Shown here piece by piece: positions 1 through 64,000 of a DNA stretch of 64,000 bases. The stretch lies in contig JANPJV010000185.1 of assembly GCA_031425695.1 (NCBI GenBank), positions 2,234 to 66,233 on the forward strand, given 5' to 3'. The notes under the pieces were generated by a model, which did no database searches, was not told the origin of the DNA, and was given only the letters and a program-made list of their open reading frames with translations. The translations under genes and the position numbers were made by a program. This DNA is from Rhodanobacteraceae bacterium. GTDB taxonomy: Bacteria > Pseudomonadota > Gammaproteobacteria > Xanthomonadales > SZUA-5. How positions within the stretch are numbered: position 1 is the first letter of the stretch; the number at the start of each line of letters is the position of its first letter.

Positions 1-818
1 CCGAGACCCATGATGATCGCCACGACGGTGCCGAGCACGCGGATGCCATCGGTCGATTTTTCGGTCTGCTCCGAGTAGTACTTGAGCTGGTTCTTGACCT
101 CGACCCCGCTCATGCGTGGATCGGCCTTGAGCGCCGCTTCGAAGGGCGCGAAGGACTCGGCACTGTCCAGCGCGGCGAGCACCGTCGAGAAGATATTCGG
201 CCGGCCCCAGGCGGTCTGCGCGGTCGCGGCGTCGGTGAGGATCTCGCTCTCGCCGATATCACCAGATTCGAAGATGCCAACCACCATCCACTCGGAACTG
301 CGCAGGCGCACGGACTTGCCAACTTCGAGCCCTTCGAACTGACCCGCGGCGCCCTTGCCCACCAACAGTTCCTGCAGACCCGGGGTGAATGCGCGGCCTT
401 CAACGACCTTGAGCCGAGGCCGCAGTGCGATTCCCTGTGGACTAATGCCGCGCAGCGTGACATTGGCGCCGAGGGTGGCGCCTTTCTTCGGCAGCTCGGC
501 AATCACGATGAGCTCGCCCGAGGCCAGCGGCTCGCCCTTTGCATCCTTGCGCACGCCGACAGTCCGCGATGCGAGATCGAGCGCATCGCGATTGAGCGAG
601 CTGTTGAGCTCGTCCTGAGACCCACCGCGCAAGACCATGGCGTTGAGCGGATCGCCGCTCGCGACCAGCGTCGATTCTATGCCTTTGGACATGGCGAACA
701 ACGCGGTGAACACGCCGACCACGCCGGCAATGCCGACCACGATCACCAGCGACGCGGCGAGGCGCTCGGGGATGCTCTTCAAGTTCAGCATCACGATTTC
801 GAAGATCTGTTTGAACAT
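1..818 (-). CDS. ABC transporter permease (MacB/FtsX-like), 3' end outside the window
   Basis: Manual translation from ATG at 818: MFKQIFEIVMLNLKSIPERLAASLVIVVGIAGVVGVFTALFAM...VLRGGSQDELNSSL...GRAFTPGLQELLVG...WMVVGIFE. Open to the window edge and downstream of a paralogous permease. Not in the ORF track. Confidence 0.88.
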   Translation of the reverse strand, partial: MFKQIFEIVMLNLKSIPERLAASLVIVVGIAGVVGVFTALFAMSKGIESTLVASGDPLNAMVLRGGSQDELNSSLNRDALDLASRTVGVRKDAKGEPLASGELIVIAELPKKGATLGANVTLRGISPQGIALRPRLKVVEGRAFTPGLQELLVGKGAAGQFEGLEVGKSVRLRSSEWMVVGIFESGDIGESEILTDAATAQTAWGRPNIFSTVLAALDSAESFAPFEAALKADPRMSGVEVKNQLKYYSEQTEKSTDGIRVLGTVVAIIMGL

Positions 819-838
819 GGTGTGTTCCCGGTTCTTTC

Positions 839-912
839 GTGGGTCCGGACCTTGTCCGGACACTTCAATCAATGCGAAAAATCAACAGCGTTCGGACGAG
901 GTCCGAACCCAC
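839..912. repeat. REP doublet (REPIN), family A (GTGGGTYCGGACCTTGTCCGRACGCT)
   Basis: Inverted pair gtgggtccggaccttgtccggacact ... agcgttcggacgaggtccgaacccac; each arm is itself palindromic. Confidence 0.9.
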
Positions 913-919
913 AAAAACT

Positions 920-2077
920 TCACCGCCCGGCCAGCGCATCGACGATGCGCACCCGTCCCGCCCGCAGTGCCGGTGGCAGACCCACCGCGAGCGCGAGCAG
1001 CACCATGGCAATCAGCGCGCGCACCCACACCGTGCCGTCGGCGCGCACTGCCGCGAAGAACGGCACTGCCTCGGCCATACCCTTCATCATCATCGCTGCC
1101 AGGCCCATGCCGATCAGGCCGCCGAGCATGCACAGGAACAGGGACTCGGCAAGCACCAGACTGGTCACCAAGCCATTGCTGAAGCCCAGCGTCTTCAGCA
1201 CGGCGAGCTCCGGGATGCGCTCGCGCACGGCCTGCGCCATCGTGTTGCCGGTCAGGATCAAAATCGTGAAAAACACTGCGATCAGGATCAGGTTGACGAT
1301 CAGCCCGATGTCGCCGATCTGCGCAAAAAACCCCTTGTTGAAGTCCTTTTCGCTCTGGGTCTTGGTCTCGTTCGGCGAGTTCAGGAAGCGCGCATCGATC
1401 GCCTGCGCGACTTCGTTCGCCCGATTCGAATCTTCGAGCACGACCGCATAGACGCCCGCAGTGCCCGGCCCGAACTGGTTGGCTTCGTCAAAATACGCAT
1501 GGTTGATGTAGATACTCTGGGTCTGCGCCTGCCACGACTCGTCCTTGCCGTCGAAAATGCCGACGACGTCGAAGCTCCACGCCATCGAGCCATCCTTCTG
1601 CGGAAAGATGTTGGACTTGAGTGGCAGCTTGTCGCCAATCTTCCAGCCGTACTTGTCAGCCAGCACGCGGCCGACGATCGCGCCGGTGCGGGTCGCCTCG
1701 AACGCCTTCCATTGCTCGTCCGGCATCACCCATTCCGGGTACACGCGCCGCAGGCGTGCGGGATCCGAAGCGAAAGTGAACATCTGCGTGTTCTCGCCGA
1801 TGACGCCGCCGAACCACTGGTCGTGGCTGACGTCCTTGACCCCCGCAATGGCCTCGATCTCCGGCAAGAGCCGCATCGGCAGCGAGTCGGTGAAGGACAC
1901 GCGCGATTGGCTGATCAGCCGCGAGGCGCCGACGAAATCGACGCCGGCGGTGAAGAACACACTGAGCGCCTGCAGCAGCCCGAACAGCAGGAAGGCGCAG
2001 ATGAGCGAGAGCAGGGTCAGGAAGGCGCGCGACTTCTTGCGCCACATGCCAGCCCAGATGAACCGCAGGAATCCCAT
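920..2077 (-). CDS. ABC transporter permease (MacB/FtsX-like)
   Basis: N-terminal TM, large periplasmic domain, C-terminal TMs with [14 protein letters not shown] motif. Confidence 0.92.
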
Positions 2078-2092
2078 GGCGAGGCGCTCCGG

Positions 2093-2797
2093 TCAGGCGT
2101 GGCTGGTGTCGGGCGCGCCCGACTCGAGCAGGCTGCCCTTGTCCAGGTGCAATGTCCGCTTCGCGTACTCGGCCGCCTTGGGATCGTGGGTGACCATGAC
2201 GATGGTCTTGCCGTGCTCGCGGTTTAGCCGTTGCAGCAGGGTCAGGATCTCGTCCGCGGTCTTGCGATCGAGATCGCCCGTGGGCTCGTCGCAGACCAGC
2301 AAGGTGGGGTCGGACACCAGTGCGCGTGCGATGGCGACGCGCTGTTCCTGGCCACCGGAAAGCTCGCGCGGCTTGTGGCGTGCGCGGTCCTTGAGACCGA
2401 CGATCTCGAGCGCGATATTGGCGCGCTTGATGCGCTCGGCGCCGCCCATCTTGGTGAGCAGCAGCGGCAGCTCGACATTGCGCTCGGCGGTCAACACCGG
2501 CAGCAGGTTGTAGAACTGGAACACGAAGCCGACATTGCCCGCCCGCCAGCGCGCCAGGTCACCGCTCGAGAGCTGGTCGATGCGCTTGCCGTCCACCTTG
2601 ATCTCGCCCCCGGACGGCTGGTCGAGGCCCCCGATGAGGTTCAACAAAGTCGTCTTCCCCGACCCCGACGGCCCCATCAACGCCACGAAATCACCCTTCG
2701 GGATATCGATCGACAAACCATGCAACACCTCCACCTTCTGCTTCCCACGCGTGTAGTGCTTCGTCAGGTTGCGAATCTCGACCAGGGCGTTGCTCAT
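2093..2797 (-). CDS. ABC transporter ATP-binding protein (LolD/MacB-like)
   Basis: Walker A GPSGSGKT, signature [14 protein letters not shown], Walker [14 protein letters not shown]. Confidence 0.96.
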
Positions 2798-2826
2798 GGG
2801 CTTCTTCTCTTCGATTTAAGTAAATT

Positions 2827-2987
2827 TTTTGACGCAAAGGAACGCAAAGGGGGCAAAGGGACGCTAAGGAAATCAGCAACGATGCGCACTATTTGCTCGC
2901 CGGATTGGCGCAAGTCACCGTATTTGCCGGCATTGAAAAGCTCTACTTTGCGTCCCTTTGCCCCCTTGGCGTTCATTTGCGTCAAAA
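2827..2987. repeat. Inverted repeat built from 9-10 bp ACGCAAAGG-like units (MITE-like)
   Basis: ttttgacgcaaaggaacgcaaagggggcaaagggacgc ... gcgtccctttgcccccttggcgttcatttgcgtcaaaa. Confidence 0.8.
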
Positions 2988-3003
2988 GAACTCAAGTTCG
3001 ACT

Positions 3004-4248
3004 TTAGCGCGCCTCGCGCGCGACCTCGGTGCCGTCGGCGAGCTCGGGCGGGGGGTCCAAGATGACGCTGTCGCCAGGGTTGAGGCCGGTGAGGATGTTG
3101 CGTTGGGCGCCGGTGGTGGCGGCCGCTTCGACGCGGCGCAGCCGAGCGACTTCGCCCTCGATGATGAAGACCGACGTGGCGCCGTCGCGCTCGACCACGG
3201 CGCTGGCAGGCACGATCACGCCCTTGGCGACGGGCTTCGGGGTGCTCGCTTCGGCATCGCGCGCTTCCAGGAAGGCCACGCGAACGCCCATGTCGGGGAC
3301 GATGCGCTGGTCTTTTTCGTTGAGCGAGACGCGCACGCGCACGGTGGCCTTGGTGCGGTCGGCGGCCGGGATCACCGCGATCACGGCGCCCGGGATGCGC
3401 CAGTCGGGATAGGCATTGAGCGTCGCTTCGACCGGCATCTTCGCGGCAACGCGGCCGATGAAGGCCTCATTGACATCGACTTCGACTTCCAGAGAATCCA
3501 TGTCGACGATGGTGCCGATGCCGGTGCGGGTGAAGCCACCGCCGGCGGATATCGGCGAGATCATCTCCCCGGGTTGCGCCGCCTTGGCAATGACGACGCC
3601 TGCGAACGGCGCGCGGATCACCGTGTCTTCGAGCGAGACCTTGCTCATTGCCAGCGATTTGTCGGCGACATCGATCTGGCGACGCTGGCTGGTCAGGCGC
3701 GCAGCCAGGCCGTCGGCCTGCGCGCGCGCGGCATCGAGCTGCGAGGCCGGGGTGAGCTTGCGCGCGGAAAGGTCCTGCTGGCGCTTGTAATCGGCGCGGG
3801 CCTGACGCAGCGAAGCCTCGATCTCGGCCGCCTGCGAACGCGCGCTCTCGAGTTGGGCCTGGCGCAGGTCCACGTCCGCCTGCTGGTCCATCGCATCCAG
3901 CGTCGCCAGGATCTGGCCTTGCTCGACGCGCATGCCTTCCTCGATCAGCACTTCGCGCACCTTGCCGGTCACCTTCGCGGACACCGTAGCCTGCCGCCGC
4001 GCGACCACGTAGCCGGAAGCATCCAGCACGGAGTTGCTCGGGGCCGTGGAGCTTGCCGGCGTGGCACTCGCGGTCTTGACCACGATCGGTGCCGGGCCGC
4101 GGCCGAAATACCACCAGCCGATTGCCGAGCCGATCAGCAGCAGGGCCCCCAGGAACAGCCAACGCGCGCTCCCGGAAGGCTCTTCCTCGTTCACGGCCGG
4201 GCGCTCGATGCGCAATTGTCCCAGGAGATCAGGTTGGCTCATGCCCAT
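3004..4248 (-). CDS. Efflux membrane fusion (periplasmic adaptor) protein, MacA-like
   Basis: N-terminal TM, lipoyl halves (VSAKVTGKVREVLIEEG; IRAPFAGVV), coiled coil; lies upstream of the ABC genes. Confidence 0.94.
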   Translation of the reverse strand: MGMSQPDLLGQLRIERPAVNEEEPSGSARWLFLGALLLIGSAIGWWYFGRGPAPIVVKTASATPASSTAPSNSVLDASGYVVARRQATVSAKVTGKVREVLIEEGMRVEQGQILATLDAMDQQADVDLRQAQLESARSQAAEIEASLRQARADYKRQQDLSARKLTPASQLDAARAQADGLAARLTSQRRQIDVADKSLAMSKVSLEDTVIRAPFAGVVIAKAAQPGEMISPISAGGGFTRTGIGTIVDMDSLEVEVDVNEAFIGRVAAKMPVEATLNAYPDWRIPGAVIAVIPAADRTKATVRVRVSLNEKDQRIVPDMGVRVAFLEARDAEASTPKPVAKGVIVPASAVVERDGATSVFIIEGEVARLRRVEAAATTGAQRNILTGLNPGDSVILDPPPELADGTEVAREAR

Positions 4249-4322
4249 TGGCTACTCGAAAGATGGCGTGATGATGCACTCACGGGAACGAATCACGTCA
4301 CCTGTGTGTAGTCACCCTTGAT

Positions 4323-4357
4323 GTAGGTCATGTTGGCCGCGAAGCGGCCTACTTGAC
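4323..4357. repeat. REP, family B (GTAGGTCATGTTG...CTACTTGAC), single arm
   Basis: gtaggtcatgttggccgcgaagcggcctacttgac; matches copies at 8086, 49151 and 50256. Confidence 0.8.
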
Positions 4358-4420
4358 TATGGAAGCCAGTCTCTTGGCGTTCCCGACTGCGCGGTAGTGA
4401 CAGGCGTCAGGGGAAAAGCG

Positions 4421-4512
4421 TGGTTGTCGGTTTCGGTTGTCGGTTTCGGAAACGCGCGAGCTCGCCGCTCCGCTTTTACCGACACCGAAAACCGACACCG
4501 AAACCGAAACCG
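4421..4512. repeat. Inverted repeat of hexamer units (GGTTTC/GGTTGTC versus GAAACC/GACACC)
   Basis: ggttgtcggtttcggttgtcggtttcgg ... ccgacaccgaaaaccgacaccgaaaccgaaaccg; a second copy lies at 24571. Confidence 0.8.
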
Positions 4513-4514
4513 CT

Positions 4515-5141
4515 TCACCCACCCAATTCCCGATCGTGCCACCGCGCCAGCAGCACTTGCGCGAGGAACGCACCGATCAGCGCCATGAACATGTCCCACT
4601 GGGTGTCCCAGACGTCGCCCTGGGTGGCCAGGAACGCATCCGCGGCGCCGCCCCAGATCAGTGCGGCCCACCATTCGATCATCTCGAAGAAGGCGCTGAA
4701 GGAGAGCGCGGCGGCGAGCACCAGGTAGAACAGCCAGCCGCCGGGCTTGAGCGGGGTTTTGCGCAGCAGCAGCTCGCGGGCGAGGATCGCGGGCACGAAG
4801 CCCTGGGCGAAATGGCCGAAGCGGTCGTAGTGGTTGCGCGCGAGGTCAAACCAGTCCTGCACCCACAAGCCGAGCGGCACCAGCGCGTAGGTGTATTTGC
4901 CGCCAACCATGAGCAGCACGCAGTGCAAGGCGATCAGGATGTAGAGCAGCCGAGTCAGCGGGAAGCGCGGGTAGGTGAAGATCAGCAACGGCACCGCGAC
5001 GATCACCCAAATCACTTCCATCAGCCAGGTGAGGCGGTCGTGTGGCCCGATGCCGGACCAGACCAGCACGGCGAGGACCGCGGCGCAGAGCGCCAGGCCG
5101 GCGCGCGGCGAGAGCGTGACTGGATCGCGCATGGCGGGCAT
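4515..5141 (-). CDS. DUF2238 (YjdF-like) inner membrane protein
   Basis: DRLTWLME, GGKYTYA.VP.G, RNHYDRFGHFAQG and QGDVWDTQWDM motifs. Confidence 0.9.
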   Translation of the reverse strand: MPAMRDPVTLSPRAGLALCAAVLAVLVWSGIGPHDRLTWLMEVIWVIVAVPLLIFTYPRFPLTRLLYILIALHCVLLMVGGKYTYALVPLGLWVQDWFDLARNHYDRFGHFAQGFVPAILARELLLRKTPLKPGGWLFYLVLAAALSFSAFFEMIEWWAALIWGGAADAFLATQGDVWDTQWDMFMALIGAFLAQVLLARWHDRELGG

Positions 5142-5190
5142 CAGACCTCCTGACAGTGAAAGGAACGCAGCGGGCCAGGGGAATCAGGCA

Positions 5191-5784
5191 CTAGATTGCG
5201 TCCAGGCGCGGCGACGCCGGGCGCGACATGATGCGATCGACCCAGGCGATTGCGAGTGCCGAGACGACGAAGGCGACGTGGATAACCGTCTGCCAGAGCA
5301 CGGCCGCCTCGGTGACCTGAGAGCCGGGCTGGCCGAGCGTGCCGGCCTCGATAAAGGTCTTCAGGAGATGGATCGACGAGATGCCAATGATCGCCGTCGC
5401 GAGCTTGACCTTCAGCACTGCGGCGTTGACGTGGCTGAGCCACTCCGGCTGGTCCGGATGGCCTTCGAGGCCAAGCCGTGACACGAAGGTTTCGTAGCCG
5501 CCGACGATCACCATCACCAGCAGATTCGAGATCATCACCACGTCGATGAGCCCGAGCACGGTCATCATGATCTGGATCTCGGGGGTGTGCGTGTACGCCG
5601 CGACCGGCGCATGCGCGAAGCCGAACGTAGTGCCGAGCAAATGCCACAGCTCACGCAGGAACTGCACTACATAGATGCCCTGGGCGACGATCAACCCGAG
5701 ATAGAGCGGCAGCTGCAACCAGCGCGAGGAGAAGATCAGCGTCGACAGCGGGCCGAGCGAGCGGGAGGAACGGGCTTCGGGCAT
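5191..5784 (-). CDS. UPF0114/TIGR00645 (YqhA-like) membrane protein
   Basis: [57 protein letters not shown]. Confidence 0.9.
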
Positions 5785-5857
5785 GGGCGAGTGAGGTGTT
5801 CTAGATCAGGTCGAGGGGATTCTACGGGGGTGTGGCCGGAGCATGGGCTCTGCACTA

Positions 5858-5930
5858 GTGGGTTCGGACCTAGTCCGAACGCTCTTCACGCAACCGGTGG
5901 CAACAGCGTCCGGACAAGGTCCGGACCCAC
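5858..5930. repeat. REP doublet, family A
   Basis: gtgggttcggacctagtccgaacgct ... agcgtccggacaaggtccggacccac. Confidence 0.9.
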
Positions 5931-5939
5931 GCAATGCCC

Positions 5940-7496
5940 CTACGAACTGCAGGACAGCATCGAGCAGCCCGCCCGTTCGCGCGCCCATTCCGGGCGGCGC
6001 GCGGCGAAGCGCTCGAAGCCCGGCTGCTCGGTGTACGGGTTTTCGAGCACCTTCATCAGCGTATGCAGTTCCGCGAGGTCGCCCTTTTCCGCGGCGTCGA
6101 TGGCCTGCTGAGCGAGGTAGTTGCGCGGTACGAAACGTGGGTTGACCGCGTTCATCGCTGCGGCGCGCACCGCGTCCGGGCGGCCGATCTGGGCGAGCCG
6201 CTGTGCGTAGCGAACCAGCCAATCCTCGAGCGCCGTGGCGTTGTCCGCGCGCCGCGCCGGATCGTAGAAAGCCGCATCGAGCACGTCGAGCCGTGGCGCC
6301 CGCACATCCAGCTGCGCGAGCCCGCGATAGGTGAGGGTCATATCCATCTCGGCCCGTTGCATGAGCTCGTCGAGCTCGCTGGCGAGCGCCATCTCGGCCG
6401 GGCCGCCGTTTTCGATGCCGAGCTTGGCGCAACTCATGCGCGTGTGCTCGGCTGCGAACACTTCTACGTAGTGATCGAGCCCCGCATGCAGCGTCTCGGG
6501 ATCCGGGAACAGCGGCGTCAGGGCGCCGGCGAGCGCGCGAAGGTTCCAATGGGCGATCTGCGGCTGCCGACCGTAGGCATAGCGGCGCCCCTGTGCATCC
6601 GTCGTATTCGGAGTCCACTCGGGGTCGAAGTTCTCGAGCCAGCCGTAGGGACCGTAATCGATGGTGAGGCCGAGGATCGAGAGGTTGTCGGTGTTCATGA
6701 CCCCATGCACGAAGCCGACGCGCAACCAGTGCGCGATCATGACCGCCGTGCGTGCAGCGACCTCGTGGAAAAAATCCGCCCGGCGTTGTTCCACCGGACC
6801 GGTCAGGTGCGGGTAGTCGCGGGCGAGCGTGAAGTCGACCAGCTTTTCGAGCAGGGCCACATCGCCGCGCGAGGTCGGCAGCTCGTAGTTGCCGAAGCGC
6901 AGGAACGAGGGGGCGACGCGACACACGATTGCCCCCGGCTCGGCGCGGGGATTGCCGTTGTAGAACATGTCTCGTACGACTTCGTCGCCGCTGGCGAGCA
7001 GGCACAGCGCGCGGGTCGTCGGCACGCCGAGCGCATGCATGGCCTCGCTGCACATGAACTCGCGCAGGGACGAACGCAGCACCGCGCGCCCGTCCGCACG
7101 CCGCGAGTAGGGGGTCGGGCCGGCGCCCTTGAGCTGCAGCTCGTGGCGGGCACCATCGGCGCCCAGCACCTCGCCGAGCGCAATCGCACGGCCGTCGCCC
7201 AGTTGTCCTGCCCAATGCCCGAATTGATGCCCGCCGTACGCAGCCGCGTAGCTCTCCATTCCCGGGAGCAGGGTGTTGCCGGAAAAGGCCGCCAGGAACT
7301 CGGGCGATTGCACTTCGGTTTCGGTGAGCCCGAGCGCCTCGGCGACATCACGCGACCAAGCCAGCAGCCGCGGTGCAGCCACCGGCGTGGGGCTCACCCA
7401 GGAATACGCAGCACCCTCGACCTGCCGCAGCCGCGCACTGCGCTCGGGGTCGCCGGGCAGCTCGCGTAGCAAGCGGTTGTCGAAACGCAGGGGCAT
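5940..7496 (-). CDS. selO: Protein adenylyltransferase SelO (YdiU)
   Basis: [52 protein letters not shown]-terminal LSCSS. Start placed at MPLRFDN because the longer ORF runs into a REP. Confidence 0.96.
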
Positions 7497-7564
7497 GGTT
7501 CGATCCTGGCGGAAGTGAGAGCGCCATGATGCAACCGCATCGCGCAAGTGTCGCGTGAGCACTA

Positions 7565-7706
7565 TTTGGAGTGCGGCGCTCGGCGCCGCTTTGGATGCTC
7601 TTGCTCGATTTGCGTCAGTCCTCAGGCGACCCGAACCCGCAAGCGGTCGTCCAAACGCTGGAGACGAGACAGCATCCAAATGCGGCGCAGAGCGCCGCAC
7701 TCCAAA
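7565..7706. repeat. REP-like inverted pair (TTGGAGTGCGG family)
   Basis: tttggagtgcggcgctcggcgccgctttggatg ... catccaaatgcggcgcagagcgccgcactccaaa. Confidence 0.85.
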
Positions 7707-7952
7707 TCAAGCAGCGTCGCGCAGCGCCTCGATCCGGCGGCGCAGCTCGAACTTGGGCTCGGTGACGATGGCCTCGAGCGTTGCAATGCGCGCCCGCAGG
7801 TCTTCGATCTCGCGCTGCTGCGCATCGGCCCCGTGCGCAAAGCCGTCCAGGCGCTGTCCCCGGCGCTGCTCATTGAGTTTGAACCAGCGATTGGCCATCC
7901 CACCCAAAGTCGAGATGAAGACGATCGCGACCACCATGGTGAAGACATCCAT
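7707..7952 (-). CDS. Small single-TM coiled-coil protein (PspB-like)
   Basis: MDVFTMVVAIVFI TM followed by EIEDLRARIATLEAIVTE; aggag-like RBS upstream. Confidence 0.7.
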   Translation of the reverse strand: MDVFTMVVAIVFISTLGGMANRWFKLNEQRRGQRLDGFAHGADAQQREIEDLRARIATLEAIVTEPKFELRRRIEALRDAA

Positions 7953-8050
7953 CTGCTTTTGAGCTCCTGTGACTGCGAGGCGACATATTATGCCAACGCG
8001 GCCGGCGCGCATGGGCCGCAGGTCATGCTCTGGCTGCTTGCTCTTACTGC

Positions 8051-8171
8051 GTGGGTCCGGACCTTGTCCGGACGCTCTCGCATTTGTAGGGCATGTTGTT
8101 CGCGATGCGGACTACTTTGCGCTTTGCCCTCAATCGTCAAGTAGTCCGCTGCCGCGGACAACCTGACCTAC
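8051..8171. repeat. Composite REP cluster: family A arm (8051-8076) plus family B doublet (8086-8171)
   Basis: gtgggtccggaccttgtccggacgct; gtagggcatgttg ... gtcaagtagtccgctgccgcggacaacctgacctac. Confidence 0.85.
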
Positions 8172-8208
8172 GAAAGCAAGCAGGCTTCGAGGACGCCCGC
8201 ACCAGCCC

Positions 8209-8703
8209 TCAAACCCCGCGTTTCGCCAAGAACGCCCGGCGCTCTTCCTCCACCGCGCTGCGCAACTGCATCAGCCGTTGCGCATAGGCCTGCAGCTCGC
8301 GCTCTTCATCGGTTTTCGGCACGTAGACCGGTACCGGGACCGCCTTGCCGTCGTCGCCAATCGCCACGAAAACCACGATGCAGTGGGTATTGCGCTGGCG
8401 CGTGTCGGCGCCGGCGCGCGGGTTGCTGGCGTGGACGTCGACGCCGATGTGCATGGAGCTGGAACCCGTGTGCAGCAGGCGCGCACTGACTTCAACCAGG
8501 CTGCCGATCGGCACCGGCGCCTCGAACTGGATGCCGCCGACATAAACAGTGACGGCGTAATGCCCGCTCCAGCCGACCGCCAGCGCATACGCCGCCTGGT
8601 CGATCCAGCCCATGACGGTGCCGCCGAAGACCTTGCCGCCGTAGTTGACGTCTCTGGGCTGCGCCAGGAAGCGCAGCGTGATTTCGCGTTGGGTTCCGGC
8701 CAT
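8209..8703 (-). CDS. Acyl-CoA thioesterase (hotdog fold)
   Basis: LRFLAQP.DVNYGGKVFGG.VM.WID.AAY; C-terminal VFVAI.DDGK.VPVP. Confidence 0.92.
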   Translation of the reverse strand: MAGTQREITLRFLAQPRDVNYGGKVFGGTVMGWIDQAAYALAVGWSGHYAVTVYVGGIQFEAPVPIGSLVEVSARLLHTGSSSMHIGVDVHASNPRAGADTRQRNTHCIVVFVAIGDDGKAVPVPVYVPKTDEERELQAYAQRLMQLRSAVEEERRAFLAKRGV

Positions 8704-8724
8704 GGCGAGCCTCTCGACCGACAA

Positions 8725-8862
8725 AAAGAGCGGGCGGGAAGGAAGCGAAGGAAAGAAGCAAGGAAGCGAAGGACAGCAAGCGCCAGGAGGACCGTGGAAG
8801 CAGTTGCGGCTCTACTTCGCTACTCTCTGCTTTTCCTTCGCTTCCTTCCCGTCCCGCTCTTT
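8725..8862. repeat. Inverted repeat of GGAAGCGAA-like units (MITE-like)
   Basis: aaagagcgggcgggaaggaagcgaaggaaa ... tttccttcgcttccttcccgtcccgctcttt. Confidence 0.8.
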
Positions 8863-8889
8863 CCCCGCAGCCTATCCCGAAAGCCGCAA

Positions 8890-9750
8890 TCACGCCTCCG
8901 GGAACGCCGCCTTCATGAACTCCGGCATCGCCAAAGCAGCGCGGTGGATATCGACGTTGTAGTAGCGCGTCTCGAACTTCTTGGTCGCGGCGCCGCGCTC
9001 GCGGAAGCTGTTGAGATCGATGCCCTTGCGCGCCATCGTGCAGCTCCACCAGCCTGACGGATAGCAGGGCTGCGGGAAGCACAGCGTGCGCAGGAAGCTG
9101 AAGCCGGCGCCTTTCATCTGCGTGCGCATCGCGGTGATCAGCGGCAAGTGAATCAGCGGGGATTCGCTCTGCTGGACCAGGATGCCGCCGGGCCGCAGGG
9201 CCTTCAGGCACGACTGATAGAACGCACGATTGAAGAGACCAGCGGCCGGTCCGATCGGATCGGTCGAGTCGACGATGATCACATCGAGGCTGTCTGGCTC
9301 ATGCTCGGCCATGTACTTGATGCCGTCGCCAAACTCCAGGCGCGCACGCGGATCGCCGTTGGCCGAGCACAGCTCCGGGAAGTACTGTTCGGCGAGCCGG
9401 GTCACGCGCTCGTCGATCTCGCACTGCACCGCTTCCTCGACTTCCTCGTGCTTGAGCACTTCCTTGAGCGTGCCGCAGTCGCCGCCGCCGATCACCACCA
9501 CGCGTTTGGCGCGCGGATGTGTGAACAAGGCCGGGTGCGACATCATCTCGTGGTACAGGAAATTGTCGCGCGTGGTCAGCATCACGCAGCCATCGATGAC
9601 CATCAGGTTGCCCCAATCGGTGGTCTCGTAGATATCGATGGTCTGATACGGGGTCTTTTCCGAATGCAACATGCGCTTGATCTTGAACGAGATCGCGGAG
9701 TTGGATCCTTCGTGCGCTTCGGAAAACCAGTTTTCATCAAGAACGTGCAT
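8890..9750 (-). CDS. speE: Polyamine aminopropyltransferase (spermidine synthase)
   Basis: YHEMMSHP, VVVIGGGDCGTLKEV, DVIIVDSTDPIGPA. Confidence 0.96.
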   Translation of the reverse strand: MHVLDENWFSEAHEGSNSAISFKIKRMLHSEKTPYQTIDIYETTDWGNLMVIDGCVMLTTRDNFLYHEMMSHPALFTHPRAKRVVVIGGGDCGTLKEVLKHEEVEEAVQCEIDERVTRLAEQYFPELCSANGDPRARLEFGDGIKYMAEHEPDSLDVIIVDSTDPIGPAAGLFNRAFYQSCLKALRPGGILVQQSESPLIHLPLITAMRTQMKGAGFSFLRTLCFPQPCYPSGWWSCTMARKGIDLNSFRERGAATKKFETRYYNVDIHRAALAMPEFMKAAFPEA

Positions 9751-10081
9751 CGGGGCAAACGCCTCTTCTAAGGGGCTTATCGTGGTTGCTCGGCAGTCAC
9801 GCTGCTGCGAACGCCGCTGCGTCCGAAGCGGCGTTCACGGAACACACGGGCTGCCGGCGGATACGCGAGCTGTCGATTCTAACCGTTAAAGCGAGCCGAC
9901 CACCGACTGCCCAGGGCGAGATCGTAACGAAAGCAAACGCAATCGCGCGCCTGGCGGGGCCAGCAAAGTGCGATACGGGCCTGAATGCGAGGTGTGCGGC
10001 CGGTCGCGGAAGCACACTTGGTTCCTGGACAAAGGCCGTCTGACCACCCACATTGCAGTGATCTGCGGGCAGGAAACGGCA

Positions 10082-11443
10082 TTGACTCAACTTTCATGGC
10101 TCTACGGCGTGCTCGGATTGGCCCTGCTGGCGATGGCTCCGGCTGTCACGGCCGAGCCGGTTTCGCGTCTCGTCGATGTGCGTACCGCGGGCGCTGAGCG
10201 GGTTGCTGCGCTCAAATCAATGCGTGGGGTCGAGTGGTGGCTCGAGCTCGGAGATCACCTGTTGCTGACCGGCGAGCGTAAAGAGCTCGACCGGGTGGCG
10301 GAGCGGACGGCGGACGCCTGGCCCGCGCTCGATCCCGCGGCACTGGTGCTGGAAGCGCGCGGTTGCGGCTTCGATGGCACCAAGCATCTCCCGGCGATTG
10401 CCGAGGCCGGGCGCTTTGCGCTCGTGCGTGTGCCGCCATCGCTGGCGAAGTATCCGGTGCCCGGGCGCGACTGGCGCCCGGTGCAGGTCAATTCCAGCTA
10501 TGCACGGCTGTGGTCGAATGATCCGGCGAAGGCCGCCGCCGGCAGCGCGGGTCCCGATCCGCTGGTACAGCCGCTGGTCGACGCGGTCAATCCAAGCGGG
10601 TGGGTTTCGCGTTTCACGACCCTCGCGGGCTACAACCGCAACACCTTCGGTGCTGGCAGGGTGCAGGCGCGCGACTGGCTGGTTGCCCAATTCCAGGGGA
10701 TCGCCGGCGTCGACAGCGTGACCGTGCCGAGCTTCAGCTTCAGCTACAGCGCCCAGCAGTACACGGCCGAGAACGTGCTCGCGCGCATGCCCGGCACGCG
10801 GCGGCCGAACGAATGGGTGATCGTTGGCGGCCACTATGATTCGCGCAATCCCAACAATGGCCCGGGCGGCAGCAATCCCTCACCGGGCGCGGAGGACAAC
10901 GCCACGGGGTGCGCCGGCGTGATCGAAATGGCGCGCGTGCTGAGCCGTTTCCGTCCGGAGCGCACGGTGCTCTTCATGTGTTACGCCGGCGAGGAGCAGG
11001 GCCTCTATGGCTCGTCCGCCCATGTGGCGGCGTTGCAGCAAGCCGGTGATGTCGCGCGGGTCGTGTACATGCTCAACATGGACATGATCGGCTACAGCGG
11101 CGATGCCGATCTCGATGTCCTGGTCGAGAGCACCAGTCTTGGCGCCGCCTCGTTTGCCCGTTTCGGCGCCCTCGCCGCGATGTATGCGCCGAGCCTGCGG
11201 CTGGTGACCAGCCTGAGCCCGTGCTGTTCCGACCATATGCCGTACTTGAACGCGGGCATTCCAGGCGCGCTGACGATTGCCAATGACTGGGGCTCCTACC
11301 CGCACTATCACCAGGCCACCGACGTGCCCGCCAATGTCACCAATGCACAGGCCATGGGCGGCAACCTCCTGCGCATGAACGCGGCCTTCCTGGCCGAAAC
11401 CGCCCTGGCGTCGGACCGCATGTTCGCGGATGGCCTGGAGTAG
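10082..11443 (+). CDS. Secreted M28 family metallopeptidase with C-terminal DRMFADGLE tail
   Basis: Signal peptide (TTG start, ...AVTA); GGHYDS, PGAEDNATG, AGEEQGLYGS, NMDMIG, SDH, HYH motifs. Confidence 0.9.
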   Translation: MTQLSWLYGVLGLALLAMAPAVTAEPVSRLVDVRTAGAERVAALKSMRGVEWWLELGDHLLLTGERKELDRVAERTADAWPALDPAALVLEARGCGFDGTKHLPAIAEAGRFALVRVPPSLAKYPVPGRDWRPVQVNSSYARLWSNDPAKAAAGSAGPDPLVQPLVDAVNPSGWVSRFTTLAGYNRNTFGAGRVQARDWLVAQFQGIAGVDSVTVPSFSFSYSAQQYTAENVLARMPGTRRPNEWVIVGGHYDSRNPNNGPGGSNPSPGAEDNATGCAGVIEMARVLSRFRPERTVLFMCYAGEEQGLYGSSAHVAALQQAGDVARVVYMLNMDMIGYSGDADLDVLVESTSLGAASFARFGALAAMYAPSLRLVTSLSPCCSDHMPYLNAGIPGALTIANDWGSYPHYHQATDVPANVTNAQAMGGNLLRMNAAFLAETALASDRMFADGLE

Positions 11444-11455
11444 CTTTTGCTTTGT

Positions 11456-11603
11456 GTGGGCTCGGAGGTTGTCCGGACTTTATCCGTGGCAGGAAGGAAG
11501 AGCGTTCGGACAAGGTCCGAACCCACGTGGAGCAGAGCAGATGCGTTCGGACAAGGTCCGAACCCACGTGGAGCAGAAGCGTTCGGAGCAGGTTCGAACC
11601 CGC
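11456..11603. repeat. REP cluster, family A, with tandemly duplicated right arms
   Basis: gcgttcggacaaggtccgaacccacgtggagcaga occurs twice, plus a third decayed copy and a decayed left arm. Confidence 0.85.
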
Positions 11604-11743
11604 CAAGGGGTCTTAACCGACCAGGGACTTAAACCACAAAGCCTCCCACCTGAACGTTCCGCCCAGCCCTGCACGCCATCTTCAGGGCGCCTGGATATCC
11701 TGGTTTGACGCGTTCCTCTACGGGCGCTCACAGGAGCTCACCA

Positions 11744-12115
11744 ATGACTAGATTCTCCATTCTGACGACAGCAATCGCGACTGCGGCACTGGTTTTCGGC
11801 GCTGGCGCCGTCTCCGCGGGCACGCTCGACTCGGTCGTCAACATCCAGAACAACTCGAGCTGGGAAATCCATCAGGTTTATGTCTCGCCCATCGATAAAG
11901 CCGAATGGGGCGACAACTTGCTCAAGGGCAATGTGGTCGAGGCCAAGGGCGGCAGCGTCGAGATCTTCAAGATTGCCTGCGATACCTACGACGTGCGCCT
12001 GATCGACGAGGACGGCGGCGAGTGTGTCGTCCCCGACATCTCCCTGTGCGCCGAAAAGGACGCTTGGGTGATCGAAGACGAGGATCTGCTCGCCTGTCAG
12101 GCAAATACTGAGTAA
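11744..12115 (+). CDS. Small secreted protein of unknown function (4 Cys, beta-rich)
   Basis: aggag RBS, signal peptide, then N.SSWEIHQVYVSP....WG.NLL...C..YDVRLIDEDG.EC. Confidence 0.8.
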   Translation: MTRFSILTTAIATAALVFGAGAVSAGTLDSVVNIQNNSSWEIHQVYVSPIDKAEWGDNLLKGNVVEAKGGSVEIFKIACDTYDVRLIDEDGGECVVPDISLCAEKDAWVIEDEDLLACQANTE

Positions 12116-12124
12116 TGCCCTTCC

Positions 12125-12153
12125 AGCGGGAGCGCCCTTGGCCGCTCCCGCTG
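12125..12153. terminator. Hairpin between convergent genes (probable bidirectional terminator)
   Basis: cagcgggagcg-cccttggc-cgctcccgctg. Confidence 0.6.
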
Positions 12154-12159
12154 TCTCCG

Positions 12160-12633
12160 TCACCCCATCAGCCCGAACAGCGTGGTCACTACCCACCACA
12201 TCAGGGCGATCCCGAGCACCGCCAGCAGGATCAATACCAGCACCACCACGGCGACCAGGCCGCGGCTGGTGGTGCGCGTGCGCTGGGGTTGGGCAAGATG
12301 GGCTTCGAGCAGGTCGGCATTGCGCAGGTTCGCGCGCCAGCCGAGGTCGAAAAGATCACCCAGGATCGGAATCGCGCCGATGACGGTGTCGACCCCGAGA
12401 TTGAAGAGCATGCGCGCAAGCACCGAACGCGACGCGCCCTGACGCGCAGCCGTCACCACGATCGCGCCCGAGAGCGCCGCGCCGGTCAGGTCGCCGATGC
12501 CGGGAATCAGCCCCAGCAGCGCATCCAGCCCGACCTTGATATTGGTGCCCGGGATGGTGAACGCGGCATCCAGCAACTGCGCCAGCCGCCGCGTGATGCG
12601 CACCGAATCGATATCACTCGCGGGTGTGGACAA
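12160..12633 (-). CDS. DUF4112 membrane protein
   Basis: LLDAAFTIPGT..KVGLDALLGLIPGIGD; GAIPILGDLFD..WRANLRN. Confidence 0.9.
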   Translation of the reverse strand: MSTPASDIDSVRITRRLAQLLDAAFTIPGTNIKVGLDALLGLIPGIGDLTGAALSGAIVVTAARQGASRSVLARMLFNLGVDTVIGAIPILGDLFDLGWRANLRNADLLEAHLAQPQRTRTTSRGLVAVVVLVLILLAVLGIALMWWVVTTLFGLMG

Positions 12634-12728
12634 GCTTCAAGCTCCTCTTGGGTGTGTCCGACAGTGTCCCAGGGCGCGTGTTCTTGCAGCGTCGAGGCGC
12701 CGCCGACGAAAGAATCCAAAGTGAGCGG

Positions 12729-12942
12729 GATCAACCTCAAAGCATCCGCAGACTACGCAGATGAAAACCGAGAAGAAGCTGATAAGAGTGGATTAAATGC
12801 CCAGGCGCAGGTCGGTGGACGCGCCGTTGGTGGTTCTACGCGTGCCAGTTGCAAGCCGCTCGCTGGTGCCGGGAGGCCTCGTCTTTAATCAGCTCTTATC
12901 CGCTTTTCATCTGTGTAATCTGCGGATGCTTTGAGTTTGATC
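12729..12942. repeat. Long inverted repeat with CGCAGA-type units (MITE-like)
   Basis: gatcaacctcaaagcatccgcagactacgcagatgaaaa ... ttttcatctgtgtaatctgcggatgctttgagtttgatc. Confidence 0.82.
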
Positions 12943-12966
12943 TTGCTTTTCGATATGGACGGACGA

Positions 12967-14421
12967 TCAGTCGAACCAGGTCAGAGCCAGCTCGTTGGGG
13001 ACGCTGACGTGGCGCAGGCTGCTGCCGCTGACTTCGATGGTGACTTCAACGACGTGCAGGCCGAGACCTAGCGTGCCGCCGGGTGCGTTCACTGCGCTGA
13101 GGTAGCTGGCGCTTAAGGTGCGGCTGGCGGCGGCGGCGCCTGCGGCGAGCTGCTGCATGCCGATCGCGGCCACGGGTTCGCCGTTGACGCGAATTCCCAG
13201 CAGTGCGGAGGTCAGGGTATCGGCGTTATCGCCCTGGATGCGGGTGCGTGCATTGAACAGCACGATGCCGTCGTGGCCGGGCGGGATGTAGACCTGGGCG
13301 CTGGCGAGCACCACCGTGGTCGACGGCGGCGGACACAGCGGCGCGCCGATGGTGGATGCGACGCAACGCCAAGTGTAGGTCGAGCACGCCTGCGCCGGTC
13401 CGCTCACCGCCGAGCCGAACACGCCACCGCCGCTCGCGCTCAGCATGCGTGCACTGCCGAGCCCCCAGCAAACGCCGTTTTCGTGCGCACCGGGAAAATC
13501 GCTGCCGAAGGCCAGTTCGCTCGCGACCAGCGTCAGCGAGCGCTGCTGCCCGGGTAGCAGGCGGTGCACGCCGTGCAGCATCACCGGGGCCTGCAGCTCG
13601 GCGTTCGGGTCGATGTCGTTGACGCTCCAGGACGCCGAATGCGTCGACTGACAGATCCCGTCGGCGCGCAGGCCGAGCAGGGCGTCACCGTGGCCGCCGT
13701 CGATGCCGCTGTCGCAGGCATGGAAAGCGCGCCCGCTCGCGAGCGTGATCACGTCGAGCGTGCGGCTGCCCTGGTTGCGCAGGCTCTGGGTCAGGACCGG
13801 CAGCAGCGGCCGGTCGGGCGCACCCTCGCGGATATCGATGTTCTGCTCCGGCGCGTAGGTGGTCACCTGGAAATTCTCACTCGGTCCGGACAACGCGGAA
13901 GACAGGATCTGCGAGTGCGGCTGCACCAGCAGCGAAAGGCCGCTGCCGGCGCCGATGCGAAAGCGCCCGGGCCGCGTCGGGTGGGCGCTGGCGACCAGCT
14001 CGATCACATGCACGCCCGCGCCGAGCGTGGCGTCGGCGAGTACATTGAACGCGTGCATGACCGGACGCTGCGTCGAGCCCCAGTCGGTCACCGCGACCGA
14101 ACTCATCGATTCGTCGCCATCGATGCGGATCCGCACCGCCGCTGCGGGCGCATCCACCGGGAAGTGGCGACCGTCGGCAACCGCCACGATGCGTGTCGTC
14201 CGGCTCAGCACGATGGTGCGGCTCGCCACCACGGTCGGCGTTGTTCCGGTGATCAGCAGGTCCGCGTCGATCCGCTGGAAGCTCGACAGCGCGCGGGCGC
14301 AATCCTCGAAGCCATCCGCGCGCAGCACGTCGGGCGCGCTCAACGGGCACGCGTGGGCAGTGCTGGTGCCGAGCAGCAACCAGGCGACGAGAGTCTGCCG
14401 AACATTCAAGGGGAAGCGCAT
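12967..14421 (-). CDS. Secreted hypothetical beta-rich protein with N-terminal DVLRADGFE motif
   Basis: Signal peptide ending TAHA; repeated beta-sandwich-like units (LGAGVHVIEL / LGLGLHVVEV). The 5' extension in the ORF track runs through a REP. Confidence 0.75.
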   Translation of the reverse strand: MRFPLNVRQTLVAWLLLGTSTAHACPLSAPDVLRADGFEDCARALSSFQRIDADLLITGTTPTVVASRTIVLSRTTRIVAVADGRHFPVDAPAAAVRIRIDGDESMSSVAVTDWGSTQRPVMHAFNVLADATLGAGVHVIELVASAHPTRPGRFRIGAGSGLSLLVQPHSQILSSALSGPSENFQVTTYAPEQNIDIREGAPDRPLLPVLTQSLRNQGSRTLDVITLASGRAFHACDSGIDGGHGDALLGLRADGICQSTHSASWSVNDIDPNAELQAPVMLHGVHRLLPGQQRSLTLVASELAFGSDFPGAHENGVCWGLGSARMLSASGGGVFGSAVSGPAQACSTYTWRCVASTIGAPLCPPPSTTVVLASAQVYIPPGHDGIVLFNARTRIQGDNADTLTSALLGIRVNGEPVAAIGMQQLAAGAAAASRTLSASYLSAVNAPGGTLGLGLHVVEVTIEVSGSSLRHVSVPNELALTWFD

Positions 14422-14471
14422 GCGCGAATGATGCATCGGCCATGGTGAATGCTTAGGTGGGTGCCGCCTAC

Positions 14472-14585
14472 GTGGGTTCGGGCCTTGTCCGAACGCTTTG
14501 CCTACCGGTACGGAAAAGCGTCCGAACAAGGTTCGGACCCACAAGAGCAAACGCCAAGGAGCGTCCGAACAAGGTTCGGACCCAC
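14472..14585. repeat. REP cluster, family A (one left arm, two right arms)
   Basis: gtgggttcgggccttgtccgaacgct ... agcgtccgaacaaggttcggacccac twice. Confidence 0.88.
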
Positions 14586-14719
14586 AACAACAAACTCGAC
14601 ACTGCCGTCTATCGTAAAACTCCCGTATTCATGCAGGAATTTTCTGACAAGACGCGAAAACGTCATTCTCCGAGGACTACACTCCCGCCGCTCGACTCGA
14701 GCTCGTATGGGGATACGAA

Positions 14720-15574
14720 ATGAAAGGGTTGCGAGAGATCACGCTGGGGGCGTGTTTGTTGGCAGTGTCGAGTGCGGCCCCGGCGGCCGCCTACTTGCGC
14801 GTCTTGTCCTGGAACACCTTGCACGCGGGCTACGCCAATTCGACCGACTGGCCCGGCTACGCGGCGCAGGCTTGGAACGATTTCGGTACCACCGCCGCCG
14901 CGGCCAACGGCGTCGATGTGATCTTCGCCCAGGAGGTGATGTACGACACCGCCGCGGCGAGCCTCGCGAGCGCGCTCACCGCCATCAGCGGCGTGACCTG
15001 GGATTACCGGGTGACCGCGGCCATCGGGCGCAGCAGCTACAAGGAACGCTACGCGGTCCTGTTCCGAACCGACCGCGTGACCCTGCTCTCCTCGACGGTG
15101 TGGGTCGATACCGGCGACAAATTCGAGCGCGAGCCGCAGATCGTCAAGCTGCGCCAGATCCAGACCGGCGAGGACTTTACCTTCATCAACTGGCACACGA
15201 TCTTCGGCGAGACCGCCGAGCGCCAGGCCGAGATCGCGGCGATCTCTTCGGTGTTCAGCTCGGTGCAGTCGGGCAGCAGCTCGGACCAGGACGTGATCCT
15301 GCTCGGCGACCACAATCGCGACTCCACTTCGCCGTGGTGGGCGAACCTGACCGCGGTGTCGCCCGTCGTCAGCTATCGCGTGAATGACCTGACTTCGATC
15401 AATACCAGCTGCGCGTTTGCCAGTGCCTACGACCATTTCTGGTTCCAGGCCAGCTACGTGAGCGAGTACTCGAGCTCGGGCCGTGACTACGCCGCCAGCA
15501 TGTGCGTGCTGCGCGACTTGTCCGACCATGCGCCGGTGTTCCTCAATCTGTATTCGAGCTCCGACACCGATTGA
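14720..15574 (+). CDS. Secreted DNase I-like endonuclease (EEP family)
   Basis: Signal peptide; LSWN, AQEV, GRSSYKERY, FEREP, LLGDHN, AYDH and SDHAPV motifs. Confidence 0.9.
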   Translation: MKGLREITLGACLLAVSSAAPAAAYLRVLSWNTLHAGYANSTDWPGYAAQAWNDFGTTAAAANGVDVIFAQEVMYDTAAASLASALTAISGVTWDYRVTAAIGRSSYKERYAVLFRTDRVTLLSSTVWVDTGDKFEREPQIVKLRQIQTGEDFTFINWHTIFGETAERQAEIAAISSVFSSVQSGSSSDQDVILLGDHNRDSTSPWWANLTAVSPVVSYRVNDLTSINTSCAFASAYDHFWFQASYVSEYSSSGRDYAASMCVLRDLSDHAPVFLNLYSSSDTD

Positions 15575-17280
15575 TGGTGCGACGGGCTTGGGGCAGGGCG
15601 CTCCTGGCTGGCACCTTGGTGCTGGCCGGGTCCTGGTGGGGATGGGAGCGCTCGACGACCGCACCCGACTCGGTGCCAATGGCGGCGTCGCGCGGAGCCG
15701 TGGCGCCGGTCGTTGCGCTCGACGGCGCCCCGGCGGCATCCACCACTGATTCGGAGCAACCCGCGCCTTCGGGTATCGAGATCCAGCTGCTCCCCGACGG
15801 CGTGGTCGGCGCGCGCGCCGACTCTGTGCGCATCGGCCTGGCGCAGATCTCTGCGGAAGACGCGCGGGTCTACCAGGAATGGCTCGATGGTGGTTCGCAG
15901 GGCGCCGGGCCCGCCGAGCGCTCCGAGCTCGCAACCGTGGAACGTTGGGCGCCAGCCACCGCCACGCGCAATCCCGATGGCAGCGTGAGTGTCGGCCCGC
16001 TAGCCCTGCCTTTCGCCGATCGCTACGACCTGCAGGCGCGAGGCGACGACGCCCTGCATTTCTGGCTGGCCGCGTTCACCGCGCCGGCGCCGCCGGCCAC
16101 GATCAGCCCGACCATCGCCGCCGGGCTGCGCATCCAGCACGGGTTGCCGCCGGGCAGCGCGGCGCGCGTGCTGCTGCGGCGAGTCGGTGAGCCGCAGGAC
16201 GCGCCCCGGTGGCAGCACTTGTTGGCGCGCGAAGCGCCGGCGCTGCTCGCGGCAATGAATGACAGCGCGCTCACCGTCGCGCCTGGACAGGTGCTCGCGC
16301 CGCTGCCGCCCGGACCGCTGACCGTGATTCTCGAGGTCGACGGTGTCGAAGCGCAGCGGCTGGCGGTGCAGCTCGCCGCCGGTGCGATCTCCGACGTCAG
16401 GTTCGATCCGCTGGTGGCTGAAGCCGTGCGCTCGCTCAGCATCGATCTCGAAATGACCTTCCAGGTCGAAGGCACGCGTGAACCGATTGGGCAGGTCAAG
16501 GCCGTCACCGAGACCGCGAACGGCGAGGTCGCGCGCGAGAGCGATGAGCGCGGTCGCGTGCTGTTCGAGAACCTGGATCGCCAGCGGCAAGCCCGCTTCA
16601 ACCTCAGCTTTCCGCGTGCCGAAGGCGGGCTGCCCAGCTGGCCGGAACAGCGCGCGCTCGAGCTCGATCTCGATACGCTGGCCCAGGCTGCCACTGCTTC
16701 ACCCGCGGCCGGAAAGCGCATGCGCGTGAGCAAGACCGTCGAGCTGCGCCCGCTTCAGTGGCTGCTCGCGAGCGTGGGCGGATTCCCGCTCACCACGCAA
16801 CGCAGCGTCGGCGATCCGTGGCCGATCTTCGTGCTGCAACGGGAGCAGGACGGCCTGTGGGCCGACGTCTCAGCCGACTACTTCCTGACCGTTCCCGAGG
16901 GGCTCGCGGTATCGATCGAATCCTCGGGCAGCTTTCGCGTCGCAGCCGTGCACCGACCCTGGAGCGTCCACTACTCGACTGCCGCCGATAACCGCCGTCC
17001 GAACGCCGACGGGCGCTATCGCGTCGAACTCGACCGGCTGCCCGGACGCGCCGTCGAGCTCACCGTCCTGCACCAGGGCCGCACCCTCGCGCACGCGCCG
17101 ATCGATGTGCGCGGACCGATCCGCGGCATGCCGGATCCCAGTTTGGAAACCGATGCCAGCGGACGCCTGCAACTGGAAGCGGTTACCGTGCCCAGCGTGC
17201 GTGTCGAAGTTCCCGGCTTCGAAGTTGCCGAGGTCCCGCTGCGCGCGGCGTTGACGACGGTGGAGTTGCAGCGGGAGTAG
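15574..17280 (+). CDS. Membrane-anchored hypothetical protein with carboxypeptidase-regulatory-like beta domains
   Basis: TGATG overlap with the nuclease gene; N-terminal TM; RESDERGRVLF and ETDASGRLQL...VEVPGF repeats. Confidence 0.7.
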   Translation: MVRRAWGRALLAGTLVLAGSWWGWERSTTAPDSVPMAASRGAVAPVVALDGAPAASTTDSEQPAPSGIEIQLLPDGVVGARADSVRIGLAQISAEDARVYQEWLDGGSQGAGPAERSELATVERWAPATATRNPDGSVSVGPLALPFADRYDLQARGDDALHFWLAAFTAPAPPATISPTIAAGLRIQHGLPPGSAARVLLRRVGEPQDAPRWQHLLAREAPALLAAMNDSALTVAPGQVLAPLPPGPLTVILEVDGVEAQRLAVQLAAGAISDVRFDPLVAEAVRSLSIDLEMTFQVEGTREPIGQVKAVTETANGEVARESDERGRVLFENLDRQRQARFNLSFPRAEGGLPSWPEQRALELDLDTLAQAATASPAAGKRMRVSKTVELRPLQWLLASVGGFPLTTQRSVGDPWPIFVLQREQDGLWADVSADYFLTVPEGLAVSIESSGSFRVAAVHRPWSVHYSTAADNRRPNADGRYRVELDRLPGRAVELTVLHQGRTLAHAPIDVRGPIRGMPDPSLETDASGRLQLEAVTVPSVRVEVPGFEVAEVPLRAALTTVELQRE

Positions 17281-17291
17281 CAGGGGCTTGT

Positions 17292-17406
17292 GGTGGGTCT
17301 GCGCTGCGCGCGGACGCTCTTTTCCCCGGGATCAAAGCGTCCGCGCACAGCGCAGACCCACCAAAGGCACCGAGATCAAAGCGTCCGCGCACACCGGAGG
17401 CCCACC
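17292..17406. repeat. REP cluster (GGTGGGTCTGCGCTG family)
   Basis: ggtgggtctgcgctgcgcgcggacgct ... agcgtccgcgcacagcgcagacccacc plus a duplicated right arm. Confidence 0.82.
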
Positions 17407-17419
17407 AAAACCAGGCGGC

Positions 17420-18334
17420 TCACCCCGCCTTGATCCACCCCGCCGCTATCCGCCCGACTTCGGCAAGGACGGCGTCGTCTTCGGGCCGCATCTTTTCGTG
17501 GTGGCCGTCCGCTTCGAAGTACGCCGCAATCACGATCGGCTTGCGCTCAGGAAGCCAGACCACGGCGACGTCGTTGTGCTTGTTGGGCATCTTTTCCGAC
17601 ACCGCGGTGCCGGTCTTGTCGCCGGCCTTCCAGTCGGCCGGCAGCCCGGCGCGGATGCGCTTCATGCCGGTGGTGGTGGCGATCATCCATTCGGCCAGGC
17701 GCTCGCGGGAGGCTGGCGTGAGCAGCTTGCCGCTCATCATCCGCGCGACCAGCTCGGCCATCGCGCGTGGCGTGGTGGTGTCGCGCTCCTCGTCGCCGGT
17801 GACCAGGTTCATCGCCGGCTCCATGCGGTCGATGCGGGTAACCTTGTCGCCCATGGCGCGAAACAGCTCAGTCACCGCCTGCGGTCCGCCGAGCTTGGTG
17901 ATCAGCAGGTTCGCCGCCACGTTGTCGCTGGTTTTCTGCGCCGCTTCGGCGAGATCGCCAATGCGCATGCGGCCCGCTTTCAAATGCTCGGTGGTGACCG
18001 GCGCATGCGCGACCATGTCCTTTTCGCCGTACTCGAGAAAATCATCGAGAGACAGGCGACCGCCATCGGCCTCGCGCAGGACCGCTGCGGCCAGCGGCAG
18101 CTTGAAGGTCGAGCACAGGCCGAAGCGCTGGTCCGAGCGGCGGCCCAGCTCGCGACCGGTGCCATCCAGCATATGTACGCCAAGCCGCCCGCCGGACAGG
18201 CGTTCGGCCTCGGCCAGTGCATCGTCGAATTGCTGGCTTGCGCCCGGCGCCGTGGCCCGGGCACCCAGGCCGAGGCTGAGCCCGGCCATGCCGAGCGCCA
18301 CCAGAAGGCTGCGCCGCTGCAGATTGGTATTCAT
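17420..18334 (-). CDS. bla: Class A serine beta-lactamase with Tat-type signal
   Basis: STFK, SDN, omega loop [17 protein letters not shown]; RRSLL twin-arginine leader. Confidence 0.95.
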
Positions 18335-18453
18335 CTGCCTCACTCCAGATAACGGGATGCGCAACTCTATCTCTGACCGCAGGGCCACGCGCGGGCGAGT
18401 CGGAGCAATCCGCGGGCACCGTCAGGGAGTGCAAGTCATCAGCACTCAAAACC

Positions 18454-18544
18454 GTGGGAGCGGCGATGGCCGCGATGCTCATGCTGTTCCTATTCGGGAT
18501 GAGAGGCCCGGCAAAAAACCATCGCAGCGATGGCTGCCCCCACA
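18454..18544. repeat. REP doublet, family C (GTGGGAGCRGCSATGGCYGCGA)
   Basis: gtgggagcggcgatggccgcgat ... atcgcagcgatggctgcccccac. Confidence 0.82.
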
Positions 18545-18603
18545 TGAAAAATCATTCAAACTCTGCTCTACGAAGCGCACGCTCACAGTCCCGAGGACGC
18601 ACC

Positions 18604-19065
18604 ATGGCTTACACGCTCAAGGTCAACGGCAAGACCCATGAAGTGGAGGCGGATGCCGACACGCCGCTGCTGTGGGCGTTGCGCGATACGCTCCGGTTGA
18701 CGGGGACCAAGTACGGGTGCGGCATTGCCCAGTGCGGGGCGTGCACGGTGTACCTCGATGGCCAGCCGCTGCGTGCCTGCTCGCTGCCGATCTCCGCGGT
18801 CGGCAAGCATGAGATCACCACGATCGAGGCACTGGAAGGCGCCGAGGCGCGTGCGGTACAGGCGGCGTGGGCCGCGCTCGACGTGCCGCAGTGTGGTTAT
18901 TGCCAGTCTGGCCAGATCATGAGTGCGGTGGCGCTGCTCAAGGTGGTCAAGAAGCCGAGCGACCGCGACATCGACCTCGCCATGAACGGCAATCTCTGTC
19001 GTTGCGCCACCTATGTGCGCATCCGCGCAGCCATCCATTCTGCCGCTGCTGCGCTGGAGGCCTGA
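18604..19065 (+). CDS. (2Fe-2S)-binding subunit, IorA/CoxS family
   Basis: [31 protein letters not shown]. Confidence 0.95.
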
Positions 19066-19068
19066 GCC

Positions 19069-21240
19069 ATGGCTGATCATCCGCTGCCGCTGTCCCGCCG
19101 CGCCCTACTGAAAGGCGCCGCCGGCCTGGTCGTCGGGGTGTTCCTGGCGCCGGGTGCCAAGCTCGCGCAAGCGGCGTCGCCCGCTGCCGCTGGCCCGTTT
19201 GCCCCGAATGCGTTCATCCGCGTCGGCACCGACAATCGGGTGACCGTGCTGGTCAAGCACATCGAGTTCGGCCAGGGCCCGTTTACTGGGCTTTCGACGC
19301 TGGTCGCCGAGGAGATGGACGCCGACTGGGCGCAGATGCGCGCGGAGCATGCGCCCGCGAATCCTGCCCTCTACAACAATCTCGCATTCGGGCCGATGCA
19401 GGGCACCGGCGGCTCGACGGCGATCGCCAATTCCTACGAGCAGATGCGCAAGGCCGGTGCGACCGCGCGCGCCATGCTGGTCGAAGCGGCCGCGCAACGC
19501 TGGAAGGTGCCGGCCGGCGAGATCACCGTCAGCAACGGCGTGGTCGCGCACGCGGCCTCTGGTCACGAGGCGCGTTTCGGCGAACTGGCTGAAGACGCCG
19601 CGAAGCTGCCAGTGCCATCCGACGTCAAGCTCAAGGATCCTGCCGACTTCAAGCTGATCGGACGCGAAGGCAAGGTCCGGCGGCTGGACACCGGGGCGAA
19701 GTCGAACGGCGCGGCACGCTTCACGATCGATGTCTATGCGCCCGAAATGCTCACCGTGGTGATCGCGCACGCGCCCAGCTTCGGGGCCAAGGTTGCCGCC
19801 TTCGACGACAAGGCCGCGCTTGGCGTTCGCGGCGTGGTGGCGGTCAAGCAGGTGCCGAGCGGGATCGCGGTCTACGCAGACGGCATGTGGCCGGCGCTGA
19901 AAGCACGCAGCCTGCTCGACGTCAGCTGGGACGAGTCCGCGGCGGAGCAGCGCAGCAGTGCACAGATGCTCGACCAGTATCGGACCAGCGCGGGCAAGCC
20001 CGGCGTGGTGGCCGCGGGCCATGGCGATGTCGCCAAGGGCCTGGAAAAGGCAACCAAGACCTTTACCCGCGACTACAGCTTTCCCTATCTCGCGCACGCG
20101 CCGATGGAGCCGCTCGATGGCTTCCTGCACTGGGACGGCAAAACCGCCAGGGCCGCGTTTGGTTGCCAGTTCCCCAGCATCGACCAGCCCACGATTGCCG
20201 CCGTGCTCGGTATCGAGCCGGCTGCCGTCGAGATCGAGATCCTGCTCGCCGGCGGCAGCTTCGGGCGGCGCGCGCAGCCAGAGGGCGATTTTGCGGCCGA
20301 GCTCGCTCAGGTGGCCAAGGCCTTCGGTCCGACCCGTCCGGTCAAGCTGGTATGGACGCGCGAGGACGACCTCACCGGCGGCCGCTATCGGCCGCTGTTC
20401 CTGCACCGCATGCAGGCCGGCATCGCGGACGACAAGATCGTCGCCTGGAAAAATACGATCGTCGGTGCCTCCTTCGCGAAGGGCACGCCGATGGAACCGA
20501 TGATGGTGAAGGGTGGCGTCGACTCGACCATGGTCGAAGGCGCGACCGAGCTGCCCTACGCGCTCGAAAATTTCTCCTGTGAGCTGCACATCGAGGACAG
20601 CGGCGTGCCCGGGCTGTGGTGGCGCTCGGTCGGCAGCACCCACACCGCGTATGCGGTCGAGTGCTTCGTCGATGAGCTGCTGCAGGCGCAGGGCCTGGAT
20701 CCGATCGAGGGCCGCATCGCGCTGCTGGGCGACGACGCGCGCTATGCCGGCGTGCTCCGCGAGGTCGCCAAGCTGGCGGACTGGAAAGGTCCCGAAGTCC
20801 GCGCAGGACGTGCGCGCGGCGTCGCCGTCGCCAAGTCATTCGGTACCTATGTTGCCCAGATTGCAGAAGTCTCGATGGCCGAGAATGGCGAGCCGCGCGT
20901 CCACAAGGTCTGGTGTGCAGTGGACTGCGGAGTGGTGGTCAACCCGGACATCGTGCGCGCACAGATGGAAGGCGGCATCGGCTACGGGCTTGGCGCGGTG
21001 CTGTATGGGGAGATACGGCTCGACTACGGACGCCCGGTGCAGAAGAATTTCGACGGCTATCGCTGCCTGCGCATCCAGGAGATGCCTGCGGTGGAAGTCG
21101 TAATCGTCAAATCAGCCGCGCCACCGACCGGTGTCGGCGAGCCTGGTGTCCCGCCGATCGGCCCGGCAGTCGCCAATGCCATCGGTCGCCTCGGCCGCGA
21201 ACGGCCCAGCCAGTTGCCGATCGTCCCGGGAGCCGTGTGA
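19069..21240 (+). CDS. Molybdopterin-binding subunit, IorB/xanthine dehydrogenase family
   Basis: Tat leader SRRALLK; [43 protein letters not shown]. Confidence 0.95.
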
Positions 21241-21845
21241 TGCGCATCCTGATCCTGCTGTGTGGCCTGCTCTGCACCTTCTCCGTCGCCGCCGAGACGG
21301 GCGACGCGCCGCAAACGCCGCCGCCGCATCTGAAGGCACCTGACGACTTCGCGCAGATCACCGATGCCAAGGCCCGCTCGATTGCGCTGTTCGCGGAGGC
21401 GACCAAGGTCATCACCCATCCGCGCTGCCTCAACTGCCATCCCAAGGACGAGCGTCCGACCCAGAAAGACAGCCTGCAACCGCACCAGCCCTGGGTGGTG
21501 CGGGGCAGCGACGGCCACGGTGCGCCAGGCATGCGCTGCCACACTTGTCATCACGATGAGAACTTCGATCCGGCGGGCGTCCCTGGCCACCCGAAGTGGG
21601 CGCTCGCGCCCGCGTCGATGGCCTGGCAGGGCAAGACCGCGGGCGAAATCTGCTCGCAGCTGCTAGACGAGAAGCGCAACGGCGGCATGGACCACGCCGA
21701 GCTGATCCACCACATGGCCGAAGACTCACTGGTCGGCTGGGGCTGGGCGCCCGGCAGCGGACGCGAGCCCGTACCCGGCACGCAGGCCGCTTTCGGTGCC
21801 CTCATCCGCGCCTGGATCGAGAGCGGCGCGCACTGCCCGGAGTAG
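21240..21845 (+). CDS. Periplasmic diheme c-type cytochrome (Ior-associated subunit)
   Basis: Start overlaps the upstream stop; signal peptide; CLNCH and CHTCH heme motifs. Confidence 0.88.
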   Translation: MRILILLCGLLCTFSVAAETGDAPQTPPPHLKAPDDFAQITDAKARSIALFAEATKVITHPRCLNCHPKDERPTQKDSLQPHQPWVVRGSDGHGAPGMRCHTCHHDENFDPAGVPGHPKWALAPASMAWQGKTAGEICSQLLDEKRNGGMDHAELIHHMAEDSLVGWGWAPGSGREPVPGTQAAFGALIRAWIESGAHCPE

Positions 21846-21860
21846 CTCTTGTGCGCCGTT

Positions 21861-21982
21861 GTGGGTCCGGACCTCGTCCGCACGCCTCCTTCCGCCGGCG
21901 TTCGCGAGGGTGGCGCTCCCACGCCGCCCCCTTGCCTGACCACGCTGAGCTTCGAGGCGCCGGCGCAGGAGCGCCGCCCTCC
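21861..21982. repeat. Composite REP cluster: family A arm plus GGAGGGCGGC-type doublet
   Basis: gtgggtccggacctcgtccgcacgc; gagggtggcgctcccacgccg ... cggcgcaggagcgccgccctcc (same family as 47231). Confidence 0.75.
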
Positions 21983-22074
21983 ATCAAGTTGATCGCGCAA
22001 CCGACTACGTCGCCAGCCCCAAGCCGTGGCATGCTTGATCGGCGCGCGTTCGCGCCGGAGGCGTAGTTGCGTCA

Positions 22075-23307
22075 ATGGAATTGGACGAGCTCAAAGTGAC
22101 GATTGATGAGCTGACGCCGGGGATGTTCGTCTCGCGGTTGGATCGGCCCTGGATCGGGACCAAGTTCCCGTTGCAGGGGCTCAGGATCAGCAGCCAGGAA
22201 GAGATCGAGGCGCTGCGGGCTTACTGTCATTTCGTCTTCATCGATGTGCAAAAGGGTCAGGTCCCGAAGCAGCGTGGCCTGCTGCAGCGCCTGGGCTATG
22301 GGCGCCTCGTTCACCATGGCCGGCCGGCCCCGCCGGCAACCGTACACCCAAATGATGTCCCGCTCGGCGAAGAGCTGCCGCACGCGCGCAAGGCGTGGGA
22401 CGACGTGCGCGCGCTGGCGTCGAACTTCATCGACGACGTACGCGCCGGGCGCCGGCTCAGCGCCGACGACCTCGGCGGCGCCATGGAGCCGATCGTCGCC
22501 AGCGTGATCCGCAACGCCGACGCCTTCTTCTGGCTGGAGGCGCTGCGGCGGCGGGATGCCTACAGCTACAGTCATTCGGTGAACTGCTGCGCGCTGGTGG
22601 TGAGCTTTGGCCGCCATCTCGGCTTTCCGCGCGCGATGCTGGTCGACCTGGCCAGCGCCGGCATGCTCATGGACATCGGCAAGGCCGCGCTGCCGGAAGA
22701 ATTGCTCGGTCGTGCAGGGCCTCCGATCAAGGAAGAGACCACACTCATCCAGTCGCACGTCGGCCACAGTGTCGCCATGCTGGAGCAGGCGGGGATTCGC
22801 GACCCGGAGATCATCGAAATGATCGAAAACCATCACGAGCGCCACGATGGTTCCGGCTACCCGCGAAAGCTGTTCGGTTCGCAGATCCCGTTGACCTCGC
22901 GCATGCTGGGCCTGGTCGATACCTTCGATGCGCTCTCCAGCGAGCGCCCGCACCAAAAGGCGATGAACAAGCACGAAGTGCTGCAATGGCTGTACCGTCA
23001 TCGCGATGGCTTGTTCCAGGCCGACTTGATCGAGCAGTTCAGCCAGACCCTCGGGGTCTACCCGACCGGATCGCTGGTCCAGCTGTCCTCTGGAGAGGTT
23101 GCCGTGGTCATGGCGCAGAACCCGGCGCGCCGGCTGTTCCCGCGGGTGACCGTGCTCACCCGCCAGGACAAGACCCTGGACTCCACCTTCATGCAGGTCG
23201 ACCTCTGGAGCCTCGGCAGCAACGAGGATCCGACGAAGCGCGTTTGGATCGAGCGCGCGCTGCCGCCTGGCGCCTTTGGTCTCGATCCGACCGAACTTTT
23301 CCTGTGA
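22075..23307 (+). CDS. DUF3391 + HD-GYP domain protein
   Basis: N-terminal L.PGMFVSRLDRPW; YSYSHSVN, LMDIGK (HD degenerate), HHERHDGSGYP, GVYPTGSLVQLSSGE. Confidence 0.92.
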   Translation: MELDELKVTIDELTPGMFVSRLDRPWIGTKFPLQGLRISSQEEIEALRAYCHFVFIDVQKGQVPKQRGLLQRLGYGRLVHHGRPAPPATVHPNDVPLGEELPHARKAWDDVRALASNFIDDVRAGRRLSADDLGGAMEPIVASVIRNADAFFWLEALRRRDAYSYSHSVNCCALVVSFGRHLGFPRAMLVDLASAGMLMDIGKAALPEELLGRAGPPIKEETTLIQSHVGHSVAMLEQAGIRDPEIIEMIENHHERHDGSGYPRKLFGSQIPLTSRMLGLVDTFDALSSERPHQKAMNKHEVLQWLYRHRDGLFQADLIEQFSQTLGVYPTGSLVQLSSGEVAVVMAQNPARRLFPRVTVLTRQDKTLDSTFMQVDLWSLGSNEDPTKRVWIERALPPGAFGLDPTELFL

Positions 23308-24563
23308 GTGCGGTCACCAGCGCCAGCGGGCCCTCACGGCTGTTGGTCGGCACTGATCTCCAGCGCGAGATCGAGCGCTTGGCGGTATCCGGCGGCGGCC
23401 GTTGCGGGCTCATGCTGGTCCATCTGCGCCGCATGCGCCAGGTCAGCGCGCTGCTCGGCAGCGCCGCGGCGCTGGCGCTGCTGCATGCGACCGAAGCGCG
23501 CCTCTCCGAATTGCTGCGACCGATCGACCGCGTGTTCCTGGTGGCGCCCAATGAACTGCTGGTGGTGCTGCCCAAGCTCATGAGCCGCGAGCACGGGGTG
23601 CTGGCCGCGCGCAAGGTGCTGCGCCAGTTCGAGATTCCGATCCAGGTGCTGGAACGTCCGATGACGCCGGTGCTGACGCTGGCGCTCGCTGTCGCCAAGG
23701 ATGCGGCCGAGGCGATCGAGAGCGTGATCGGGCGTGCCCAGGGAGCGCTCGACCAGGCGCTCGAGCTGAACCGGCGCCTGGTCGTGGCGTCGGATGCGGC
23801 CAAGGAAGCGTGGCTGCTCGACGACCTGCGCGACGCGCTGGTCAACAACGAGCTCAGTGTGCACTTCCAGCCGGTGTTCGCGCTCGCCGAAAATCGCATC
23901 GTCGCCGTCGAGGCGCTCGCGCGCTGGAATTCGGAGCGCCACGGGGTGATTTCGCCCAACCGCTTCATCGCGCTCGCCGAACAGACCGGCCTCGCGCCCG
24001 AGCTCACGCGCTGGGGCGTCAATGCGGTATTGCGCGAGTACGCGCCGCTGCGCCACAGTCGCCCCGACCTGCGTTGCGCTTTCAATCTTTCACCAAAGGT
24101 CATCGGCCAGTTCGGGCTGGAAGAACAGATCCACTCGGCCCTGGCCATCTGGGATATCCCGGCCAGCTCACTGGTACTCGAAGTCACCGAATCGGCCGTG
24201 ATGGAAGACCCCGAGCTCAGCACGGTCGTGCTCAGGAACCTGCGCGAGCGCGGGGTGACCATCTCGATCGATGATTTCGGCCAGGGCTATTCCTCCTTCA
24301 CCTATCTCAAGAACTTCCCCGCCACCGAGCTCAAGATCGACCAGTCCTTCGTCACCGCGATGGGCACCGACGCGCGCAGCCGGCAACTCGTCAAAGCCAT
24401 CATCAATCTCGCCCACGACCTCGGCATGCAGGTCGTCGCCGAGGGCGTCGAAGACCAGATCGTCCTCGACCACCTGATCGAGCTCGGCTGCGACATGGCC
24501 CAGGGCTACCACCTCGCCCGCCCGCTGGCCAAGGAAGAGCTGCTCAAGCTGCTGCAGGAGTGA
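23304..24563 (+). CDS. EAL phosphodiesterase with degenerate GGDEF domain
   Basis: GTG start overlapping the upstream TGA; APNEL in place of GGDEF; EAL, LEVTES, IDDFGQGYSS, LKIDQSF, VAEGVE, AQGY. Confidence 0.92.
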   Translation: MSAVTSASGPSRLLVGTDLQREIERLAVSGGGRCGLMLVHLRRMRQVSALLGSAAALALLHATEARLSELLRPIDRVFLVAPNELLVVLPKLMSREHGVLAARKVLRQFEIPIQVLERPMTPVLTLALAVAKDAAEAIESVIGRAQGALDQALELNRRLVVASDAAKEAWLLDDLRDALVNNELSVHFQPVFALAENRIVAVEALARWNSERHGVISPNRFIALAEQTGLAPELTRWGVNAVLREYAPLRHSRPDLRCAFNLSPKVIGQFGLEEQIHSALAIWDIPASSLVLEVTESAVMEDPELSTVVLRNLRERGVTISIDDFGQGYSSFTYLKNFPATELKIDQSFVTAMGTDARSRQLVKAIINLAHDLGMQVVAEGVEDQIVLDHLIELGCDMAQGYHLARPLAKEELLKLLQE

Positions 24564-24570
24564 GGTGAAC

Positions 24571-24640
24571 CGGTTTCGGTTTTCGGTTTCGGATCAAAGC
24601 GAAGCGCTCTTACCGACACCGACGACCGACACCGAAACCG
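24571..24640. repeat. Inverted repeat of hexamer units (same family as 4421)
   Basis: cggtttcggttttcggtttcgg ... ccgacaccgacgaccgacaccgaaaccg. Confidence 0.8.
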
Positions 24641-24648
24641 CTTCTCAC

Positions 24649-25761
24649 TCACCCGCCGCCCATGCTGATCACCACCTTGCCGCGCGCGCGGCCGGTTTCG
24701 AGATAGGTGATCGCCTCGGGTACCTGGGCCAGGGTGTATTGGCGGTCGATGACCGGGGCCAGGGTGCCCTTGGCGAGCATGTCCGCGAGGATCTGGAGGT
24801 CGGCCGGGTTGAGCTCGGCCATCAGCATGGACATGTCCTGGCTCACGAAGGGCGACTGCAGTGCGGCCTTGAGCGGCTGGATCATCGGGCCGAGCCACGG
24901 ATCGTCGCTGGAGCCACCGATGATCACCAGCCGCCCATCGGGCTCGAGCACGCTGCGGAGCTCTGCCAGCGTGCGGTTGCCGACATTGTCGATGATCAGG
25001 TCATAGCGGGTTTCGCCTGCGGTGAAATCCGTCTGCGTGTAGTCGACCACGTGGGTGGCGCCGATGCCGCGGACGAGCTCGAGGTTGCGGGTGCTGCAGA
25101 CGCCGGTAACCTCCGCGCCAAAGGCCCTGGCAATCTGGACGGCAAAGCTGCCGACGCCGCCAGAGGCCCCGTTGATCAACACTTTCTGCCCGGCTTCGAG
25201 CTTGCCCTTGTCGCGCAGTCCCTGCAGTGCGGTGACCGCAGCGATCGGCACGGCCGCGGCCTGCTCGAAGCTCACGTTAGCCGGCTTCAGGACGACCGAG
25301 CGGTCGGCGCGGACCACCACGTATTCGGCAAATGCACCGGTACGCCCGCCAAAAACTTCATCGCCCACCTTGAATGCCGTGACGTTCTTGCCGACAGCTT
25401 CGACCACGCCGGCGTAATCGACACCAAGCCGTGATTCGGTCGGAGCGCCGATTCCGGCAGACATGCGCATGAGGTACGGCTCGCCGCGCAGGTAATGCCA
25501 GTCGAGCGGGTTGACTCCGGCCGCGCGCACCTTCACCAGCAGCTGGTCGGCGTCAGGTTGCGGGCGCGCAATCTGTTCGAGCGCCAGCACCTCGGGCCCG
25601 CCGTAGCAGCGATAGACGATCGCCTGCATCTGCGGACCTTCACCAGCCACCGCCGGGCGTTCCGAACATGGCGACTCATAGCTCAGCGTGACCGCCAGCG
25701 CGGTGACCGCCACCGACATCACCCCACCCAGCCACAACAGGATCTTCGAACGACGACGCAT
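24649..25761 (-). CDS. NAD(P)-dependent quinone oxidoreductase/alcohol dehydrogenase (MDR family) with N-terminal TM
   Basis: VRAAGVNPLDW, KVGDEVFG, LINGASGGVGSFAVQIA, RARGKVVI. Confidence 0.92.
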   Translation of the reverse strand: MRRRSKILLWLGGVMSVAVTALAVTLSYESPCSERPAVAGEGPQMQAIVYRCYGGPEVLALEQIARPQPDADQLLVKVRAAGVNPLDWHYLRGEPYLMRMSAGIGAPTESRLGVDYAGVVEAVGKNVTAFKVGDEVFGGRTGAFAEYVVVRADRSVVLKPANVSFEQAAAVPIAAVTALQGLRDKGKLEAGQKVLINGASGGVGSFAVQIARAFGAEVTGVCSTRNLELVRGIGATHVVDYTQTDFTAGETRYDLIIDNVGNRTLAELRSVLEPDGRLVIIGGSSDDPWLGPMIQPLKAALQSPFVSQDMSMLMAELNPADLQILADMLAKGTLAPVIDRQYTLAQVPEAITYLETGRARGKVVISMGGG

Positions 25762-25910
25762 GTGGATCTCCTCAGCGCAGAAAGCGCGCTGCAGGTGGTC
25801 ACTATGGGCGTGGCAAACCGGCGATCCAAGCCAAGTGCGACCAACAGCGCACGTGGATCTACCAGCTGCGCCAGGCAGCGACGAACGCTGTTCTTTTGCT
25901 TTTGCGTTGC

Positions 25911-25997
25911 GTGGGTCCGGACCTTGTCCGGACGCTCTTAGCCTTCAAAGACGCCATGGGCCTCCAGAGAAAGCGTCCGGACACGGTCCGGACCCAC
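25911..25997. repeat. REP doublet, family A
   Basis: gtgggtccggaccttgtccggacgct ... agcgtccggacacggtccggacccac. Confidence 0.9.
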
Positions 25998-26078
25998 GCA
26001 AGCAAAAACCCATGACTTCCTGCACTTCTTGGTGATGTAGTGAACTACCACACTAGTCTTCCCAACGAGGAGAACACC

Positions 26079-27014
26079 ATGAAGCGCAACCTGTTGTCGA
26101 TGTCCGTGCTGCTGGCCGCCCTGGTCGGCGCGCAGCACCTGTTCGCAGCGCAGCCAGCGGCGCTCGCAGGCGCTGTCAATGCCTCGGCCCAGGCCGTGAC
26201 CGCGCCCGATCCGGCGCAGAGCATTCGCGATGCGGTGCGTCAGCTACGCGCCAATGACCTGGCCGGCCTGGTCGCGACGCTGGTGCCGCCGGGGCAGCTG
26301 AAAATGATGCGCGGCGCCTATGAGGTGAAGCGGACCGAGCGGACCACCGACGAGGATCGTGCCGAGTTCGAGGAAGGTATTGCCAAGCTCACGGCGCCAG
26401 ATGCGGTCAACAAGCTCATGGCGGAGATCGAGCCGAAGTTGATCGAAGTGCGGCCGCAGGCACCAGGCGCGTTGATGATGGGGTTTGGTGCGTTGCAGAT
26501 GGCGATCACTTCGCCTGAGTCGGAGCTCACGCCGTAACAGCGCGACGCCCTCCGGCGCGCGCTGCCGGGTCTGCAGAACTGGGCGACCAGCACCGACTTC
26601 CTGAGCTCGCAGTCGATGCGCCAGGCGCTCACGCTGATTACCAATGCCGCGCGCAGTACCGGCGTCAGCAACCTCGACCAGCTGAAGATGCTGTCCTTCG
26701 AAGAAGTCCTCGCGCGTGCCGGCAACATGCTCGCGGCGAGCAAGCAGGCCCTGCGCATCTACGGCCTGGACATCGACGCGATCATGGCCACCACCCGTGT
26801 CGAAGTGCTCACGATCGAGGGCGAGAAGGCGCGCGTGCGCACCACCGTGACCGTGTTCGATGCGCCAATTTCCAAGGAACACGAACTGGTGCTGGTTGAA
26901 GGCCGCTGGTATGGCAAGGACGCGTTGATCCATTTCAACGATCACCACCACAAGCACGGCCGCGGCAGCGACCATGACGACCTGATCGACGTAAAGGTCG
27001 AAGTGGAGAGCTGA
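26079..27014 (+). pseudogene. Secreted alpha-helical hypothetical protein interrupted by one in-frame TAA (26535-26537)
   Basis: The two track ORFs (26040-26537 and 26616-27014) share a frame and read continuously SELTP*QRDALRRALPGLQNW; gaggag RBS and signal peptide at 26079. Confidence 0.8.
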
Positions 27015-27414
27015 TCGCGAGTGCGGGGCGCGGCTTTCGTCTGCGTCCCGAAATCGCGCCGGTGTCGGCTTTGCTCTACGTAGAGTGGAACTTGCTCCAC
27101 TACTTAGCCCATGACGCGCCAAGCAAGGAAAAGCAGCGGAGCTCGCTCCGCTGCCCTTGGCTTCGCTGCGCCCGTGTAGGACTTGCGACATTTTCAAAAA
27201 AAGCCTCCAGCCCCGCTGAGCACGCCCCGGCAACACGCCCGAAAAACCGTTGAACAGGTTGGCAAGGCGCCGTGCCCATAAAGCGGCCGATTCTTAAATA
27301 AAAAGCCAAGTATTCATCTACGCGGCCCCAATTCACGGACCCAGCACACTCGTGCTGTAAAGTGATTTCAGGCTCGGGACAATGGTTTCCCGGCACCGAC
27401 CTGGGGGGTCACCA

Positions 27415-29571
27415 ATGAATTCCTTATTGAAATTGCGCAGCGTTAGCTGCGCAGCGATGGCGCTTGCGTGCGTGAATATCAGCTACGCCAGTGACATCGA
27501 ACCAAATTCAAATGCGGCGGCCGCAAGTGCCCGTCACGCGAGCCTTCCGCTGCGATTCGAACCGAACGTCGGGCAAATCGACCCGTCGGTCGACTTTATG
27601 GCGCGCGGCAATGGATATACGATGTTTCTGACGCCCAAAGAGTCCGTACTCGTATTTGGCGCGCCGGCACATTCGGCCAGTGACGCGGTCTCCAAAACCG
27701 CCGCTAAAACGCCAGCCGTCTTGCGCATGCAGTTTTCCGGCGCGAACCCGGCGCCTGAGCTCACCGGCGTCGACGCTTTGCCGGGAATTACCAACTATTT
27801 CATCGGCAGCGACCCGGAAAAATGGCGGACGGATATCGTCGCGTTCGCAAAAGTGCGCTACGCCGAGATTTATCCCGGAATCGATCTCGTTTATTACGGC
27901 AACGCCCGCAACGTCGAATACGATTTTGTGCTGGCAGCCGGCGCTGATGCCGGACAGATCCGCATGAAGATCGTGGGCGCGGAGCGCATGGCGGTCAACG
28001 CCGATGGCGAACTCGTCCTTGGCGTGGCGGGCGGCGAGCTGCGCCAGCCGGCACCGTTGATCTACCAGCAAGGGACGACCGGCAAGACCTTGGTCTCGGG
28101 CAGCTATGTGCTGCATGGCAAGGAGGTCGGGTTCGCGCTTGGTGCCTACGACCGCACGCGGGCGCTGGTCATCGATCCCGTGCTCATCTATTCGACGTAT
28201 CTCGGCGGCAGCGGCTTCGATCAGGTCAACTCGATCCATGTGGGCCCGACCGGCGACGCCTACGTGACCGGCGTCACCAGCTCGGCTAATTTCCCGCTCC
28301 AGGGGACACCGAGTTCTGCGTACGGTGGTAGCCAGGACCTGTTCGTGACCAAGCTCCGTCTCGCGGGCAGCGGGCTCACCTACTCGACCTACATCGGTGG
28401 CATCGGGGACGACATCGGCAACGACATCGTCGTCAGCGGTGCCGGTACCGCGTATGTCACCGGCTCGACCACGTCGATCAATTACCCGGTCGTTACCCCG
28501 ACCATCGCCGCCCAGGTCGGCGGTACGGATGCCTTCCTGACCAAGCTGACCGCGGCCGGCAATGGCATCGTTTACTCGACTTACTGGGGCAGCACCGGCT
28601 TCGAGGAGGGCACCGCAGTCACCGTCGATCCGGCGGACAATGCCTACATCTCGGGCAACACCAGCGCGCCCAATTTTCCGACGCAGACCGCATTCCAGGC
28701 GGCCCTCGCCGGCGGCATGGACGCGTTCATGACCAAGTTCAGCGTAGCCGGTAATTCGATCGTCTACTCGACCTATCTCGGTGGCGCGCAAGACGACCGG
28801 GCGACCGACATGAGGGTGGCGGACGACGCGGCGGTGTTCGTGATCGGCAGTACCACGTCGGCCAATTTCCCGATCAAGTCACCGGCCTTGCAGGGCAGCC
28901 TTGGCGGCGGGCGCGACGCCTTCCTCACCCACTTCAGCCTGGCCGGCAATGCACTGCTGTACTCGACCTTCATCGGCGGCGCGAGCGATGACGAAGCGCT
29001 CGGGATGACCATCGACGCGCCCATGAATGCCTACGTCACCGGCCGCACCGCCTCGGTCAATTTCCCGACGCAGGTTCCCATGCAGGGAAGTCATGGCGGC
29101 GGGGCCACGGATGCTTTCGCGATCAAGATCAATCCTCCGGGCAGTGCGATCGTCTTCTCGACTTTCCTCGGTGGCCTCGGCGATGACAGCGGACACAGCG
29201 TCGCGCTCGATACCACGCGCAACGTATTCCTGACCGGCAGTACCACTTCGGGCAACTTCCCACTGCTGCTCGCGTTCCAGAACAGCCTCGGCGGCGCGAC
29301 CGATGCTTTCGTCACCAAGCTCGCATTGAGCGGCAGCGCGTTGATCTATTCGACCTACCTCGGCGGCATCAGCGCCGATGCGGGTCATGGCATCGGCGTC
29401 GACCTCGTCGGCAACGCCTACGTCGCCGGCTACACCGAGTCGATCAACTTCCCAACCACCGCTGCATTCCAGTCCGCCTTTGGCGCGGTGCGCGACGGCT
29501 TCGTGTCCAAGATCGCGGAAACGAATGACCTCGATCTCATCTTTGCCGACGGCTTCGAGTCGCAGAACTGA
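27415..29571 (+). CDS. Secreted SBBP (seven-bladed beta-propeller) repeat protein with C-terminal DLIFADGFE tail
   Basis: Signal peptide; FEPNVGQ...YPGIDLVYYG...LVIDP N-terminal domain; seven ~60-aa YSTYLGG-type repeats. Confidence 0.92.
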   Translation: MNSLLKLRSVSCAAMALACVNISYASDIEPNSNAAAASARHASLPLRFEPNVGQIDPSVDFMARGNGYTMFLTPKESVLVFGAPAHSASDAVSKTAAKTPAVLRMQFSGANPAPELTGVDALPGITNYFIGSDPEKWRTDIVAFAKVRYAEIYPGIDLVYYGNARNVEYDFVLAAGADAGQIRMKIVGAERMAVNADGELVLGVAGGELRQPAPLIYQQGTTGKTLVSGSYVLHGKEVGFALGAYDRTRALVIDPVLIYSTYLGGSGFDQVNSIHVGPTGDAYVTGVTSSANFPLQGTPSSAYGGSQDLFVTKLRLAGSGLTYSTYIGGIGDDIGNDIVVSGAGTAYVTGSTTSINYPVVTPTIAAQVGGTDAFLTKLTAAGNGIVYSTYWGSTGFEEGTAVTVDPADNAYISGNTSAPNFPTQTAFQAALAGGMDAFMTKFSVAGNSIVYSTYLGGAQDDRATDMRVADDAAVFVIGSTTSANFPIKSPALQGSLGGGRDAFLTHFSLAGNALLYSTFIGGASDDEALGMTIDAPMNAYVTGRTASVNFPTQVPMQGSHGGGATDAFAIKINPPGSAIVFSTFLGGLGDDSGHSVALDTTRNVFLTGSTTSGNFPLLLAFQNSLGGATDAFVTKLALSGSALIYSTYLGGISADAGHGIGVDLVGNAYVAGYTESINFPTTAAFQSAFGAVRDGFVSKIAETNDLDLIFADGFESQN

Positions 29572-29607
29572 CGAGCTTGAGCCCGGGTGCGGCGAACGCA
29601 CCCGGGC

Positions 29608-30159
29608 TCAAGCCTTGACGCGGCCCTGGCGCAGGACCGGCACGACCGTGACGCTCGCAGTCTCGCTCATGACCTGGATTTCGCCGTCCTGGATCAGGCA
29701 CTGCAGGGGCATACTGCGATCAATGAGGGCGCCCAGCGCTTCGGCCGTCCCTTCGGGTATTTCGATCACGCTCAAGTTCTCGCAGCGCGCGAGCGTGGCG
29801 GACATCTTGTCCCACCAGATCCCGAAGCTGCGCCCGCTGTAGCCGATCAGCACCACCTGCCGCGCGCGTCCGCAGGCCTTGCGAATGCGGGCTTCCTCGG
29901 GTTGACCGAGATAGATCCAGAGCTCGATCTCACCGGTCAGTGAGCGCGCCCAGAGATCGGCTTCATCATCGCTGGACAGCCCGCGCCCAAACTCCAGGCG
30001 TTCCTCGGCATGCAGCGCAAACGCGAGCACCCGCACCATCACCCGCGCGGCCGTCTCGGACGGATGCTGGGCAATCGTCAGCGCGTGCGTGGCGTAGTAA
30101 TGACGATCCATGTCGCTGATCGTCAGCTCAGCCTTGTAGACCGTTGCCTTGGGTGCCAT
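29608..30159 (-). CDS. yaeQ: YaeQ family protein
   Basis: MAPKATVYKAEL.ISDMDRHYY, AQHPSET..R.MVR.LAFAL, LEFGRGLSSDDE. Confidence 0.93.
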   Translation of the reverse strand: MAPKATVYKAELTISDMDRHYYATHALTIAQHPSETAARVMVRVLAFALHAEERLEFGRGLSSDDEADLWARSLTGEIELWIYLGQPEEARIRKACGRARQVVLIGYSGRSFGIWWDKMSATLARCENLSVIEIPEGTAEALGALIDRSMPLQCLIQDGEIQVMSETASVTVVPVLRQGRVKA

Positions 30160-30241
30160 GCGTGCTTGCCTCCCGGCAAAGGGGCGGCATTGTGCGGGAA
30201 TTGTCATGCGTGCGCGCCTGACGCGTCGCGTGCGACGGAAC

Positions 30242-30331
30242 GTAGGCCGCAGTGCGCGCGGCGGTTTGCGCGCTCTGCGGCGCTTGGGATCTAAAGGCGC
30301 CGCAGAGCCGCTTCGCGGCACAGCGGCCTAC
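30242..30331. repeat. REP-like doublet (GTAGGCCGC family)
   Basis: gtaggccgcagtgcgcgcggcgg ... ccgcttcgcggcacagcggcctac. Confidence 0.65.
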
Positions 30332-31491
30332 TCGAAGCCGCTCGCATGCAGCGCCTCGGCGAGCTCATACGCGCCAATGTCGATCACGCCGGTGTTCACC
30401 CGCGCCGCCCGCAAGGCCGGGTGCAGATAGACGAAGTCCGGGCTCAGCGCCTGTCCACCCACGCTCCCGGGCGCGACGCCCGCGTCGATAGCAGGCGAGC
30501 CCGGCTGTAGCCGGTAGTCGTACTGTGCCGGGGCCACGAACAGCGGGTTGGTCGCCACCAGGTTATTGCTCAGCACCGCGCCCGCCTGGTTGGTCACCGA
30601 GCCCGCGCCGAAAAAGATGTTGTTGCGCGCAACGATCGGCAATGGCGTCGCTGCAGCCACCTGCATGAAGGTGCCGGCGCCGCGGTTGTTGACGAACGTA
30701 TTGTTGATCACGAACAGGCGCGATTCCGGATGTGCGCCGCCTTCGCTCAGGTAGTCGAGCATAGCGCCATTCTGCGACGTCGCTGGCTGCTCGACCAGGT
30801 TGCCGATGACGAACGACAGTCCGCCGTTCGGCAGGTTGATTTCGTAGCTCTCGGTGCCGCCGGTCTCGCCGGTCAGGCGGTTGTAGAGGATGTGGTTCTC
30901 GCGGGCACGTGACTTGAGCAGGTGGCCGACGCGCGCGCCATGCGACCAGTTGTAGCGGAAATTCAGTCGATCGACCGCATTGACGTAGAGGTTGTGCGAC
31001 TGGCCATCGCCTGCCCCGTTGTCGGCAAATTCGCTGTATTCGATGGTGATGGTGCTGCCGGCCACGCTGTTCGCGAGGATGCCGTTCTGGTTGTTGCGGA
31101 AAAGCACGTTGCGCACGATCAGGTTGCGGCCCTCCTGGCGGATGCCGGCGCCATTGTCGTCGGGAACCGTTGCGCCGCTGAGCTCGATATTCTCGATCGT
31201 CGTGTCGTTGCCGACGATTACCCAGATCGCCTTGCCCTGTGAGCTCTGTCCGGCCGCATCGATGCGCGCACGCCCGTTGACCCCGATCAGGGTCAGCCCG
31301 TTCTTGCTCCAGGCGCAGACGTTGCCGTTGTAGCTGCCGGCCGCGTCGATGCGGATGGTGTCGCCGTCATTGGCGGCCGCAATGGCCGCACAAGGCGTCG
31401 CGAACGGCTGGCCAGGGCCGACATTGAGCACGGCGGCACCTGTGGCCAGCGCCGCCGACCACAGACCCATTCCCACCCACGCACGCAACAT
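30328..31491 (-). CDS. Secreted right-handed parallel beta-helix protein with DIGAYE (choice-of-anchor Q-like) end and EALHASGFE tail
   Basis: Signal peptide; Asn-rich beta-helix repeats (DDNGAGIR, HNLYV, GHLLKSRA, NNTFVN, ARNNIF); DYRLQPGSPAIDAG...DIGAYE. Confidence 0.88.
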   Translation of the reverse strand: MLRAWVGMGLWSAALATGAAVLNVGPGQPFATPCAAIAAANDGDTIRIDAAGSYNGNVCAWSKNGLTLIGVNGRARIDAAGQSSQGKAIWVIVGNDTTIENIELSGATVPDDNGAGIRQEGRNLIVRNVLFRNNQNGILANSVAGSTITIEYSEFADNGAGDGQSHNLYVNAVDRLNFRYNWSHGARVGHLLKSRARENHILYNRLTGETGGTESYEINLPNGGLSFVIGNLVEQPATSQNGAMLDYLSEGGAHPESRLFVINNTFVNNRGAGTFMQVAAATPLPIVARNNIFFGAGSVTNQAGAVLSNNLVATNPLFVAPAQYDYRLQPGSPAIDAGVAPGSVGGQALSPDFVYLHPALRAARVNTGVIDIGAYELAEALHASGFE

Positions 31492-31633
31492 CGAGAGCCT
31501 CCCGTCAGTTCGACCGTACCGCGACTATGCCCAGCCACAGCGTTGCTGACGTTGACGCACTGCTCACCCGGATCTTCTCATTGGTCGACTTTGCGCGGGC
31601 TGGTACCTTGTCGTAACGTTGGGGCTGCTCTGC

Positions 31634-31707
31634 GTGGGTTCGGACCTTGTCCGAACGCTTTCCCCGCAGTCGGGCAGTAAAAGCGTCCGGACAAGGTCCG
31701 GACCCAC
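31634..31707. repeat. REP doublet, family A
   Basis: gtgggttcggaccttgtccgaacgct ... agcgtccggacaaggtccggacccac. Confidence 0.9.
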
Positions 31708-31710
31708 AGG

Positions 31711-31863
31711 CACGGTCTTCCCCGTGCGCCTTCGATCAACGCCAGTGGCGATATCGCCTTCATCGCCGCCCTGCACCCGGCGGACAACAACCAGGTCGAG
31801 TGGGGCACGGGCGTGTTTGTTGCCCATGCGCAAACGACGTTGTTTGCAGACGGCTTCGAATAG
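31711..31863 (+). pseudogene. Orphan 3' gene fragment ending LFADGFE-stop
   Basis: Manual translation: HGLPRAPSINASGDIAFIAALHPADNNQVEWGTGVFVAHAQTTLFADGFE*. No start codon at its 5' end, an in-frame TAA at 31678, and it begins right after a REP. Confidence 0.75.
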
Positions 31864-31868
31864 TTTTG

Positions 31869-31948
31869 GTGGGAGAGCCATGGCTGCGATCTTTGGCTCT
31901 GCGTTCGTTGGAGGCCAGGCAACAGCTCGCAGCCCTGGCGGCTCCCAC
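31869..31948. repeat. REP doublet, family C
   Basis: gtgggagagccatggctgcga ... tcgcagccctggcggctcccac. Confidence 0.78.
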
Positions 31949-32058
31949 AAGCGCAACTGGCCGGCAAGGAGCAGCGGAGCAAGCTCCGCGCTACGAGAGC
32001 CCTGGAGTTGCCGGGATAAGGCTCCATATCGTGATGCTCGCTGCTGCGAATTCCGCCC

Positions 32059-33063
32059 ATGATTCCTCTGTCGATCCTCGATCTCGCGCCGGTCACGGAA
32101 GGCAGTGATGCGCGCCAGACCTTTGCGAACACGCTGTCGCTGGCGCGGCGCGCCGAAGCGCTCGGCTATCACCGCTACTGGCTGGCCGAACATCACAACA
32201 TGCCGGGGATCGCGAGCGCCGCGACGGCGGTGCTGATTGGCCATGTGGCGGGCGGCACGACGCGCATCCGCGTCGGTTCGGGCGGGATCATGCTGCCGAA
32301 TCACGCGCCGCTGCAGGTGGCGGAGCAATTCGGGACGCTGGGCGCTCTTTATCCCGGGCGCATCGACCTCGGCCTCGGCCGGGCGCCGGGAACTGACCAG
32401 GCGGCGACGCGCGCGCTGCGGCGCTATTACCAGGGCGCTGACGAATTTCCCGCAGACGTGGCCGAGTTGCTGCGTTATTTCGAGCCGCTGCCGACGGACG
32501 GGCGGCCATTGCCGACGGTCCGCGCAGTGCCGGGCGCAGGGATTGAGGTGGAAGCCTGGATCCTCGGCTCGAGCCTGTTCGGCGCGCAGCTCGCGGCCGC
32601 CATGGGCTTGCCGTACGCGTTCGCCTCGCACTTCGCGCCGGATGCGCTGGAACAGGCACTGGCGCTGTATCACCGCGAATTCCGGCCATCGAAACGCCTC
32701 GCCCGACCGCACGTGATGCTGGCGATGAACGTGGTCGCTGCCGACACCGATACCGAGGCACGGCGGCTATTCACCACCCAGCAGCAGGCCTTCGTGAAGT
32801 TGCGCAGGGGCACGCCCGGGCTGGTTCCGCCGCCCCTGCGCAGCGGCGACGCCCTGCGAGAGTTTGCGAGTCCCGACGAGATTGCCGGCGTCGATCGCGC
32901 ACTCAGCGTCGCGGTGGTCGGCTCGCCAGCCACCGTCCGTGCCGGCATTGCCGCCTTCCTCGAACGCCACCGCCCGGACGAGCTGATGCTGACCGCGAAC
33001 ATCTTCGACCACGCCGCGCGGGAGCGTTCGTTTGAACTGGTGATGGAGGCGCTCGAAAGCTGA
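32059..33063 (+). CDS. LLM class flavin-dependent oxidoreductase (YhbW-like)
   Basis: [61 protein letters not shown]. Confidence 0.95.
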
Positions 33064-33358
33064 GCCGGTTCCCCTGGCGATCTTCCGGACCGCCAGTAAC
33101 GTTCGCAGGTCCGAGCCGTGGATGGCTACGCAGGCAGTGCGTTCGGCGAGGGTTTCGTCACCGTCGCTGCCGGCATGTGGAGTTCGCAAGCGGATTCGAG
33201 CAGTGCGGCATTCGCGACGCGGGTGGGTCCCCACTGTGCGCCGGCGCCTTGTGTTCATCCAGCATGACTTGAGGGCTAGGGCCCGCCCCTTGGGTCGCAG
33301 GTTACTATTGCTCCATGCACTCGAGCCTGCTTGCAGCCGCCATCGCTCCGCCCGCGGA

Positions 33359-34363
33359 ATGACCAGCATTCAGCGCGGCACCTTGTTGGGCCTTGCATTC
33401 GTCGGCGCCGTCGCCGCGTTCGGCTACCTGCATTGGCCACGCGTCTCCGCAGCGGGCGCCGCGCCGGTAATTCCACGAGCGACCGTTGCGAGTGACGCAC
33501 CCGCGCCCGCGTTGGCAAGTACGGAAGCGACGAGCACGGCCGCAGTGACGCCGGCCGATTCCATCCTGCCATCTCTGCCGACTGGAGTCCGCGGTTTCCG
33601 CACCGGGCAACGAAGGTCTCATGCCGACCGCCTCGCCAGTTCCGAGGACGTGACGCTCGCCGTGCAGGAGCTCGAGCAACTGGCGAATGGCGGCGATGCG
33701 GACGCCGCCGGAACGCTGGCCGACCACCACTTTGAATGCGCGATTGCGGCCGGCTTGAGCCTTCCTGACTATGCCTACGTTTGGGATCGCTTCGCCCAGG
33801 GCGCCACGCTCGATCCAGCCACCCGTGCGCGCGCCCGGGAACAAAATGATGCGCGCCTGCAGCGTTGTGCTCCATCCGGTGAAATCGACCTGGATGCGTC
33901 AGGGGCGCTTGCCGAGGCCTGGTACCAGCGCGCCCTGATGCTCGGCGATCTCACTGCCATCGCGCGCCAATCAGGCGAGGGCATGGATCCGATTGTCGCC
34001 AATAGAATGCGCAGGGCCGCCTTGATCGAAATTCTCGAGCAAGGTGCGCCCGAGGCGCTCGCCGAGCACGCCGGTTGGCTGCCGGTATATAACCACGCGT
34101 TCACGCCGGAAGCCTATGCCATGGCCGCGTGCACGCTGATCGAAGCGTGCGCCGCCGATGTCGAGGCATACGTCACGCGCGAGTTTCCCGGGATGCAAAC
34201 GATGACCGGGGTGCCGGGCCCGCTATTGAGCCTGCGTACGTTGAGCCCGCGCGCCCGACAACTTGCGGCCGGCCAAAGCGCGGAGATCCTGCGCTATTGG
34301 CAGGCGCGCCGGTTCGAGGAAATGCTGACTCCCGAGCCGCCGCTGCCACCGCCCAAGCCATGA
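33359..34363 (+). CDS. Membrane-anchored Cys-containing helical hypothetical protein (paralog 1)
   Basis: N-terminal TM, Ala/Pro linker, paired Cys, AAC....AC motif, Pro-rich C-terminus; stop overlaps the next start. Confidence 0.72.
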   Translation: MTSIQRGTLLGLAFVGAVAAFGYLHWPRVSAAGAAPVIPRATVASDAPAPALASTEATSTAAVTPADSILPSLPTGVRGFRTGQRRSHADRLASSEDVTLAVQELEQLANGGDADAAGTLADHHFECAIAAGLSLPDYAYVWDRFAQGATLDPATRARAREQNDARLQRCAPSGEIDLDASGALAEAWYQRALMLGDLTAIARQSGEGMDPIVANRMRRAALIEILEQGAPEALAEHAGWLPVYNHAFTPEAYAMAACTLIEACAADVEAYVTREFPGMQTMTGVPGPLLSLRTLSPRARQLAAGQSAEILRYWQARRFEEMLTPEPPLPPPKP

Positions 34364-35340
34364 AGCGCCGTAACGTGATCCTCTTCGCGGCGCTGCTGGC
34401 CATTCTTGCGGCAGTGGCCGCATGGCTTCGGCCCGACTGGAGAAACCCTGGCTCGCCTGCGATTGCCCAGCGAACCGCTGCGCCAGCCGCGGTCACAAGT
34501 GCATTCGCTCTACGCGATCAATCATCGGCAGCAACGGCTGCCCAATCAGCGCCCAGCAGCGCCGCCAGTGCGTCCACTCTCCCCGCCGGCGCGCCGCCGG
34601 GCGGCACTGCTCCAGCCGCCGCGGTTGCCTCAATGACCGCCATGCAGGCGCGCGAGTTGATGCAACGCCTCCGTGCCGAGCGTGACTGTGAGCAAGCCGC
34701 CTATTCCCTCAGCGCTCACTCGGAGGCGCAGATGGAAAGAGGCACTTGGCGCTGGCTGTCGCCCGAGATGGCGGCGGCCGAACGTGCGGCAAGGCGGGTT
34801 GCGGCCGCCCGGCTGGGTCAGGGCTGCGCGCCGGTTTCCGATTCCAATAGCGCCCGGCAGATGCGCTACAAGGAGCGTGATCGCCTGGAAGCGCTCGCGA
34901 GCCGTGGCGGTGACCTCGGGGCTCGCCTCTACGCGGCCAGCCGTGGCACCCGGCTTTCTGACGCGGCCAAGGCCGACTTGCGAGGGCTGCTCTACGAAGC
35001 GCTGTTGAGCGGAGATCCCGAGCTGATCGCTCAGCTTGGGGACAGTGTCCGTGCGGTCGATTCCCGCGGCTGGGTATATGAACGGCAAGTCTGGCAACTG
35101 GTGGCGTGCGACCTTGGACGGGACTGCGGCAGCTCGAGCCGGGCGCTTGATCGAATGTGCCTGTTCACCACCTCAGGGGCTTGCGGCCAGGAGTCGCTCG
35201 AAGCGGCGCTTAGGTACACCATCGCCGAGCCGGTGTTCGACCGCATGCAACAGCGCCGCGCCGAGTTGCTCGCGCGCATCCGCAGCGGGCAGGTTGCCGG
35301 GCTCTTCGATCCAGCCCCGGTGCCGCCTCCCGGCCCTTGA
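34360..35340 (+). CDS. Membrane-anchored Cys-containing helical hypothetical protein (paralog 2)
   Basis: MKRR + TM, Ala/Ser linker, WQLVACDLGRDC...MC....GAC, Pro-rich C-terminus. Confidence 0.78.
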   Translation: MKRRNVILFAALLAILAAVAAWLRPDWRNPGSPAIAQRTAAPAAVTSAFALRDQSSAATAAQSAPSSAASASTLPAGAPPGGTAPAAAVASMTAMQARELMQRLRAERDCEQAAYSLSAHSEAQMERGTWRWLSPEMAAAERAARRVAAARLGQGCAPVSDSNSARQMRYKERDRLEALASRGGDLGARLYAASRGTRLSDAAKADLRGLLYEALLSGDPELIAQLGDSVRAVDSRGWVYERQVWQLVACDLGRDCGSSSRALDRMCLFTTSGACGQESLEAALRYTIAEPVFDRMQQRRAELLARIRSGQVAGLFDPAPVPPPGP

Positions 35341-35346
35341 TCGCAA

Positions 35347-35422
35347 GTACGCTGGGTCCGACGCGCACGCTGGCATCGATTTGACTATGTAGGCTGGGTC
35401 CGACGCGCATGCTGGCGACGAT
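35347..35422. repeat. Direct repeat pair, REP-like (GTAGGCTGGGTCCGACGCGCA)
   Basis: gtacgctgggtccgacgcgcacgctggc and gtaggctgggtccgacgcgcatgctggc. Confidence 0.7.
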
Positions 35423-35644
35423 TTTCGTACCAGCGATGCGAGCGCGCGGCGCCCGGCTGTCGCTTCGTTGCTGTCGCTACGTAGCTGGACGCGGCCGCTG
35501 GCGCGAAGGCTTGCAGTCGAAGACCTTATGTTCGCGCGCACAGAGCCACGCTACCTCAATCGGCAACGACGCCGCCCGATTGCCCTTTCTTCACGCCGCC
35601 TTCGCGCTGCTACCATCCGCACTTGCTCGTTCCCGGAAGACCGC

Positions 35645-38600
35645 ATGGAAGTCCTCGGCCTCTTTGCCGTCCTGTTCTGCCTGTACCTGCTCGTTGCGCC
35701 GCTGATTGCGTGGGTGCAGTCGAGCAACGCCAAGTCGCGGGCGGAGGAGGCGAACGCCGCTTTGCGGGCCCAGGGACTGCTGCTGAAGGATTTGCAGAAG
35801 CAGGTTGCATCGCTGCGCGAGGAGCTGCGCACCGCGGCGGGCCGCGTGGCGCCGGCGACGACGACTGAGCTCGATGAGCGCGGTGCGGTCATCGAAGTAC
35901 CAGTGCCGCCGCGTGCGGCTGCGGAGCGCACGCCCGCAACGCCGCAGCGGGTTGCAGAGCCGCGGCCAGAGGAAAAAGCAATCGCGGCTGGGGCCGCTCC
36001 CACAAAAACACCCAAGCCCAGGCCAGCCTTCGACCCGGCCGACTTCGGCGTGCCAGCCGCGGTGCCGAACGCGCCCGCGCCAGCTGCACCCGAGTTCGAC
36101 CTGATCGATTTCGTGCCGCCGCAAGTGGCGCCGCCGCCCGTATTCGATCTGCCGCAAGTGCCCGTGTGGGAAATCGCCCCGGTCGAGAGGGCCGTGCCCG
36201 CTGAGGCGGTATCGGGACCGGCGGTGTTCGAGATTGGTATCGAGCCCGCCGAAGCGAGCGCGAGCACCCAGGTTCGCAACGAGGTCGAGCAGCCGCGCGA
36301 GCGCGTGGACGAGGCGGCCCGACAAGCCGCGCCCGGGCCCAAGCCGGTGTGGACGCCGAAGCCGCCGCCCAACGTGCCGCCCGGCACGCCGCGTCCGCCG
36401 CGCCCAAGCGCGCCGCAAGCGCCGAGCGATCTGCAGCAAGGCCTCGCGGGACTGCTGACTGCGGCGAAGGGTTGGCTCTTCGGCGGCAACCTGGTCGCCA
36501 AGATCGGCCTCTTGATCCTGTTCATCGGCATCGCGTTCCTGCTGCGGCTCGCCAGCGCGCATGTCGAGGTGCCGATCGAACTGCGCCTCGCCGCGATCGC
36601 GGGCGGCGCGATCGCCCTCCTGGTGTGGGGCTGGCGGATCCGCGACCAGCGGCCCGGCATCGCCCTGCCGGTGCAGGGCGCGGCGCTCGCCATCCTGATG
36701 CTGGTCACCTTCGGCGCGTTCAAGCTCTATCACCTGATTCCGGCCGGGCCGACCTTTGCCCTGCTGCTGGTGCTGGTCGCCTTTACCTGCATCCTCGCCG
36801 TGCTGCAGGACGCCCTCTGGCTGGCGATCTTCGGCATCACCGGTGGCTTCGCCGTGCCGATCCTGCTCTCGACCGGCGGCGGTTCGCACATTGCGCTGTT
36901 CAGCTACTACGCGCTGCTCAACGCCGGCATCCTGGCGATTGCCCTGCGCCGCTCGTGGCGCGTGCTCAACGTGCTCGGTTTCCTGTTCACCTTCATCATC
37001 GGCACCGCCTGGGGCACGCGCAGCTACGCGCCAGAGCATTACCAGAGCACCCAGGCCTTCCTGGTCCTGTTCCTGCTCTTCTACATCGCGATCGCGGTGA
37101 TCTACGCCTGGCGCGAGGCACCGCGCCTCAAATCCTACGTCGACGGCACGCTGGTCTTCGGCGTGCCCACCGTCGCGATGGGCCTGCAGTACGGCCTGGT
37201 CAAGGACATGCACCTCGGCATGGCCTTTTCCGCGGTCGCGCTCGGGATGCTCTATGCCGCCATCGCGAGCGTGTTGTGGCGAATCAAGCGCGACAACCTG
37301 CGGCTGCTGGTCGAGTCCTTCTTCGCGCTTGCGGTGGTGTTTGGCACGCTCGCCATTCCGCTCGCCTTCGATGGGCGCTGGACCTCGGCGGCGTGGGCAT
37401 TGGAAGGTGCCGGAATCATCTGGATCGGCCTGCGGCAGCGGCAGCCACTGGTGTGGCGCTTCGGCATGCTGGTGCAGATCGGCTCCTGGTTCGCGTTCCT
37501 GCGCACATTGATCGGGTTCGATCCGATCTCGGCGCTCGCCAACAACGTGGGCCTGGGCTTCCTGCTGCTCGGGGCCACGGGCGTGTTCCTGGCACTGACC
37601 TTCCGCCAGCACGTCCTCGGTGGCGACGACAGCGAACGCCAGGAGCGGGCGCGCTTCGGCGGCTACGCGGGCGTCTTCATGTGCATTGCCGTGGTCTGGC
37701 TGCTGTCCGGCATGTGGGTGGAAATCTGGCTGCGCACCCGCGGCGTCGACCGCGCCACGCTGTATGTGCTGACCGCACTGCTGCTGGTCTACGGCTTGCA
37801 GTTCATCGGCCGGCGCTCGCGCTGGACGGTGCCCGACAAGCTCGGTGGGTGGGTCACGGCAATCGCCGGCGTGACCTTCCTGGGGCTGATGGGCCGCTAC
37901 ATGGATTGGCACGACGTCGATGTGTACGCGCAGACCACGTTTGCCGAAGTGCTCGGGCAGGGCAGCTTCTTCGGTGGCCTGCTGCTGAGTGCCGGCGCGC
38001 TGGTCTCGGCCTTTGCGTTCAAGCGTCGCGTGGTCGATCTCGAAAAGGAGGTCCTGGACACTGCCAGCGCGGTGCGCTCGTCGGGCCTGTGGTATTCGCT
38101 GGCCATGTTCTGGTGGTGCGGATTCGCCCTGCATGGGCTTGCCCATGCGGTGTCCTGGCTGACCACGCCTGCCGCCGGCGAAGTCGCGCCCTGGTATCAA
38201 ATCTCGTTCTGGGCGGCGTACACGGTCGGTCTGGCATTGAGTGCCTGGGCGTGGACCTGGCTCGCCGAACGCCAGGGTTTCGCGCATGCGCGCAAGCTGG
38301 TCCTGGTGTTCTGGCCACTCGCCAGTGCGATCGCTGCCTGGGTGTTCATCGTCCACGCGGCCGATCACAACGCCGCCGACCACCTGCTCGACTTCAACTG
38401 GAACAACGCGCTGGCGGACGCGAGCCTCGGCGCGCTCATGCGCGATTGGCTCGGTGGCCCGCTTTCCGGCGCGCTGATCCTGATCGCGCTGGCCTGGGCT
38501 GGCGTGCTGCGCTCAGGCCTCGCGCGCGGACGCATCGAGCTCGCCGATGACGAGCGTGCGCGCAGTCTGGGCATCTGGCTGTCGGGCCTCGGCATCTGCT

Positions 38601-39850
38601 GGTATGTGCTGCTGATCGATGGGCTCGCGCAGGTCGCATCACGCGCAATGGCGGCGCTCGGCCTCACCACCGACCTCGAGAGCGGCCGGCCCTGGCTCGT
38701 CTATGCCGACCTGCATCTGCTGCTGATGGCGCTCAGTGCCATCGGCTTCCTGCTGCTGGCACGCAGGCTGTCGCTGCCGGCGCTGCGCTGGGTCGCGGCA
38801 CCCGCGGCGATCGTGCAGGCGCTCGCCAGCCTGGTGCTGCTCGGCATGCTCAATGGCGACGCGCGCCTGCCGTACCTTGGGACCTTCGTCGCGATCGCCG
38901 GCATGTGGCTGGCGATGGCCTGGTGCCTGCGCTACTGGCGCGGCGCCGAGCGTGATCGCGCGCACGGCGGGATCGGCCGCGAGGCTGATCCCGAGCAGGG
39001 CTGGGAGGCCGGGCCGCTGCTCCTGCGCCTGCTGCATTTCGGCCGGGTCATTGCGCCCTGGATGATGATCGCGCCGGTGGTGTCGTTGAATGTCTACCGC
39101 GGGCTCGCAGTGCCTCCCACCGCCGGGCACACCGGCCTCGAAAGCTGGTTGATCCCGGGGATGTGGCCGGATTATCTCGGCGCCTGGGCGGCCATCGCGG
39201 CGCTGTTCCTGCTGCTGCGCCAGGCGCGCGTCGGTGGCTGGCCGCTGCACCCGCTGCACGAGTGGCATGGAAAGGTGATCCTCCCGCTCGGCGCGTTCTG
39301 GGCGCTGCTGCTCGCGGTCTATTGGAACCTGCGCCAGGACGGGAGCATGGCACCGCTGCCCTACCTGCCGATCCTGAATCCGCTCGACCTGACCACCGGT
39401 TTCGTGACACTGCTGCTCGCCGATCTCTGGCGCATGCACCGCGCTGCCATGGACGCGACCCAAGTGCATATGCTGCGCCGGCTCGCGTTGCTGCTCGGCT
39501 TCGCCTGGTTCAACCTGATGCTGCTGCGCACAGCGGCGGCGTATCTCGGCATCCCCTACCAATTCGATGATCTCTACGCGTCGCAGTTCGTCCAGGCCAT
39601 GCTGTCGCTGGTATGGACCCTGAGCGCCTTCGCGGTCATGCGTTTCGCTGCCGGCCGCGGCTACAAACGCCTGTGGATGGTTGGCGCTGCACTGCTCGCG
39701 GTGGTCGTGCTGAAACTGTTCCTGATCGATCTCAAGACTATTGGCAGCGTCGCGCGCATCGTCTCATTCATGGGCGTGGGTGGGCTGATGCTGTTGATCG
39801 GCTACCTCGCGCCATTGCCGCGCGAGGATGCCGCCGAGGAGCCCGCATGA
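35645..39850 (+). CDS. DUF2339 polytopic membrane protein
   Basis: Pro-rich N-terminal region, WLFGGN.VAKIG, GGFAVPILLSTGGGSH, WALEGAG..W.G, C-terminal LKLFLIDL......RIVSF.GVG. Confidence 0.92.
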   Translation: MEVLGLFAVLFCLYLLVAPLIAWVQSSNAKSRAEEANAALRAQGLLLKDLQKQVASLREELRTAAGRVAPATTTELDERGAVIEVPVPPRAAAERTPATPQRVAEPRPEEKAIAAGAAPTKTPKPRPAFDPADFGVPAAVPNAPAPAAPEFDLIDFVPPQVAPPPVFDLPQVPVWEIAPVERAVPAEAVSGPAVFEIGIEPAEASASTQVRNEVEQPRERVDEAARQAAPGPKPVWTPKPPPNVPPGTPRPPRPSAPQAPSDLQQGLAGLLTAAKGWLFGGNLVAKIGLLILFIGIAFLLRLASAHVEVPIELRLAAIAGGAIALLVWGWRIRDQRPGIALPVQGAALAILMLVTFGAFKLYHLIPAGPTFALLLVLVAFTCILAVLQDALWLAIFGITGGFAVPILLSTGGGSHIALFSYYALLNAGILAIALRRSWRVLNVLGFLFTFIIGTAWGTRSYAPEHYQSTQAFLVLFLLFYIAIAVIYAWREAPRLKSYVDGTLVFGVPTVAMGLQYGLVKDMHLGMAFSAVALGMLYAAIASVLWRIKRDNLRLLVESFFALAVVFGTLAIPLAFDGRWTSAAWALEGAGIIWIGLRQRQPLVWRFGMLVQIGSWFAFLRTLIGFDPISALANNVGLGFLLLGATGVFLALTFRQHVLGGDDSERQERARFGGYAGVFMCIAVVWLLSGMWVEIWLRTRGVDRATLYVLTALLLVYGLQFIGRRSRWTVPDKLGGWVTAIAGVTFLGLMGRYMDWHDVDVYAQTTFAEVLGQGSFFGGLLLSAGALVSAFAFKRRVVDLEKEVLDTASAVRSSGLWYSLAMFWWCGFALHGLAHAVSWLTTPAAGEVAPWYQISFWAAYTVGLALSAWAWTWLAERQGFAHARKLVLVFWPLASAIAAWVFIVHAADHNAADHLLDFNWNNALADASLGALMRDWLGGPLSGALILIALAWAGVLRSGLARGRIELADDERARSLGIWLSGLGICWYVLLIDGLAQVASRAMAALGLTTDLESGRPWLVYADLHLLLMALSAIGFLLLARRLSLPALRWVAAPAAIVQALASLVLLGMLNGDARLPYLGTFVAIAGMWLAMAWCLRYWRGAERDRAHGGIGREADPEQGWEAGPLLLRLLHFGRVIAPWMMIAPVVSLNVYRGLAVPPTAGHTGLESWLIPGMWPDYLGAWAAIAALFLLLRQARVGGWPLHPLHEWHGKVILPLGAFWALLLAVYWNLRQDGSMAPLPYLPILNPLDLTTGFVTLLLADLWRMHRAAMDATQVHMLRRLALLLGFAWFNLMLLRTAAAYLGIPYQFDDLYASQFVQAMLSLVWTLSAFAVMRFAAGRGYKRLWMVGAALLAVVVLKLFLIDLKTIGSVARIVSFMGVGGLMLLIGYLAPLPREDAAEEPA

Positions 39851-41289
39851 AGCTGATCTGGGTGGCGGTGACCCTGGCCGCAAGCGCGGCACCGGTACTG
39901 GCGCAGCGGAGCATGCCGACGCCGGCTGATTTTGCATTGCAGATCCCGCTTGCCGTGAGTGGCAAGAACGGCGTGGTGCAGTTGCGCCTGCCGCAGATGG
40001 TCTACACGCAGGCACGCAGCAGCACGCTCGACGACCTGCGCGTCTTCAACAGCGCCGGGGAGACGCTGCCCTTCGCCTTCTTCGAACCGATCCCGCCCCC
40101 GCGGGCAGCGCGCGAAGTGCATCTGCGCGACGCGTCGACCACGCTCTTTCCGGTGCGGGCTGCGCGCGGGACGAGCGGGGCGCAGGACCTGCAGCTCGAA
40201 GTGAAAGCCGCGCCCGATGGCTCGCTGCTGTCGATCTCAGCCGAACGCAGCGGCGGCACCGCCACCGAGGCGCTGACGGCATTGATCGTCGACCTGGGGC
40301 CGAGCAATGCACGCGAGGACCTGGATGCGCTCAAGTTCGAGGCGCCGGCTGAGGTGCGCGACTATCGCGCCACGCTCGCCATCGAGCGCAGCGAAGACCT
40401 GAAGCTCTGGGATACCGTTGCGCACAGCAACGTCGATTGGCTGAGCAGCGCCGCCGACGCGCGGCTCATCAATGATCGCATCGAGATTCCCAGGAGCTTT
40501 GGCCGCTACCTGCGCATCCGCTGGCTCGAAGGCGAGCCGCGGGTGTTCGCCGCCGTGCGTGCACGCTGGCGCGGCAGCGCCGATGTCGTCGAGAGCGAGC
40601 GTGCCGAACCCTTCTACCAGCTGCGCCTGCCGGCACAACCGGGCCGGGTCGCGGGCGACTTCGTCTATCTGAGCAGCCCGGCGATCGCTGCGACCGAAAT
40701 CGGCCTCGAGCTCGCCCAGCCCAATTCGGTCGTCCCGGTGGCGATCGGCTTCTACCGCGAGCTGCCCGGTCGCAAGCCGGCGTGGATGCTCGAGCCGCAC
40801 CTTCAGAACACCTTCTACCGGCTCAGCATCGACAGCCAGGAGCGCCGCTCGAGCCGGCTTGCGATCGCGCCGCTCGCGGGCAGCGAATGGGTGGTCCGGC
40901 AGCTCGAAGCCGCACCGCAGTCGCGCCCGCCTGAACTGGTGTTGCGCTGGAAGCCACGCACGCTGGTTTTCAATGCCCGCGGAACCGGCTTCATGCTGGC
41001 CTTTGGCGCTGACCCGGCGCGCGCGCAAAGCTATCTCGGTGGCGCCGCCGGATTGGAGCGCGTCGCCCCGGGATTCAACGCAGCCGAGCTCAGCGCCTTG
41101 GAGGCCGCCGTTCCCGGCGCTCCGAGCGTCCCGCCCCGCAGCGCCACGCCGCCGCCCGCAACCCCCGCGGCCTCGCCTCCCGATGGCGTTGACCAGCGCA
41201 AGCTGCTGCTCTGGTCGGTGCTCATCCTCGCTGTGCTGGTGCTAGCCGGCATGAGCTGGCGGCTGTTCAAGCAGATGGGGGAGCGGTAA
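39847..41289 (+). CDS. DUF3999 family protein
   Basis: Signal peptide; DDLRVFNSAGE.LPFA; C-terminal LLWSVL..VLVLAGM.WRL TM; usual partner of DUF2339; ATGA overlap. Confidence 0.88.
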   Translation: MKLIWVAVTLAASAAPVLAQRSMPTPADFALQIPLAVSGKNGVVQLRLPQMVYTQARSSTLDDLRVFNSAGETLPFAFFEPIPPPRAAREVHLRDASTTLFPVRAARGTSGAQDLQLEVKAAPDGSLLSISAERSGGTATEALTALIVDLGPSNAREDLDALKFEAPAEVRDYRATLAIERSEDLKLWDTVAHSNVDWLSSAADARLINDRIEIPRSFGRYLRIRWLEGEPRVFAAVRARWRGSADVVESERAEPFYQLRLPAQPGRVAGDFVYLSSPAIAATEIGLELAQPNSVVPVAIGFYRELPGRKPAWMLEPHLQNTFYRLSIDSQERRSSRLAIAPLAGSEWVVRQLEAAPQSRPPELVLRWKPRTLVFNARGTGFMLAFGADPARAQSYLGGAAGLERVAPGFNAAELSALEAAVPGAPSVPPRSATPPPATPAASPPDGVDQRKLLLWSVLILAVLVLAGMSWRLFKQMGER

Positions 41290-41314
41290 CGGCTGGTGGG
41301 TCTGTATTGCTGGC

Positions 41315-41446
41315 GCTCTTGCCTGCGTGGGTTCGGACCTTGTCCGAACGCTTTTCTGGTGCTCTTGCCTGCGTGGGTTCGGACCTTGTCCGAACGCTTT
41401 TCCTGCCGGCTGGAGGTAGAAGCGTCCGGACAAGGTCCGGACCCAC
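41315..41446. repeat. REP cluster, family A, with duplicated left arm
   Basis: gctcttgcctgcgtgggttcggaccttgtccgaacgcttttc twice, then agcgtccggacaaggtccggacccac. Confidence 0.9.
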
Positions 41447-41460
41447 GCAAAGCAACTTGC

Positions 41461-41670
41461 TCAAACGCCGTTCAAGCGCCCGCCGTTCACGCCTTGCTGC
41501 ACAGTGGAATCACTCTTGCTGCGGGAAATGCCTTCGGCATATTCGCGCGCGTCCTGTTCCTGGTCGAACGATGCGAGCGGCTTCTCGAAGCCCTCTTCGC
41601 ACACATTCCATTGCCCATTCTGGCCCTGCACCACGCAGAACACGGTCGCGCCTTTCTGGTCGAATCCCAT
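41461..41670 (-). CDS. Small protein, DUF2188-like
   Basis: VV...GQW.V..EG.......FD....A.EYA..I pattern; aggag RBS upstream. Confidence 0.7.
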   Translation of the reverse strand: MGFDQKGATVFCVVQGQNGQWNVCEEGFEKPLASFDQEQDAREYAEGISRSKSDSTVQQGVNGGRLNGV

Positions 41671-41769
41671 GACACAACTCCTGGCTGAGGGGATATTTGG
41701 AAGCCAAGCTTGCTACGGCAGACGTCATGATTCTGTACGCTCGCGCACATGTGGGTCCCGAGGATGAGC

Positions 41770-42372
41770 TCAGCCGCGTCGGCGATTTTCGTAGCGCAGG
41801 CGCAGCACCGCGATGACATATGCAGCCGCCACGGCGAGCGGCAGCAACCACGCGACGTGGCCCGGGAAGGCCAACTGCACGGCGAGCGCAGTCACGGGCG
41901 CGCCGATGCCGAGGCCGGTATAGCCGGCGCTCTTGTAGAGCCAGCCATACGGCAGGAAATGCGAGCCGAAGAGCACGCCGAAGGCGAACGGGACGTAGGC
42001 GGGCGCCAGCGCGTAGACCAGGATCAGCACCGGCCAGTAGAAAAACTGCACGCCATTGAGCAGCCCGCCGAGGCCGTTGAGCGGATGACCCTTGGCCATC
42101 AGGTCGCCGCCGGCGAGGTGCGTGAACCACCAGCCGAGGGGGAACACCACGCCGGTCGCGAAAAAGCTCAGCAAGGCCGCCGTCTTGGGCGGTTGGAACC
42201 AGCCGAGCGCGGCGAAGGCGAGCCAGAACAGGGTGCCGGCAATGGGCATGCCGATACCGCGCTGCGTGATGCGCGCGGCCTCGTCGCGCAGGTCATCGAG
42301 AACGCGTGCCGCGTGGGGGTCGCGCATCGGCAGGGCCGGGGCGCGGTCGAGCGGTCGCGTCAGGGCATTCAT
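41770..42372 (-). CDS. Uncharacterised membrane protein (DUF7010-like)
   Basis: About 6 TMs; G..MPIAG...W, NGLGG, FGSHFLPYGWLYKS..Y. Confidence 0.8.
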   Translation of the reverse strand: MNALTRPLDRAPALPMRDPHAARVLDDLRDEAARITQRGIGMPIAGTLFWLAFAALGWFQPPKTAALLSFFATGVVFPLGWWFTHLAGGDLMAKGHPLNGLGGLLNGVQFFYWPVLILVYALAPAYVPFAFGVLFGSHFLPYGWLYKSAGYTGLGIGAPVTALAVQLAFPGHVAWLLPLAVAAAYVIAVLRLRYENRRRG

Positions 42373-42550
42373 GGGGGCCTCTTGAGTCGTGGTTGGGTGG
42401 CCCGAAGCCTGCGCGTCCACGCTTTCCCTACCCAGTGGGAGGCGTCAACCGCTCGAGTTGACAGCTGTCAGCCCGTTGCGCGGCTCGAGAACCTGGCGGG
42501 CCTGCCTGCGGCTATGCTCGGCCATCGACAAGAATCTTGAGGGCACGCGC

Positions 42551-42967
42551 ATGTGGCAGTCGGCGGAAACATCCTTGCAGGGCCTGCCAGCCTTCCTGGC
42601 TTACTTTGGCGTCTCGCTGGGCCTGATCGCGCTGTTCCTGCTGATCTACACGCTGCTGACGCCGCAGCGCGAGTTCACCCTGATCCGCCTCAACAACAAT
42701 GCCGCCGCCACCGCGCTTGGTGGCTCGCTGCTTGGCTTTGCACTGCCGCTGCACGGGGCCATCACCAACGCGATCAGCCTGTTCGATTGCATGCTCTGGG
42801 GCCTGATCGCCGTGCTGATCCAGTCACTGACCTTCCTGCTGTTACGCCTGGTTCTGAGCGGCCTGCCCGACCGCATCGCACGCGGCGAGCAGGCGGCCGG
42901 AACCTTCGTTGCCGCGGCATCGATCAGCGTCGGACTGCTGAACGCCGCCTCCATGACGTATTACTGA
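42551..42967 (+). CDS. DUF350 (YjfL-like) membrane protein
   Basis: IYT.LTP..EF.LIR.NN.AAA..LGG.LLGFALPL; SISVGLLNAASM. Confidence 0.92.
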   Translation: MWQSAETSLQGLPAFLAYFGVSLGLIALFLLIYTLLTPQREFTLIRLNNNAAATALGGSLLGFALPLHGAITNAISLFDCMLWGLIAVLIQSLTFLLLRLVLSGLPDRIARGEQAAGTFVAAASISVGLLNAASMTYY

Positions 42968-42976
42968 TCGATTGAG

Positions 42977-43052
42977 GTAGCCCGGGTAAGCGCAGCGCAC
43001 CCGGGAAACCCCCGCGACATTTCCCCGGGTGCGCTGCGCTTACCCGGGCTAC
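42977..43052. repeat. REP doublet (GTAGCCCGGGTAAGCGCAGCGCACCCGGG)
   Basis: Perfect 29-bp inverted arms between convergent genes. Confidence 0.92.
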
Positions 43053-44449
43053 GGGTTCCCGGATCGCCGCCCCATGATCGCCCGCCGAATCCCCGCGTCC
43101 GGCGCCGCGTCATCGAACCCCTTGACCTGCCGCCGGGCATCCAGCTCGATGCCGAGTTCGCGGTAAAGCGGGTCGAGATCGGGGAAGTTCATCGCGGACT
43201 CGGCGCGTGCGGCCGCCGGCGCGAATACCGTTTCGCCGGTAAGGCGGTCGAGCTCGCGGGCGAATTCGGTCGGGGTCCACGGGCGCAGGGCGGGCAGGCA
43301 GCAGTCGGCAAAGGCGGCGAGCGCGCGGTCGAGGTTCTGGCGTCCCTGCGTGCGCTGGCGCAGCTCCACATCAGCCGCCAGCCAGAATGCCGCCCCGGAC
43401 CAGTAGACGCGCATGTAGGCGCGCGAATCGTGCATGCCGGTGGCGACCTCGCTCAGCGGCTGGTCGCGCGCGGGATGCTTGCGGCCGCGTTCGAAACCAG
43501 CGACCAGCCTCTCCCAGGCCTCCGCGGGCGGCAGTACGCCACCGCGGGCGCGCAGGACGTTCTGCAGGTACGAGGCCAGGCCCTCGCCCATCCAGCTGCC
43601 GCGCGCACCCAGGTACGGGTGCAGCAGGTGGCTGACCTCGTGCGCGCCGGTCCAGTCTTCGATGAAGCTGGCCTGCGTCTCCTCGAGGTTGACGAAGAAG
43701 TGCACGCCACCGAGCCCGCCGCGATAAACCTGTCCCCACGGAACCGGACCGCCGCCGCGCGCGGTCGGCACCACCAGCGCCTGCACCTGGGGCAGCGGCA
43801 AGCCGCCGACCATGCCGTCGAGCAGGTCCGCCAGGTGGGACACCCAAGCGTGCATGCGCGTGCGCTCGGCGGGCGCCAGCTTGCCGAGGACGGCGAGCTG
43901 CAGGCGATCCTTGCCGCGTGCAATGACCTGCCCGGGTGTGCGCGTGAAGGCGGTCAGCGCCGGCCAGTAGCGTGGCCAGCTGCCGAGCGTGTAGACCGCC
44001 CGCCGGGGATCCGGCTGCGGCCAGGGCGCGCTGAAATACCAGCCATTCGGCAGCGTCATCACGAGCTGCATGTCGACGCGGCGGCTCGGCGGCCACCACA
44101 GCCAGCTGGCCGGCCACAGCAACAGGTCGGGCCCGACCCGATAGCCATGGTCATTGCCATTGCGGTCGGCCAGGCGGCCGAGCGCCACCGCATAGCTCGC
44201 ACAGCCCGCTTCCCGGGCGCTCAGGCGCTCGCGACCAACGGCGGTGTCCCAGACATTCGGGTCGAGCGGGACGAGATAGTCGTGGGCGTGAGCTTCCAGC
44301 GATTCGAGCAGCACACGCTCACCGGCCGGCGGGCAGACTTCGACCTCGAGGGTTTCGCTCGCTTCGGAAAATCTTGCCGCATAACGCCAGTCAGCGGCGC
44401 TGGCCGCCAGCGAGCTCGCCAGGAGGAGGGCGTGGCTGAAGTAAGCCAC
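43049..44449 (-). CDS. Secreted HExxH metallopeptidase (M61/gluzincin-like); start uncertain
   Basis: Signal-like HALLLASSLAASAA; AHEVSH...WMGEGLASY; VYWSGA..W...DVELR. Confidence 0.82.
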   Translation of the reverse strand: MAYFSHALLLASSLAASAADWRYAARFSEASETLEVEVCPPAGERVLLESLEAHAHDYLVPLDPNVWDTAVGRERLSAREAGCASYAVALGRLADRNGNDHGYRVGPDLLLWPASWLWWPPSRRVDMQLVMTLPNGWYFSAPWPQPDPRRAVYTLGSWPRYWPALTAFTRTPGQVIARGKDRLQLAVLGKLAPAERTRMHAWVSHLADLLDGMVGGLPLPQVQALVVPTARGGGPVPWGQVYRGGLGGVHFFVNLEETQASFIEDWTGAHEVSHLLHPYLGARGSWMGEGLASYLQNVLRARGGVLPPAEAWERLVAGFERGRKHPARDQPLSEVATGMHDSRAYMRVYWSGAAFWLAADVELRQRTQGRQNLDRALAAFADCCLPALRPWTPTEFARELDRLTGETVFAPAAARAESAMNFPDLDPLYRELGIELDARRQVKGFDDAAPDAGIRRAIMGRRSGNP

Positions 44450-44520
44450 GCAGCGCAGCGGCCGTCTCCGGCAATCTGAAGCCCGCGTGCGGTCACGGCC
44501 CATCGGAGCGCTTGCCGGGC

Positions 44521-45141
44521 TCAGGCTTTTGCCCGCATGGGCGCCGCTGCGGGCGCAGGGCCGGACTCGCGCGCGATCCATGCATCGCGAAGGCGTTCGC
44601 GTGCACGGTGCACCACCCGATGAAAGTGGGCCGCGTCGATTCCGAGCGCCGAGCAGACCTCGTCACGGGTTTCCTCGAGAAAATAGAAGCGCCGGAGAAG
44701 TTCGCGGTCGCGCATCACCGGCAGGGACTCGACGAGGCCGCGGAGCAATCTCGATTGTTCCTCCTGGGCCCGCTGGACGGCAGGATCGGCACCGGCCGCC
44801 GAAGGATCGGCCATCGCGTCAGGATCGACGCCACTCGAAAACGCTGCACCCATTCGATAATGGGCCCGACAACGGTTGCTGATCGCCACCTGCAGGTAAT
44901 GCGGCAGGGCCTGCGGATCCTCGATCAATCCGCAGCGGAGTCTCTCGACAATATCGGCGAGCACTTCCTGGGCGATGTCTTCGGCGAGGGGTTCGTTGGG
45001 TCGGCAATGGCGCTTGACGAGCGCGCGCACGGGACGTTCGTAGCGCAGCGCGAGCGCCTGCTCCGCCAGCCGATCGCCTCTGCGGATGCGATCGACCAAG
45101 GTTGCCAAGTCTGCGTCCATTCGAGCGTCCGCCGCTCCCAT
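44521..45141 (-). CDS. ECF-type sigma-70 factor
   Basis: RIRRGD..AEQ.L, AEDIAQEVL (region 2); LP..RDRELLRRFY...V.RARERLR (region 4). Confidence 0.88.
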   Translation of the reverse strand: MGAADARMDADLATLVDRIRRGDRLAEQALALRYERPVRALVKRHCRPNEPLAEDIAQEVLADIVERLRCGLIEDPQALPHYLQVAISNRCRAHYRMGAAFSSGVDPDAMADPSAAGADPAVQRAQEEQSRLLRGLVESLPVMRDRELLRRFYFLEETRDEVCSALGIDAAHFHRVVHRARERLRDAWIARESGPAPAAAPMRAKA

Positions 45142-45413
45142 GACCAGGTAGCTTCCAATGCATCGGATCGGTCTTCAACTTAACACAGGCGGTGTGACAC
45201 TTGGTGTCATTGCCAGCCCCGGTGGGAATTCGGCGCGACAGCCTGAATTCAGCCACCGGGCTCAATGACAATGTTGCCGTGGCGGCAGTTACTGCAGTCG
45301 CTGCCGCGCAGTTGCGCGGTTTTGGGGAGTCAGCGGCGCCTCCGTCAACATTAATCGGCCTTCATCTCGTTACTCGTAAATGAACCTTTGCCGTGACCTT
45401 CGACAGTGGACAT

Positions 45414-45441
45414 GGAACTTTTGCTGTTGCACCCTATCTAT
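45414..45441 (+). promoter_or_regulatory. Putative sigmaE (RpoE)-type promoter
   Basis: GGAACTT-N16-TCTAT matches the GAACTT-N16-TCTRA consensus and lies about 6 nt before the first sRNA hairpin. Confidence 0.55.
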
Positions 45442-45447
45442 GGGTTC

Positions 45448-45575
45448 GGGCCAACTCAGTTTGGCCCGGTTCACTCCTCCCCTGAAGTGAACCTTCCTAG
45501 ATCTCCAGGTCTTCCCCAACCTGGTTATCTGACCCCCGGCCCCGAGCGCCCCCCAACGCTCGGGGCCAACTTTTT
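45448..45575 (+). ncRNA. Candidate sX13-like small RNA (multiple stem-loops with C-rich loops)
   Basis: Hairpins gggccaa/ttggccc; ggttcac-tcctcccctgaa-gtgaacc; ccaggt-cttccccca-type loop-acctgg; ggccccgagcg-ccccccaa-cgctcggggcc followed by a U-tract. Confidence 0.68.
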
Positions 45576-45616
45576 GTGGGGCGGCGAAAGGCCGATTCCC
45601 AATCCTGGTTCTCGAC

Positions 45617-47227
45617 ATGACAGCCCCGTACGCGCCGTTTCTTCCGGCTGTGGCGATCGCCTGGAGCGCGCTCGCGGTCGCACCCGGCCTGTCGGAGCCA
45701 GTCAAATTGTGTGGATTGCTGCTGGTCGCGGCCGCCTTGGTCGGCAGCGTGCGGATCGATGTTTTCTCGCAGACAACCAACCGAGTGTTCACCGGCTATC
45801 TGGTGAGCCTGCTGATCGCGACGCTGCTCGCCAGGGAACCGGCGATCGCGCTGTCCGGCACTGTCGGGCGTGCCCAGGGACTGCTCGCCAGCCTCGGCCT
45901 GGTCATCGTTGTCGCTGCAGCGGCGAACCTGGACGAACGCTGGCGCACCCGCACCATCGTCGTCACCGTCCTGGTCGGGCTGCTGGTGGGATCGATGGCG
46001 CTGTTGCAACGCGCCGGCCTCGATCCGCTGGGCTGGACCGCGGCGATTCCAGCACGCCCGGCTGCGACCCTCAGCAACGCCAGTGTGCTGGCTGGCTTTC
46101 TCGGGCTCTGCCTGCTACTCGCGTTGTGGCTTTCGTGGTCGCGGCCGCGCGCCCGCAGCCGGTGGCTGATCGCGGCGGGCGTGCTGTTCGCGGGCTTGCT
46201 CGCCAGTGGCAATCGCAGCATGCCGATCGCGCTCGCGCTGACCGGCCTGATGCTCGCGCTGCTGCAGGCGCGCTGGCGCGCCTGGCGGTTGCCGGTGCTG
46301 GCGCTGGTCGTGCTGCTGACCGGTGCGCTCGCGAGCCAGCGCATCGAGTCCCTGCACGACCGCAGCGTGCTCTGGCGGGCAGCCGCCCATACCATCGGCA
46401 CGCCGCCGCGGGTCGTCGATCTTTCCGGGCAGGCGGATGCGTTGCAGCGCTGGCGCCCCTGGATTGGTTACGGTCCCGACCAGCAACAGGCGCCGCTGCG
46501 GCTGCAGTTGTCGGGACTGCGCCCCGACGCCGCCGTCATGCAGGCCGACCGCGCCCATCAGTTGCTGCTCGACCGCGTGCTCGAAAGCGGCTGGCTCGGC
46601 CTCGCCGCGGGCCTGGCGCTGTGCCTGCTGGTTGCCGCCCGGCTCTGGCCGCGACTGTGGCAAGCGCCGTCCGCTGACCGCACCGAAGCCGTCGCCCTGG
46701 CGTGCGCGCTCGGCGCCTGGCTGCTGCACCTGCAGATGAATTTTGCCTTGACCGGAGACCGCACACTCGCGTTCGTGCTGATCGGCTTCGCGCTGGCGCC
46801 GCCGGGTGCACGCATGGCGTCGAGCGCGCGCGGCTGGCCGCTGCTGCACGCCTCGGCGATGCTGGTGTTGCTTGCCGGGGCGGCGTTCGCGCTGCTCGGG
46901 CCGGCGGTACAGGCCGAGCGGATCTTTGTCGCCGGGCAGCAGCGTTACGCGCAGGCCCTGACCGCCGAGCCGGTGCCTGCCGCCCGGCAGCTGACCGACG
47001 CCGCCCGCCTCTTCGAGCAGGTTGCTGCGCTGCGCCGTTTCGACACCGACGCCGCGCTCGCCGCCGCCAGCGCGTGGATCGAGGCCGCCGCGATTTCCGG
47101 CGAGCAGGCCAACATCGATGCCGCGCGGCAGTGGCTCGCCCGCGCCCGCGCGGTCGATCCCCGCGATCCGCGTCTGCAGCCGGTCGAGGAACGGATCGCG
47201 CGGGTGCAAGCGGCGCTGGGACCGTGA
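45617..47227 (+). CDS. O-antigen ligase (Wzy_C)-like membrane protein with C-terminal TPR-like region
   Basis: Many TMs; RP.ATLSNA..LAG, LLASGNRS, R..LW..A, RPWIGYG, DRAH...LD...ESGWLG. Confidence 0.8.
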   Translation: MTAPYAPFLPAVAIAWSALAVAPGLSEPVKLCGLLLVAAALVGSVRIDVFSQTTNRVFTGYLVSLLIATLLAREPAIALSGTVGRAQGLLASLGLVIVVAAAANLDERWRTRTIVVTVLVGLLVGSMALLQRAGLDPLGWTAAIPARPAATLSNASVLAGFLGLCLLLALWLSWSRPRARSRWLIAAGVLFAGLLASGNRSMPIALALTGLMLALLQARWRAWRLPVLALVVLLTGALASQRIESLHDRSVLWRAAAHTIGTPPRVVDLSGQADALQRWRPWIGYGPDQQQAPLRLQLSGLRPDAAVMQADRAHQLLLDRVLESGWLGLAAGLALCLLVAARLWPRLWQAPSADRTEAVALACALGAWLLHLQMNFALTGDRTLAFVLIGFALAPPGARMASSARGWPLLHASAMLVLLAGAAFALLGPAVQAERIFVAGQQRYAQALTAEPVPAARQLTDAARLFEQVAALRRFDTDAALAAASAWIEAAAISGEQANIDAARQWLARARAVDPRDPRLQPVEERIARVQAALGP

Positions 47228-47230
47228 TTT

Positions 47231-47312
47231 TTGGAGGGCGGCACTCCCGCGCCGCTGCTCTGCGGTTCTCCAAGCTGCACGCAACAGCGGCGGCGCAGGA
47301 GCGCCGCCCTCC
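47231..47312. repeat. REP-like doublet (GGAGGGCGGC family)
   Basis: ggagggcggcactcccgcgccgc ... gcggcgcaggagcgccgccctcc. Confidence 0.78.
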
Positions 47313-47426
47313 TCAGCAGCAATAGCGGCGGCACGGGAGCGCTGTCGTCCCCAGTCGCAACAGTCCAAGGTTGACCACTTGGCCCAAAGCGTCCAACCTT
47401 CGCGCCCACTCATTGCAGCAGCACCC

Positions 47427-49130
47427 ATGGACAGTGCCAATATCGCGTCTGCCCTGACGCGCATGGCGCGCGAGCGGCCGCACCAGATTGCGATCTTCGT
47501 GCCCTGCGGCAGTGATGCAGCGGGCCGCCCCGCGCACACCCACCTCACTTACGCGCAGCTCGACGAAGAGTCGGACGCGATCGCCTGCAGTCTCGAGCGC
47601 AATGGCATCGGCCGCGGTGTGCGCACCGTACTGATGGTGCGACCGAGCCTGGAACTGTTCGTGCTGATGTATGCGTTGTTCAAGGCCGGGGCGGTGCCGA
47701 TCCTGGTCGATCCCGGGATTTCGCGGGCGGCGCTTAAACAGTGCCTTGCCGAAGCCGAGCCGGTCGCTTTCATCGGCATCCCGCTCGCGCATGCCGCGCG
47801 TATCGCGCTCGGCTGGGGACGACGCACGGTCAAGATCCTGGTCACCGTCGGCCCGCGGCTGGCGTGGGGTGGACACAGCTACGCCGAGCTCCTGAAGCGC
47901 GGGCGCGAAGGCAGCGATGCGCGGCGGCGGTGTCCGCCGGTGCTCGCCGATATCCGCGAGGATGATCCGGCGGCGATCCTGTTCACCTCCGGCTCGACCG
48001 GAGTACCCAAGGGTGTGGTCTACCAGCACCGCCATTTCATGGCGCAGGTCGAGCTGCTGCGGACGGCGTTCGACATCGAGCCCGGCGAGATCAGCCTGCC
48101 GACGTTTCCGCCCTTTGCCTTGTTCGACCCGGCGCTCGGCATGACCACGGTAATCCCGGAAATGGATCCCACCCGCCCGGCGATGGCCGACCCGGCCAAG
48201 CTGATCCAGAACATCGTCGACTTTGGCGTCACCAACCTGTTCGCGTCGCCGGCGCTGGTCAATACACTTTCGCGCTGGGGGGCGCCGCGCGGCGTCAAGC
48301 TGCCGACGCTCAAGCGCGTGATCTCGGCCGGCGCGCCGGTGCCGGTTGCCGTGGTCGAGCGCATGCGCAAGCTACTGCCCGACGGCGCCACGCTGTGGAC
48401 GCCCTATGGCGCTACCGAATGCCTGCCGGTCGCGGTGGTCGAGGGCCGCGAGCTCACCGAGTTTGCGCGCCTGCGCACCGAGCACGGTGCCGGCACGCTG
48501 GTCGGGCGCGTGGTGCCGCCGAACCTGGTGCGCATCATTCGCATCAGCGACGAGCCGGTCCCGGTGTGGCAGGACGACCTGGAAGTCGCCACCGGCAGCG
48601 TCGGCGAGATCACGGTGACCGGACCGACCACGACCGAGCGCTATTTCAACCGTCCGCAGGCGGACATCCTCGGCAAGATCCGCGACGGCAATCGCATCGT
48701 CCATCGCATGGGTGACCTCGGCTATTTCGACGAAACCGGGCGCCTGTGGATGTGTGGCCGCAAGAGCCAGCGCGTCGAGACCACCCAGGGCCCGCTGTTT
48801 ACCGAGCAGGTCGAGCCGATCTTCAATACCCACCCGCTCGTGTTCCGCAGCGCGCTGGTCGGGGTCGGCCCGCGCGGCGCCGAGCGGCCGGTGGTGATCG
48901 CCGAGCTCGAGCCGGACGTCGGCCGTGAAGAACAGCCGCGCATCCGCGAAGAGCTGCTGGCCCTCGCCCAGCGCAACGCGCACACCCGCAGCATTGCCGA
49001 GGTGCTGTTCTACCCTCGCTTCCCGGTGGATATCCGCCACAACGCCAAGATCGGACGGGAATTCCTGAAGCACTGGGCACAGGGACGGGTGAGCGGCGAA
49101 GCGGTGGTCGTGGGGAAGGATCGGGTATGA
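47427..49130 (+). CDS. oleC: Olefin beta-lactone synthetase (AMP-dependent ligase family)
   Basis: FTSGSTGVPKGV, LPTFPPFALFDPALG, PYGATECLPV, HRMGDLG, FPVDIRHNAKIGRE; adjacent to oleD. Confidence 0.88.
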   Translation: MDSANIASALTRMARERPHQIAIFVPCGSDAAGRPAHTHLTYAQLDEESDAIACSLERNGIGRGVRTVLMVRPSLELFVLMYALFKAGAVPILVDPGISRAALKQCLAEAEPVAFIGIPLAHAARIALGWGRRTVKILVTVGPRLAWGGHSYAELLKRGREGSDARRRCPPVLADIREDDPAAILFTSGSTGVPKGVVYQHRHFMAQVELLRTAFDIEPGEISLPTFPPFALFDPALGMTTVIPEMDPTRPAMADPAKLIQNIVDFGVTNLFASPALVNTLSRWGAPRGVKLPTLKRVISAGAPVPVAVVERMRKLLPDGATLWTPYGATECLPVAVVEGRELTEFARLRTEHGAGTLVGRVVPPNLVRIIRISDEPVPVWQDDLEVATGSVGEITVTGPTTTERYFNRPQADILGKIRDGNRIVHRMGDLGYFDETGRLWMCGRKSQRVETTQGPLFTEQVEPIFNTHPLVFRSALVGVGPRGAERPVVIAELEPDVGREEQPRIREELLALAQRNAHTRSIAEVLFYPRFPVDIRHNAKIGREFLKHWAQGRVSGEAVVVGKDRV

Positions 49131-49150
49131 GGGCGGGAGTGGGCTTGGAA

Positions 49151-49241
49151 GTAGGCCATGTTGCTCGCGCAGCGAGCTACTTGACTTGGCTCTGCCAGCA
49201 CCGGTGTCAAGTAGTCCGCTGGCGCGGACAACATGACCTAC
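49151..49241. repeat. REP doublet, family B
   Basis: gtaggccatgttgctcgcgcagcgagctacttgac ... gtcaagtagtccgctggcgcggacaacatgacctac. Confidence 0.88.
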
Positions 49242-49254
49242 AGAAGCCCCGACA

Positions 49255-50259
49255 ATGCGGGCTCTAGTCACCGGCGGCGGCGGCTTTCTCGGCGGCGCCA
49301 TTGCGCGGGAGCTCGCGGCCCAGGGCCACGCCGTCGTCAGCCTGCAGCGCTCCGCGGTGCCCGCGCTCGTCGCCCTCGGGGTGACCTGCGTGCGCGGTGA
49401 TATCGCCGATGCCGACACCGTCGCGCGTGCCGCGCGCGGCTGCGACGTGGTCTTCCATGTCGCCGCCAAGGCCGGGTCGTGGGGTTCGTACGAATCCTAT
49501 TTCAACGCCAATGTGCTCGGCACCCGCAACGTGCTCGCTGCCTGTCGCGCGCACGCCATCGGACGCCTGGTGCACACATCGACGCCGAGCGTCGTCCACC
49601 GTGGCGGCGATCTCGAAGGCGTCGACGAATCGACGCCATACGCCGAGCATTTCCTCGCCCACTATCCGGCGACCAAGTTGATCGCCGAGCGCGAGGTGCT
49701 CGGCGCAAATGGCCCCGAGCTCGCGACCGTGGCCCTGCGCCCGCACCTGATCTGGGGGCCGGGCGATCAACATCTGCTGCCGCGGATCCTCGACCGCGCG
49801 CGGCGCGGCCGCCTGCGCTTCATCGGCGTACCCGGCAAGCGCATCGACGCGACCTATATCGACAACGCCGCCGCCGCCCACCTCAACGCGGCCGCCACCC
49901 TGGCACCCGGCAGCGCGCACGCCGGCAAGCCCTATTTCATCTCCAATGGCGAGCCGCTCGCTGTCGAGGACATGATCAACCGCCTGCTCGCCTGCGCCGA
50001 CCTGCCGGCCACCCACAAGCGCGTGCCGTTGCGCGTGGCCTACGCCATCGGCGGGTTGCTCGAAGGCGTCTACCGCGCGCTCCGCCTGCACGGCGAGCCC
50101 ATCCTCACCCGCTTCGTCGCCGAGCAACTCGGGACCGCGCACTGGTTCGACATTCGCGCCGCGCAGCGTGATTTTGGCTATGTGCCGAAGGTGACGATGG
50201 AGGAGGGGTTTGCAAGATTGCGGGCGCACCTAGCGGATGAGACGAGGTCGCTCTTGTAG
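49255..50259 (+). CDS. oleD: 2-alkyl-3-oxoalkanoate reductase (3-beta-HSD-like SDR)
   Basis: LVTGGGGFLG, FHVAAKAG.WG, TSTPSV, YPATK, LRPHLIWGPGD, YIDNAA.AH. Confidence 0.88.
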   Translation: MRALVTGGGGFLGGAIARELAAQGHAVVSLQRSAVPALVALGVTCVRGDIADADTVARAARGCDVVFHVAAKAGSWGSYESYFNANVLGTRNVLAACRAHAIGRLVHTSTPSVVHRGGDLEGVDESTPYAEHFLAHYPATKLIAEREVLGANGPELATVALRPHLIWGPGDQHLLPRILDRARRGRLRFIGVPGKRIDATYIDNAAAAHLNAAATLAPGSAHAGKPYFISNGEPLAVEDMINRLLACADLPATHKRVPLRVAYAIGGLLEGVYRALRLHGEPILTRFVAEQLGTAHWFDIRAAQRDFGYVPKVTMEEGFARLRAHLADETRSLL

Positions 50260-50346
50260 GTCATGTTGCTCGCGTAGCGAGCTACTTGACGGCGGAAACA
50301 GAGCAAGTGCGTCAAGTAGCCCGCTGGCGCGGGCAACATGACCTAC
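50256..50346. repeat. REP doublet, family B
   Basis: gtaggtcatgttgctcgcgtagcgagctacttgac ... gtcaagtagcccgctggcgcgggcaacatgacctac. Confidence 0.88.
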
Positions 50347-50367
50347 AAGTCCACCGCTTCCACCGCG

Positions 50368-51573
50368 TCACCCAGCCCCACGCTCCAATTCCATCCGCGC
50401 CACCGTCAGGATCTGCACCTCGTCCGGGCTGTCGGCGAAGCGCATGGCGCGGGCGTGGGCGTAGGCGCGGGCGAGGAAGCTGTCCTCGCTCAAGCCCTCG
50501 GCGCCATGCATCTGCAGCGCACGGTCGATCACGGTGCAGGCCATCCGCGGCACCGCGACCTTGATCATCGCCAGGCGCTCGCGGGCGCCGCGCAGCCCAA
50601 GCTTGTCGAGTGCCCAGGCCGCGGACAAAGTCAGCAGGCGTGCGCTCTCCAGCTCGCAGCGGCTGAGCGCGATCGCTTCCTGCGCCATGCCGTGGCGCGC
50701 CAGCGGCTGGCCGAAGACTACGCGCGTCTGCGCGCGTGCGACCATCGCCTTGAGCGCGCGCTCGGCCAAGCCGATCAAGCGCATGCACTGGTGCACACGT
50801 CCCGGCACGACGCGCGCCTGCGCGATCTCCAGGCCCTTGCCTTCGCCGAACAGCAGGTTGCCGATGGGCACCCGGGCGTTCTCGAACGCCACCTCGGCAT
50901 GGCCGAGCGGCGCGTCGTCATACCCGAAGCTCGTCAAGGCACGGACAATGCGCACCCCAGGCGCGTCGCGCGGCACGATCAGCATCGACTGGCGCACGAA
51001 GGGCTTGGCTTCGGGATCGGTTTCGCCAAGGACCAGGAAGAATTTGCAGCGCGGATCCATGGCGCCCGCGATCCACCACTTGCGCCCGGCGATCGAGTAG
51101 CTGTCGCCATCCCGCAGGATCCGGCATTGGACATTGGTGGGATCGGCGCTGGCGAGCTCTGGCTCGCTCATGGCGAAGGCCGAGCGGATCTCGCCGGCGA
51201 GCAGCGGATCCAGCCACTGGCGCTTCTGGAATTCATTGCCGTAGAGCAGCAGCGACTCCATGTTGCCGGTGTCGGGCGCGGAGCAGTTGCAGACCTCCGC
51301 GGCGATCGGCGAGTGCCCCATGAGCTCGGCGAGATGGGCGTAGTCGAGGTGGCTCAGGCCAGCTCCGAAGCGCGTATCGGGCAGGAACAGATTCCACAGG
51401 CCCGCCGCGCGCGCCTTGCGCTTCATCTCCTCCATGACCGGCGGCGGCGTCCAGCGCTGGCCAGGCTCGGCGATGAACGCGAAAAACTCGCGCTCACCCG
51501 GCTCAACCGTCTCCTGGATGAAGGCCTGCAGGCGTTCGCGCATTTCCTTGGCGCGCGATGACAGTTCGAACAT
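50368..51573 (-). CDS. Acyl-CoA dehydrogenase
   Basis: GLWNLFLP, NCSAPDTGNME, SAFAMSEP, GRKWW, GRVHQCMR.IG, RFADSPDEV. Confidence 0.94.
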   Translation of the reverse strand: MFELSSRAKEMRERLQAFIQETVEPGEREFFAFIAEPGQRWTPPPVMEEMKRKARAAGLWNLFLPDTRFGAGLSHLDYAHLAELMGHSPIAAEVCNCSAPDTGNMESLLLYGNEFQKRQWLDPLLAGEIRSAFAMSEPELASADPTNVQCRILRDGDSYSIAGRKWWIAGAMDPRCKFFLVLGETDPEAKPFVRQSMLIVPRDAPGVRIVRALTSFGYDDAPLGHAEVAFENARVPIGNLLFGEGKGLEIAQARVVPGRVHQCMRLIGLAERALKAMVARAQTRVVFGQPLARHGMAQEAIALSRCELESARLLTLSAAWALDKLGLRGARERLAMIKVAVPRMACTVIDRALQMHGAEGLSEDSFLARAYAHARAMRFADSPDEVQILTVARMELERGAG

Positions 51574-51767
51574 GTGCAGCTCCTCGTCGAGCTCGCAGCC
51601 TACGGCTTGCGGAGCGCCGGCGAGTGTCAACAACATTGCGCGCAGCGCAGGCCATTCAGCTACAGCAACCAACCGCAACTGCGCTGTACAGGCTTACGAC
51701 CCATTCCGTGCGTGTCGGGCGCGCGTTATCGTCAACGGCTTGGCTCAACCTTCGTCTGGGGTTCTTC

Positions 51768-54700
51768 ATGCGTGCAAAGCTGCTCTCGGTTTTCATCTTC
51801 GCCTGCATGCCGGCGCTGGCACAGGCCGCGAAATCCGACGTGGGGCGCACCGCCGCCGACCCCCGCTGGGAGAGTTGGAAGGCGCACCAGCAGCTGGAGG
51901 CCTCGAGCTGGTTCGGTGGCCTCGAGTGGCGCTCGATCGGTCCGACCGTGCAGGGCGGCCGGGTCATCGACATCGAAGTGCATCCATCCCGGCCATACAC
52001 GTTCTACGTCGCCTATGCCTCGGGCGGGCTCTGGAAGACCGAGAACAACGGCGTCACCTTCAAGCCCTTGTCGGACGCCCTGCCGACCATGATCGCGGGT
52101 GATATCGCACTCGACCCGACTGCGCCGGAAACGCTCTGGCTCGGCACCGGTGAGCCGAACGCCTCGCGTTCGTCGTACGCTGGGCTGGGAATGTTCGTCA
52201 GCCGCGACGGTGGCGGCAGTTTCGAGCCCGCCGGTCTCGACGGGGCCGATCGCATTGCGCGCGTGCTGGTCGATCCGCGCCAGGGCGAACGCGTCTTCGT
52301 CGCCGTGCAGGGACCGCTGTACACACCAGGTGGCATGCGCGGCGTCTACCGTACCGAAGACGCCGGCAAATCCTGGAAGAACGTGCTCCCGGGCGGCGAT
52401 GACTGGACCGGCGCCACCGACCTCGTGTTCGATCCCAAGAATCCGGACGTGATCTACGCCGCGCTCTGGGAGCGCTCGCGCCGACCCTGGAATTTCGTCG
52501 AAGGCGGCAGCGGCAGCGCGGTCTACAAGAGCACCGATGGCGGTGACAGCTGGCAGCGGCTCAGCAGCTTTCCCAACAGCAAGTACATCGGACGCATCGG
52601 CCTCGCCATCTCGCCCGCGAATCCTGAGCGCATCTACGCCAGCATCGACAACCAGCAGCCGCTGCCTGCGGACGCCATCGACCTCGGTGACAGCCCGCTA
52701 TCGAGCGCGCGCCTGCGCACCATGGGCCGGCAAGAATTTCTGCGGCAGGATCCAGTCGAGGTCGAGCAATTCGTGCGCGACAACGACTTCGACCCGAGCG
52801 TCGATGCGAAGCTGCTGATCGCGCAGGTGCGCAGCGGCGAACTCACCATGGATGCACTGCGGCGCAAGCTGGCCGACGGCAATGCCGCACTGTTCGATGC
52901 CGACGTCACCGGGCTCGAGATCTGGCGCTCGGATGATGCCGGGGTGAGCTGGGCCAAGGCCAACCGCGAGCCGATCCGCGATTTCACTTACACCTTCGGC
53001 TACTACTTCGGCCAGATCCGCGTGGCCCCCGACAACGCCGACCGCGTCTACGTGCTCGGCGTGCCGACTGCGATCAGCAACGACGCCGGCGCCACCTGGA
53101 GCGGCAGCATCAACGCGCGTGATGTGCACGTCGACCACCACGCATGGACCTTCGATCCGGCCAACCCGCAGCGCATCTTCAACGGCAATGACGGCGGCAT
53201 CGACATCAGCTACGACGGCGGCACGAGCTGGCTCAAGCTCGACTCGCAGTCGGTCGGCCAGAGCTACACGATCGCCGTCGACATGGCCGAACCGTACAAC
53301 GTCTACACCGGGCTCCAGGACAACGGCACCTGGAAGGGCTCGAGCACGCTCGACCCGAGCAAGCCGGACGGCTTCTGGGACTCGGGTGACGGCTGGACCT
53401 TCGTCAATGGTGGCGACGGCATGCAGATCGCGGTCGACCCGCGCGATGCGGACGTCGTCTACACCGGCTACCAGTTTGGCTGGTACCGCCGCGTCGGTCC
53501 CGACGGTGGCGATACCCGTCCGCGTCCCGGGCTCACCGATCCGGCGCTGCGCTACAACTGGAACACGCCGATCCAGCTGTCCTCGCACAATCCGGACATC
53601 CTCTACTTCGGCGCCAACAAACTGTTCCGCTCGATGGATCGTGGCGAGACCTGGAATGCGATCTCCGGTGACCTGACGCGCAGCAAGGAGCGCGGCGACG
53701 TGCCCTTCGCGACGCTGACTTCGATCAGCGAATCCGAACGCGAATTCGGCCTCATCTGGGTGGGCACCGACGACGGCCTCGTGTGGGTCAGCGAAGATGG
53801 TGGCGATGACTGGCGCGAGGCCACCCGCGGCATCGAAAAGGATCGTTGGGTCAGTCGCGTGGTCGCCTCCAGCCACGTCCGCCCGCGCGCCTATCTCGCG
53901 CAGAACGGTTATCGCGACGACGACATGCAGGCTTATGTCTTCGTCACCGAAGATCTCGGCAAGAGCTGGCGCTCGATCAGCGCGAACCTGCCGGACGAGC
54001 CGGTCAACGTGGTGCGCGAGGATCCGGTCAACGCGGACCTGCTGTATGTCGGAACCGACCGCGGCGTCTACGTATCGATCGACCGCGGCCAGAGCTGGCA
54101 GGCGCTGCAGCAGGGCCTGCCGAACGTGCCGGTGCATGACCTGGTGGTCCATCCGCGCGATCGTGAGCTGGTCGCCGGCACCCATGGCCGCAGCGTCTGG
54201 ATCATCGACGCACTGCCGTTGCAGGACCTGACCCGCGAGGTGCGCGCCAAGGCGGCGCATCTCTTCCACGTCGCCGAGGTCGATTACTCACGCGGCTGGC
54301 GCGGTCGTACCAATCGCTGGTTCGCGCATGCCGAAGATCTGCCGTCGCACAAGCTCAGTTTCTGGTCCGCCGCGGCCGGCAAGGGCACGCTCGAAGTGCT
54401 GGATGCGGATCGCCGCCCGGTGCGCAAGCTTGACGTCGACGCGCGCCACGGCATCAACACGCTGAAGTGGGACCTGGTGGTCGATCCCGACCAGGGCGTC
54501 GCCGCCGAGGCCGCCCGCGTCGCCAAGGCGCGCGCGGACGCGAAGGGCAAGGACCAGGGCGGCAAGAATGCCGACGACAAAGCCGGCGCCGACGAAGGCA
54601 TCCTCGGCCGCACCCCGCTCGCCGAGTCCAAACGCCTCGGCCACCCGCTCTACATCACCCCGGGCGAATACACCCTCGTGCTCGAAATCGACGGCACCCG

Positions 54701-54785
54701 CTCCGAATCCCCGCTCAAGGTCAACCCGCCGAAGGACTTCGAGCCGCGCAGCAAGCCCAAGTTCAAGCTGCGTGGGCGGAAGTAG
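51768..54785 (+). CDS. Secreted VPS10/BNR-repeat glycosyl hydrolase-like protein
   Basis: Signal peptide; WRSIGP...GGRV.D; many S.D.G.(S/T)W Asp-boxes; VHVDHHA, GLQDNG, RYNWNTP, GTHGRS.W. Confidence 0.9.
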   Translation: MRAKLLSVFIFACMPALAQAAKSDVGRTAADPRWESWKAHQQLEASSWFGGLEWRSIGPTVQGGRVIDIEVHPSRPYTFYVAYASGGLWKTENNGVTFKPLSDALPTMIAGDIALDPTAPETLWLGTGEPNASRSSYAGLGMFVSRDGGGSFEPAGLDGADRIARVLVDPRQGERVFVAVQGPLYTPGGMRGVYRTEDAGKSWKNVLPGGDDWTGATDLVFDPKNPDVIYAALWERSRRPWNFVEGGSGSAVYKSTDGGDSWQRLSSFPNSKYIGRIGLAISPANPERIYASIDNQQPLPADAIDLGDSPLSSARLRTMGRQEFLRQDPVEVEQFVRDNDFDPSVDAKLLIAQVRSGELTMDALRRKLADGNAALFDADVTGLEIWRSDDAGVSWAKANREPIRDFTYTFGYYFGQIRVAPDNADRVYVLGVPTAISNDAGATWSGSINARDVHVDHHAWTFDPANPQRIFNGNDGGIDISYDGGTSWLKLDSQSVGQSYTIAVDMAEPYNVYTGLQDNGTWKGSSTLDPSKPDGFWDSGDGWTFVNGGDGMQIAVDPRDADVVYTGYQFGWYRRVGPDGGDTRPRPGLTDPALRYNWNTPIQLSSHNPDILYFGANKLFRSMDRGETWNAISGDLTRSKERGDVPFATLTSISESEREFGLIWVGTDDGLVWVSEDGGDDWREATRGIEKDRWVSRVVASSHVRPRAYLAQNGYRDDDMQAYVFVTEDLGKSWRSISANLPDEPVNVVREDPVNADLLYVGTDRGVYVSIDRGQSWQALQQGLPNVPVHDLVVHPRDRELVAGTHGRSVWIIDALPLQDLTREVRAKAAHLFHVAEVDYSRGWRGRTNRWFAHAEDLPSHKLSFWSAAAGKGTLEVLDADRRPVRKLDVDARHGINTLKWDLVVDPDQGVAAEAARVAKARADAKGKDQGGKNADDKAGADEGILGRTPLAESKRLGHPLYITPGEYTLVLEIDGTRSESPLKVNPPKDFEPRSKPKFKLRGRK

Positions 54786-54793
54786 GGATCGTG

Positions 54794-54918
54794 ACTGATC
54801 CCCTCTCCCATGCTTTTGGGGAGAGGGGGTAGGGGAGAGGGTGCTTTCGCTTTTTCAGCACATTAGAGCGCCCTCTCCCCCGGCCCCTCTCCCCAAAAGC
54901 ATGGGAGAGGGGAGCAGT
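54794..54918. repeat. Long inverted repeat of CCCTCTCCC/GGGAGAGGG type
   Basis: cccctctcccatgcttttggggagagggggtaggggagaggg ... ccctctcccccggcccctctccccaaaagcatgggagagggg. Confidence 0.88.
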
Positions 54919-55685
54919 TACCCTCGCCCAAACTCCACGATCGCCTCCGCCACCTGCTCCGGCTGGCTCAAGAACGGCGCATGCCCCGCGCGTTCGAGCC
55001 TGAGCAGTTTCCCGCCGGGCGCCATCGCCGCCGCCGCTGCCATCGCTGCAGCGGGAATGAGCCGGTCGCGTCGGCCGGAGATCCACAGGCTCGGCGGCAC
55101 CAGCTGCGGCAGGCGCGCACGCAGGTCGCTGGTTTCGAGCAAGCTCAGCCCGTCGACCAGCGCACGCTGCGCGCAGGGTGGGCGTGCGGCGAGTTGTTCG
55201 CGCAGCCAGCGCAGCTCGCGGCGCGCGTGCTCGTCGCCGTTGACCTCGAGCAACAGGAAGCGGTCGATGGTGGCGCCGTAGTCCCGTTCGAGCTCCGCGC
55301 CGAACTGCGTAAAGACGGCAGCATCGACGGCATGCGGCCAGTCCGGAGCGCGCACGAAACGCGGCGAGCTCGCGATCTCGATCAAGCCGAGGATCCGCTG
55401 CGGCGCACGCAGCGCTGCCTCCAGCGCAACCAACCCACCCAGCGACCAGCCCAGCCAGAACGCATCCGGCACGCGCGCGAGCAGTGCATCAGCGACGCCT
55501 TCGCGCTCCAAGGACAGCGACGCGCCACTGCGGCCGTGTCCCGGCAGGTCGACCAGCCAGCACTCGAAGTGCCGGGCCAGCTCGCCCACCAGCGGCTCGA
55601 ACACGCCACTGTGCATTGCCCAGCCATGCAGCAGCACCAGTGGCGGTCCGCGACCGCGGGTTTCGATGTGGAGATCGTCAGTCAT
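54918..55685 (-). CDS. bioH: Pimeloyl-ACP methyl ester esterase
   Basis: LVLLHGWAMHSGVF, DLPGHG, GWSLGG, ASSPRF, GHAPFLS. Confidence 0.92.
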   Translation of the reverse strand: MTDDLHIETRGRGPPLVLLHGWAMHSGVFEPLVGELARHFECWLVDLPGHGRSGASLSLEREGVADALLARVPDAFWLGWSLGGLVALEAALRAPQRILGLIEIASSPRFVRAPDWPHAVDAAVFTQFGAELERDYGATIDRFLLLEVNGDEHARRELRWLREQLAARPPCAQRALVDGLSLLETSDLRARLPQLVPPSLWISGRRDRLIPAAAMAAAAAMAPGGKLLRLERAGHAPFLSQPEQVAEAIVEFGRG

Positions 55686-55728
55686 CGAGGATTCGTCGCC
55701 GTAGGTGCCACGGGGTCGCGCGCTCTAC

Positions 55729-55871
55729 GTAGGTCAGGTTGCGCCCGCGCCTCTTGGAGGGAGCGATAATGGCTGTCGGGCGCTACGTGACACGGGTCGC
55801 GAGGCGCTGTCACGTAGCGCCCGATCACCGGGTCGCTTCCGGCGCGCTCCACGCGGCGCAACGTGACCAAC
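55729..55871. repeat. Nested palindromic element (family B-like outer arms, inner hairpin)
   Basis: gtaggtcaggttgcgcc ... ggcgcaacgtgaccaac; inner tcgggcgctacgtgaca ... tgtcacgtagcgcccga. Confidence 0.7.
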
Positions 55872-55891
55872 GTCCAAGCTGCGCATCCCCT

Positions 55892-57595
55892 TCAATGCCA
55901 CGCCACCCGATGCCGTTCCCACGCGTCCGGCGGATGCGGCAGGCAGGTCTCGCGCAGCGCGCCCGCATCGGCGAGGTACCAGCTGCGGCGGTTGGCCGCG
56001 CCAACGGGTCGTGCGCGCTCGGGTACGAAGCAGGCGCTGAGGTTCATCTGCTGCATCAGCACCTGCCGTCCCGGCGTTTCGCGCAGCCAGGCCACCGCGG
56101 CCAGCTCCTGCTCGGCACGCGGTCGCAGGAAGCCGAAGGTGGTCGCGGGGCGATCGGCCATCAGCAGGTTCTGTTCCTTCCAGCTCAGCAGGGCCAGCTC
56201 AGCGTCCGGCCCCATCATCGCGCCCGCTTGTTGCATGACTGCGCGCGCGGAGCGCTCGTCGGTAATCAGCGGATAGAGGCCGAAGCCGGCCAGGATCCAG
56301 AACGCGGCGAGGGTGGTGGCCAGTGCCTGGGCACCACGCTGCGGCCGCCATCCGGCGCAGGCCGCGAGGCCAATCCCGCCGATTGCCAACAGCACTTGCC
56401 ACGCCGGCGCGCTCGCCATCTCCTGCAGGCGCATGGCCTGTTTGCCGGATCCCACCAGCGCAAGCCCAGCCGCGCTGAGCAATGCCAGCGCGAACACCGC
56501 CGCGAACGCGAACAGGCTCCATTGCACCGCGCGCCGCCGCAGCAGCGCCGGCAGGATCGGCGCGAGTGCCAGGATCAGCATCGGCAGCGCCGGCAGGATG
56601 TAGACGCCGCGCTTTCCCGAGGAAAACGAGAAAAACACGATGAGTGCGAACGCGTATGACAAGGGCAGCAGCACGCGTGCCGGCCGGCGTCCGCGCTTCC
56701 AGCGCCGCCACCAGGCGGGGGCGGACCAGATGAGTGCCAGGCTGGTTGGCAGCCACAGGGTGAGCACGACTTCGAGGAAGTACCAGAACGGCTTCTGGTG
56801 GTGACCGGCGCCGATGAAGCGTTGCGCGGTCTGGCCGAGCAGGATGTCGCGCGCATAGGCAGCGAGCGCCGGATCGCCTGAGCGCCAGACCGTCACCAGC
56901 ATGGGCAGGAGCCAGATCGACACAGCCAGCAGGAAGACGCAGATCGCGAGCGCGGCGCGGCGCGAATCCGCCCGCGCCAGGGTCAACCCCTGCCAGCGCA
57001 AACGCCTTCCGAGCAGCGCCAGCGGCAGCAACAGCAGCGCCAGGAAGGCCACCCCCTTGGTGACGGTACCGAGGCCGGCTGCGAAACAGCCGAGCAGCAG
57101 CCAGCGCCGATTCGGGCCGAGCAGCAGGTGCCGCAGCAATCCATACGCTGCCAGGGTCATCATCCCGACCAGCACGCCATCGATCTGCGCGGCGCGTACC
57201 TGGATCGTGAACTGCAGCGTAAACAGCAGGCTCGCGGCAGCGATCCAGGCGACGCGCCGCCCGTGCAGACGGCGCGCGAGGTCGTAGAGCAGGGCCAGGC
57301 TGAGCAAGCCGGACAGGAGGCCCGGCAGCAAGAACGCAATCCGCCATGATCCGGTCAGCTGATACGCCGCCGCCTGCATCCACATGAACAACGGTGGCTT
57401 GTCTGAGTAGAGCTCATCGCCACGCTGCGGAAACAGCCAGTTGCCGCTTTCGACCATGGTGCGGGCGACCAGCGCAAAGCGCGGCTCGTCAGCGGGCCAG
57501 GGATCGCGCAGGCCAATCCCCGCGCCGATCACCAACACGCCCAAGCCGAGCAGCAGCCACCAGAGGTGACGCTGCTGCCGGGCCCAGGCGGTCAC
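55892..57595 (-). CDS. ArnT/GT-C family glycosyltransferase
   Basis: RDPWPADEPRFA.VAR.M, DKPPLF.W, AQIDG, TKG, HHQKPFWYF, GKRGVYILP. Confidence 0.92.
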   Translation of the reverse strand: MTAWARQQRHLWWLLLGLGVLVIGAGIGLRDPWPADEPRFALVARTMVESGNWLFPQRGDELYSDKPPLFMWMQAAAYQLTGSWRIAFLLPGLLSGLLSLALLYDLARRLHGRRVAWIAAASLLFTLQFTIQVRAAQIDGVLVGMMTLAAYGLLRHLLLGPNRRWLLLGCFAAGLGTVTKGVAFLALLLLPLALLGRRLRWQGLTLARADSRRAALAICVFLLAVSIWLLPMLVTVWRSGDPALAAYARDILLGQTAQRFIGAGHHQKPFWYFLEVVLTLWLPTSLALIWSAPAWWRRWKRGRRPARVLLPLSYAFALIVFFSFSSGKRGVYILPALPMLILALAPILPALLRRRAVQWSLFAFAAVFALALLSAAGLALVGSGKQAMRLQEMASAPAWQVLLAIGGIGLAACAGWRPQRGAQALATTLAAFWILAGFGLYPLITDERSARAVMQQAGAMMGPDAELALLSWKEQNLLMADRPATTFGFLRPRAEQELAAVAWLRETPGRQVLMQQMNLSACFVPERARPVGAANRRSWYLADAGALRETCLPHPPDAWERHRVAWH

Positions 57596-57603
57596 TACTT
57601 AAT

Positions 57604-58521
57604 TCACTTACCCGCGTCGAGACGCGCGCCCGAGGGGCCGAACATCTGCTCGTCCCAGCTGACGACGACCAGCGTGTGATTGTCAAAATGCAGCAGCATC
57701 GACTTGGCCGCCTTGCCACCGCCCAGCAGCGGCAACATGATCACCTGGTTGTTGCGCTGCATCCATTGGCCCTTGATGAGCCGGGCGTTCTTGCCATGGT
57801 GAAGTTCCATCGTGCCGTCGCGGCCGAAGTCGAGCTTGACCGGCTCACCATTCGGCAGCGTACCGACATAATGCTCGGCCACCGGTCGGCGCAGCGCCGC
57901 CGCCGCCATTTCCGGGTCATAAATGGCCAACGTGATCAGCAGGTCCTCGAGATCTCCGCGCAAAACCGCATAACGATCCTGCCCGCCGGCGTCTTCTGGG
58001 CGCACGACCACGTAGGCGGTCTGCTGGGTATTCATGGTCAACCGACCAAAGGTCGTCTTCGCATCTTCGAGCTTGCGCCAGGCTGCCAGCGGCAGGCGAT
58101 AGATGCTGACCAGCGTCCGCGGATTACCCTGCTCCGGCACATATTCGATCACGACGGCGGCATCCACTCCCGGCTGCACCTTCTGGGCGTCGGCACCCAC
58201 CAGCTCACGCACGACCACGTCCTTGTCGCGCCAAGCGGCGGGCAAGGTGAAGCTCATCAGCGCGTTCTTGGCATGGAAGCGCCCGGCGGGCTCAGCGCCA
58301 TCCTGCCCGAGCAGAGGGCCAGGCGCCCATTCGCGCGGATTCGGATTCGGCGGCAGCGAGGTGACTTCACCGGCCGGCTTCGACGGTGGGATTTGCGTCG
58401 GCGGCGCCGTATCCGGCACCAAGTCCCGCGGCATCGTCCCCGGCGAAGGACCCTGGGCCGCGGCCTGGCCGCAGCAGCCGACGGCGAACAGGGCAAGCAG
58501 CCCGATGGCAAATACGCGCAT
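57604..58521 (-). CDS. Secreted hypothetical protein (Pro-rich N-terminus)
   Basis: Signal peptide MRVFAIGLLALFAVGCCGQAAAQ; 8 nt upstream of the ArnT-like gene. Confidence 0.7.
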   Translation of the reverse strand: MRVFAIGLLALFAVGCCGQAAAQGPSPGTMPRDLVPDTAPPTQIPPSKPAGEVTSLPPNPNPREWAPGPLLGQDGAEPAGRFHAKNALMSFTLPAAWRDKDVVVRELVGADAQKVQPGVDAAVVIEYVPEQGNPRTLVSIYRLPLAAWRKLEDAKTTFGRLTMNTQQTAYVVVRPEDAGGQDRYAVLRGDLEDLLITLAIYDPEMAAAALRRPVAEHYVGTLPNGEPVKLDFGRDGTMELHHGKNARLIKGQWMQRNNQVIMLPLLGGGKAAKSMLLHFDNHTLVVVSWDEQMFGPSGARLDAGK

Positions 58522-58797
58522 GAACTTGATCTCCGAAAAGAAAAACTGACCGCGGAGCATAGCGAAGGCCGGTGGAGCAAGCCGCAACGCCAGCCGAGGC
58601 TGTGCTCAGATGCGAATGCGGGCCGTTGGTTCCTGGCTGCGGCTGCTTGGCTTTAGCTGCCGTTGTGCATGCGTCTGTCGCTCGCCTAATCGATATTCTG
58701 GGCGCGAACGAAAGCCGGGACGAGACATCGCAGGCACGCCGCTCTCTCGCCAGACATGCCGTAACCCATTGAATTAAGAAGGACTGCATTCGACTTT

Positions 58798-58886
58798 GTG
58801 GGAGCAGCCATGGCTGCGATGCTCTTGCCTAGCTTTGGAATCGCCTTGAAGCCAAAACCAAAGGTCGCAGCCGTGGCTGCTCCCAC
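58798..58886. repeat. REP doublet, family C
   Basis: gtgggagcagccatggctgcga ... tcgcagccgtggctgctcccac. Confidence 0.88.
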
Positions 58887-58908
58887 AACAGCAAAGGCGC
58901 CGCCAAAC

Positions 58909-58934
58909 AAAAAGCCCGCATCAGCGGGCCTTTT
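58909..58934 (-). terminator. Intrinsic terminator downstream of the H-NS family gene
   Basis: aaaaagcccgc-atca-gcgggcctttt. Confidence 0.8.
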
Positions 58935-58973
58935 GTCCAGCGCCCGCGTGAGCGGGCCGAATGCCAAAATCGC

Positions 58974-59327
58974 TTACTTGATCGCCAGGGTCTCGAGGTC
59001 CGCGCCCTTCGCCAAGGCATCGCGAACCCAATGCGGGCGCTTTCCACGACCGGTCCAGGTCTTGGACTTGTCATCCGGATTACGATACTTCGGAGCCACG
59101 GCGCGCTTGGAAGCGGCGTCGCCGCCACCCGCATTGGAGGCCGCAGCCTTGCCACTGCGCGCGGTGAACAACTCATAGATATCGAATCCGGCCTCGCGTG
59201 CCTGCGATTCCAGGTTTCGACGCAGTTCGGAGTATTGCTGCTTCTTCACCTGCTCGATCCGCGCTTTCGCCTGATCAACCAGGGCGTTCAGCTCGGAAAT
59301 GCTCAAGCCATTCAGGTCAATTGCCAT
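58974..59327 (-). CDS. hns: H-NS family nucleoid-associated protein
   Basis: N-terminal coiled coil; V.PKYRNP....TWTGRGKRP.W; gaggtg RBS. Confidence 0.93.
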   Translation of the reverse strand: MAIDLNGLSISELNALVDQAKARIEQVKKQQYSELRRNLESQAREAGFDIYELFTARSGKAAASNAGGGDAASKRAVAPKYRNPDDKSKTWTGRGKRPHWVRDALAKGADLETLAIK

Positions 59328-59474
59328 CTCACACCTCTCTCTCGGAGTAAATTTCGGTATAGCGCGTACATTTTGCACGCGCATGGCGCGAATGAAAAGC
59401 TTTTTAGCCTGAAAGGATTGTGAAAATGATCACGCTACTGAATGGAGAAACTGAATCCGGTCGTCCCGGGCTGG

Positions 59475-60332
59475 TTATTCGCGCCCGAGAACGGTGCGCA
59501 CTTCCAGCAGTTCGGGAAAGAAGGTCAGTTCCAGCGCGCGTTTCAGAAAGGCGACGCCCGAGGAGCCACCGGTTCCGCGCTTGAACCCAATCACCCGTTC
59601 GACCGTTTTCATGTGCCGGAAGCGCCACAGTTGAAAACTTTCTTCAACATCGACCAGCTGCTCGCACAGATGATAGGCGGACCAGAAGTCGTCCGGATTC
59701 TCGTAGATGCGTTTGAGCATCGGGATCAAGGCCGGATTGCGTTCGTGCGGCTGTGACCAGTCGCGTTCGACGCATTCGGGCGGGATGGCGTGCCCGGCGC
59801 GGGCCAGATGGCGCAGAAACTCGTCATACAGGCTCGGCGATTCGAGTGCCGCGCGCAACCGCGCCTGCTGCTCCGGCGCATGGTTGAATACTGGCAGCAT
59901 CTGTGCATTCTTGTTGCCGAGCAGAAACTCGATCAGCCGATACTGGATTGACTGGAAGCCACTGGCGGGGCCGAGTACGTGGCGAAACTCCATGTATTCG
60001 GTTGGTGTCAACGTCTCCAGCACCGCCCACTGCTCGAACAGCTGTTTTTGAATGTGCTTGCAGCGCGCCAGAATTTTCAGGCACGGGCCGAGATCATCAT
60101 TGCGCAGGCGCCTGATTGCTGCTTCCAGCTCGTGGATCAGCAGCTTCATCCACAGCTCGCTGGTCTGGTGCTGAATGATGAACAACATTTCATCATGATG
60201 CGGCGGCTGCGAAAGCGGCCGTTGCGCGTCGAGCAACCGATCGAGCAGCAAATAGCCGTCATAGGTCAGGCGATCGGTCAGGTCGACCGTGATCGCGCTC
60301 TCCAGCGGGCGCCGATTTTCAGGAAGGCTCAT
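59475..60332 (-). CDS. kynA: Tryptophan 2,3-dioxygenase
   Basis: [50 protein letters not shown]. Confidence 0.97.
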
Positions 60333-60351
60333 GAACGTCAGCCGTCGCTAA

Positions 60352-60543
60352 TCACGAAGCCGCTTGTTGACCTACGATGGAGCGCATCAGCGTACCGATT
60401 TCGTCCTTGCTGCCGGTCACCATCAAGTGGTGATTGCGGTCGAGATCGATGCCGATATTCACCGCATAGTCGTTGCCGATGTTGTTGCCCTCTTCGTCGA
60501 GCTTGGCGAACGCCTCGACCTTGCCGATGTAGGTGATGCGCAT
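60352..60543 (-). CDS. Small hypothetical protein (63 aa)
   Basis: MRITYIGKVEAFAKLDEEGNNIGNDYAVNIGIDLD...; typical GC3 codon bias; 19 nt upstream of kynA. Confidence 0.6.
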   Translation of the reverse strand: MRITYIGKVEAFAKLDEEGNNIGNDYAVNIGIDLDRNHHLMVTGSKDEIGTLMRSIVGQQAAS

Positions 60544-60860
60544 TGCATCGATCAAACCGCCCTGGGGAAGTCGCACCCAACGTTGCACGGCACCCTCGCT
60601 GTTGGTCTGGTGAGCAGATTCGAGTCTAGCAGGGTGTTGCAAAGCACCCCGCCAGACGCGCGAAAAGGATGCCGCGACGTGCAAAAGTCACGGAAGGACT
60701 TTGCAGCACCCTGCCAGCGCAGTGCGCCGCCCCTCTTGGCAACTATTTCCGCGCCCTTTGGCGTTAAAAATCCACCCGCACTGGCCCTCGCGTTGCAGCC
60801 GATCGCATACTCCGCCGCCGCCAGCTCATGGCGGCACGCCAGGGACACTCGAACACAGCC

Positions 60861-62006
60861 ATGACTGACGCAGGGGCCGGAGAGCCAAGAAGCGAACCGG
60901 CGCTGCCCGGGCCGGCCTATCCAGGACCGGATTCGCCTACGCTGGCAGAATGTTTCGCGAGCGGGCGCGACAACTTCTTGCAGTTGCGGCTGCTGGCGGC
61001 GGCGGCCGTGATCTTTGGCCACAGCTATGGCCTCGCGGCGGTCCCGGGACTGCACGACTTCGTGACCTTGATGGACGTCGGCTACGGGGCCTACACGGGT
61101 TCGCTGGCGGTGGACGTGTTCTTCGTCATCAGCGGCTTCCTGGTGACCGCGTCGTTCATCCGTCGCGACTTCCGGTCCTTTGCCAAGTCACGGCTGCTGC
61201 GCGTCGTGCCCGGCTATTTCGTCTGCATCAGCCTGACTGCGCTCGTGCTCGGGCCATTGATGACCACGCTGCCGTTGGCGGACTATTTCGCTCGCAGCGA
61301 GGTCTGGAGCTACATCGCCTCCAATCTGCTGTTTTCGGCGGATCAACTGAAGTGGGCGTTGCCCGGCGTCTTTGAAAGCAACCCAAAGCCGTCGATCGTC
61401 AACGGATCGCTGTGGACGCTGCCGGCCGAGATGCAGATGTATGTCAGCCTGGCGCTCATCGGGCTGAGCGGAATCTTCAAGCGCCCGGCGCTGGCCAGCG
61501 TCGCTGTGCTCGGGCTCATCTTCTCCGAAGCGCTGAAACCCGACTGGAGCCAGTCGATCCTGCATCGCGATTTTCTGCGCATCGCCGGATTGTTCTGTAC
61601 CGGAGCCTTGTTCTATTTGAATGCCGGCCGCATCCGCTTGAACGTGGTGATCGTGGCGGGCCTGTGCTTTGCCTGCTTCTTGTTCCGGCACACCCCGCAT
61701 CATGGCTACCTGCTCGGCCTGACCGTCGCCTACGCCACCTTGTGGCTGGCCTATGTCCCGCGCATGCCGCTGGCCGGAATCCGCGGCGACTATTCCTATG
61801 GGCTGTACCTGTGGGGCTATCCCTGCCAGCAGGTCGTAGTCGCGGTGCTCGGTGATCCCATGCCACTCGAGATCTTCTTCCTATCCCTGCTGCCGGCACT
61901 CGCGCTCGCGATGCTGTCCTGGCACCTGGTCGAGAAGCCGGCGCTGCGGTTGAAGAATTGGCGCTGGCGGGCACGGCCAGCACCGGAAGCGCGCGTCGGC
62001 GGCTGA
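60861..62006 (+). CDS. Acyltransferase family 3 (OafA-like) membrane protein
   Basis: DNF..LRL.AA..VI..H, AVDVFFVISGFLV, NGSLWTLP.E, DYSYGLYL, SWHLVEKP. Confidence 0.93.
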   Translation: MTDAGAGEPRSEPALPGPAYPGPDSPTLAECFASGRDNFLQLRLLAAAAVIFGHSYGLAAVPGLHDFVTLMDVGYGAYTGSLAVDVFFVISGFLVTASFIRRDFRSFAKSRLLRVVPGYFVCISLTALVLGPLMTTLPLADYFARSEVWSYIASNLLFSADQLKWALPGVFESNPKPSIVNGSLWTLPAEMQMYVSLALIGLSGIFKRPALASVAVLGLIFSEALKPDWSQSILHRDFLRIAGLFCTGALFYLNAGRIRLNVVIVAGLCFACFLFRHTPHHGYLLGLTVAYATLWLAYVPRMPLAGIRGDYSYGLYLWGYPCQQVVVAVLGDPMPLEIFFLSLLPALALAMLSWHLVEKPALRLKNWRWRARPAPEARVGG

Positions 62007-62051
62007 TCGCGGTCTGGTCCGCAGAGCGTTCCGGCGAACGCTGTCAGCGAA

Positions 62052-63158
62052 TTACCTGCCCGCGCCGATCGCCCCGCGCGCTACCGCGCGCATGCAAAAT
62101 TCCGGCGACAGATGCTGCCATTGGCGGGTGGGTCCGCGCGGGTCGCGGGTCATGACCGCCAGGATGTGCGTCGGCTTCCACAGCCCGGCGAGCAATCCTT
62201 CCTCGTCCCGTGCCTGCAGGCGATCGATGAAGTCGCGGTCCTTGGGATCGTCCGCATCGAGATGGTGGCCGAAGCTGCGGTCGATGAAGATATCTAGCAC
62301 ATTGCCCCAGGCCAGGAAAGTGTCGAACGCGAAGCGCTCCAGCAGCAACGGCAGGATGTCCTGCGCCCGAATCCCCTCGAAGCCTTCGACCGAGCAGTCC
62401 CAATCCAGGAACTCGGGCTCCGCGCGCTTCAGCTGCAGGTTGTAGCGGCTACGCTCGGGTAGCTCCGCCCAAAATTTGCGCACCTCGACCAGCGCTTCCG
62501 GCCAGCGCATGTGGCCGTTGCGGCCAATCATGTCGCAGGTCAGGAAGACACCATCAGCGCCAATCACCCGGCGCGTGGTGTCCATCAGGTTTTCCAGCTC
62601 GAGCACGTGATGCAGGGACTGGTTCGCCATCACCACGTCGTACTCGCGGGCAGGCTGCCAGCGATTGAAATCCCCACGCACCGGAACGACGAATTCCGAA
62701 AGCCCATGCTCCTTGGCGAGGTCGGCGCAGCGCGCCAGCATGTTCGGATTGATGTCCATGCACTCGATGCGGAAACCATCGACACCGCGCTCGCGCAAAA
62801 GCTGCGCGACGCGGATCTCCGAGTCACCGTTGCCCGCGCCCAGGCTGATCACCTTGATCGGGCGGCCACGCGCACTCCGCGCACGCGCAATCTCCTTGGC
62901 GAAGAAATCTTCAGGATAGGAATAGCCGAGGCTTTCCAGCATCGGCCGCAGATAGGTGTTCGACCAGTAATGGAACATCTTCGGCAGCTCGTGCACCTGC
63001 ACCTGGTCCCGGAAAATCGCGATCTCCGCCGCCATGCGCGCCTGGTAGGCGTCGTCCGTTGAGCTCGCCTTGCTCGTCGCGGGAAGCGACGCCGCCTGCT
63101 CGCCCGGTATCAAGAGGGCCTTGGCGGATCGCAGCCAACGGAGCAATGGATTACGCAT
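62052..63158 (-). CDS. Class I SAM-dependent methyltransferase
   Basis: ISLGAGNG, ECMDIN, GDFN, YDVVMANQSLHHV. Confidence 0.88.
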   Translation of the reverse strand: MRNPLLRWLRSAKALLIPGEQAASLPATSKASSTDDAYQARMAAEIAIFRDQVQVHELPKMFHYWSNTYLRPMLESLGYSYPEDFFAKEIARARSARGRPIKVISLGAGNGDSEIRVAQLLRERGVDGFRIECMDINPNMLARCADLAKEHGLSEFVVPVRGDFNRWQPAREYDVVMANQSLHHVLELENLMDTTRRVIGADGVFLTCDMIGRNGHMRWPEALVEVRKFWAELPERSRYNLQLKRAEPEFLDWDCSVEGFEGIRAQDILPLLLERFAFDTFLAWGNVLDIFIDRSFGHHLDADDPKDRDFIDRLQARDEEGLLAGLWKPTHILAVMTRDPRGPTRQWQHLSPEFCMRAVARGAIGAGR

Positions 63159-63293
63159 GTTCGGACCTAAGCCGGGCAGGGCGCGATTCTGCCACCAGCG
63201 GGGGCCAACCGCGCACGAGGGATTTTTTCCACAGCTTGATCGATCGGCCCATGTGGCTCCGCGCTAGTGGTTGTGTCCCTTCTTGCATCCACG

Positions 63294-64000
63294 ATGACGC
63301 CCATGCGCACGCTCCCCGGCTACTCCCGCTTGTTGGCTTTTCTGTTGTTGATGGTCGCTGCTGCAGGTGTCGGAGCGCAGTTTTCTGCGGCCGACGGTGC
63401 GGGCCGAATCACCGCGCTGAATATCGGTGCGCCGGGCCCGGCGCTGTGCAACGGCAACCAGGCCATGAGCTCCGTTGCTCGGGACGCACTGCCAGGCGCC
63501 TGGAGAAATCCTGCCCGCTACGGCACTGGCTGGGACCTGCACCGGGATGATCAAACCGGCTTGATGTCGGTGACCTGGTACACCTTCGACGCCGCCAGGC
63601 GGCCGGTCTGGTATCGGTCCGCGGTCGCACAAATCGACCCAATCACCATGACTTGGCGCGCCAGTATTGAAAGTGCTCGTCTCGAGCGCGGCGTGGCGGT
63701 CGAACCTGCACCGATCGGCGCCGTCGCCATTCGCTTCATAAAGGAAAATCCCGGGAAGATCGCGATTCGATGGTCGCTGGACAGAAAGGAAGGTCCGCCC
63801 CTCGACGAATGCCTGATCGACGCGTTCGGTGAGAGTCGTGATGCTGGAACATGGCGGGCACAACGCCTGGAGAACCCGTCGTCCGGGGATTACGAGATCG
63901 TCCGCACGCCGTTGCAGTCCGCGGACTTCTCGGGGGAGCGGCTGGTCATGCTCGGCTTTGATTCCTCAGGCGCGAGTGTCTGGACTGTCGGCGTTCAACC
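63294..64000 (+). CDS. Secreted hypothetical protein, 3' end outside the window
   Basis: Manual translation: MTPMRTLPGYSRLLAFLLLMVAAAGVGAQ...GAWRNPARYGTGWDL...VTWYTFDAARRPVWY...GFDSSGASVW. Open to the window edge; not in the ORF track. Confidence 0.72.
   Translation, partial: MTPMRTLPGYSRLLAFLLLMVAAAGVGAQFSAADGAGRITALNIGAPGPALCNGNQAMSSVARDALPGAWRNPARYGTGWDLHRDDQTGLMSVTWYTFDAARRPVWYRSAVAQIDPITMTWRASIESARLERGVAVEPAPIGAVAIRFIKENPGKIAIRWSLDRKEGPPLDECLIDAFGESRDAGTWRAQRLENPSSGDYEIVRTPLQSADFSGERLVMLGFDSSGASVWTVGVQ

What the first reader, a model, noticed from the sequence alone, without database searches (positions are those of the whole stretch)
11414..31863. Recurring terminal FADGFE tag on unrelated secreted proteins: candidate novel sorting/anchoring system
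Seen in sequence: the M28 peptidase ends SDRMFADGLE* (11414-11443). The SBBP propeller protein ends DLDLIFADGFESQN* (29533-29571). The beta-helix protein ends AEALHASGFE* (30328-30357, minus strand). A gene remnant ends TTLFADGFE* (31837-31863). A fourth intact secreted protein carries PDVLRADGFED just after its signal peptide (14305-14331, minus strand). All intact carriers have Sec-type signal peptides and unrelated folds, and none of the cytoplasmic or inner-membrane proteins here ends this way. Established: SBBP, M28 and DIGAYE (choice-of-anchor Q-like) proteins in other phyla often end in exchangeable sorting modules such as the T9SS C-terminal domain or PEP-CTERM. Inference: this ~9-aa motif fills that anchor slot but has no TM helix or basic tail, so it is not a sortase, exosortase or rhombosortase substrate. 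It may be a beta-strand docking or export signal. I know of no functional characterisation, and no cognate machinery is identifiable in this window.
Basis: partly seen in the sequence, partly recalled or inferred. Interest (0 to 1): 0.88.

Follow-up and report, generated by a model that had tools for sequence, protein, structure and literature searches.

The report
Short GFE tail on exported proteins
About a hundred unrelated exported proteins of this soil-type bacterium and its whole order end in the same seven-to-nine-residue peptide, which behaves like an undescribed address or docking tag whose reader is still unknown.

Summary
In my own gene call, 97 of 3973 ORFs of this genome end in D-x-[LIVM]-F-x-[N/D/S]-G-F-E. 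75 of them stop exactly at the Glu. F-x-[NDS]-G-F-E occurs 65 times at C-termini against 0.23 expected.

Carriers:
- are almost all Sec-exported;
- are depleted in lipoproteins;
- fall into 49 unrelated sequence clusters and 46 Pfam families.

The tail is selected at protein level, not as a DNA repeat. It is invariant across orthologues behind a variable linker, and AlphaFold models it as a disordered tail. It sits where homologues elsewhere carry T9SS domains, dockerins or membrane anchors.

It is present in 11 of the 12 families of the order (Lysobacterales/Xanthomonadales-like) sampled. It was not found above background in 397 other genomes of the class. One family uses a concerted dialect (D-R-F-E plus 1-6 residues), which argues for one co-evolving reader.

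No reader was identified. MacB permeases, secretins and CarboxypepD_reg proteins do not track it. PknS-like receptor kinases with periplasmic TPR domains track it in number and lie near tagged genes in 5 of 6 genomes, but their ectodomains share no conserved site.

The scan had already noted this tail on other DNA, including another piece of this genome. I found no paper describing it.

The parts
9968..11443 (+). Exported M28 aminopeptidase gene. The tag M-F-A-D-G-L-E is at 11420-11440 and the stop at 11441-11443.
   Evidence: ORF and tail. Peptidase_M28 at 1.4e-37, residues 269-459. The AlphaFold model (pLDDT 90.5) ends its fold with helix 398-417 of the mature chain; the last ten residues average pLDDT 53 and the last four are below 50.
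27382..29571 (+). Exported DUF7948 + SBBP beta-propeller protein gene. The tag I-F-A-D-G-F-E is at 29539-29559, followed by S-Q-N and the stop.
   Evidence: 34 of the 45 best database relatives keep D-[FL]-I-F-A-[DN]-G-F-E. Tag columns are 31-34 of 34 identical, apart from D 24 / N 10 at one position, while linker columns -14 to -9 hold 7-11 different residues.
30328..31491 (-). Exported right-handed beta-helix protein with a choice-of-anchor Q domain. The tag L-H-A-S-G-F-E is at 30331-30351 and the stop at 30328-30330.
   Evidence: Beta_helix at 1.5e-08. NCBIfam choice_anch_Q at 25.9 bits (cut-off 25), residues 326-377, directly before the tail.
31681..31863 (+). Open 60-codon stretch ending T-T-L-F-A-D-G-F-E-stop, with no gene body in front. 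Probably the 3' remnant of a tagged gene, lying behind a pair of REP-like palindromes.
   Evidence: Translation. No BLASTP relative in the genome, and palindromes at 31638 and 31685.
12967..14550 (-). Exported protein of no Pfam or NCBIfam family, with a related element V-L-R-A-D-G-F-E at 14305-14328 just behind the signal peptide, between two cysteines.
   Evidence: The element (C-P-L-S-x-x-[DE]-V-x-[RL]-A-[DT]-G-F-E-x-C) is conserved in the 5 family members whose N-terminus could be read (G000 plus 4 of 7 related loci).

Best explanation
The GFE tail is a short linear peptide tag, consensus D-x-[LIVM]-F-x-[N/D/S]-G-F-E. It is joined by a variable linker to the C-terminus of proteins that have crossed the inner membrane by the Sec pathway. 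Most likely it acts after export as an address or docking peptide. In that reading it hangs disordered off the folded protein and is bound, as a peptide, by one conserved envelope component. That component either holds the protein at the cell envelope or hands it on across the outer membrane. The tail would then play the part that T9SS C-terminal domains, dockerins or membrane anchors play in homologues of other lineages.

Shown here: its existence, enrichment, exported carriers, protein-level selection, disorder, slot equivalence, lineage range and lineage dialects.

Inferred: that it is read by a partner, and that the outcome is sorting or retention.
For: 1. Scale and position. 97 of 3973 ORFs carry it. 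There are 65 C-terminal F-x-[NDS]-G-F-E against 0.23 expected.
2. Carriers are exported. 81 of 97 have a signal-peptide-like start against 1332 of 3876 other ORFs (crude predictor). Most of the 16 misses show a visible signal peptide or are contig-edge fragments. Lipobox-like sites are rarer than in other exported proteins: 7 of 97 against 139 of 869, p 0.024.
3. Carriers are unrelated. They form 49 BLAST clusters without their tails, and 40 representatives hold 46 Pfam families.
4. Selection acts on the protein.
   - Downstream DNA is not conserved.
   - All three stop codons are used.
   - Synonymous codons vary: Gly GGC 42, GGG 16, GGT 9, GGA 8; Glu GAG 53, GAA 21.
   - The tag is invariant behind a variable linker in 34 orthologues.
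5. It is a free tail. In the M28 model (pLDDT 90.5) the last ten residues average 53. It is also not part of the domain that follows it in a few giant proteins.
6. It occupies the anchor slot.
   - M28 relatives in other phyla end in Por_Secre_tail/FlgD_ig or Dockerin_1.
   - SBBP relatives end in a hydrophobic helix plus basic tail, a TIGR03437-named module or about 270 residues of repeats. The five close orthologues with that extension lack the tag.
   - Carriers match choice-of-anchor Q, C and J models and parts of rhombosortase- and myxosortase-dependent M36 models.
7. Range.
   - Strict DNA pattern: 13-60 hits in all 24 same-family genomes searched, 49 in G000, reversed-pattern controls 0-1.
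   - Either pattern: hits in 11 of the 12 families of the order sampled.
   - The remaining family, f2: 0 hits in 3 genomes with both patterns.
   - The 397 other genomes of the class: strict pattern 0-4, loose pattern 0-5 (controls 0-4).
8. A concerted dialect. In genome G429, 23 of 27 pattern hits read D-R-F-E instead of [ND]-G-F-E. Of 20 sites read out, 15 are followed by 1-6 residues and a stop, and none ends at the Glu. A change shared by many unrelated genes of one lineage is what co-evolution with one common reader predicts.
Against: - No localisation data exist. Every step after 'exported by Sec' is inference.
- No candidate machine co-varies with the tag. MacB_PCD (rho 0.42 outside the own family), Secretin (about 3 copies everywhere) and CarboxypepD_reg (rho 0.46) do not discriminate.
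- The tag is not strictly terminal.
   - 22 of 97 carriers have 1-4 further residues.
   - 17 of 34 SBBP orthologues have 1-9 more.
   - 18 copies are internal or follow the signal peptide.
   - A 76-member family has about 97 residues behind it.
- Some carriers contain families that are usually periplasmic, such as di-haem cytochrome c peroxidase (CCP_MauG). Secretion to the outside is therefore not implied.
- The gene call, the signal-peptide predictor and the DNA-pattern counts are crude tools of my own.
Confidence: 0.5

Rival explanations
1. The tail is the ligand, or part of the ligand, of the expanded PknS-like receptor Ser/Thr kinases. These have a cytoplasmic Hanks kinase, one membrane helix and a periplasmic TPR domain of about 450 residues. 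Exported proteins would show their tails to the TPR domains. The kinases would then signal through ECF sigma factors or FHA-GGDEF enzymes, so that the cell monitors or couples its exoproteome. The tag would be a signalling device, not a sorting device.
For: - G000 has about 45-50 such kinases.
- Proximity in G000: 11 of 50 kinases have a carrier within two genes, against 4.0 expected (p 0.0015), or 4.8 expected if the labels are drawn from exported proteins only (p 0.006). Four of the six immediate pairs are co-directional, two with overlapping stop and start. Other large paralogue families sit at background.
- Proximity elsewhere, counted as kinase domains within 5 kb of a pattern hit:
   - G436: 10 of 39 against 4.9 expected.
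   - G439: 11 of 49 against 4.9.
   - G429: 6 of 19 against 1.4.
   - G432: 7 of 19 against 1.9.
   - Combined p 3.7e-6 with G434 included.
- Counts co-vary. Rho is 0.84 over the 16 genomes outside the own family and 0.71 over 12 family means, while genome size gives 0.24.
- The only tag-free family, f2, has 4-5 kinase matches in the two of its three genomes that were scored.
- X. citri PknS has this architecture, needs its periplasmic domain and has no known ligand (PMC13147305, passages read).
- TPR domains are classical readers of C-terminal peptides (recalled: Hsp70/Hsp90 EEVD, PTS1-PEX5).
Against: - The tag is nearly invariant, but 19 kinase ectodomains of G000 share no column at 90% or more and are only 15-28% identical. 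One motif read by 45 divergent sites is unparsimonious. So is the concerted Gly-to-Arg shift in G429, which has 21 kinase matches.
- G434 shows no proximity: 2 of 38 against 2.3 expected.
- G430 has 6 strict hits with 4 kinase matches.
- Proximity may simply mean that a kinase/ECF-sigma module regulates its neighbouring gene.
- The tag metric (larger of two patterns) and the 5 kb threshold were chosen after seeing data.
- Related genomes are not independent samples.
Confidence: 0.17
2. The tail needs no protein reader. Its two phenylalanines and a branched hydrophobic residue, flanked by acidic residues, would stick the protein to a non-protein envelope component. That component could be lipopolysaccharide or exopolysaccharide, perhaps through divalent cations, or the tail could load the protein into vesicles.
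For: - No co-varying machine was found.
- The motif tolerates short extensions, internal sites and a site just behind the signal peptide.
- Carriers are poor in lipoproteins, as expected if the tail is their only anchor.
Against: - Seven residues with near-invariant Gly/Arg, Phe and Glu positions, and a lineage-wide switch from Gly to Arg, look like a stereospecific protein site rather than a loose amphipathic patch.
- Nothing here tests lipid or sugar binding.
Confidence: 0.1
3. The tail is a processing or boundary element, or a vestige, not an address. It would be the start of a lost lectin/MAM-like or other C-terminal module, or the site at which such modules are clipped off, kept only because it caps the preceding domain.
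For: - In two G000 proteins the motif is followed, about 45 residues later, by a stretch with weak InhA-like MAM similarity that opens E-D-F-E-G-x-x-x-G-W (16-19 bits, cut-off 26.9).
- An Acidobacteriota M28 orthologue ends L-F-F-D-G-F-E-S-G-D-T-S-S-W-G-A-V-A-P. Earlier scan notes describe that longer form as copying the first strand of a lectin-like domain.
- A conserved 97-residue domain follows the tag in 76 representative proteins.
Against: - A vestige would decay. Instead the tag is invariant in orthologues down to about 60% identity while the adjoining linker varies freely.
- It is present on about 100 genes per genome across the order.
- It is not modelled as a strand of the domain before it or after it.
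- The MAM matches are below threshold.
Confidence: 0.1
4. The tail is an artefact: a DNA repeat, mobile element or terminator that happens to be translated at gene ends, or a chance motif.
For: REP-like palindromes are very common right after genes here, including after the M28 gene and before the remnant.
Against: - The 40 bases after the stop show no conserved column.
- All three stop codons are used, and codons within the tag vary synonymously.
- Reversed-pattern controls give 0-2.
- The Poisson p for the enrichment is about 1e-133.
- The same peptide is encoded in an AT-rich relative with quite different codons (G432).
Confidence: 0.01

Closest known systems
T9SS C-terminal sorting domain (PF18962 / TIGR04183, FlgD_ig-like variants)
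   Same: It sits at the extreme C-terminus of many unrelated Sec-exported proteins, up to about a hundred per genome, and is lineage-restricted. It occupies the same slot in M28 relatives of Zixibacteria- and Ignavibacteriales-labelled genomes.
   Different: The T9SS domain is a folded beta-sandwich of 70-100 residues read by a known machine in Bacteroidota and allies (recalled). Here the tag is 7-9 disordered residues in a proteobacterial order, with no Pfam match to the tail and no machine identified.
Tripartite C-terminal sorting signals (LPXTG/sortase, PEP-CTERM/exosortase, GlyGly-CTERM/rhombosortase, MYXO-CTERM/myxosortase)
   Same: A short signature motif on many exported proteins. Carriers share 'choice-of-anchor' domains and regions with rhombosortase- and myxosortase-dependent M36 peptidase models.
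   Different: Those signals need a transmembrane helix and a basic cluster after the motif (recalled definition). Here 75 of 97 proteins stop at the Glu and the rest have at most 4 more residues.
Dockerin-cohesin docking
   Same: A terminal module on diverse secreted enzymes that binds non-covalently to a receptor. A Dockerin_1 domain ends one distant M28 relative.
   Different: A dockerin is a folded calcium-binding domain of about 60-70 residues (recalled). No cohesin-like receptor or scaffold was found. The repeat proteins hit by the search with the extension domain are compositional matches.
Extreme C-terminal peptides read by TPR or PDZ domains (Hsp70/Hsp90 EEVD-TPR clamp, PTS1-PEX5, outer-membrane-protein YxF tails activating DegS); all recalled
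   Same: Very short, disordered, acidic or aromatic C-terminal motifs read as peptides. The DegS case is envelope signalling by the tails of exported proteins. The candidate partner here has a periplasmic TPR domain.
   Different: Those motifs need the free terminal carboxylate. Here the motif tolerates 1-9 extra residues, and in G429 none of the 20 sites read ends at the Glu. Binding to any TPR domain is untested.
PknS-EcfK (ECF43) receptor kinase signalling of Xanthomonas citri (PMC13147305)
   Same: The kinases that track the tag share the PknS architecture. At least 10 of 50 have an adjacent ECF sigma-like gene (PF07638 matched in the two members scanned).
   Different: PknS is one kinase with three TPRs controlling a type VI secretion system, with an unknown signal (passages read). 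Here there are about 45-50 paralogues with longer ectodomains. Twelve sit next to FHA-GGDEF or EAL proteins. No link between PknS and any C-terminal tag is in the passages I read.

Membership tests
Tripartite sorting signals (sortase, exosortase, rhombosortase, myxosortase substrates) | The signature motif is followed by a hydrophobic membrane-spanning helix (definition recalled). | tested here: not met
   75 of 97 carriers end at the Glu, and the other 22 have 1-4 further residues.
Tripartite sorting signals (sortase, exosortase, rhombosortase, myxosortase substrates) | A cluster of basic residues at the extreme C-terminus (definition recalled). | tested here: not met
   The tails are acidic. 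The residues after the Glu are mostly G, S, N, A or P.
Tripartite sorting signals (sortase, exosortase, rhombosortase, myxosortase substrates) | A cognate sorting enzyme is encoded in the genome. | not tested
   No search for sortase, exosortase or rhombosortase genes was run.
T9SS C-terminal domain | A folded C-terminal domain of about 70-100 residues matching PF18962 or TIGR04183. | tested here: not met
   No such Pfam or NCBIfam match in the window carriers. The tail is 7-9 residues long and modelled as disordered.
Type I secretion C-terminal signal | Substrates lack an N-terminal Sec signal peptide (definition recalled). | tested here: not met
   81 of 97 carriers have a signal-peptide-like N-terminus by a crude predictor. 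Several of the misses show a visible one.
Outer-membrane-protein beta-signal | The last residue is aromatic and closes a beta-barrel (definition recalled). | tested here: not met
   The last residue is Glu in 75 of 97 carriers. The carriers are soluble folds such as M28, propellers and beta-helices.
TPR- or PDZ-read C-terminal peptides | The motif must be the very C-terminus, with a free carboxylate. | tested here: inconclusive
   75 of 97 carriers in G000 end exactly at the Glu. Against that, 17 of 34 SBBP orthologues carry 1-9 extra residues, and none of the 20 sites read in G429 ends at the Glu.
TPR- or PDZ-read C-terminal peptides | Direct binding of the peptide by a TPR or PDZ domain. | not testable with these tools
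   This needs binding assays or structures.
NCBIfam choice-of-anchor families | A match to a choice-of-anchor model directly upstream of the terminal module. | tested here: met
   The window beta-helix protein matches choice_anch_Q at 25.9 bits (cut-off 25), residues 326-377 of 387. Among 40 representatives, 2 match choice_anch_Q and 1 matches choice_anch_C at E up to 0.001. One matches choice_anch_J at 25.6 bits, below its cut-off of 30.
PknS-type receptor kinase modules (for the associated kinases, not the tag) | An N-terminal Hanks kinase, one membrane helix and a periplasmic TPR region. | tested here: met
   Pkinase plus TPR_12/TPR_10. Most of the 50 family members have a kinase motif near residue 200 and a single hydrophobic segment near residue 390.
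PknS-type receptor kinase modules (for the associated kinases, not the tag) | An adjacent ECF43-group sigma factor. | tested here: inconclusive
   10 kinase neighbours form one BLAST family; the two members scanned match Sigma70_ECF (PF07638), and a separate sigma gene upstream of kinase g413 also matches it. Assignment to group ECF43 was not tested.

The most novel reading that the evidence does not exclude
The GFE tail is the missing periplasmic signal of PknS-type TPR receptor kinases. Lysobacterales label about 2% of their proteome, namely their exported enzymes and adhesin-like proteins, with a common C-terminal peptide. Dozens of receptor kinases read this peptide and convert the state of the exoproteome into ECF-sigma transcription and c-di-GMP signalling. 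This would be a self-monitoring system for secreted proteins with no known counterpart in bacteria.
Probability: 0.15. Interest if true: 0.92.

Novelty: new variant of a known kind. Interest (0 to 1): 0.8.

Why it matters
If the tail is an address or docking tag, it defines a new way of sorting or holding exported proteins in a Gram-negative envelope. It would have about a hundred clients per genome across a whole order of soil, sludge and marine Gammaproteobacteria. A seven-residue tag is also small enough to transplant onto reporters or enzymes.

It has probably escaped notice because the one family of the order without it (f2; 0 hits in 3 near-complete genomes) may be the well-studied one. 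That identification is my inference, not a test.

The tag gives a direct handle on two open questions:
- how large Sec-exported proteins without known secretion signals are routed in these bacteria;
- what the periplasmic TPR domains of PknS-like kinases sense.

The lineage dialects (Gly or Arg at one position, with or without one or two extra residues) offer a natural specificity-swap experiment.

Tried and rejected
1. Complex prediction. I paired the TPR ectodomain of the kinase at C10:50529-53306 (alignment A3) with the tail of its overlapping upstream carrier (alignment A4). The score was 0.01 against a mark of 0.32. The tool's verdict was 'no answer', so this counts neither for nor against binding.

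2. MacB/FtsX permeases as reader. 5 of about 12-13 paralogues lie near carriers in G000. Their counts do not follow the tag, however. G432 has 2 MacB_PCD matches with 47 strict tag hits, and the tag-free f2 genomes have 7-11.

3. Secretins/T2SS. There are about 3 matches in nearly every genome, tagged or not.

4. Oar-like or CarboxypepD_reg proteins. No relation to the tag was seen.

5. Stop-codon bias. Exact carriers use TGA 33, TAA 23, TAG 19, against 2509/470/897 for other ORFs. This is explained by the Glu-ending context: p is 0.18 against other ORFs that end in Glu.

6. The 97-residue domain behind the tag in giant DUF11 proteins, tested as a fused 'receptor in cis'.
   - The tag region is modelled at low confidence and is not a strand of that domain.
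   - Foldseek found no PDB match at E 0.001 or better.
   - Only 2-3 copies exist in G000.
   - The multi-stretch hits P0048 and P0068 are repetitive Ig-like proteins, not scaffolds.

7. M28 orthologues in tag-free genomes, sought to see what replaces the tail. Only distant paralogues at about 30% identity exist there. Endonuclease I served instead.

8. Tag islands of G436 and G439. Beyond kinases they showed no recurrent non-carrier family with a G000 counterpart.

9. Literature.
   - 'NGFE' with 'C-terminal' as whole words gave 0 papers.
   - 'DGFE' gave 116 papers. All 20 listed were unrelated.
   - Six hexapeptide strings searched inside words hit only 'Fangfeng'-type words in the 20 listed, with 0 occurrences of FADGFE, FRNGFE, FRDGFE or ADGFE among them.
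   - Supplements of PMC13147305 were not seen. They may list the Xanthomonadales ECF43/kinase pairs.

10. An early reading that G429, G433 and G434 have kinases but no tags was wrong. It came from a pattern that demanded Gly and an immediate stop.

Full report
**What is in the window.**
- The M28 peptidase (9968-11443, +) ends ...SDRMFADGLE.
- The DUF7948/SBBP propeller protein (27382-29571, +) ends ...LIFADGFESQN.
- The beta-helix protein with a choice-of-anchor Q domain (30328-31491, -) ends ...ALHASGFE.
- A 60-codon open stretch with no gene body ends ...TTLFADGFE, with the stop at 31861-31863.
- ORF 12967-14550 (-) has ...VLRADGFED... just behind its signal peptide.

Pfam and NCBIfam place the three intact carriers in unrelated families, and no model covers the tails. 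None of the other roughly 47 window ORFs in my gene call ends this way.

**Genome-wide census.** The window is contig C185:2234-66233 of a 5.81 Mb draft with 323 contigs and 64.7% G+C. I made a rough gene call of my own: codon-usage scoring, ORFs of 80 residues or more, 3973 ORFs covering 83% of the DNA.
- F-x-[NDS]-G-F-E occurs 75 times. 65 of these lie within 8 residues of a C-terminus, against 0.23 expected from the internal rate. The reversed motif occurs 0 times at C-termini.
- GFE is the commonest C-terminal tripeptide: 75 ORFs, with the next at 26.
- With the wider rule [DNS]-G-[FLM]-[ED] within 4 residues of the end there are 97 carriers, or 2.4% of ORFs. 75 of them stop at the Glu. 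A few of the 97 are clearly false, such as an OmpA-like ...NDGFDD and ...DASGME.
- The logo, with counts out of 97, is D(36) x [L44 I19 V15 M9] F(70) [A36 R25] [N54 D32 S11] G(97) F(91) E(95). The motif rule itself required G at -2 and allowed only F/L/M at -1 and E/D at 0, so those three columns are not independent evidence.

**Who carries it.**
- 81 of 97 carriers have a signal-peptide-like start, against 1332 of 3876 other ORFs (odds ratio 9.7). The heuristic is crude and tries alternative start codons, so it over-calls. Of the 16 misses, several show an obvious signal peptide, the window M28 among them, and several are contig-edge fragments.
- Lipobox-like sites are rarer than in other exported proteins: 7 of 97 against 139 of 869, p 0.024.
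- Without their last 15 residues the carriers fall into 49 single-linkage BLAST clusters, 38 of them singletons.
- I scanned 40 representatives out of the 49 clusters. I left out those over 1300 residues, the window's own three, and a few beyond the cap, and I added one kinase-adjacent carrier. They hold 46 Pfam families: GH44, M14, M28, reprolysin-like, endonuclease I, esterases, CHRD, CAP, FG-GAP, PD40, Big_5, di-haem peroxidases and others.

**Not a DNA artefact.**
- The 40 bases after the stop show no conserved column.
- All three stop codons occur.
- Codons inside the tag vary synonymously: Gly GGC 42, GGG 16, GGT 9, GGA 8; Glu GAG 53, GAA 21.
- An AT-rich relative, G432, encodes the same peptide with different codons.
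- An apparent excess of TAA and TAG stops is explained by the Glu-ending context (p 0.18 against other ORFs that end in Glu).

**Selection and structure.** Among the 45 best database relatives of the window SBBP protein, 34 keep the motif. In those 34:
- the tag columns are 31-34 of 34 identical, with D 24 / N 10 at position -3;
- the six linker columns before it hold 7-11 different residues each;
- 17 end at the Glu and 17 have 1-9 more residues.

An AlphaFold model of the mature M28 protein was built from 32 sequences taken from related loci (mean pLDDT 90.5). It ends its fold with a helix at residues 398-417. The last ten residues average pLDDT 53 and the last four are below 50. In this carrier the tag is a free tail, not a strand of the fold.

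**The anchor slot.**
- M28 relatives in genomes labelled Zixibacteria, Ignavibacteriales and Bacteroidales end in Por_Secre_tail/FlgD_ig (L045, L048, L060, L064). One ends in Dockerin_1 (L033), after further domains.
- Close Lysobacterales orthologues of M28 carry looser tails: FADGVE, FDDSFE, FANGAD, FADAWE....
- More distant SBBP relatives end in a hydrophobic helix plus basic tail, in a module that one source names TIGR03437, or in other domains.
- Five close SBBP orthologues carry about 270 residues of repeats instead of the tag.
- The window beta-helix protein matches choice_anch_Q just above its cut-off, directly before the tail.
- Among the 40 representatives, 2 match choice_anch_Q, 1 matches choice_anch_C, and 1 matches choice_anch_J below its cut-off. 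Several match parts of the rhombosortase- and myxosortase-dependent M36 models.

**Non-terminal copies.** Eighteen matches to the core motif are not terminal.
- Two follow a signal peptide.
- Several sit at domain junctions. Two of these are followed, about 45 residues later, by a stretch with sub-threshold InhA-like MAM similarity.
- Three giant proteins have a further domain of 97-112 residues after the tag. That tag-plus-domain module is a family of 76 representatives, nearly always at the end of proteins of 1000-3000 residues with DUF11-like repeats.
- Its model is confident for the domain (blocks at 87-98) but not for the tag (about 61). It has no PDB neighbour at E 0.001 or better.
- The element behind the signal peptide of 12967-14550 is conserved between two cysteines in G000 and in the 4 of 7 related loci whose N-terminus could be read. 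It has Arg or Leu where the tag has Phe.

**Where it occurs.** M28 orthologues lie in genomes labelled Dokdonella, Ahniellaceae, Rhodanobacter, Lysobacteraceae, Lysobacterales and, at about 40% identity, Acidobacteriota.

A strict DNA pattern for F-x-[NDSG]-G-F-E-stop gave:
- 49 hits in G000;
- 13-60 in all 24 same-family genomes searched;
- 3-75 in most other families of the order;
- 0 in family f2 (3 genomes) and in G429;
- reversed-pattern controls of 0-1.

Named genomes gave 64 hits (Ahniellaceae MAG), 25 (Lysobacteraceae MAG), 10 (Dokdonella MAG) and 9 ('Rhodanobacter' MAG).

A looser pattern, D-x-h-F-x-[NDSG]-x-F-E with no stop required, then showed that G429, G433 and G434 are not tag-free. 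They have 27, 17 and 34 hits with controls of 0-1, while the three f2 genomes stay at 0.

In the evenly drawn class sample the 397 genomes outside the order have 0-4 strict hits and 0-5 loose hits, with controls up to 4. Three genomes flagged unpublished (G039, G296, G141) are among them, at background level.

The endonuclease I orthologue illustrates the pattern. It ends ...LFKNGFE in G000...LFSDRFEAAP in G429, and has no tail in the f2 genome G382.

**A lineage dialect.** In G429, 23 of the 27 loose hits encode D-R-F-E, with Arg in place of Gly. I read out 20 of the 27 sites.
- 15 are followed by 1-6 residues, often ending in Pro, and then a stop.
- 2 are followed by 9-19 residues.
- 3 are not terminal.
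- None ends at the Glu.

Many unrelated genes of one lineage changing the same position together is what co-evolution with one shared reader predicts. It also shows that the free carboxylate of the Glu is not a universal requirement.

The window holds nothing suggestive. I looked at the neighbours of carriers in G000. Two families stood out against a background of 9.4%, while other large paralogue families sat at background:
- a family of about 50 paralogues, with 10 of 49 within three genes of a carrier;
- MacB/FtsX permeases, with 5 of about 12.

The first family is receptor Ser/Thr kinases. They have an N-terminal Pkinase domain, one hydrophobic segment near residue 390, and about 450 C-terminal residues with TPR_12/TPR_10 repeats.

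Permutation in G000 gives 11 of 50 kinases with a carrier within two genes. The expectation is 4.0 (p 0.0015), or 4.8 if the labels are drawn from exported proteins only (p 0.006). Four of the six immediate pairs are co-directional, and two overlap stop and start.

The proximity repeats in other genomes. I counted kinase domains within 5 kb of a pattern hit and compared with the fraction of the genome covered by such windows.

| Genome | Observed | Expected | p |
|---|---|---|---|
| G436 | 10 of 39 | 4.9 | 0.02 |
| G439 | 11 of 49 | 4.9 | 0.008 |
| G429 | 6 of 19 | 1.4 | 0.002 |
| G432 | 7 of 19 | 1.9 | 0.002 |
| G434 | 2 of 38 | 2.3 | not significant |

The combined p is 3.7e-6. I chose 5 kb among three thresholds after seeing the results. 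At 3 kb only G432 is below 0.05 and G429 is at 0.051.

Counts co-vary too. I took the larger of the two pattern counts as the tag metric, a choice made after the event. Spearman correlations with that metric, over the 16 genomes outside the own family, are:
- kinase matches, 0.84 (0.71 over 12 family means);
- CarboxypepD_reg, 0.46;
- MacB_PCD, 0.42;
- genome size, 0.24.

Secretins number about 3 everywhere. The two f2 genomes scored have 4-5 kinase matches.

**What the kinases are.** A 2026 paper describes PknS of Xanthomonas citri (PMC13147305; I saw the search listing and twelve passages). PknS has a cytoplasmic Hanks kinase, a membrane helix and a periplasmic region with three TPRs. It phosphorylates the ECF43 sigma factor EcfK. 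Its periplasmic domain is needed in vivo and its stimulus is not known.

In G000 the recurrent neighbours of the kinases are:
- 10 proteins of one BLAST family, of which the two members scanned match the ECF sigma model PF07638; a separate sigma gene upstream of kinase g413 also matches it;
- 12 proteins of a second BLAST family, of which the three members scanned are two FHA-GGDEF proteins and one EAL protein.

So these are signalling modules, and tagged genes are often part of them.

**Weighing.** The kinase link is real as a statistical association, but it does not show that the TPR domains read the tail.

Against the kinases as reader:
- The 19 ectodomains aligned share no column at 90% or more and are only 15-28% identical, while the tag is nearly invariant.
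- The concerted Gly-to-Arg shift is easier to explain with one reader than with 21.
- G434 shows no proximity.
- ECF modules commonly regulate adjacent genes (recalled), which would explain proximity without any binding.

I therefore rank a single, still unidentified, conserved reader first, with the outcome being sorting or retention. The kinase-ligand reading is the most interesting rival.

**Novelty.** I found no description in print. The three motif searches are listed under Tried and rejected, and the library excludes most subscription journals. No Pfam or NCBIfam model covers the tail.

The scan itself has met the tail before. One note is on another piece of this genome (e1-3575146). Others are on other genomes (e1-3830812, e1-5210297, e1-5205639, and the longer acidobacterial form e1-3949792). 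My results agree with those notes and add:
- the whole-genome census;
- the DNA-level and conservation controls;
- the family-level range within the order;
- the dialect;
- a six-genome test of the kinase link;
- the rejection of three other candidates.

Noticed in passing
window 843, 890, 5862, 5908, 8055, 11504, 11545, 14520, 14563, 25915, 25975, 31638, 31685, 41331, 41377, 41424: REP-like palindromes GTYCGRAC-N3-GTYCGRAC, often in pairs about 45 bases apart in intergenic DNA. There are 16 sites in the window. The count over both strands of the genome is 1242, which is roughly 620 sites because the element is palindromic. They create spurious ORF starts such as ...VRTLSERF... and ...GQGPNPR....
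   Followed up: partly
window, 4 sites; genome-wide 99 (both strands): A second short repeat, TGTAGGTCA[TG]GTTG, recurs just downstream of several tagged genes and elsewhere.
   Followed up: no
G000 C116:50028-59519 (L009), C216:51830-54208 (L010), C251:7176-13913 (L180): A conserved domain of about 97 residues directly follows the tag at the end of giant DUF11-type proteins. The family has 76 representatives. The domain is modelled confidently as mostly beta strands and has no PDB neighbour at E 0.001 or better. Its function is unknown.
   Followed up: partly
G000 genome-wide, e.g. C145:18367-26316: About 45-50 PknS-like receptor Ser/Thr kinases with periplasmic TPR domains. 10 have an adjacent protein of a BLAST family whose two scanned members match ECF sigma model PF07638. 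12 have an adjacent protein of a family whose three scanned members are FHA-GGDEF (two) or EAL (one). One locus reads sigma, kinase, kinase, tagged protein.
   Followed up: partly
G429 (family f246), 27 sites listed: A lineage-specific dialect of the tag: D-x-[LIV]-F-x-D-R-F-E followed by 1-6 residues, often ending in Pro. None of the 20 sites read ends at the Glu. G434 keeps the canonical motif but rarely has an immediate stop (5 strict against 34 loose hits).
   Followed up: partly
P0088 (relative of window 27382-29571): One SBBP orthologue carries the tag twice in tandem...LIFADGFEGTDGLIFADGFEGTNGLR.
   Followed up: no
window 14720-17280 and L161:14401-17092 (G436): The exported endonuclease/exonuclease/phosphatase-like gene and its downstream neighbour are syntenic with a tag island of another family of the order, at 78% and 44% identity.
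   Followed up: no
window 17420-18388 (-), 22075-23307 (+), about 23300-24563 (+): Judged from motifs in the translations only: a class A beta-lactamase-like ORF (S-T-F-K), an HD-GYP protein (HHERHDGSGYP) and an EAL protein. I did not scan them against family libraries.
   Followed up: no
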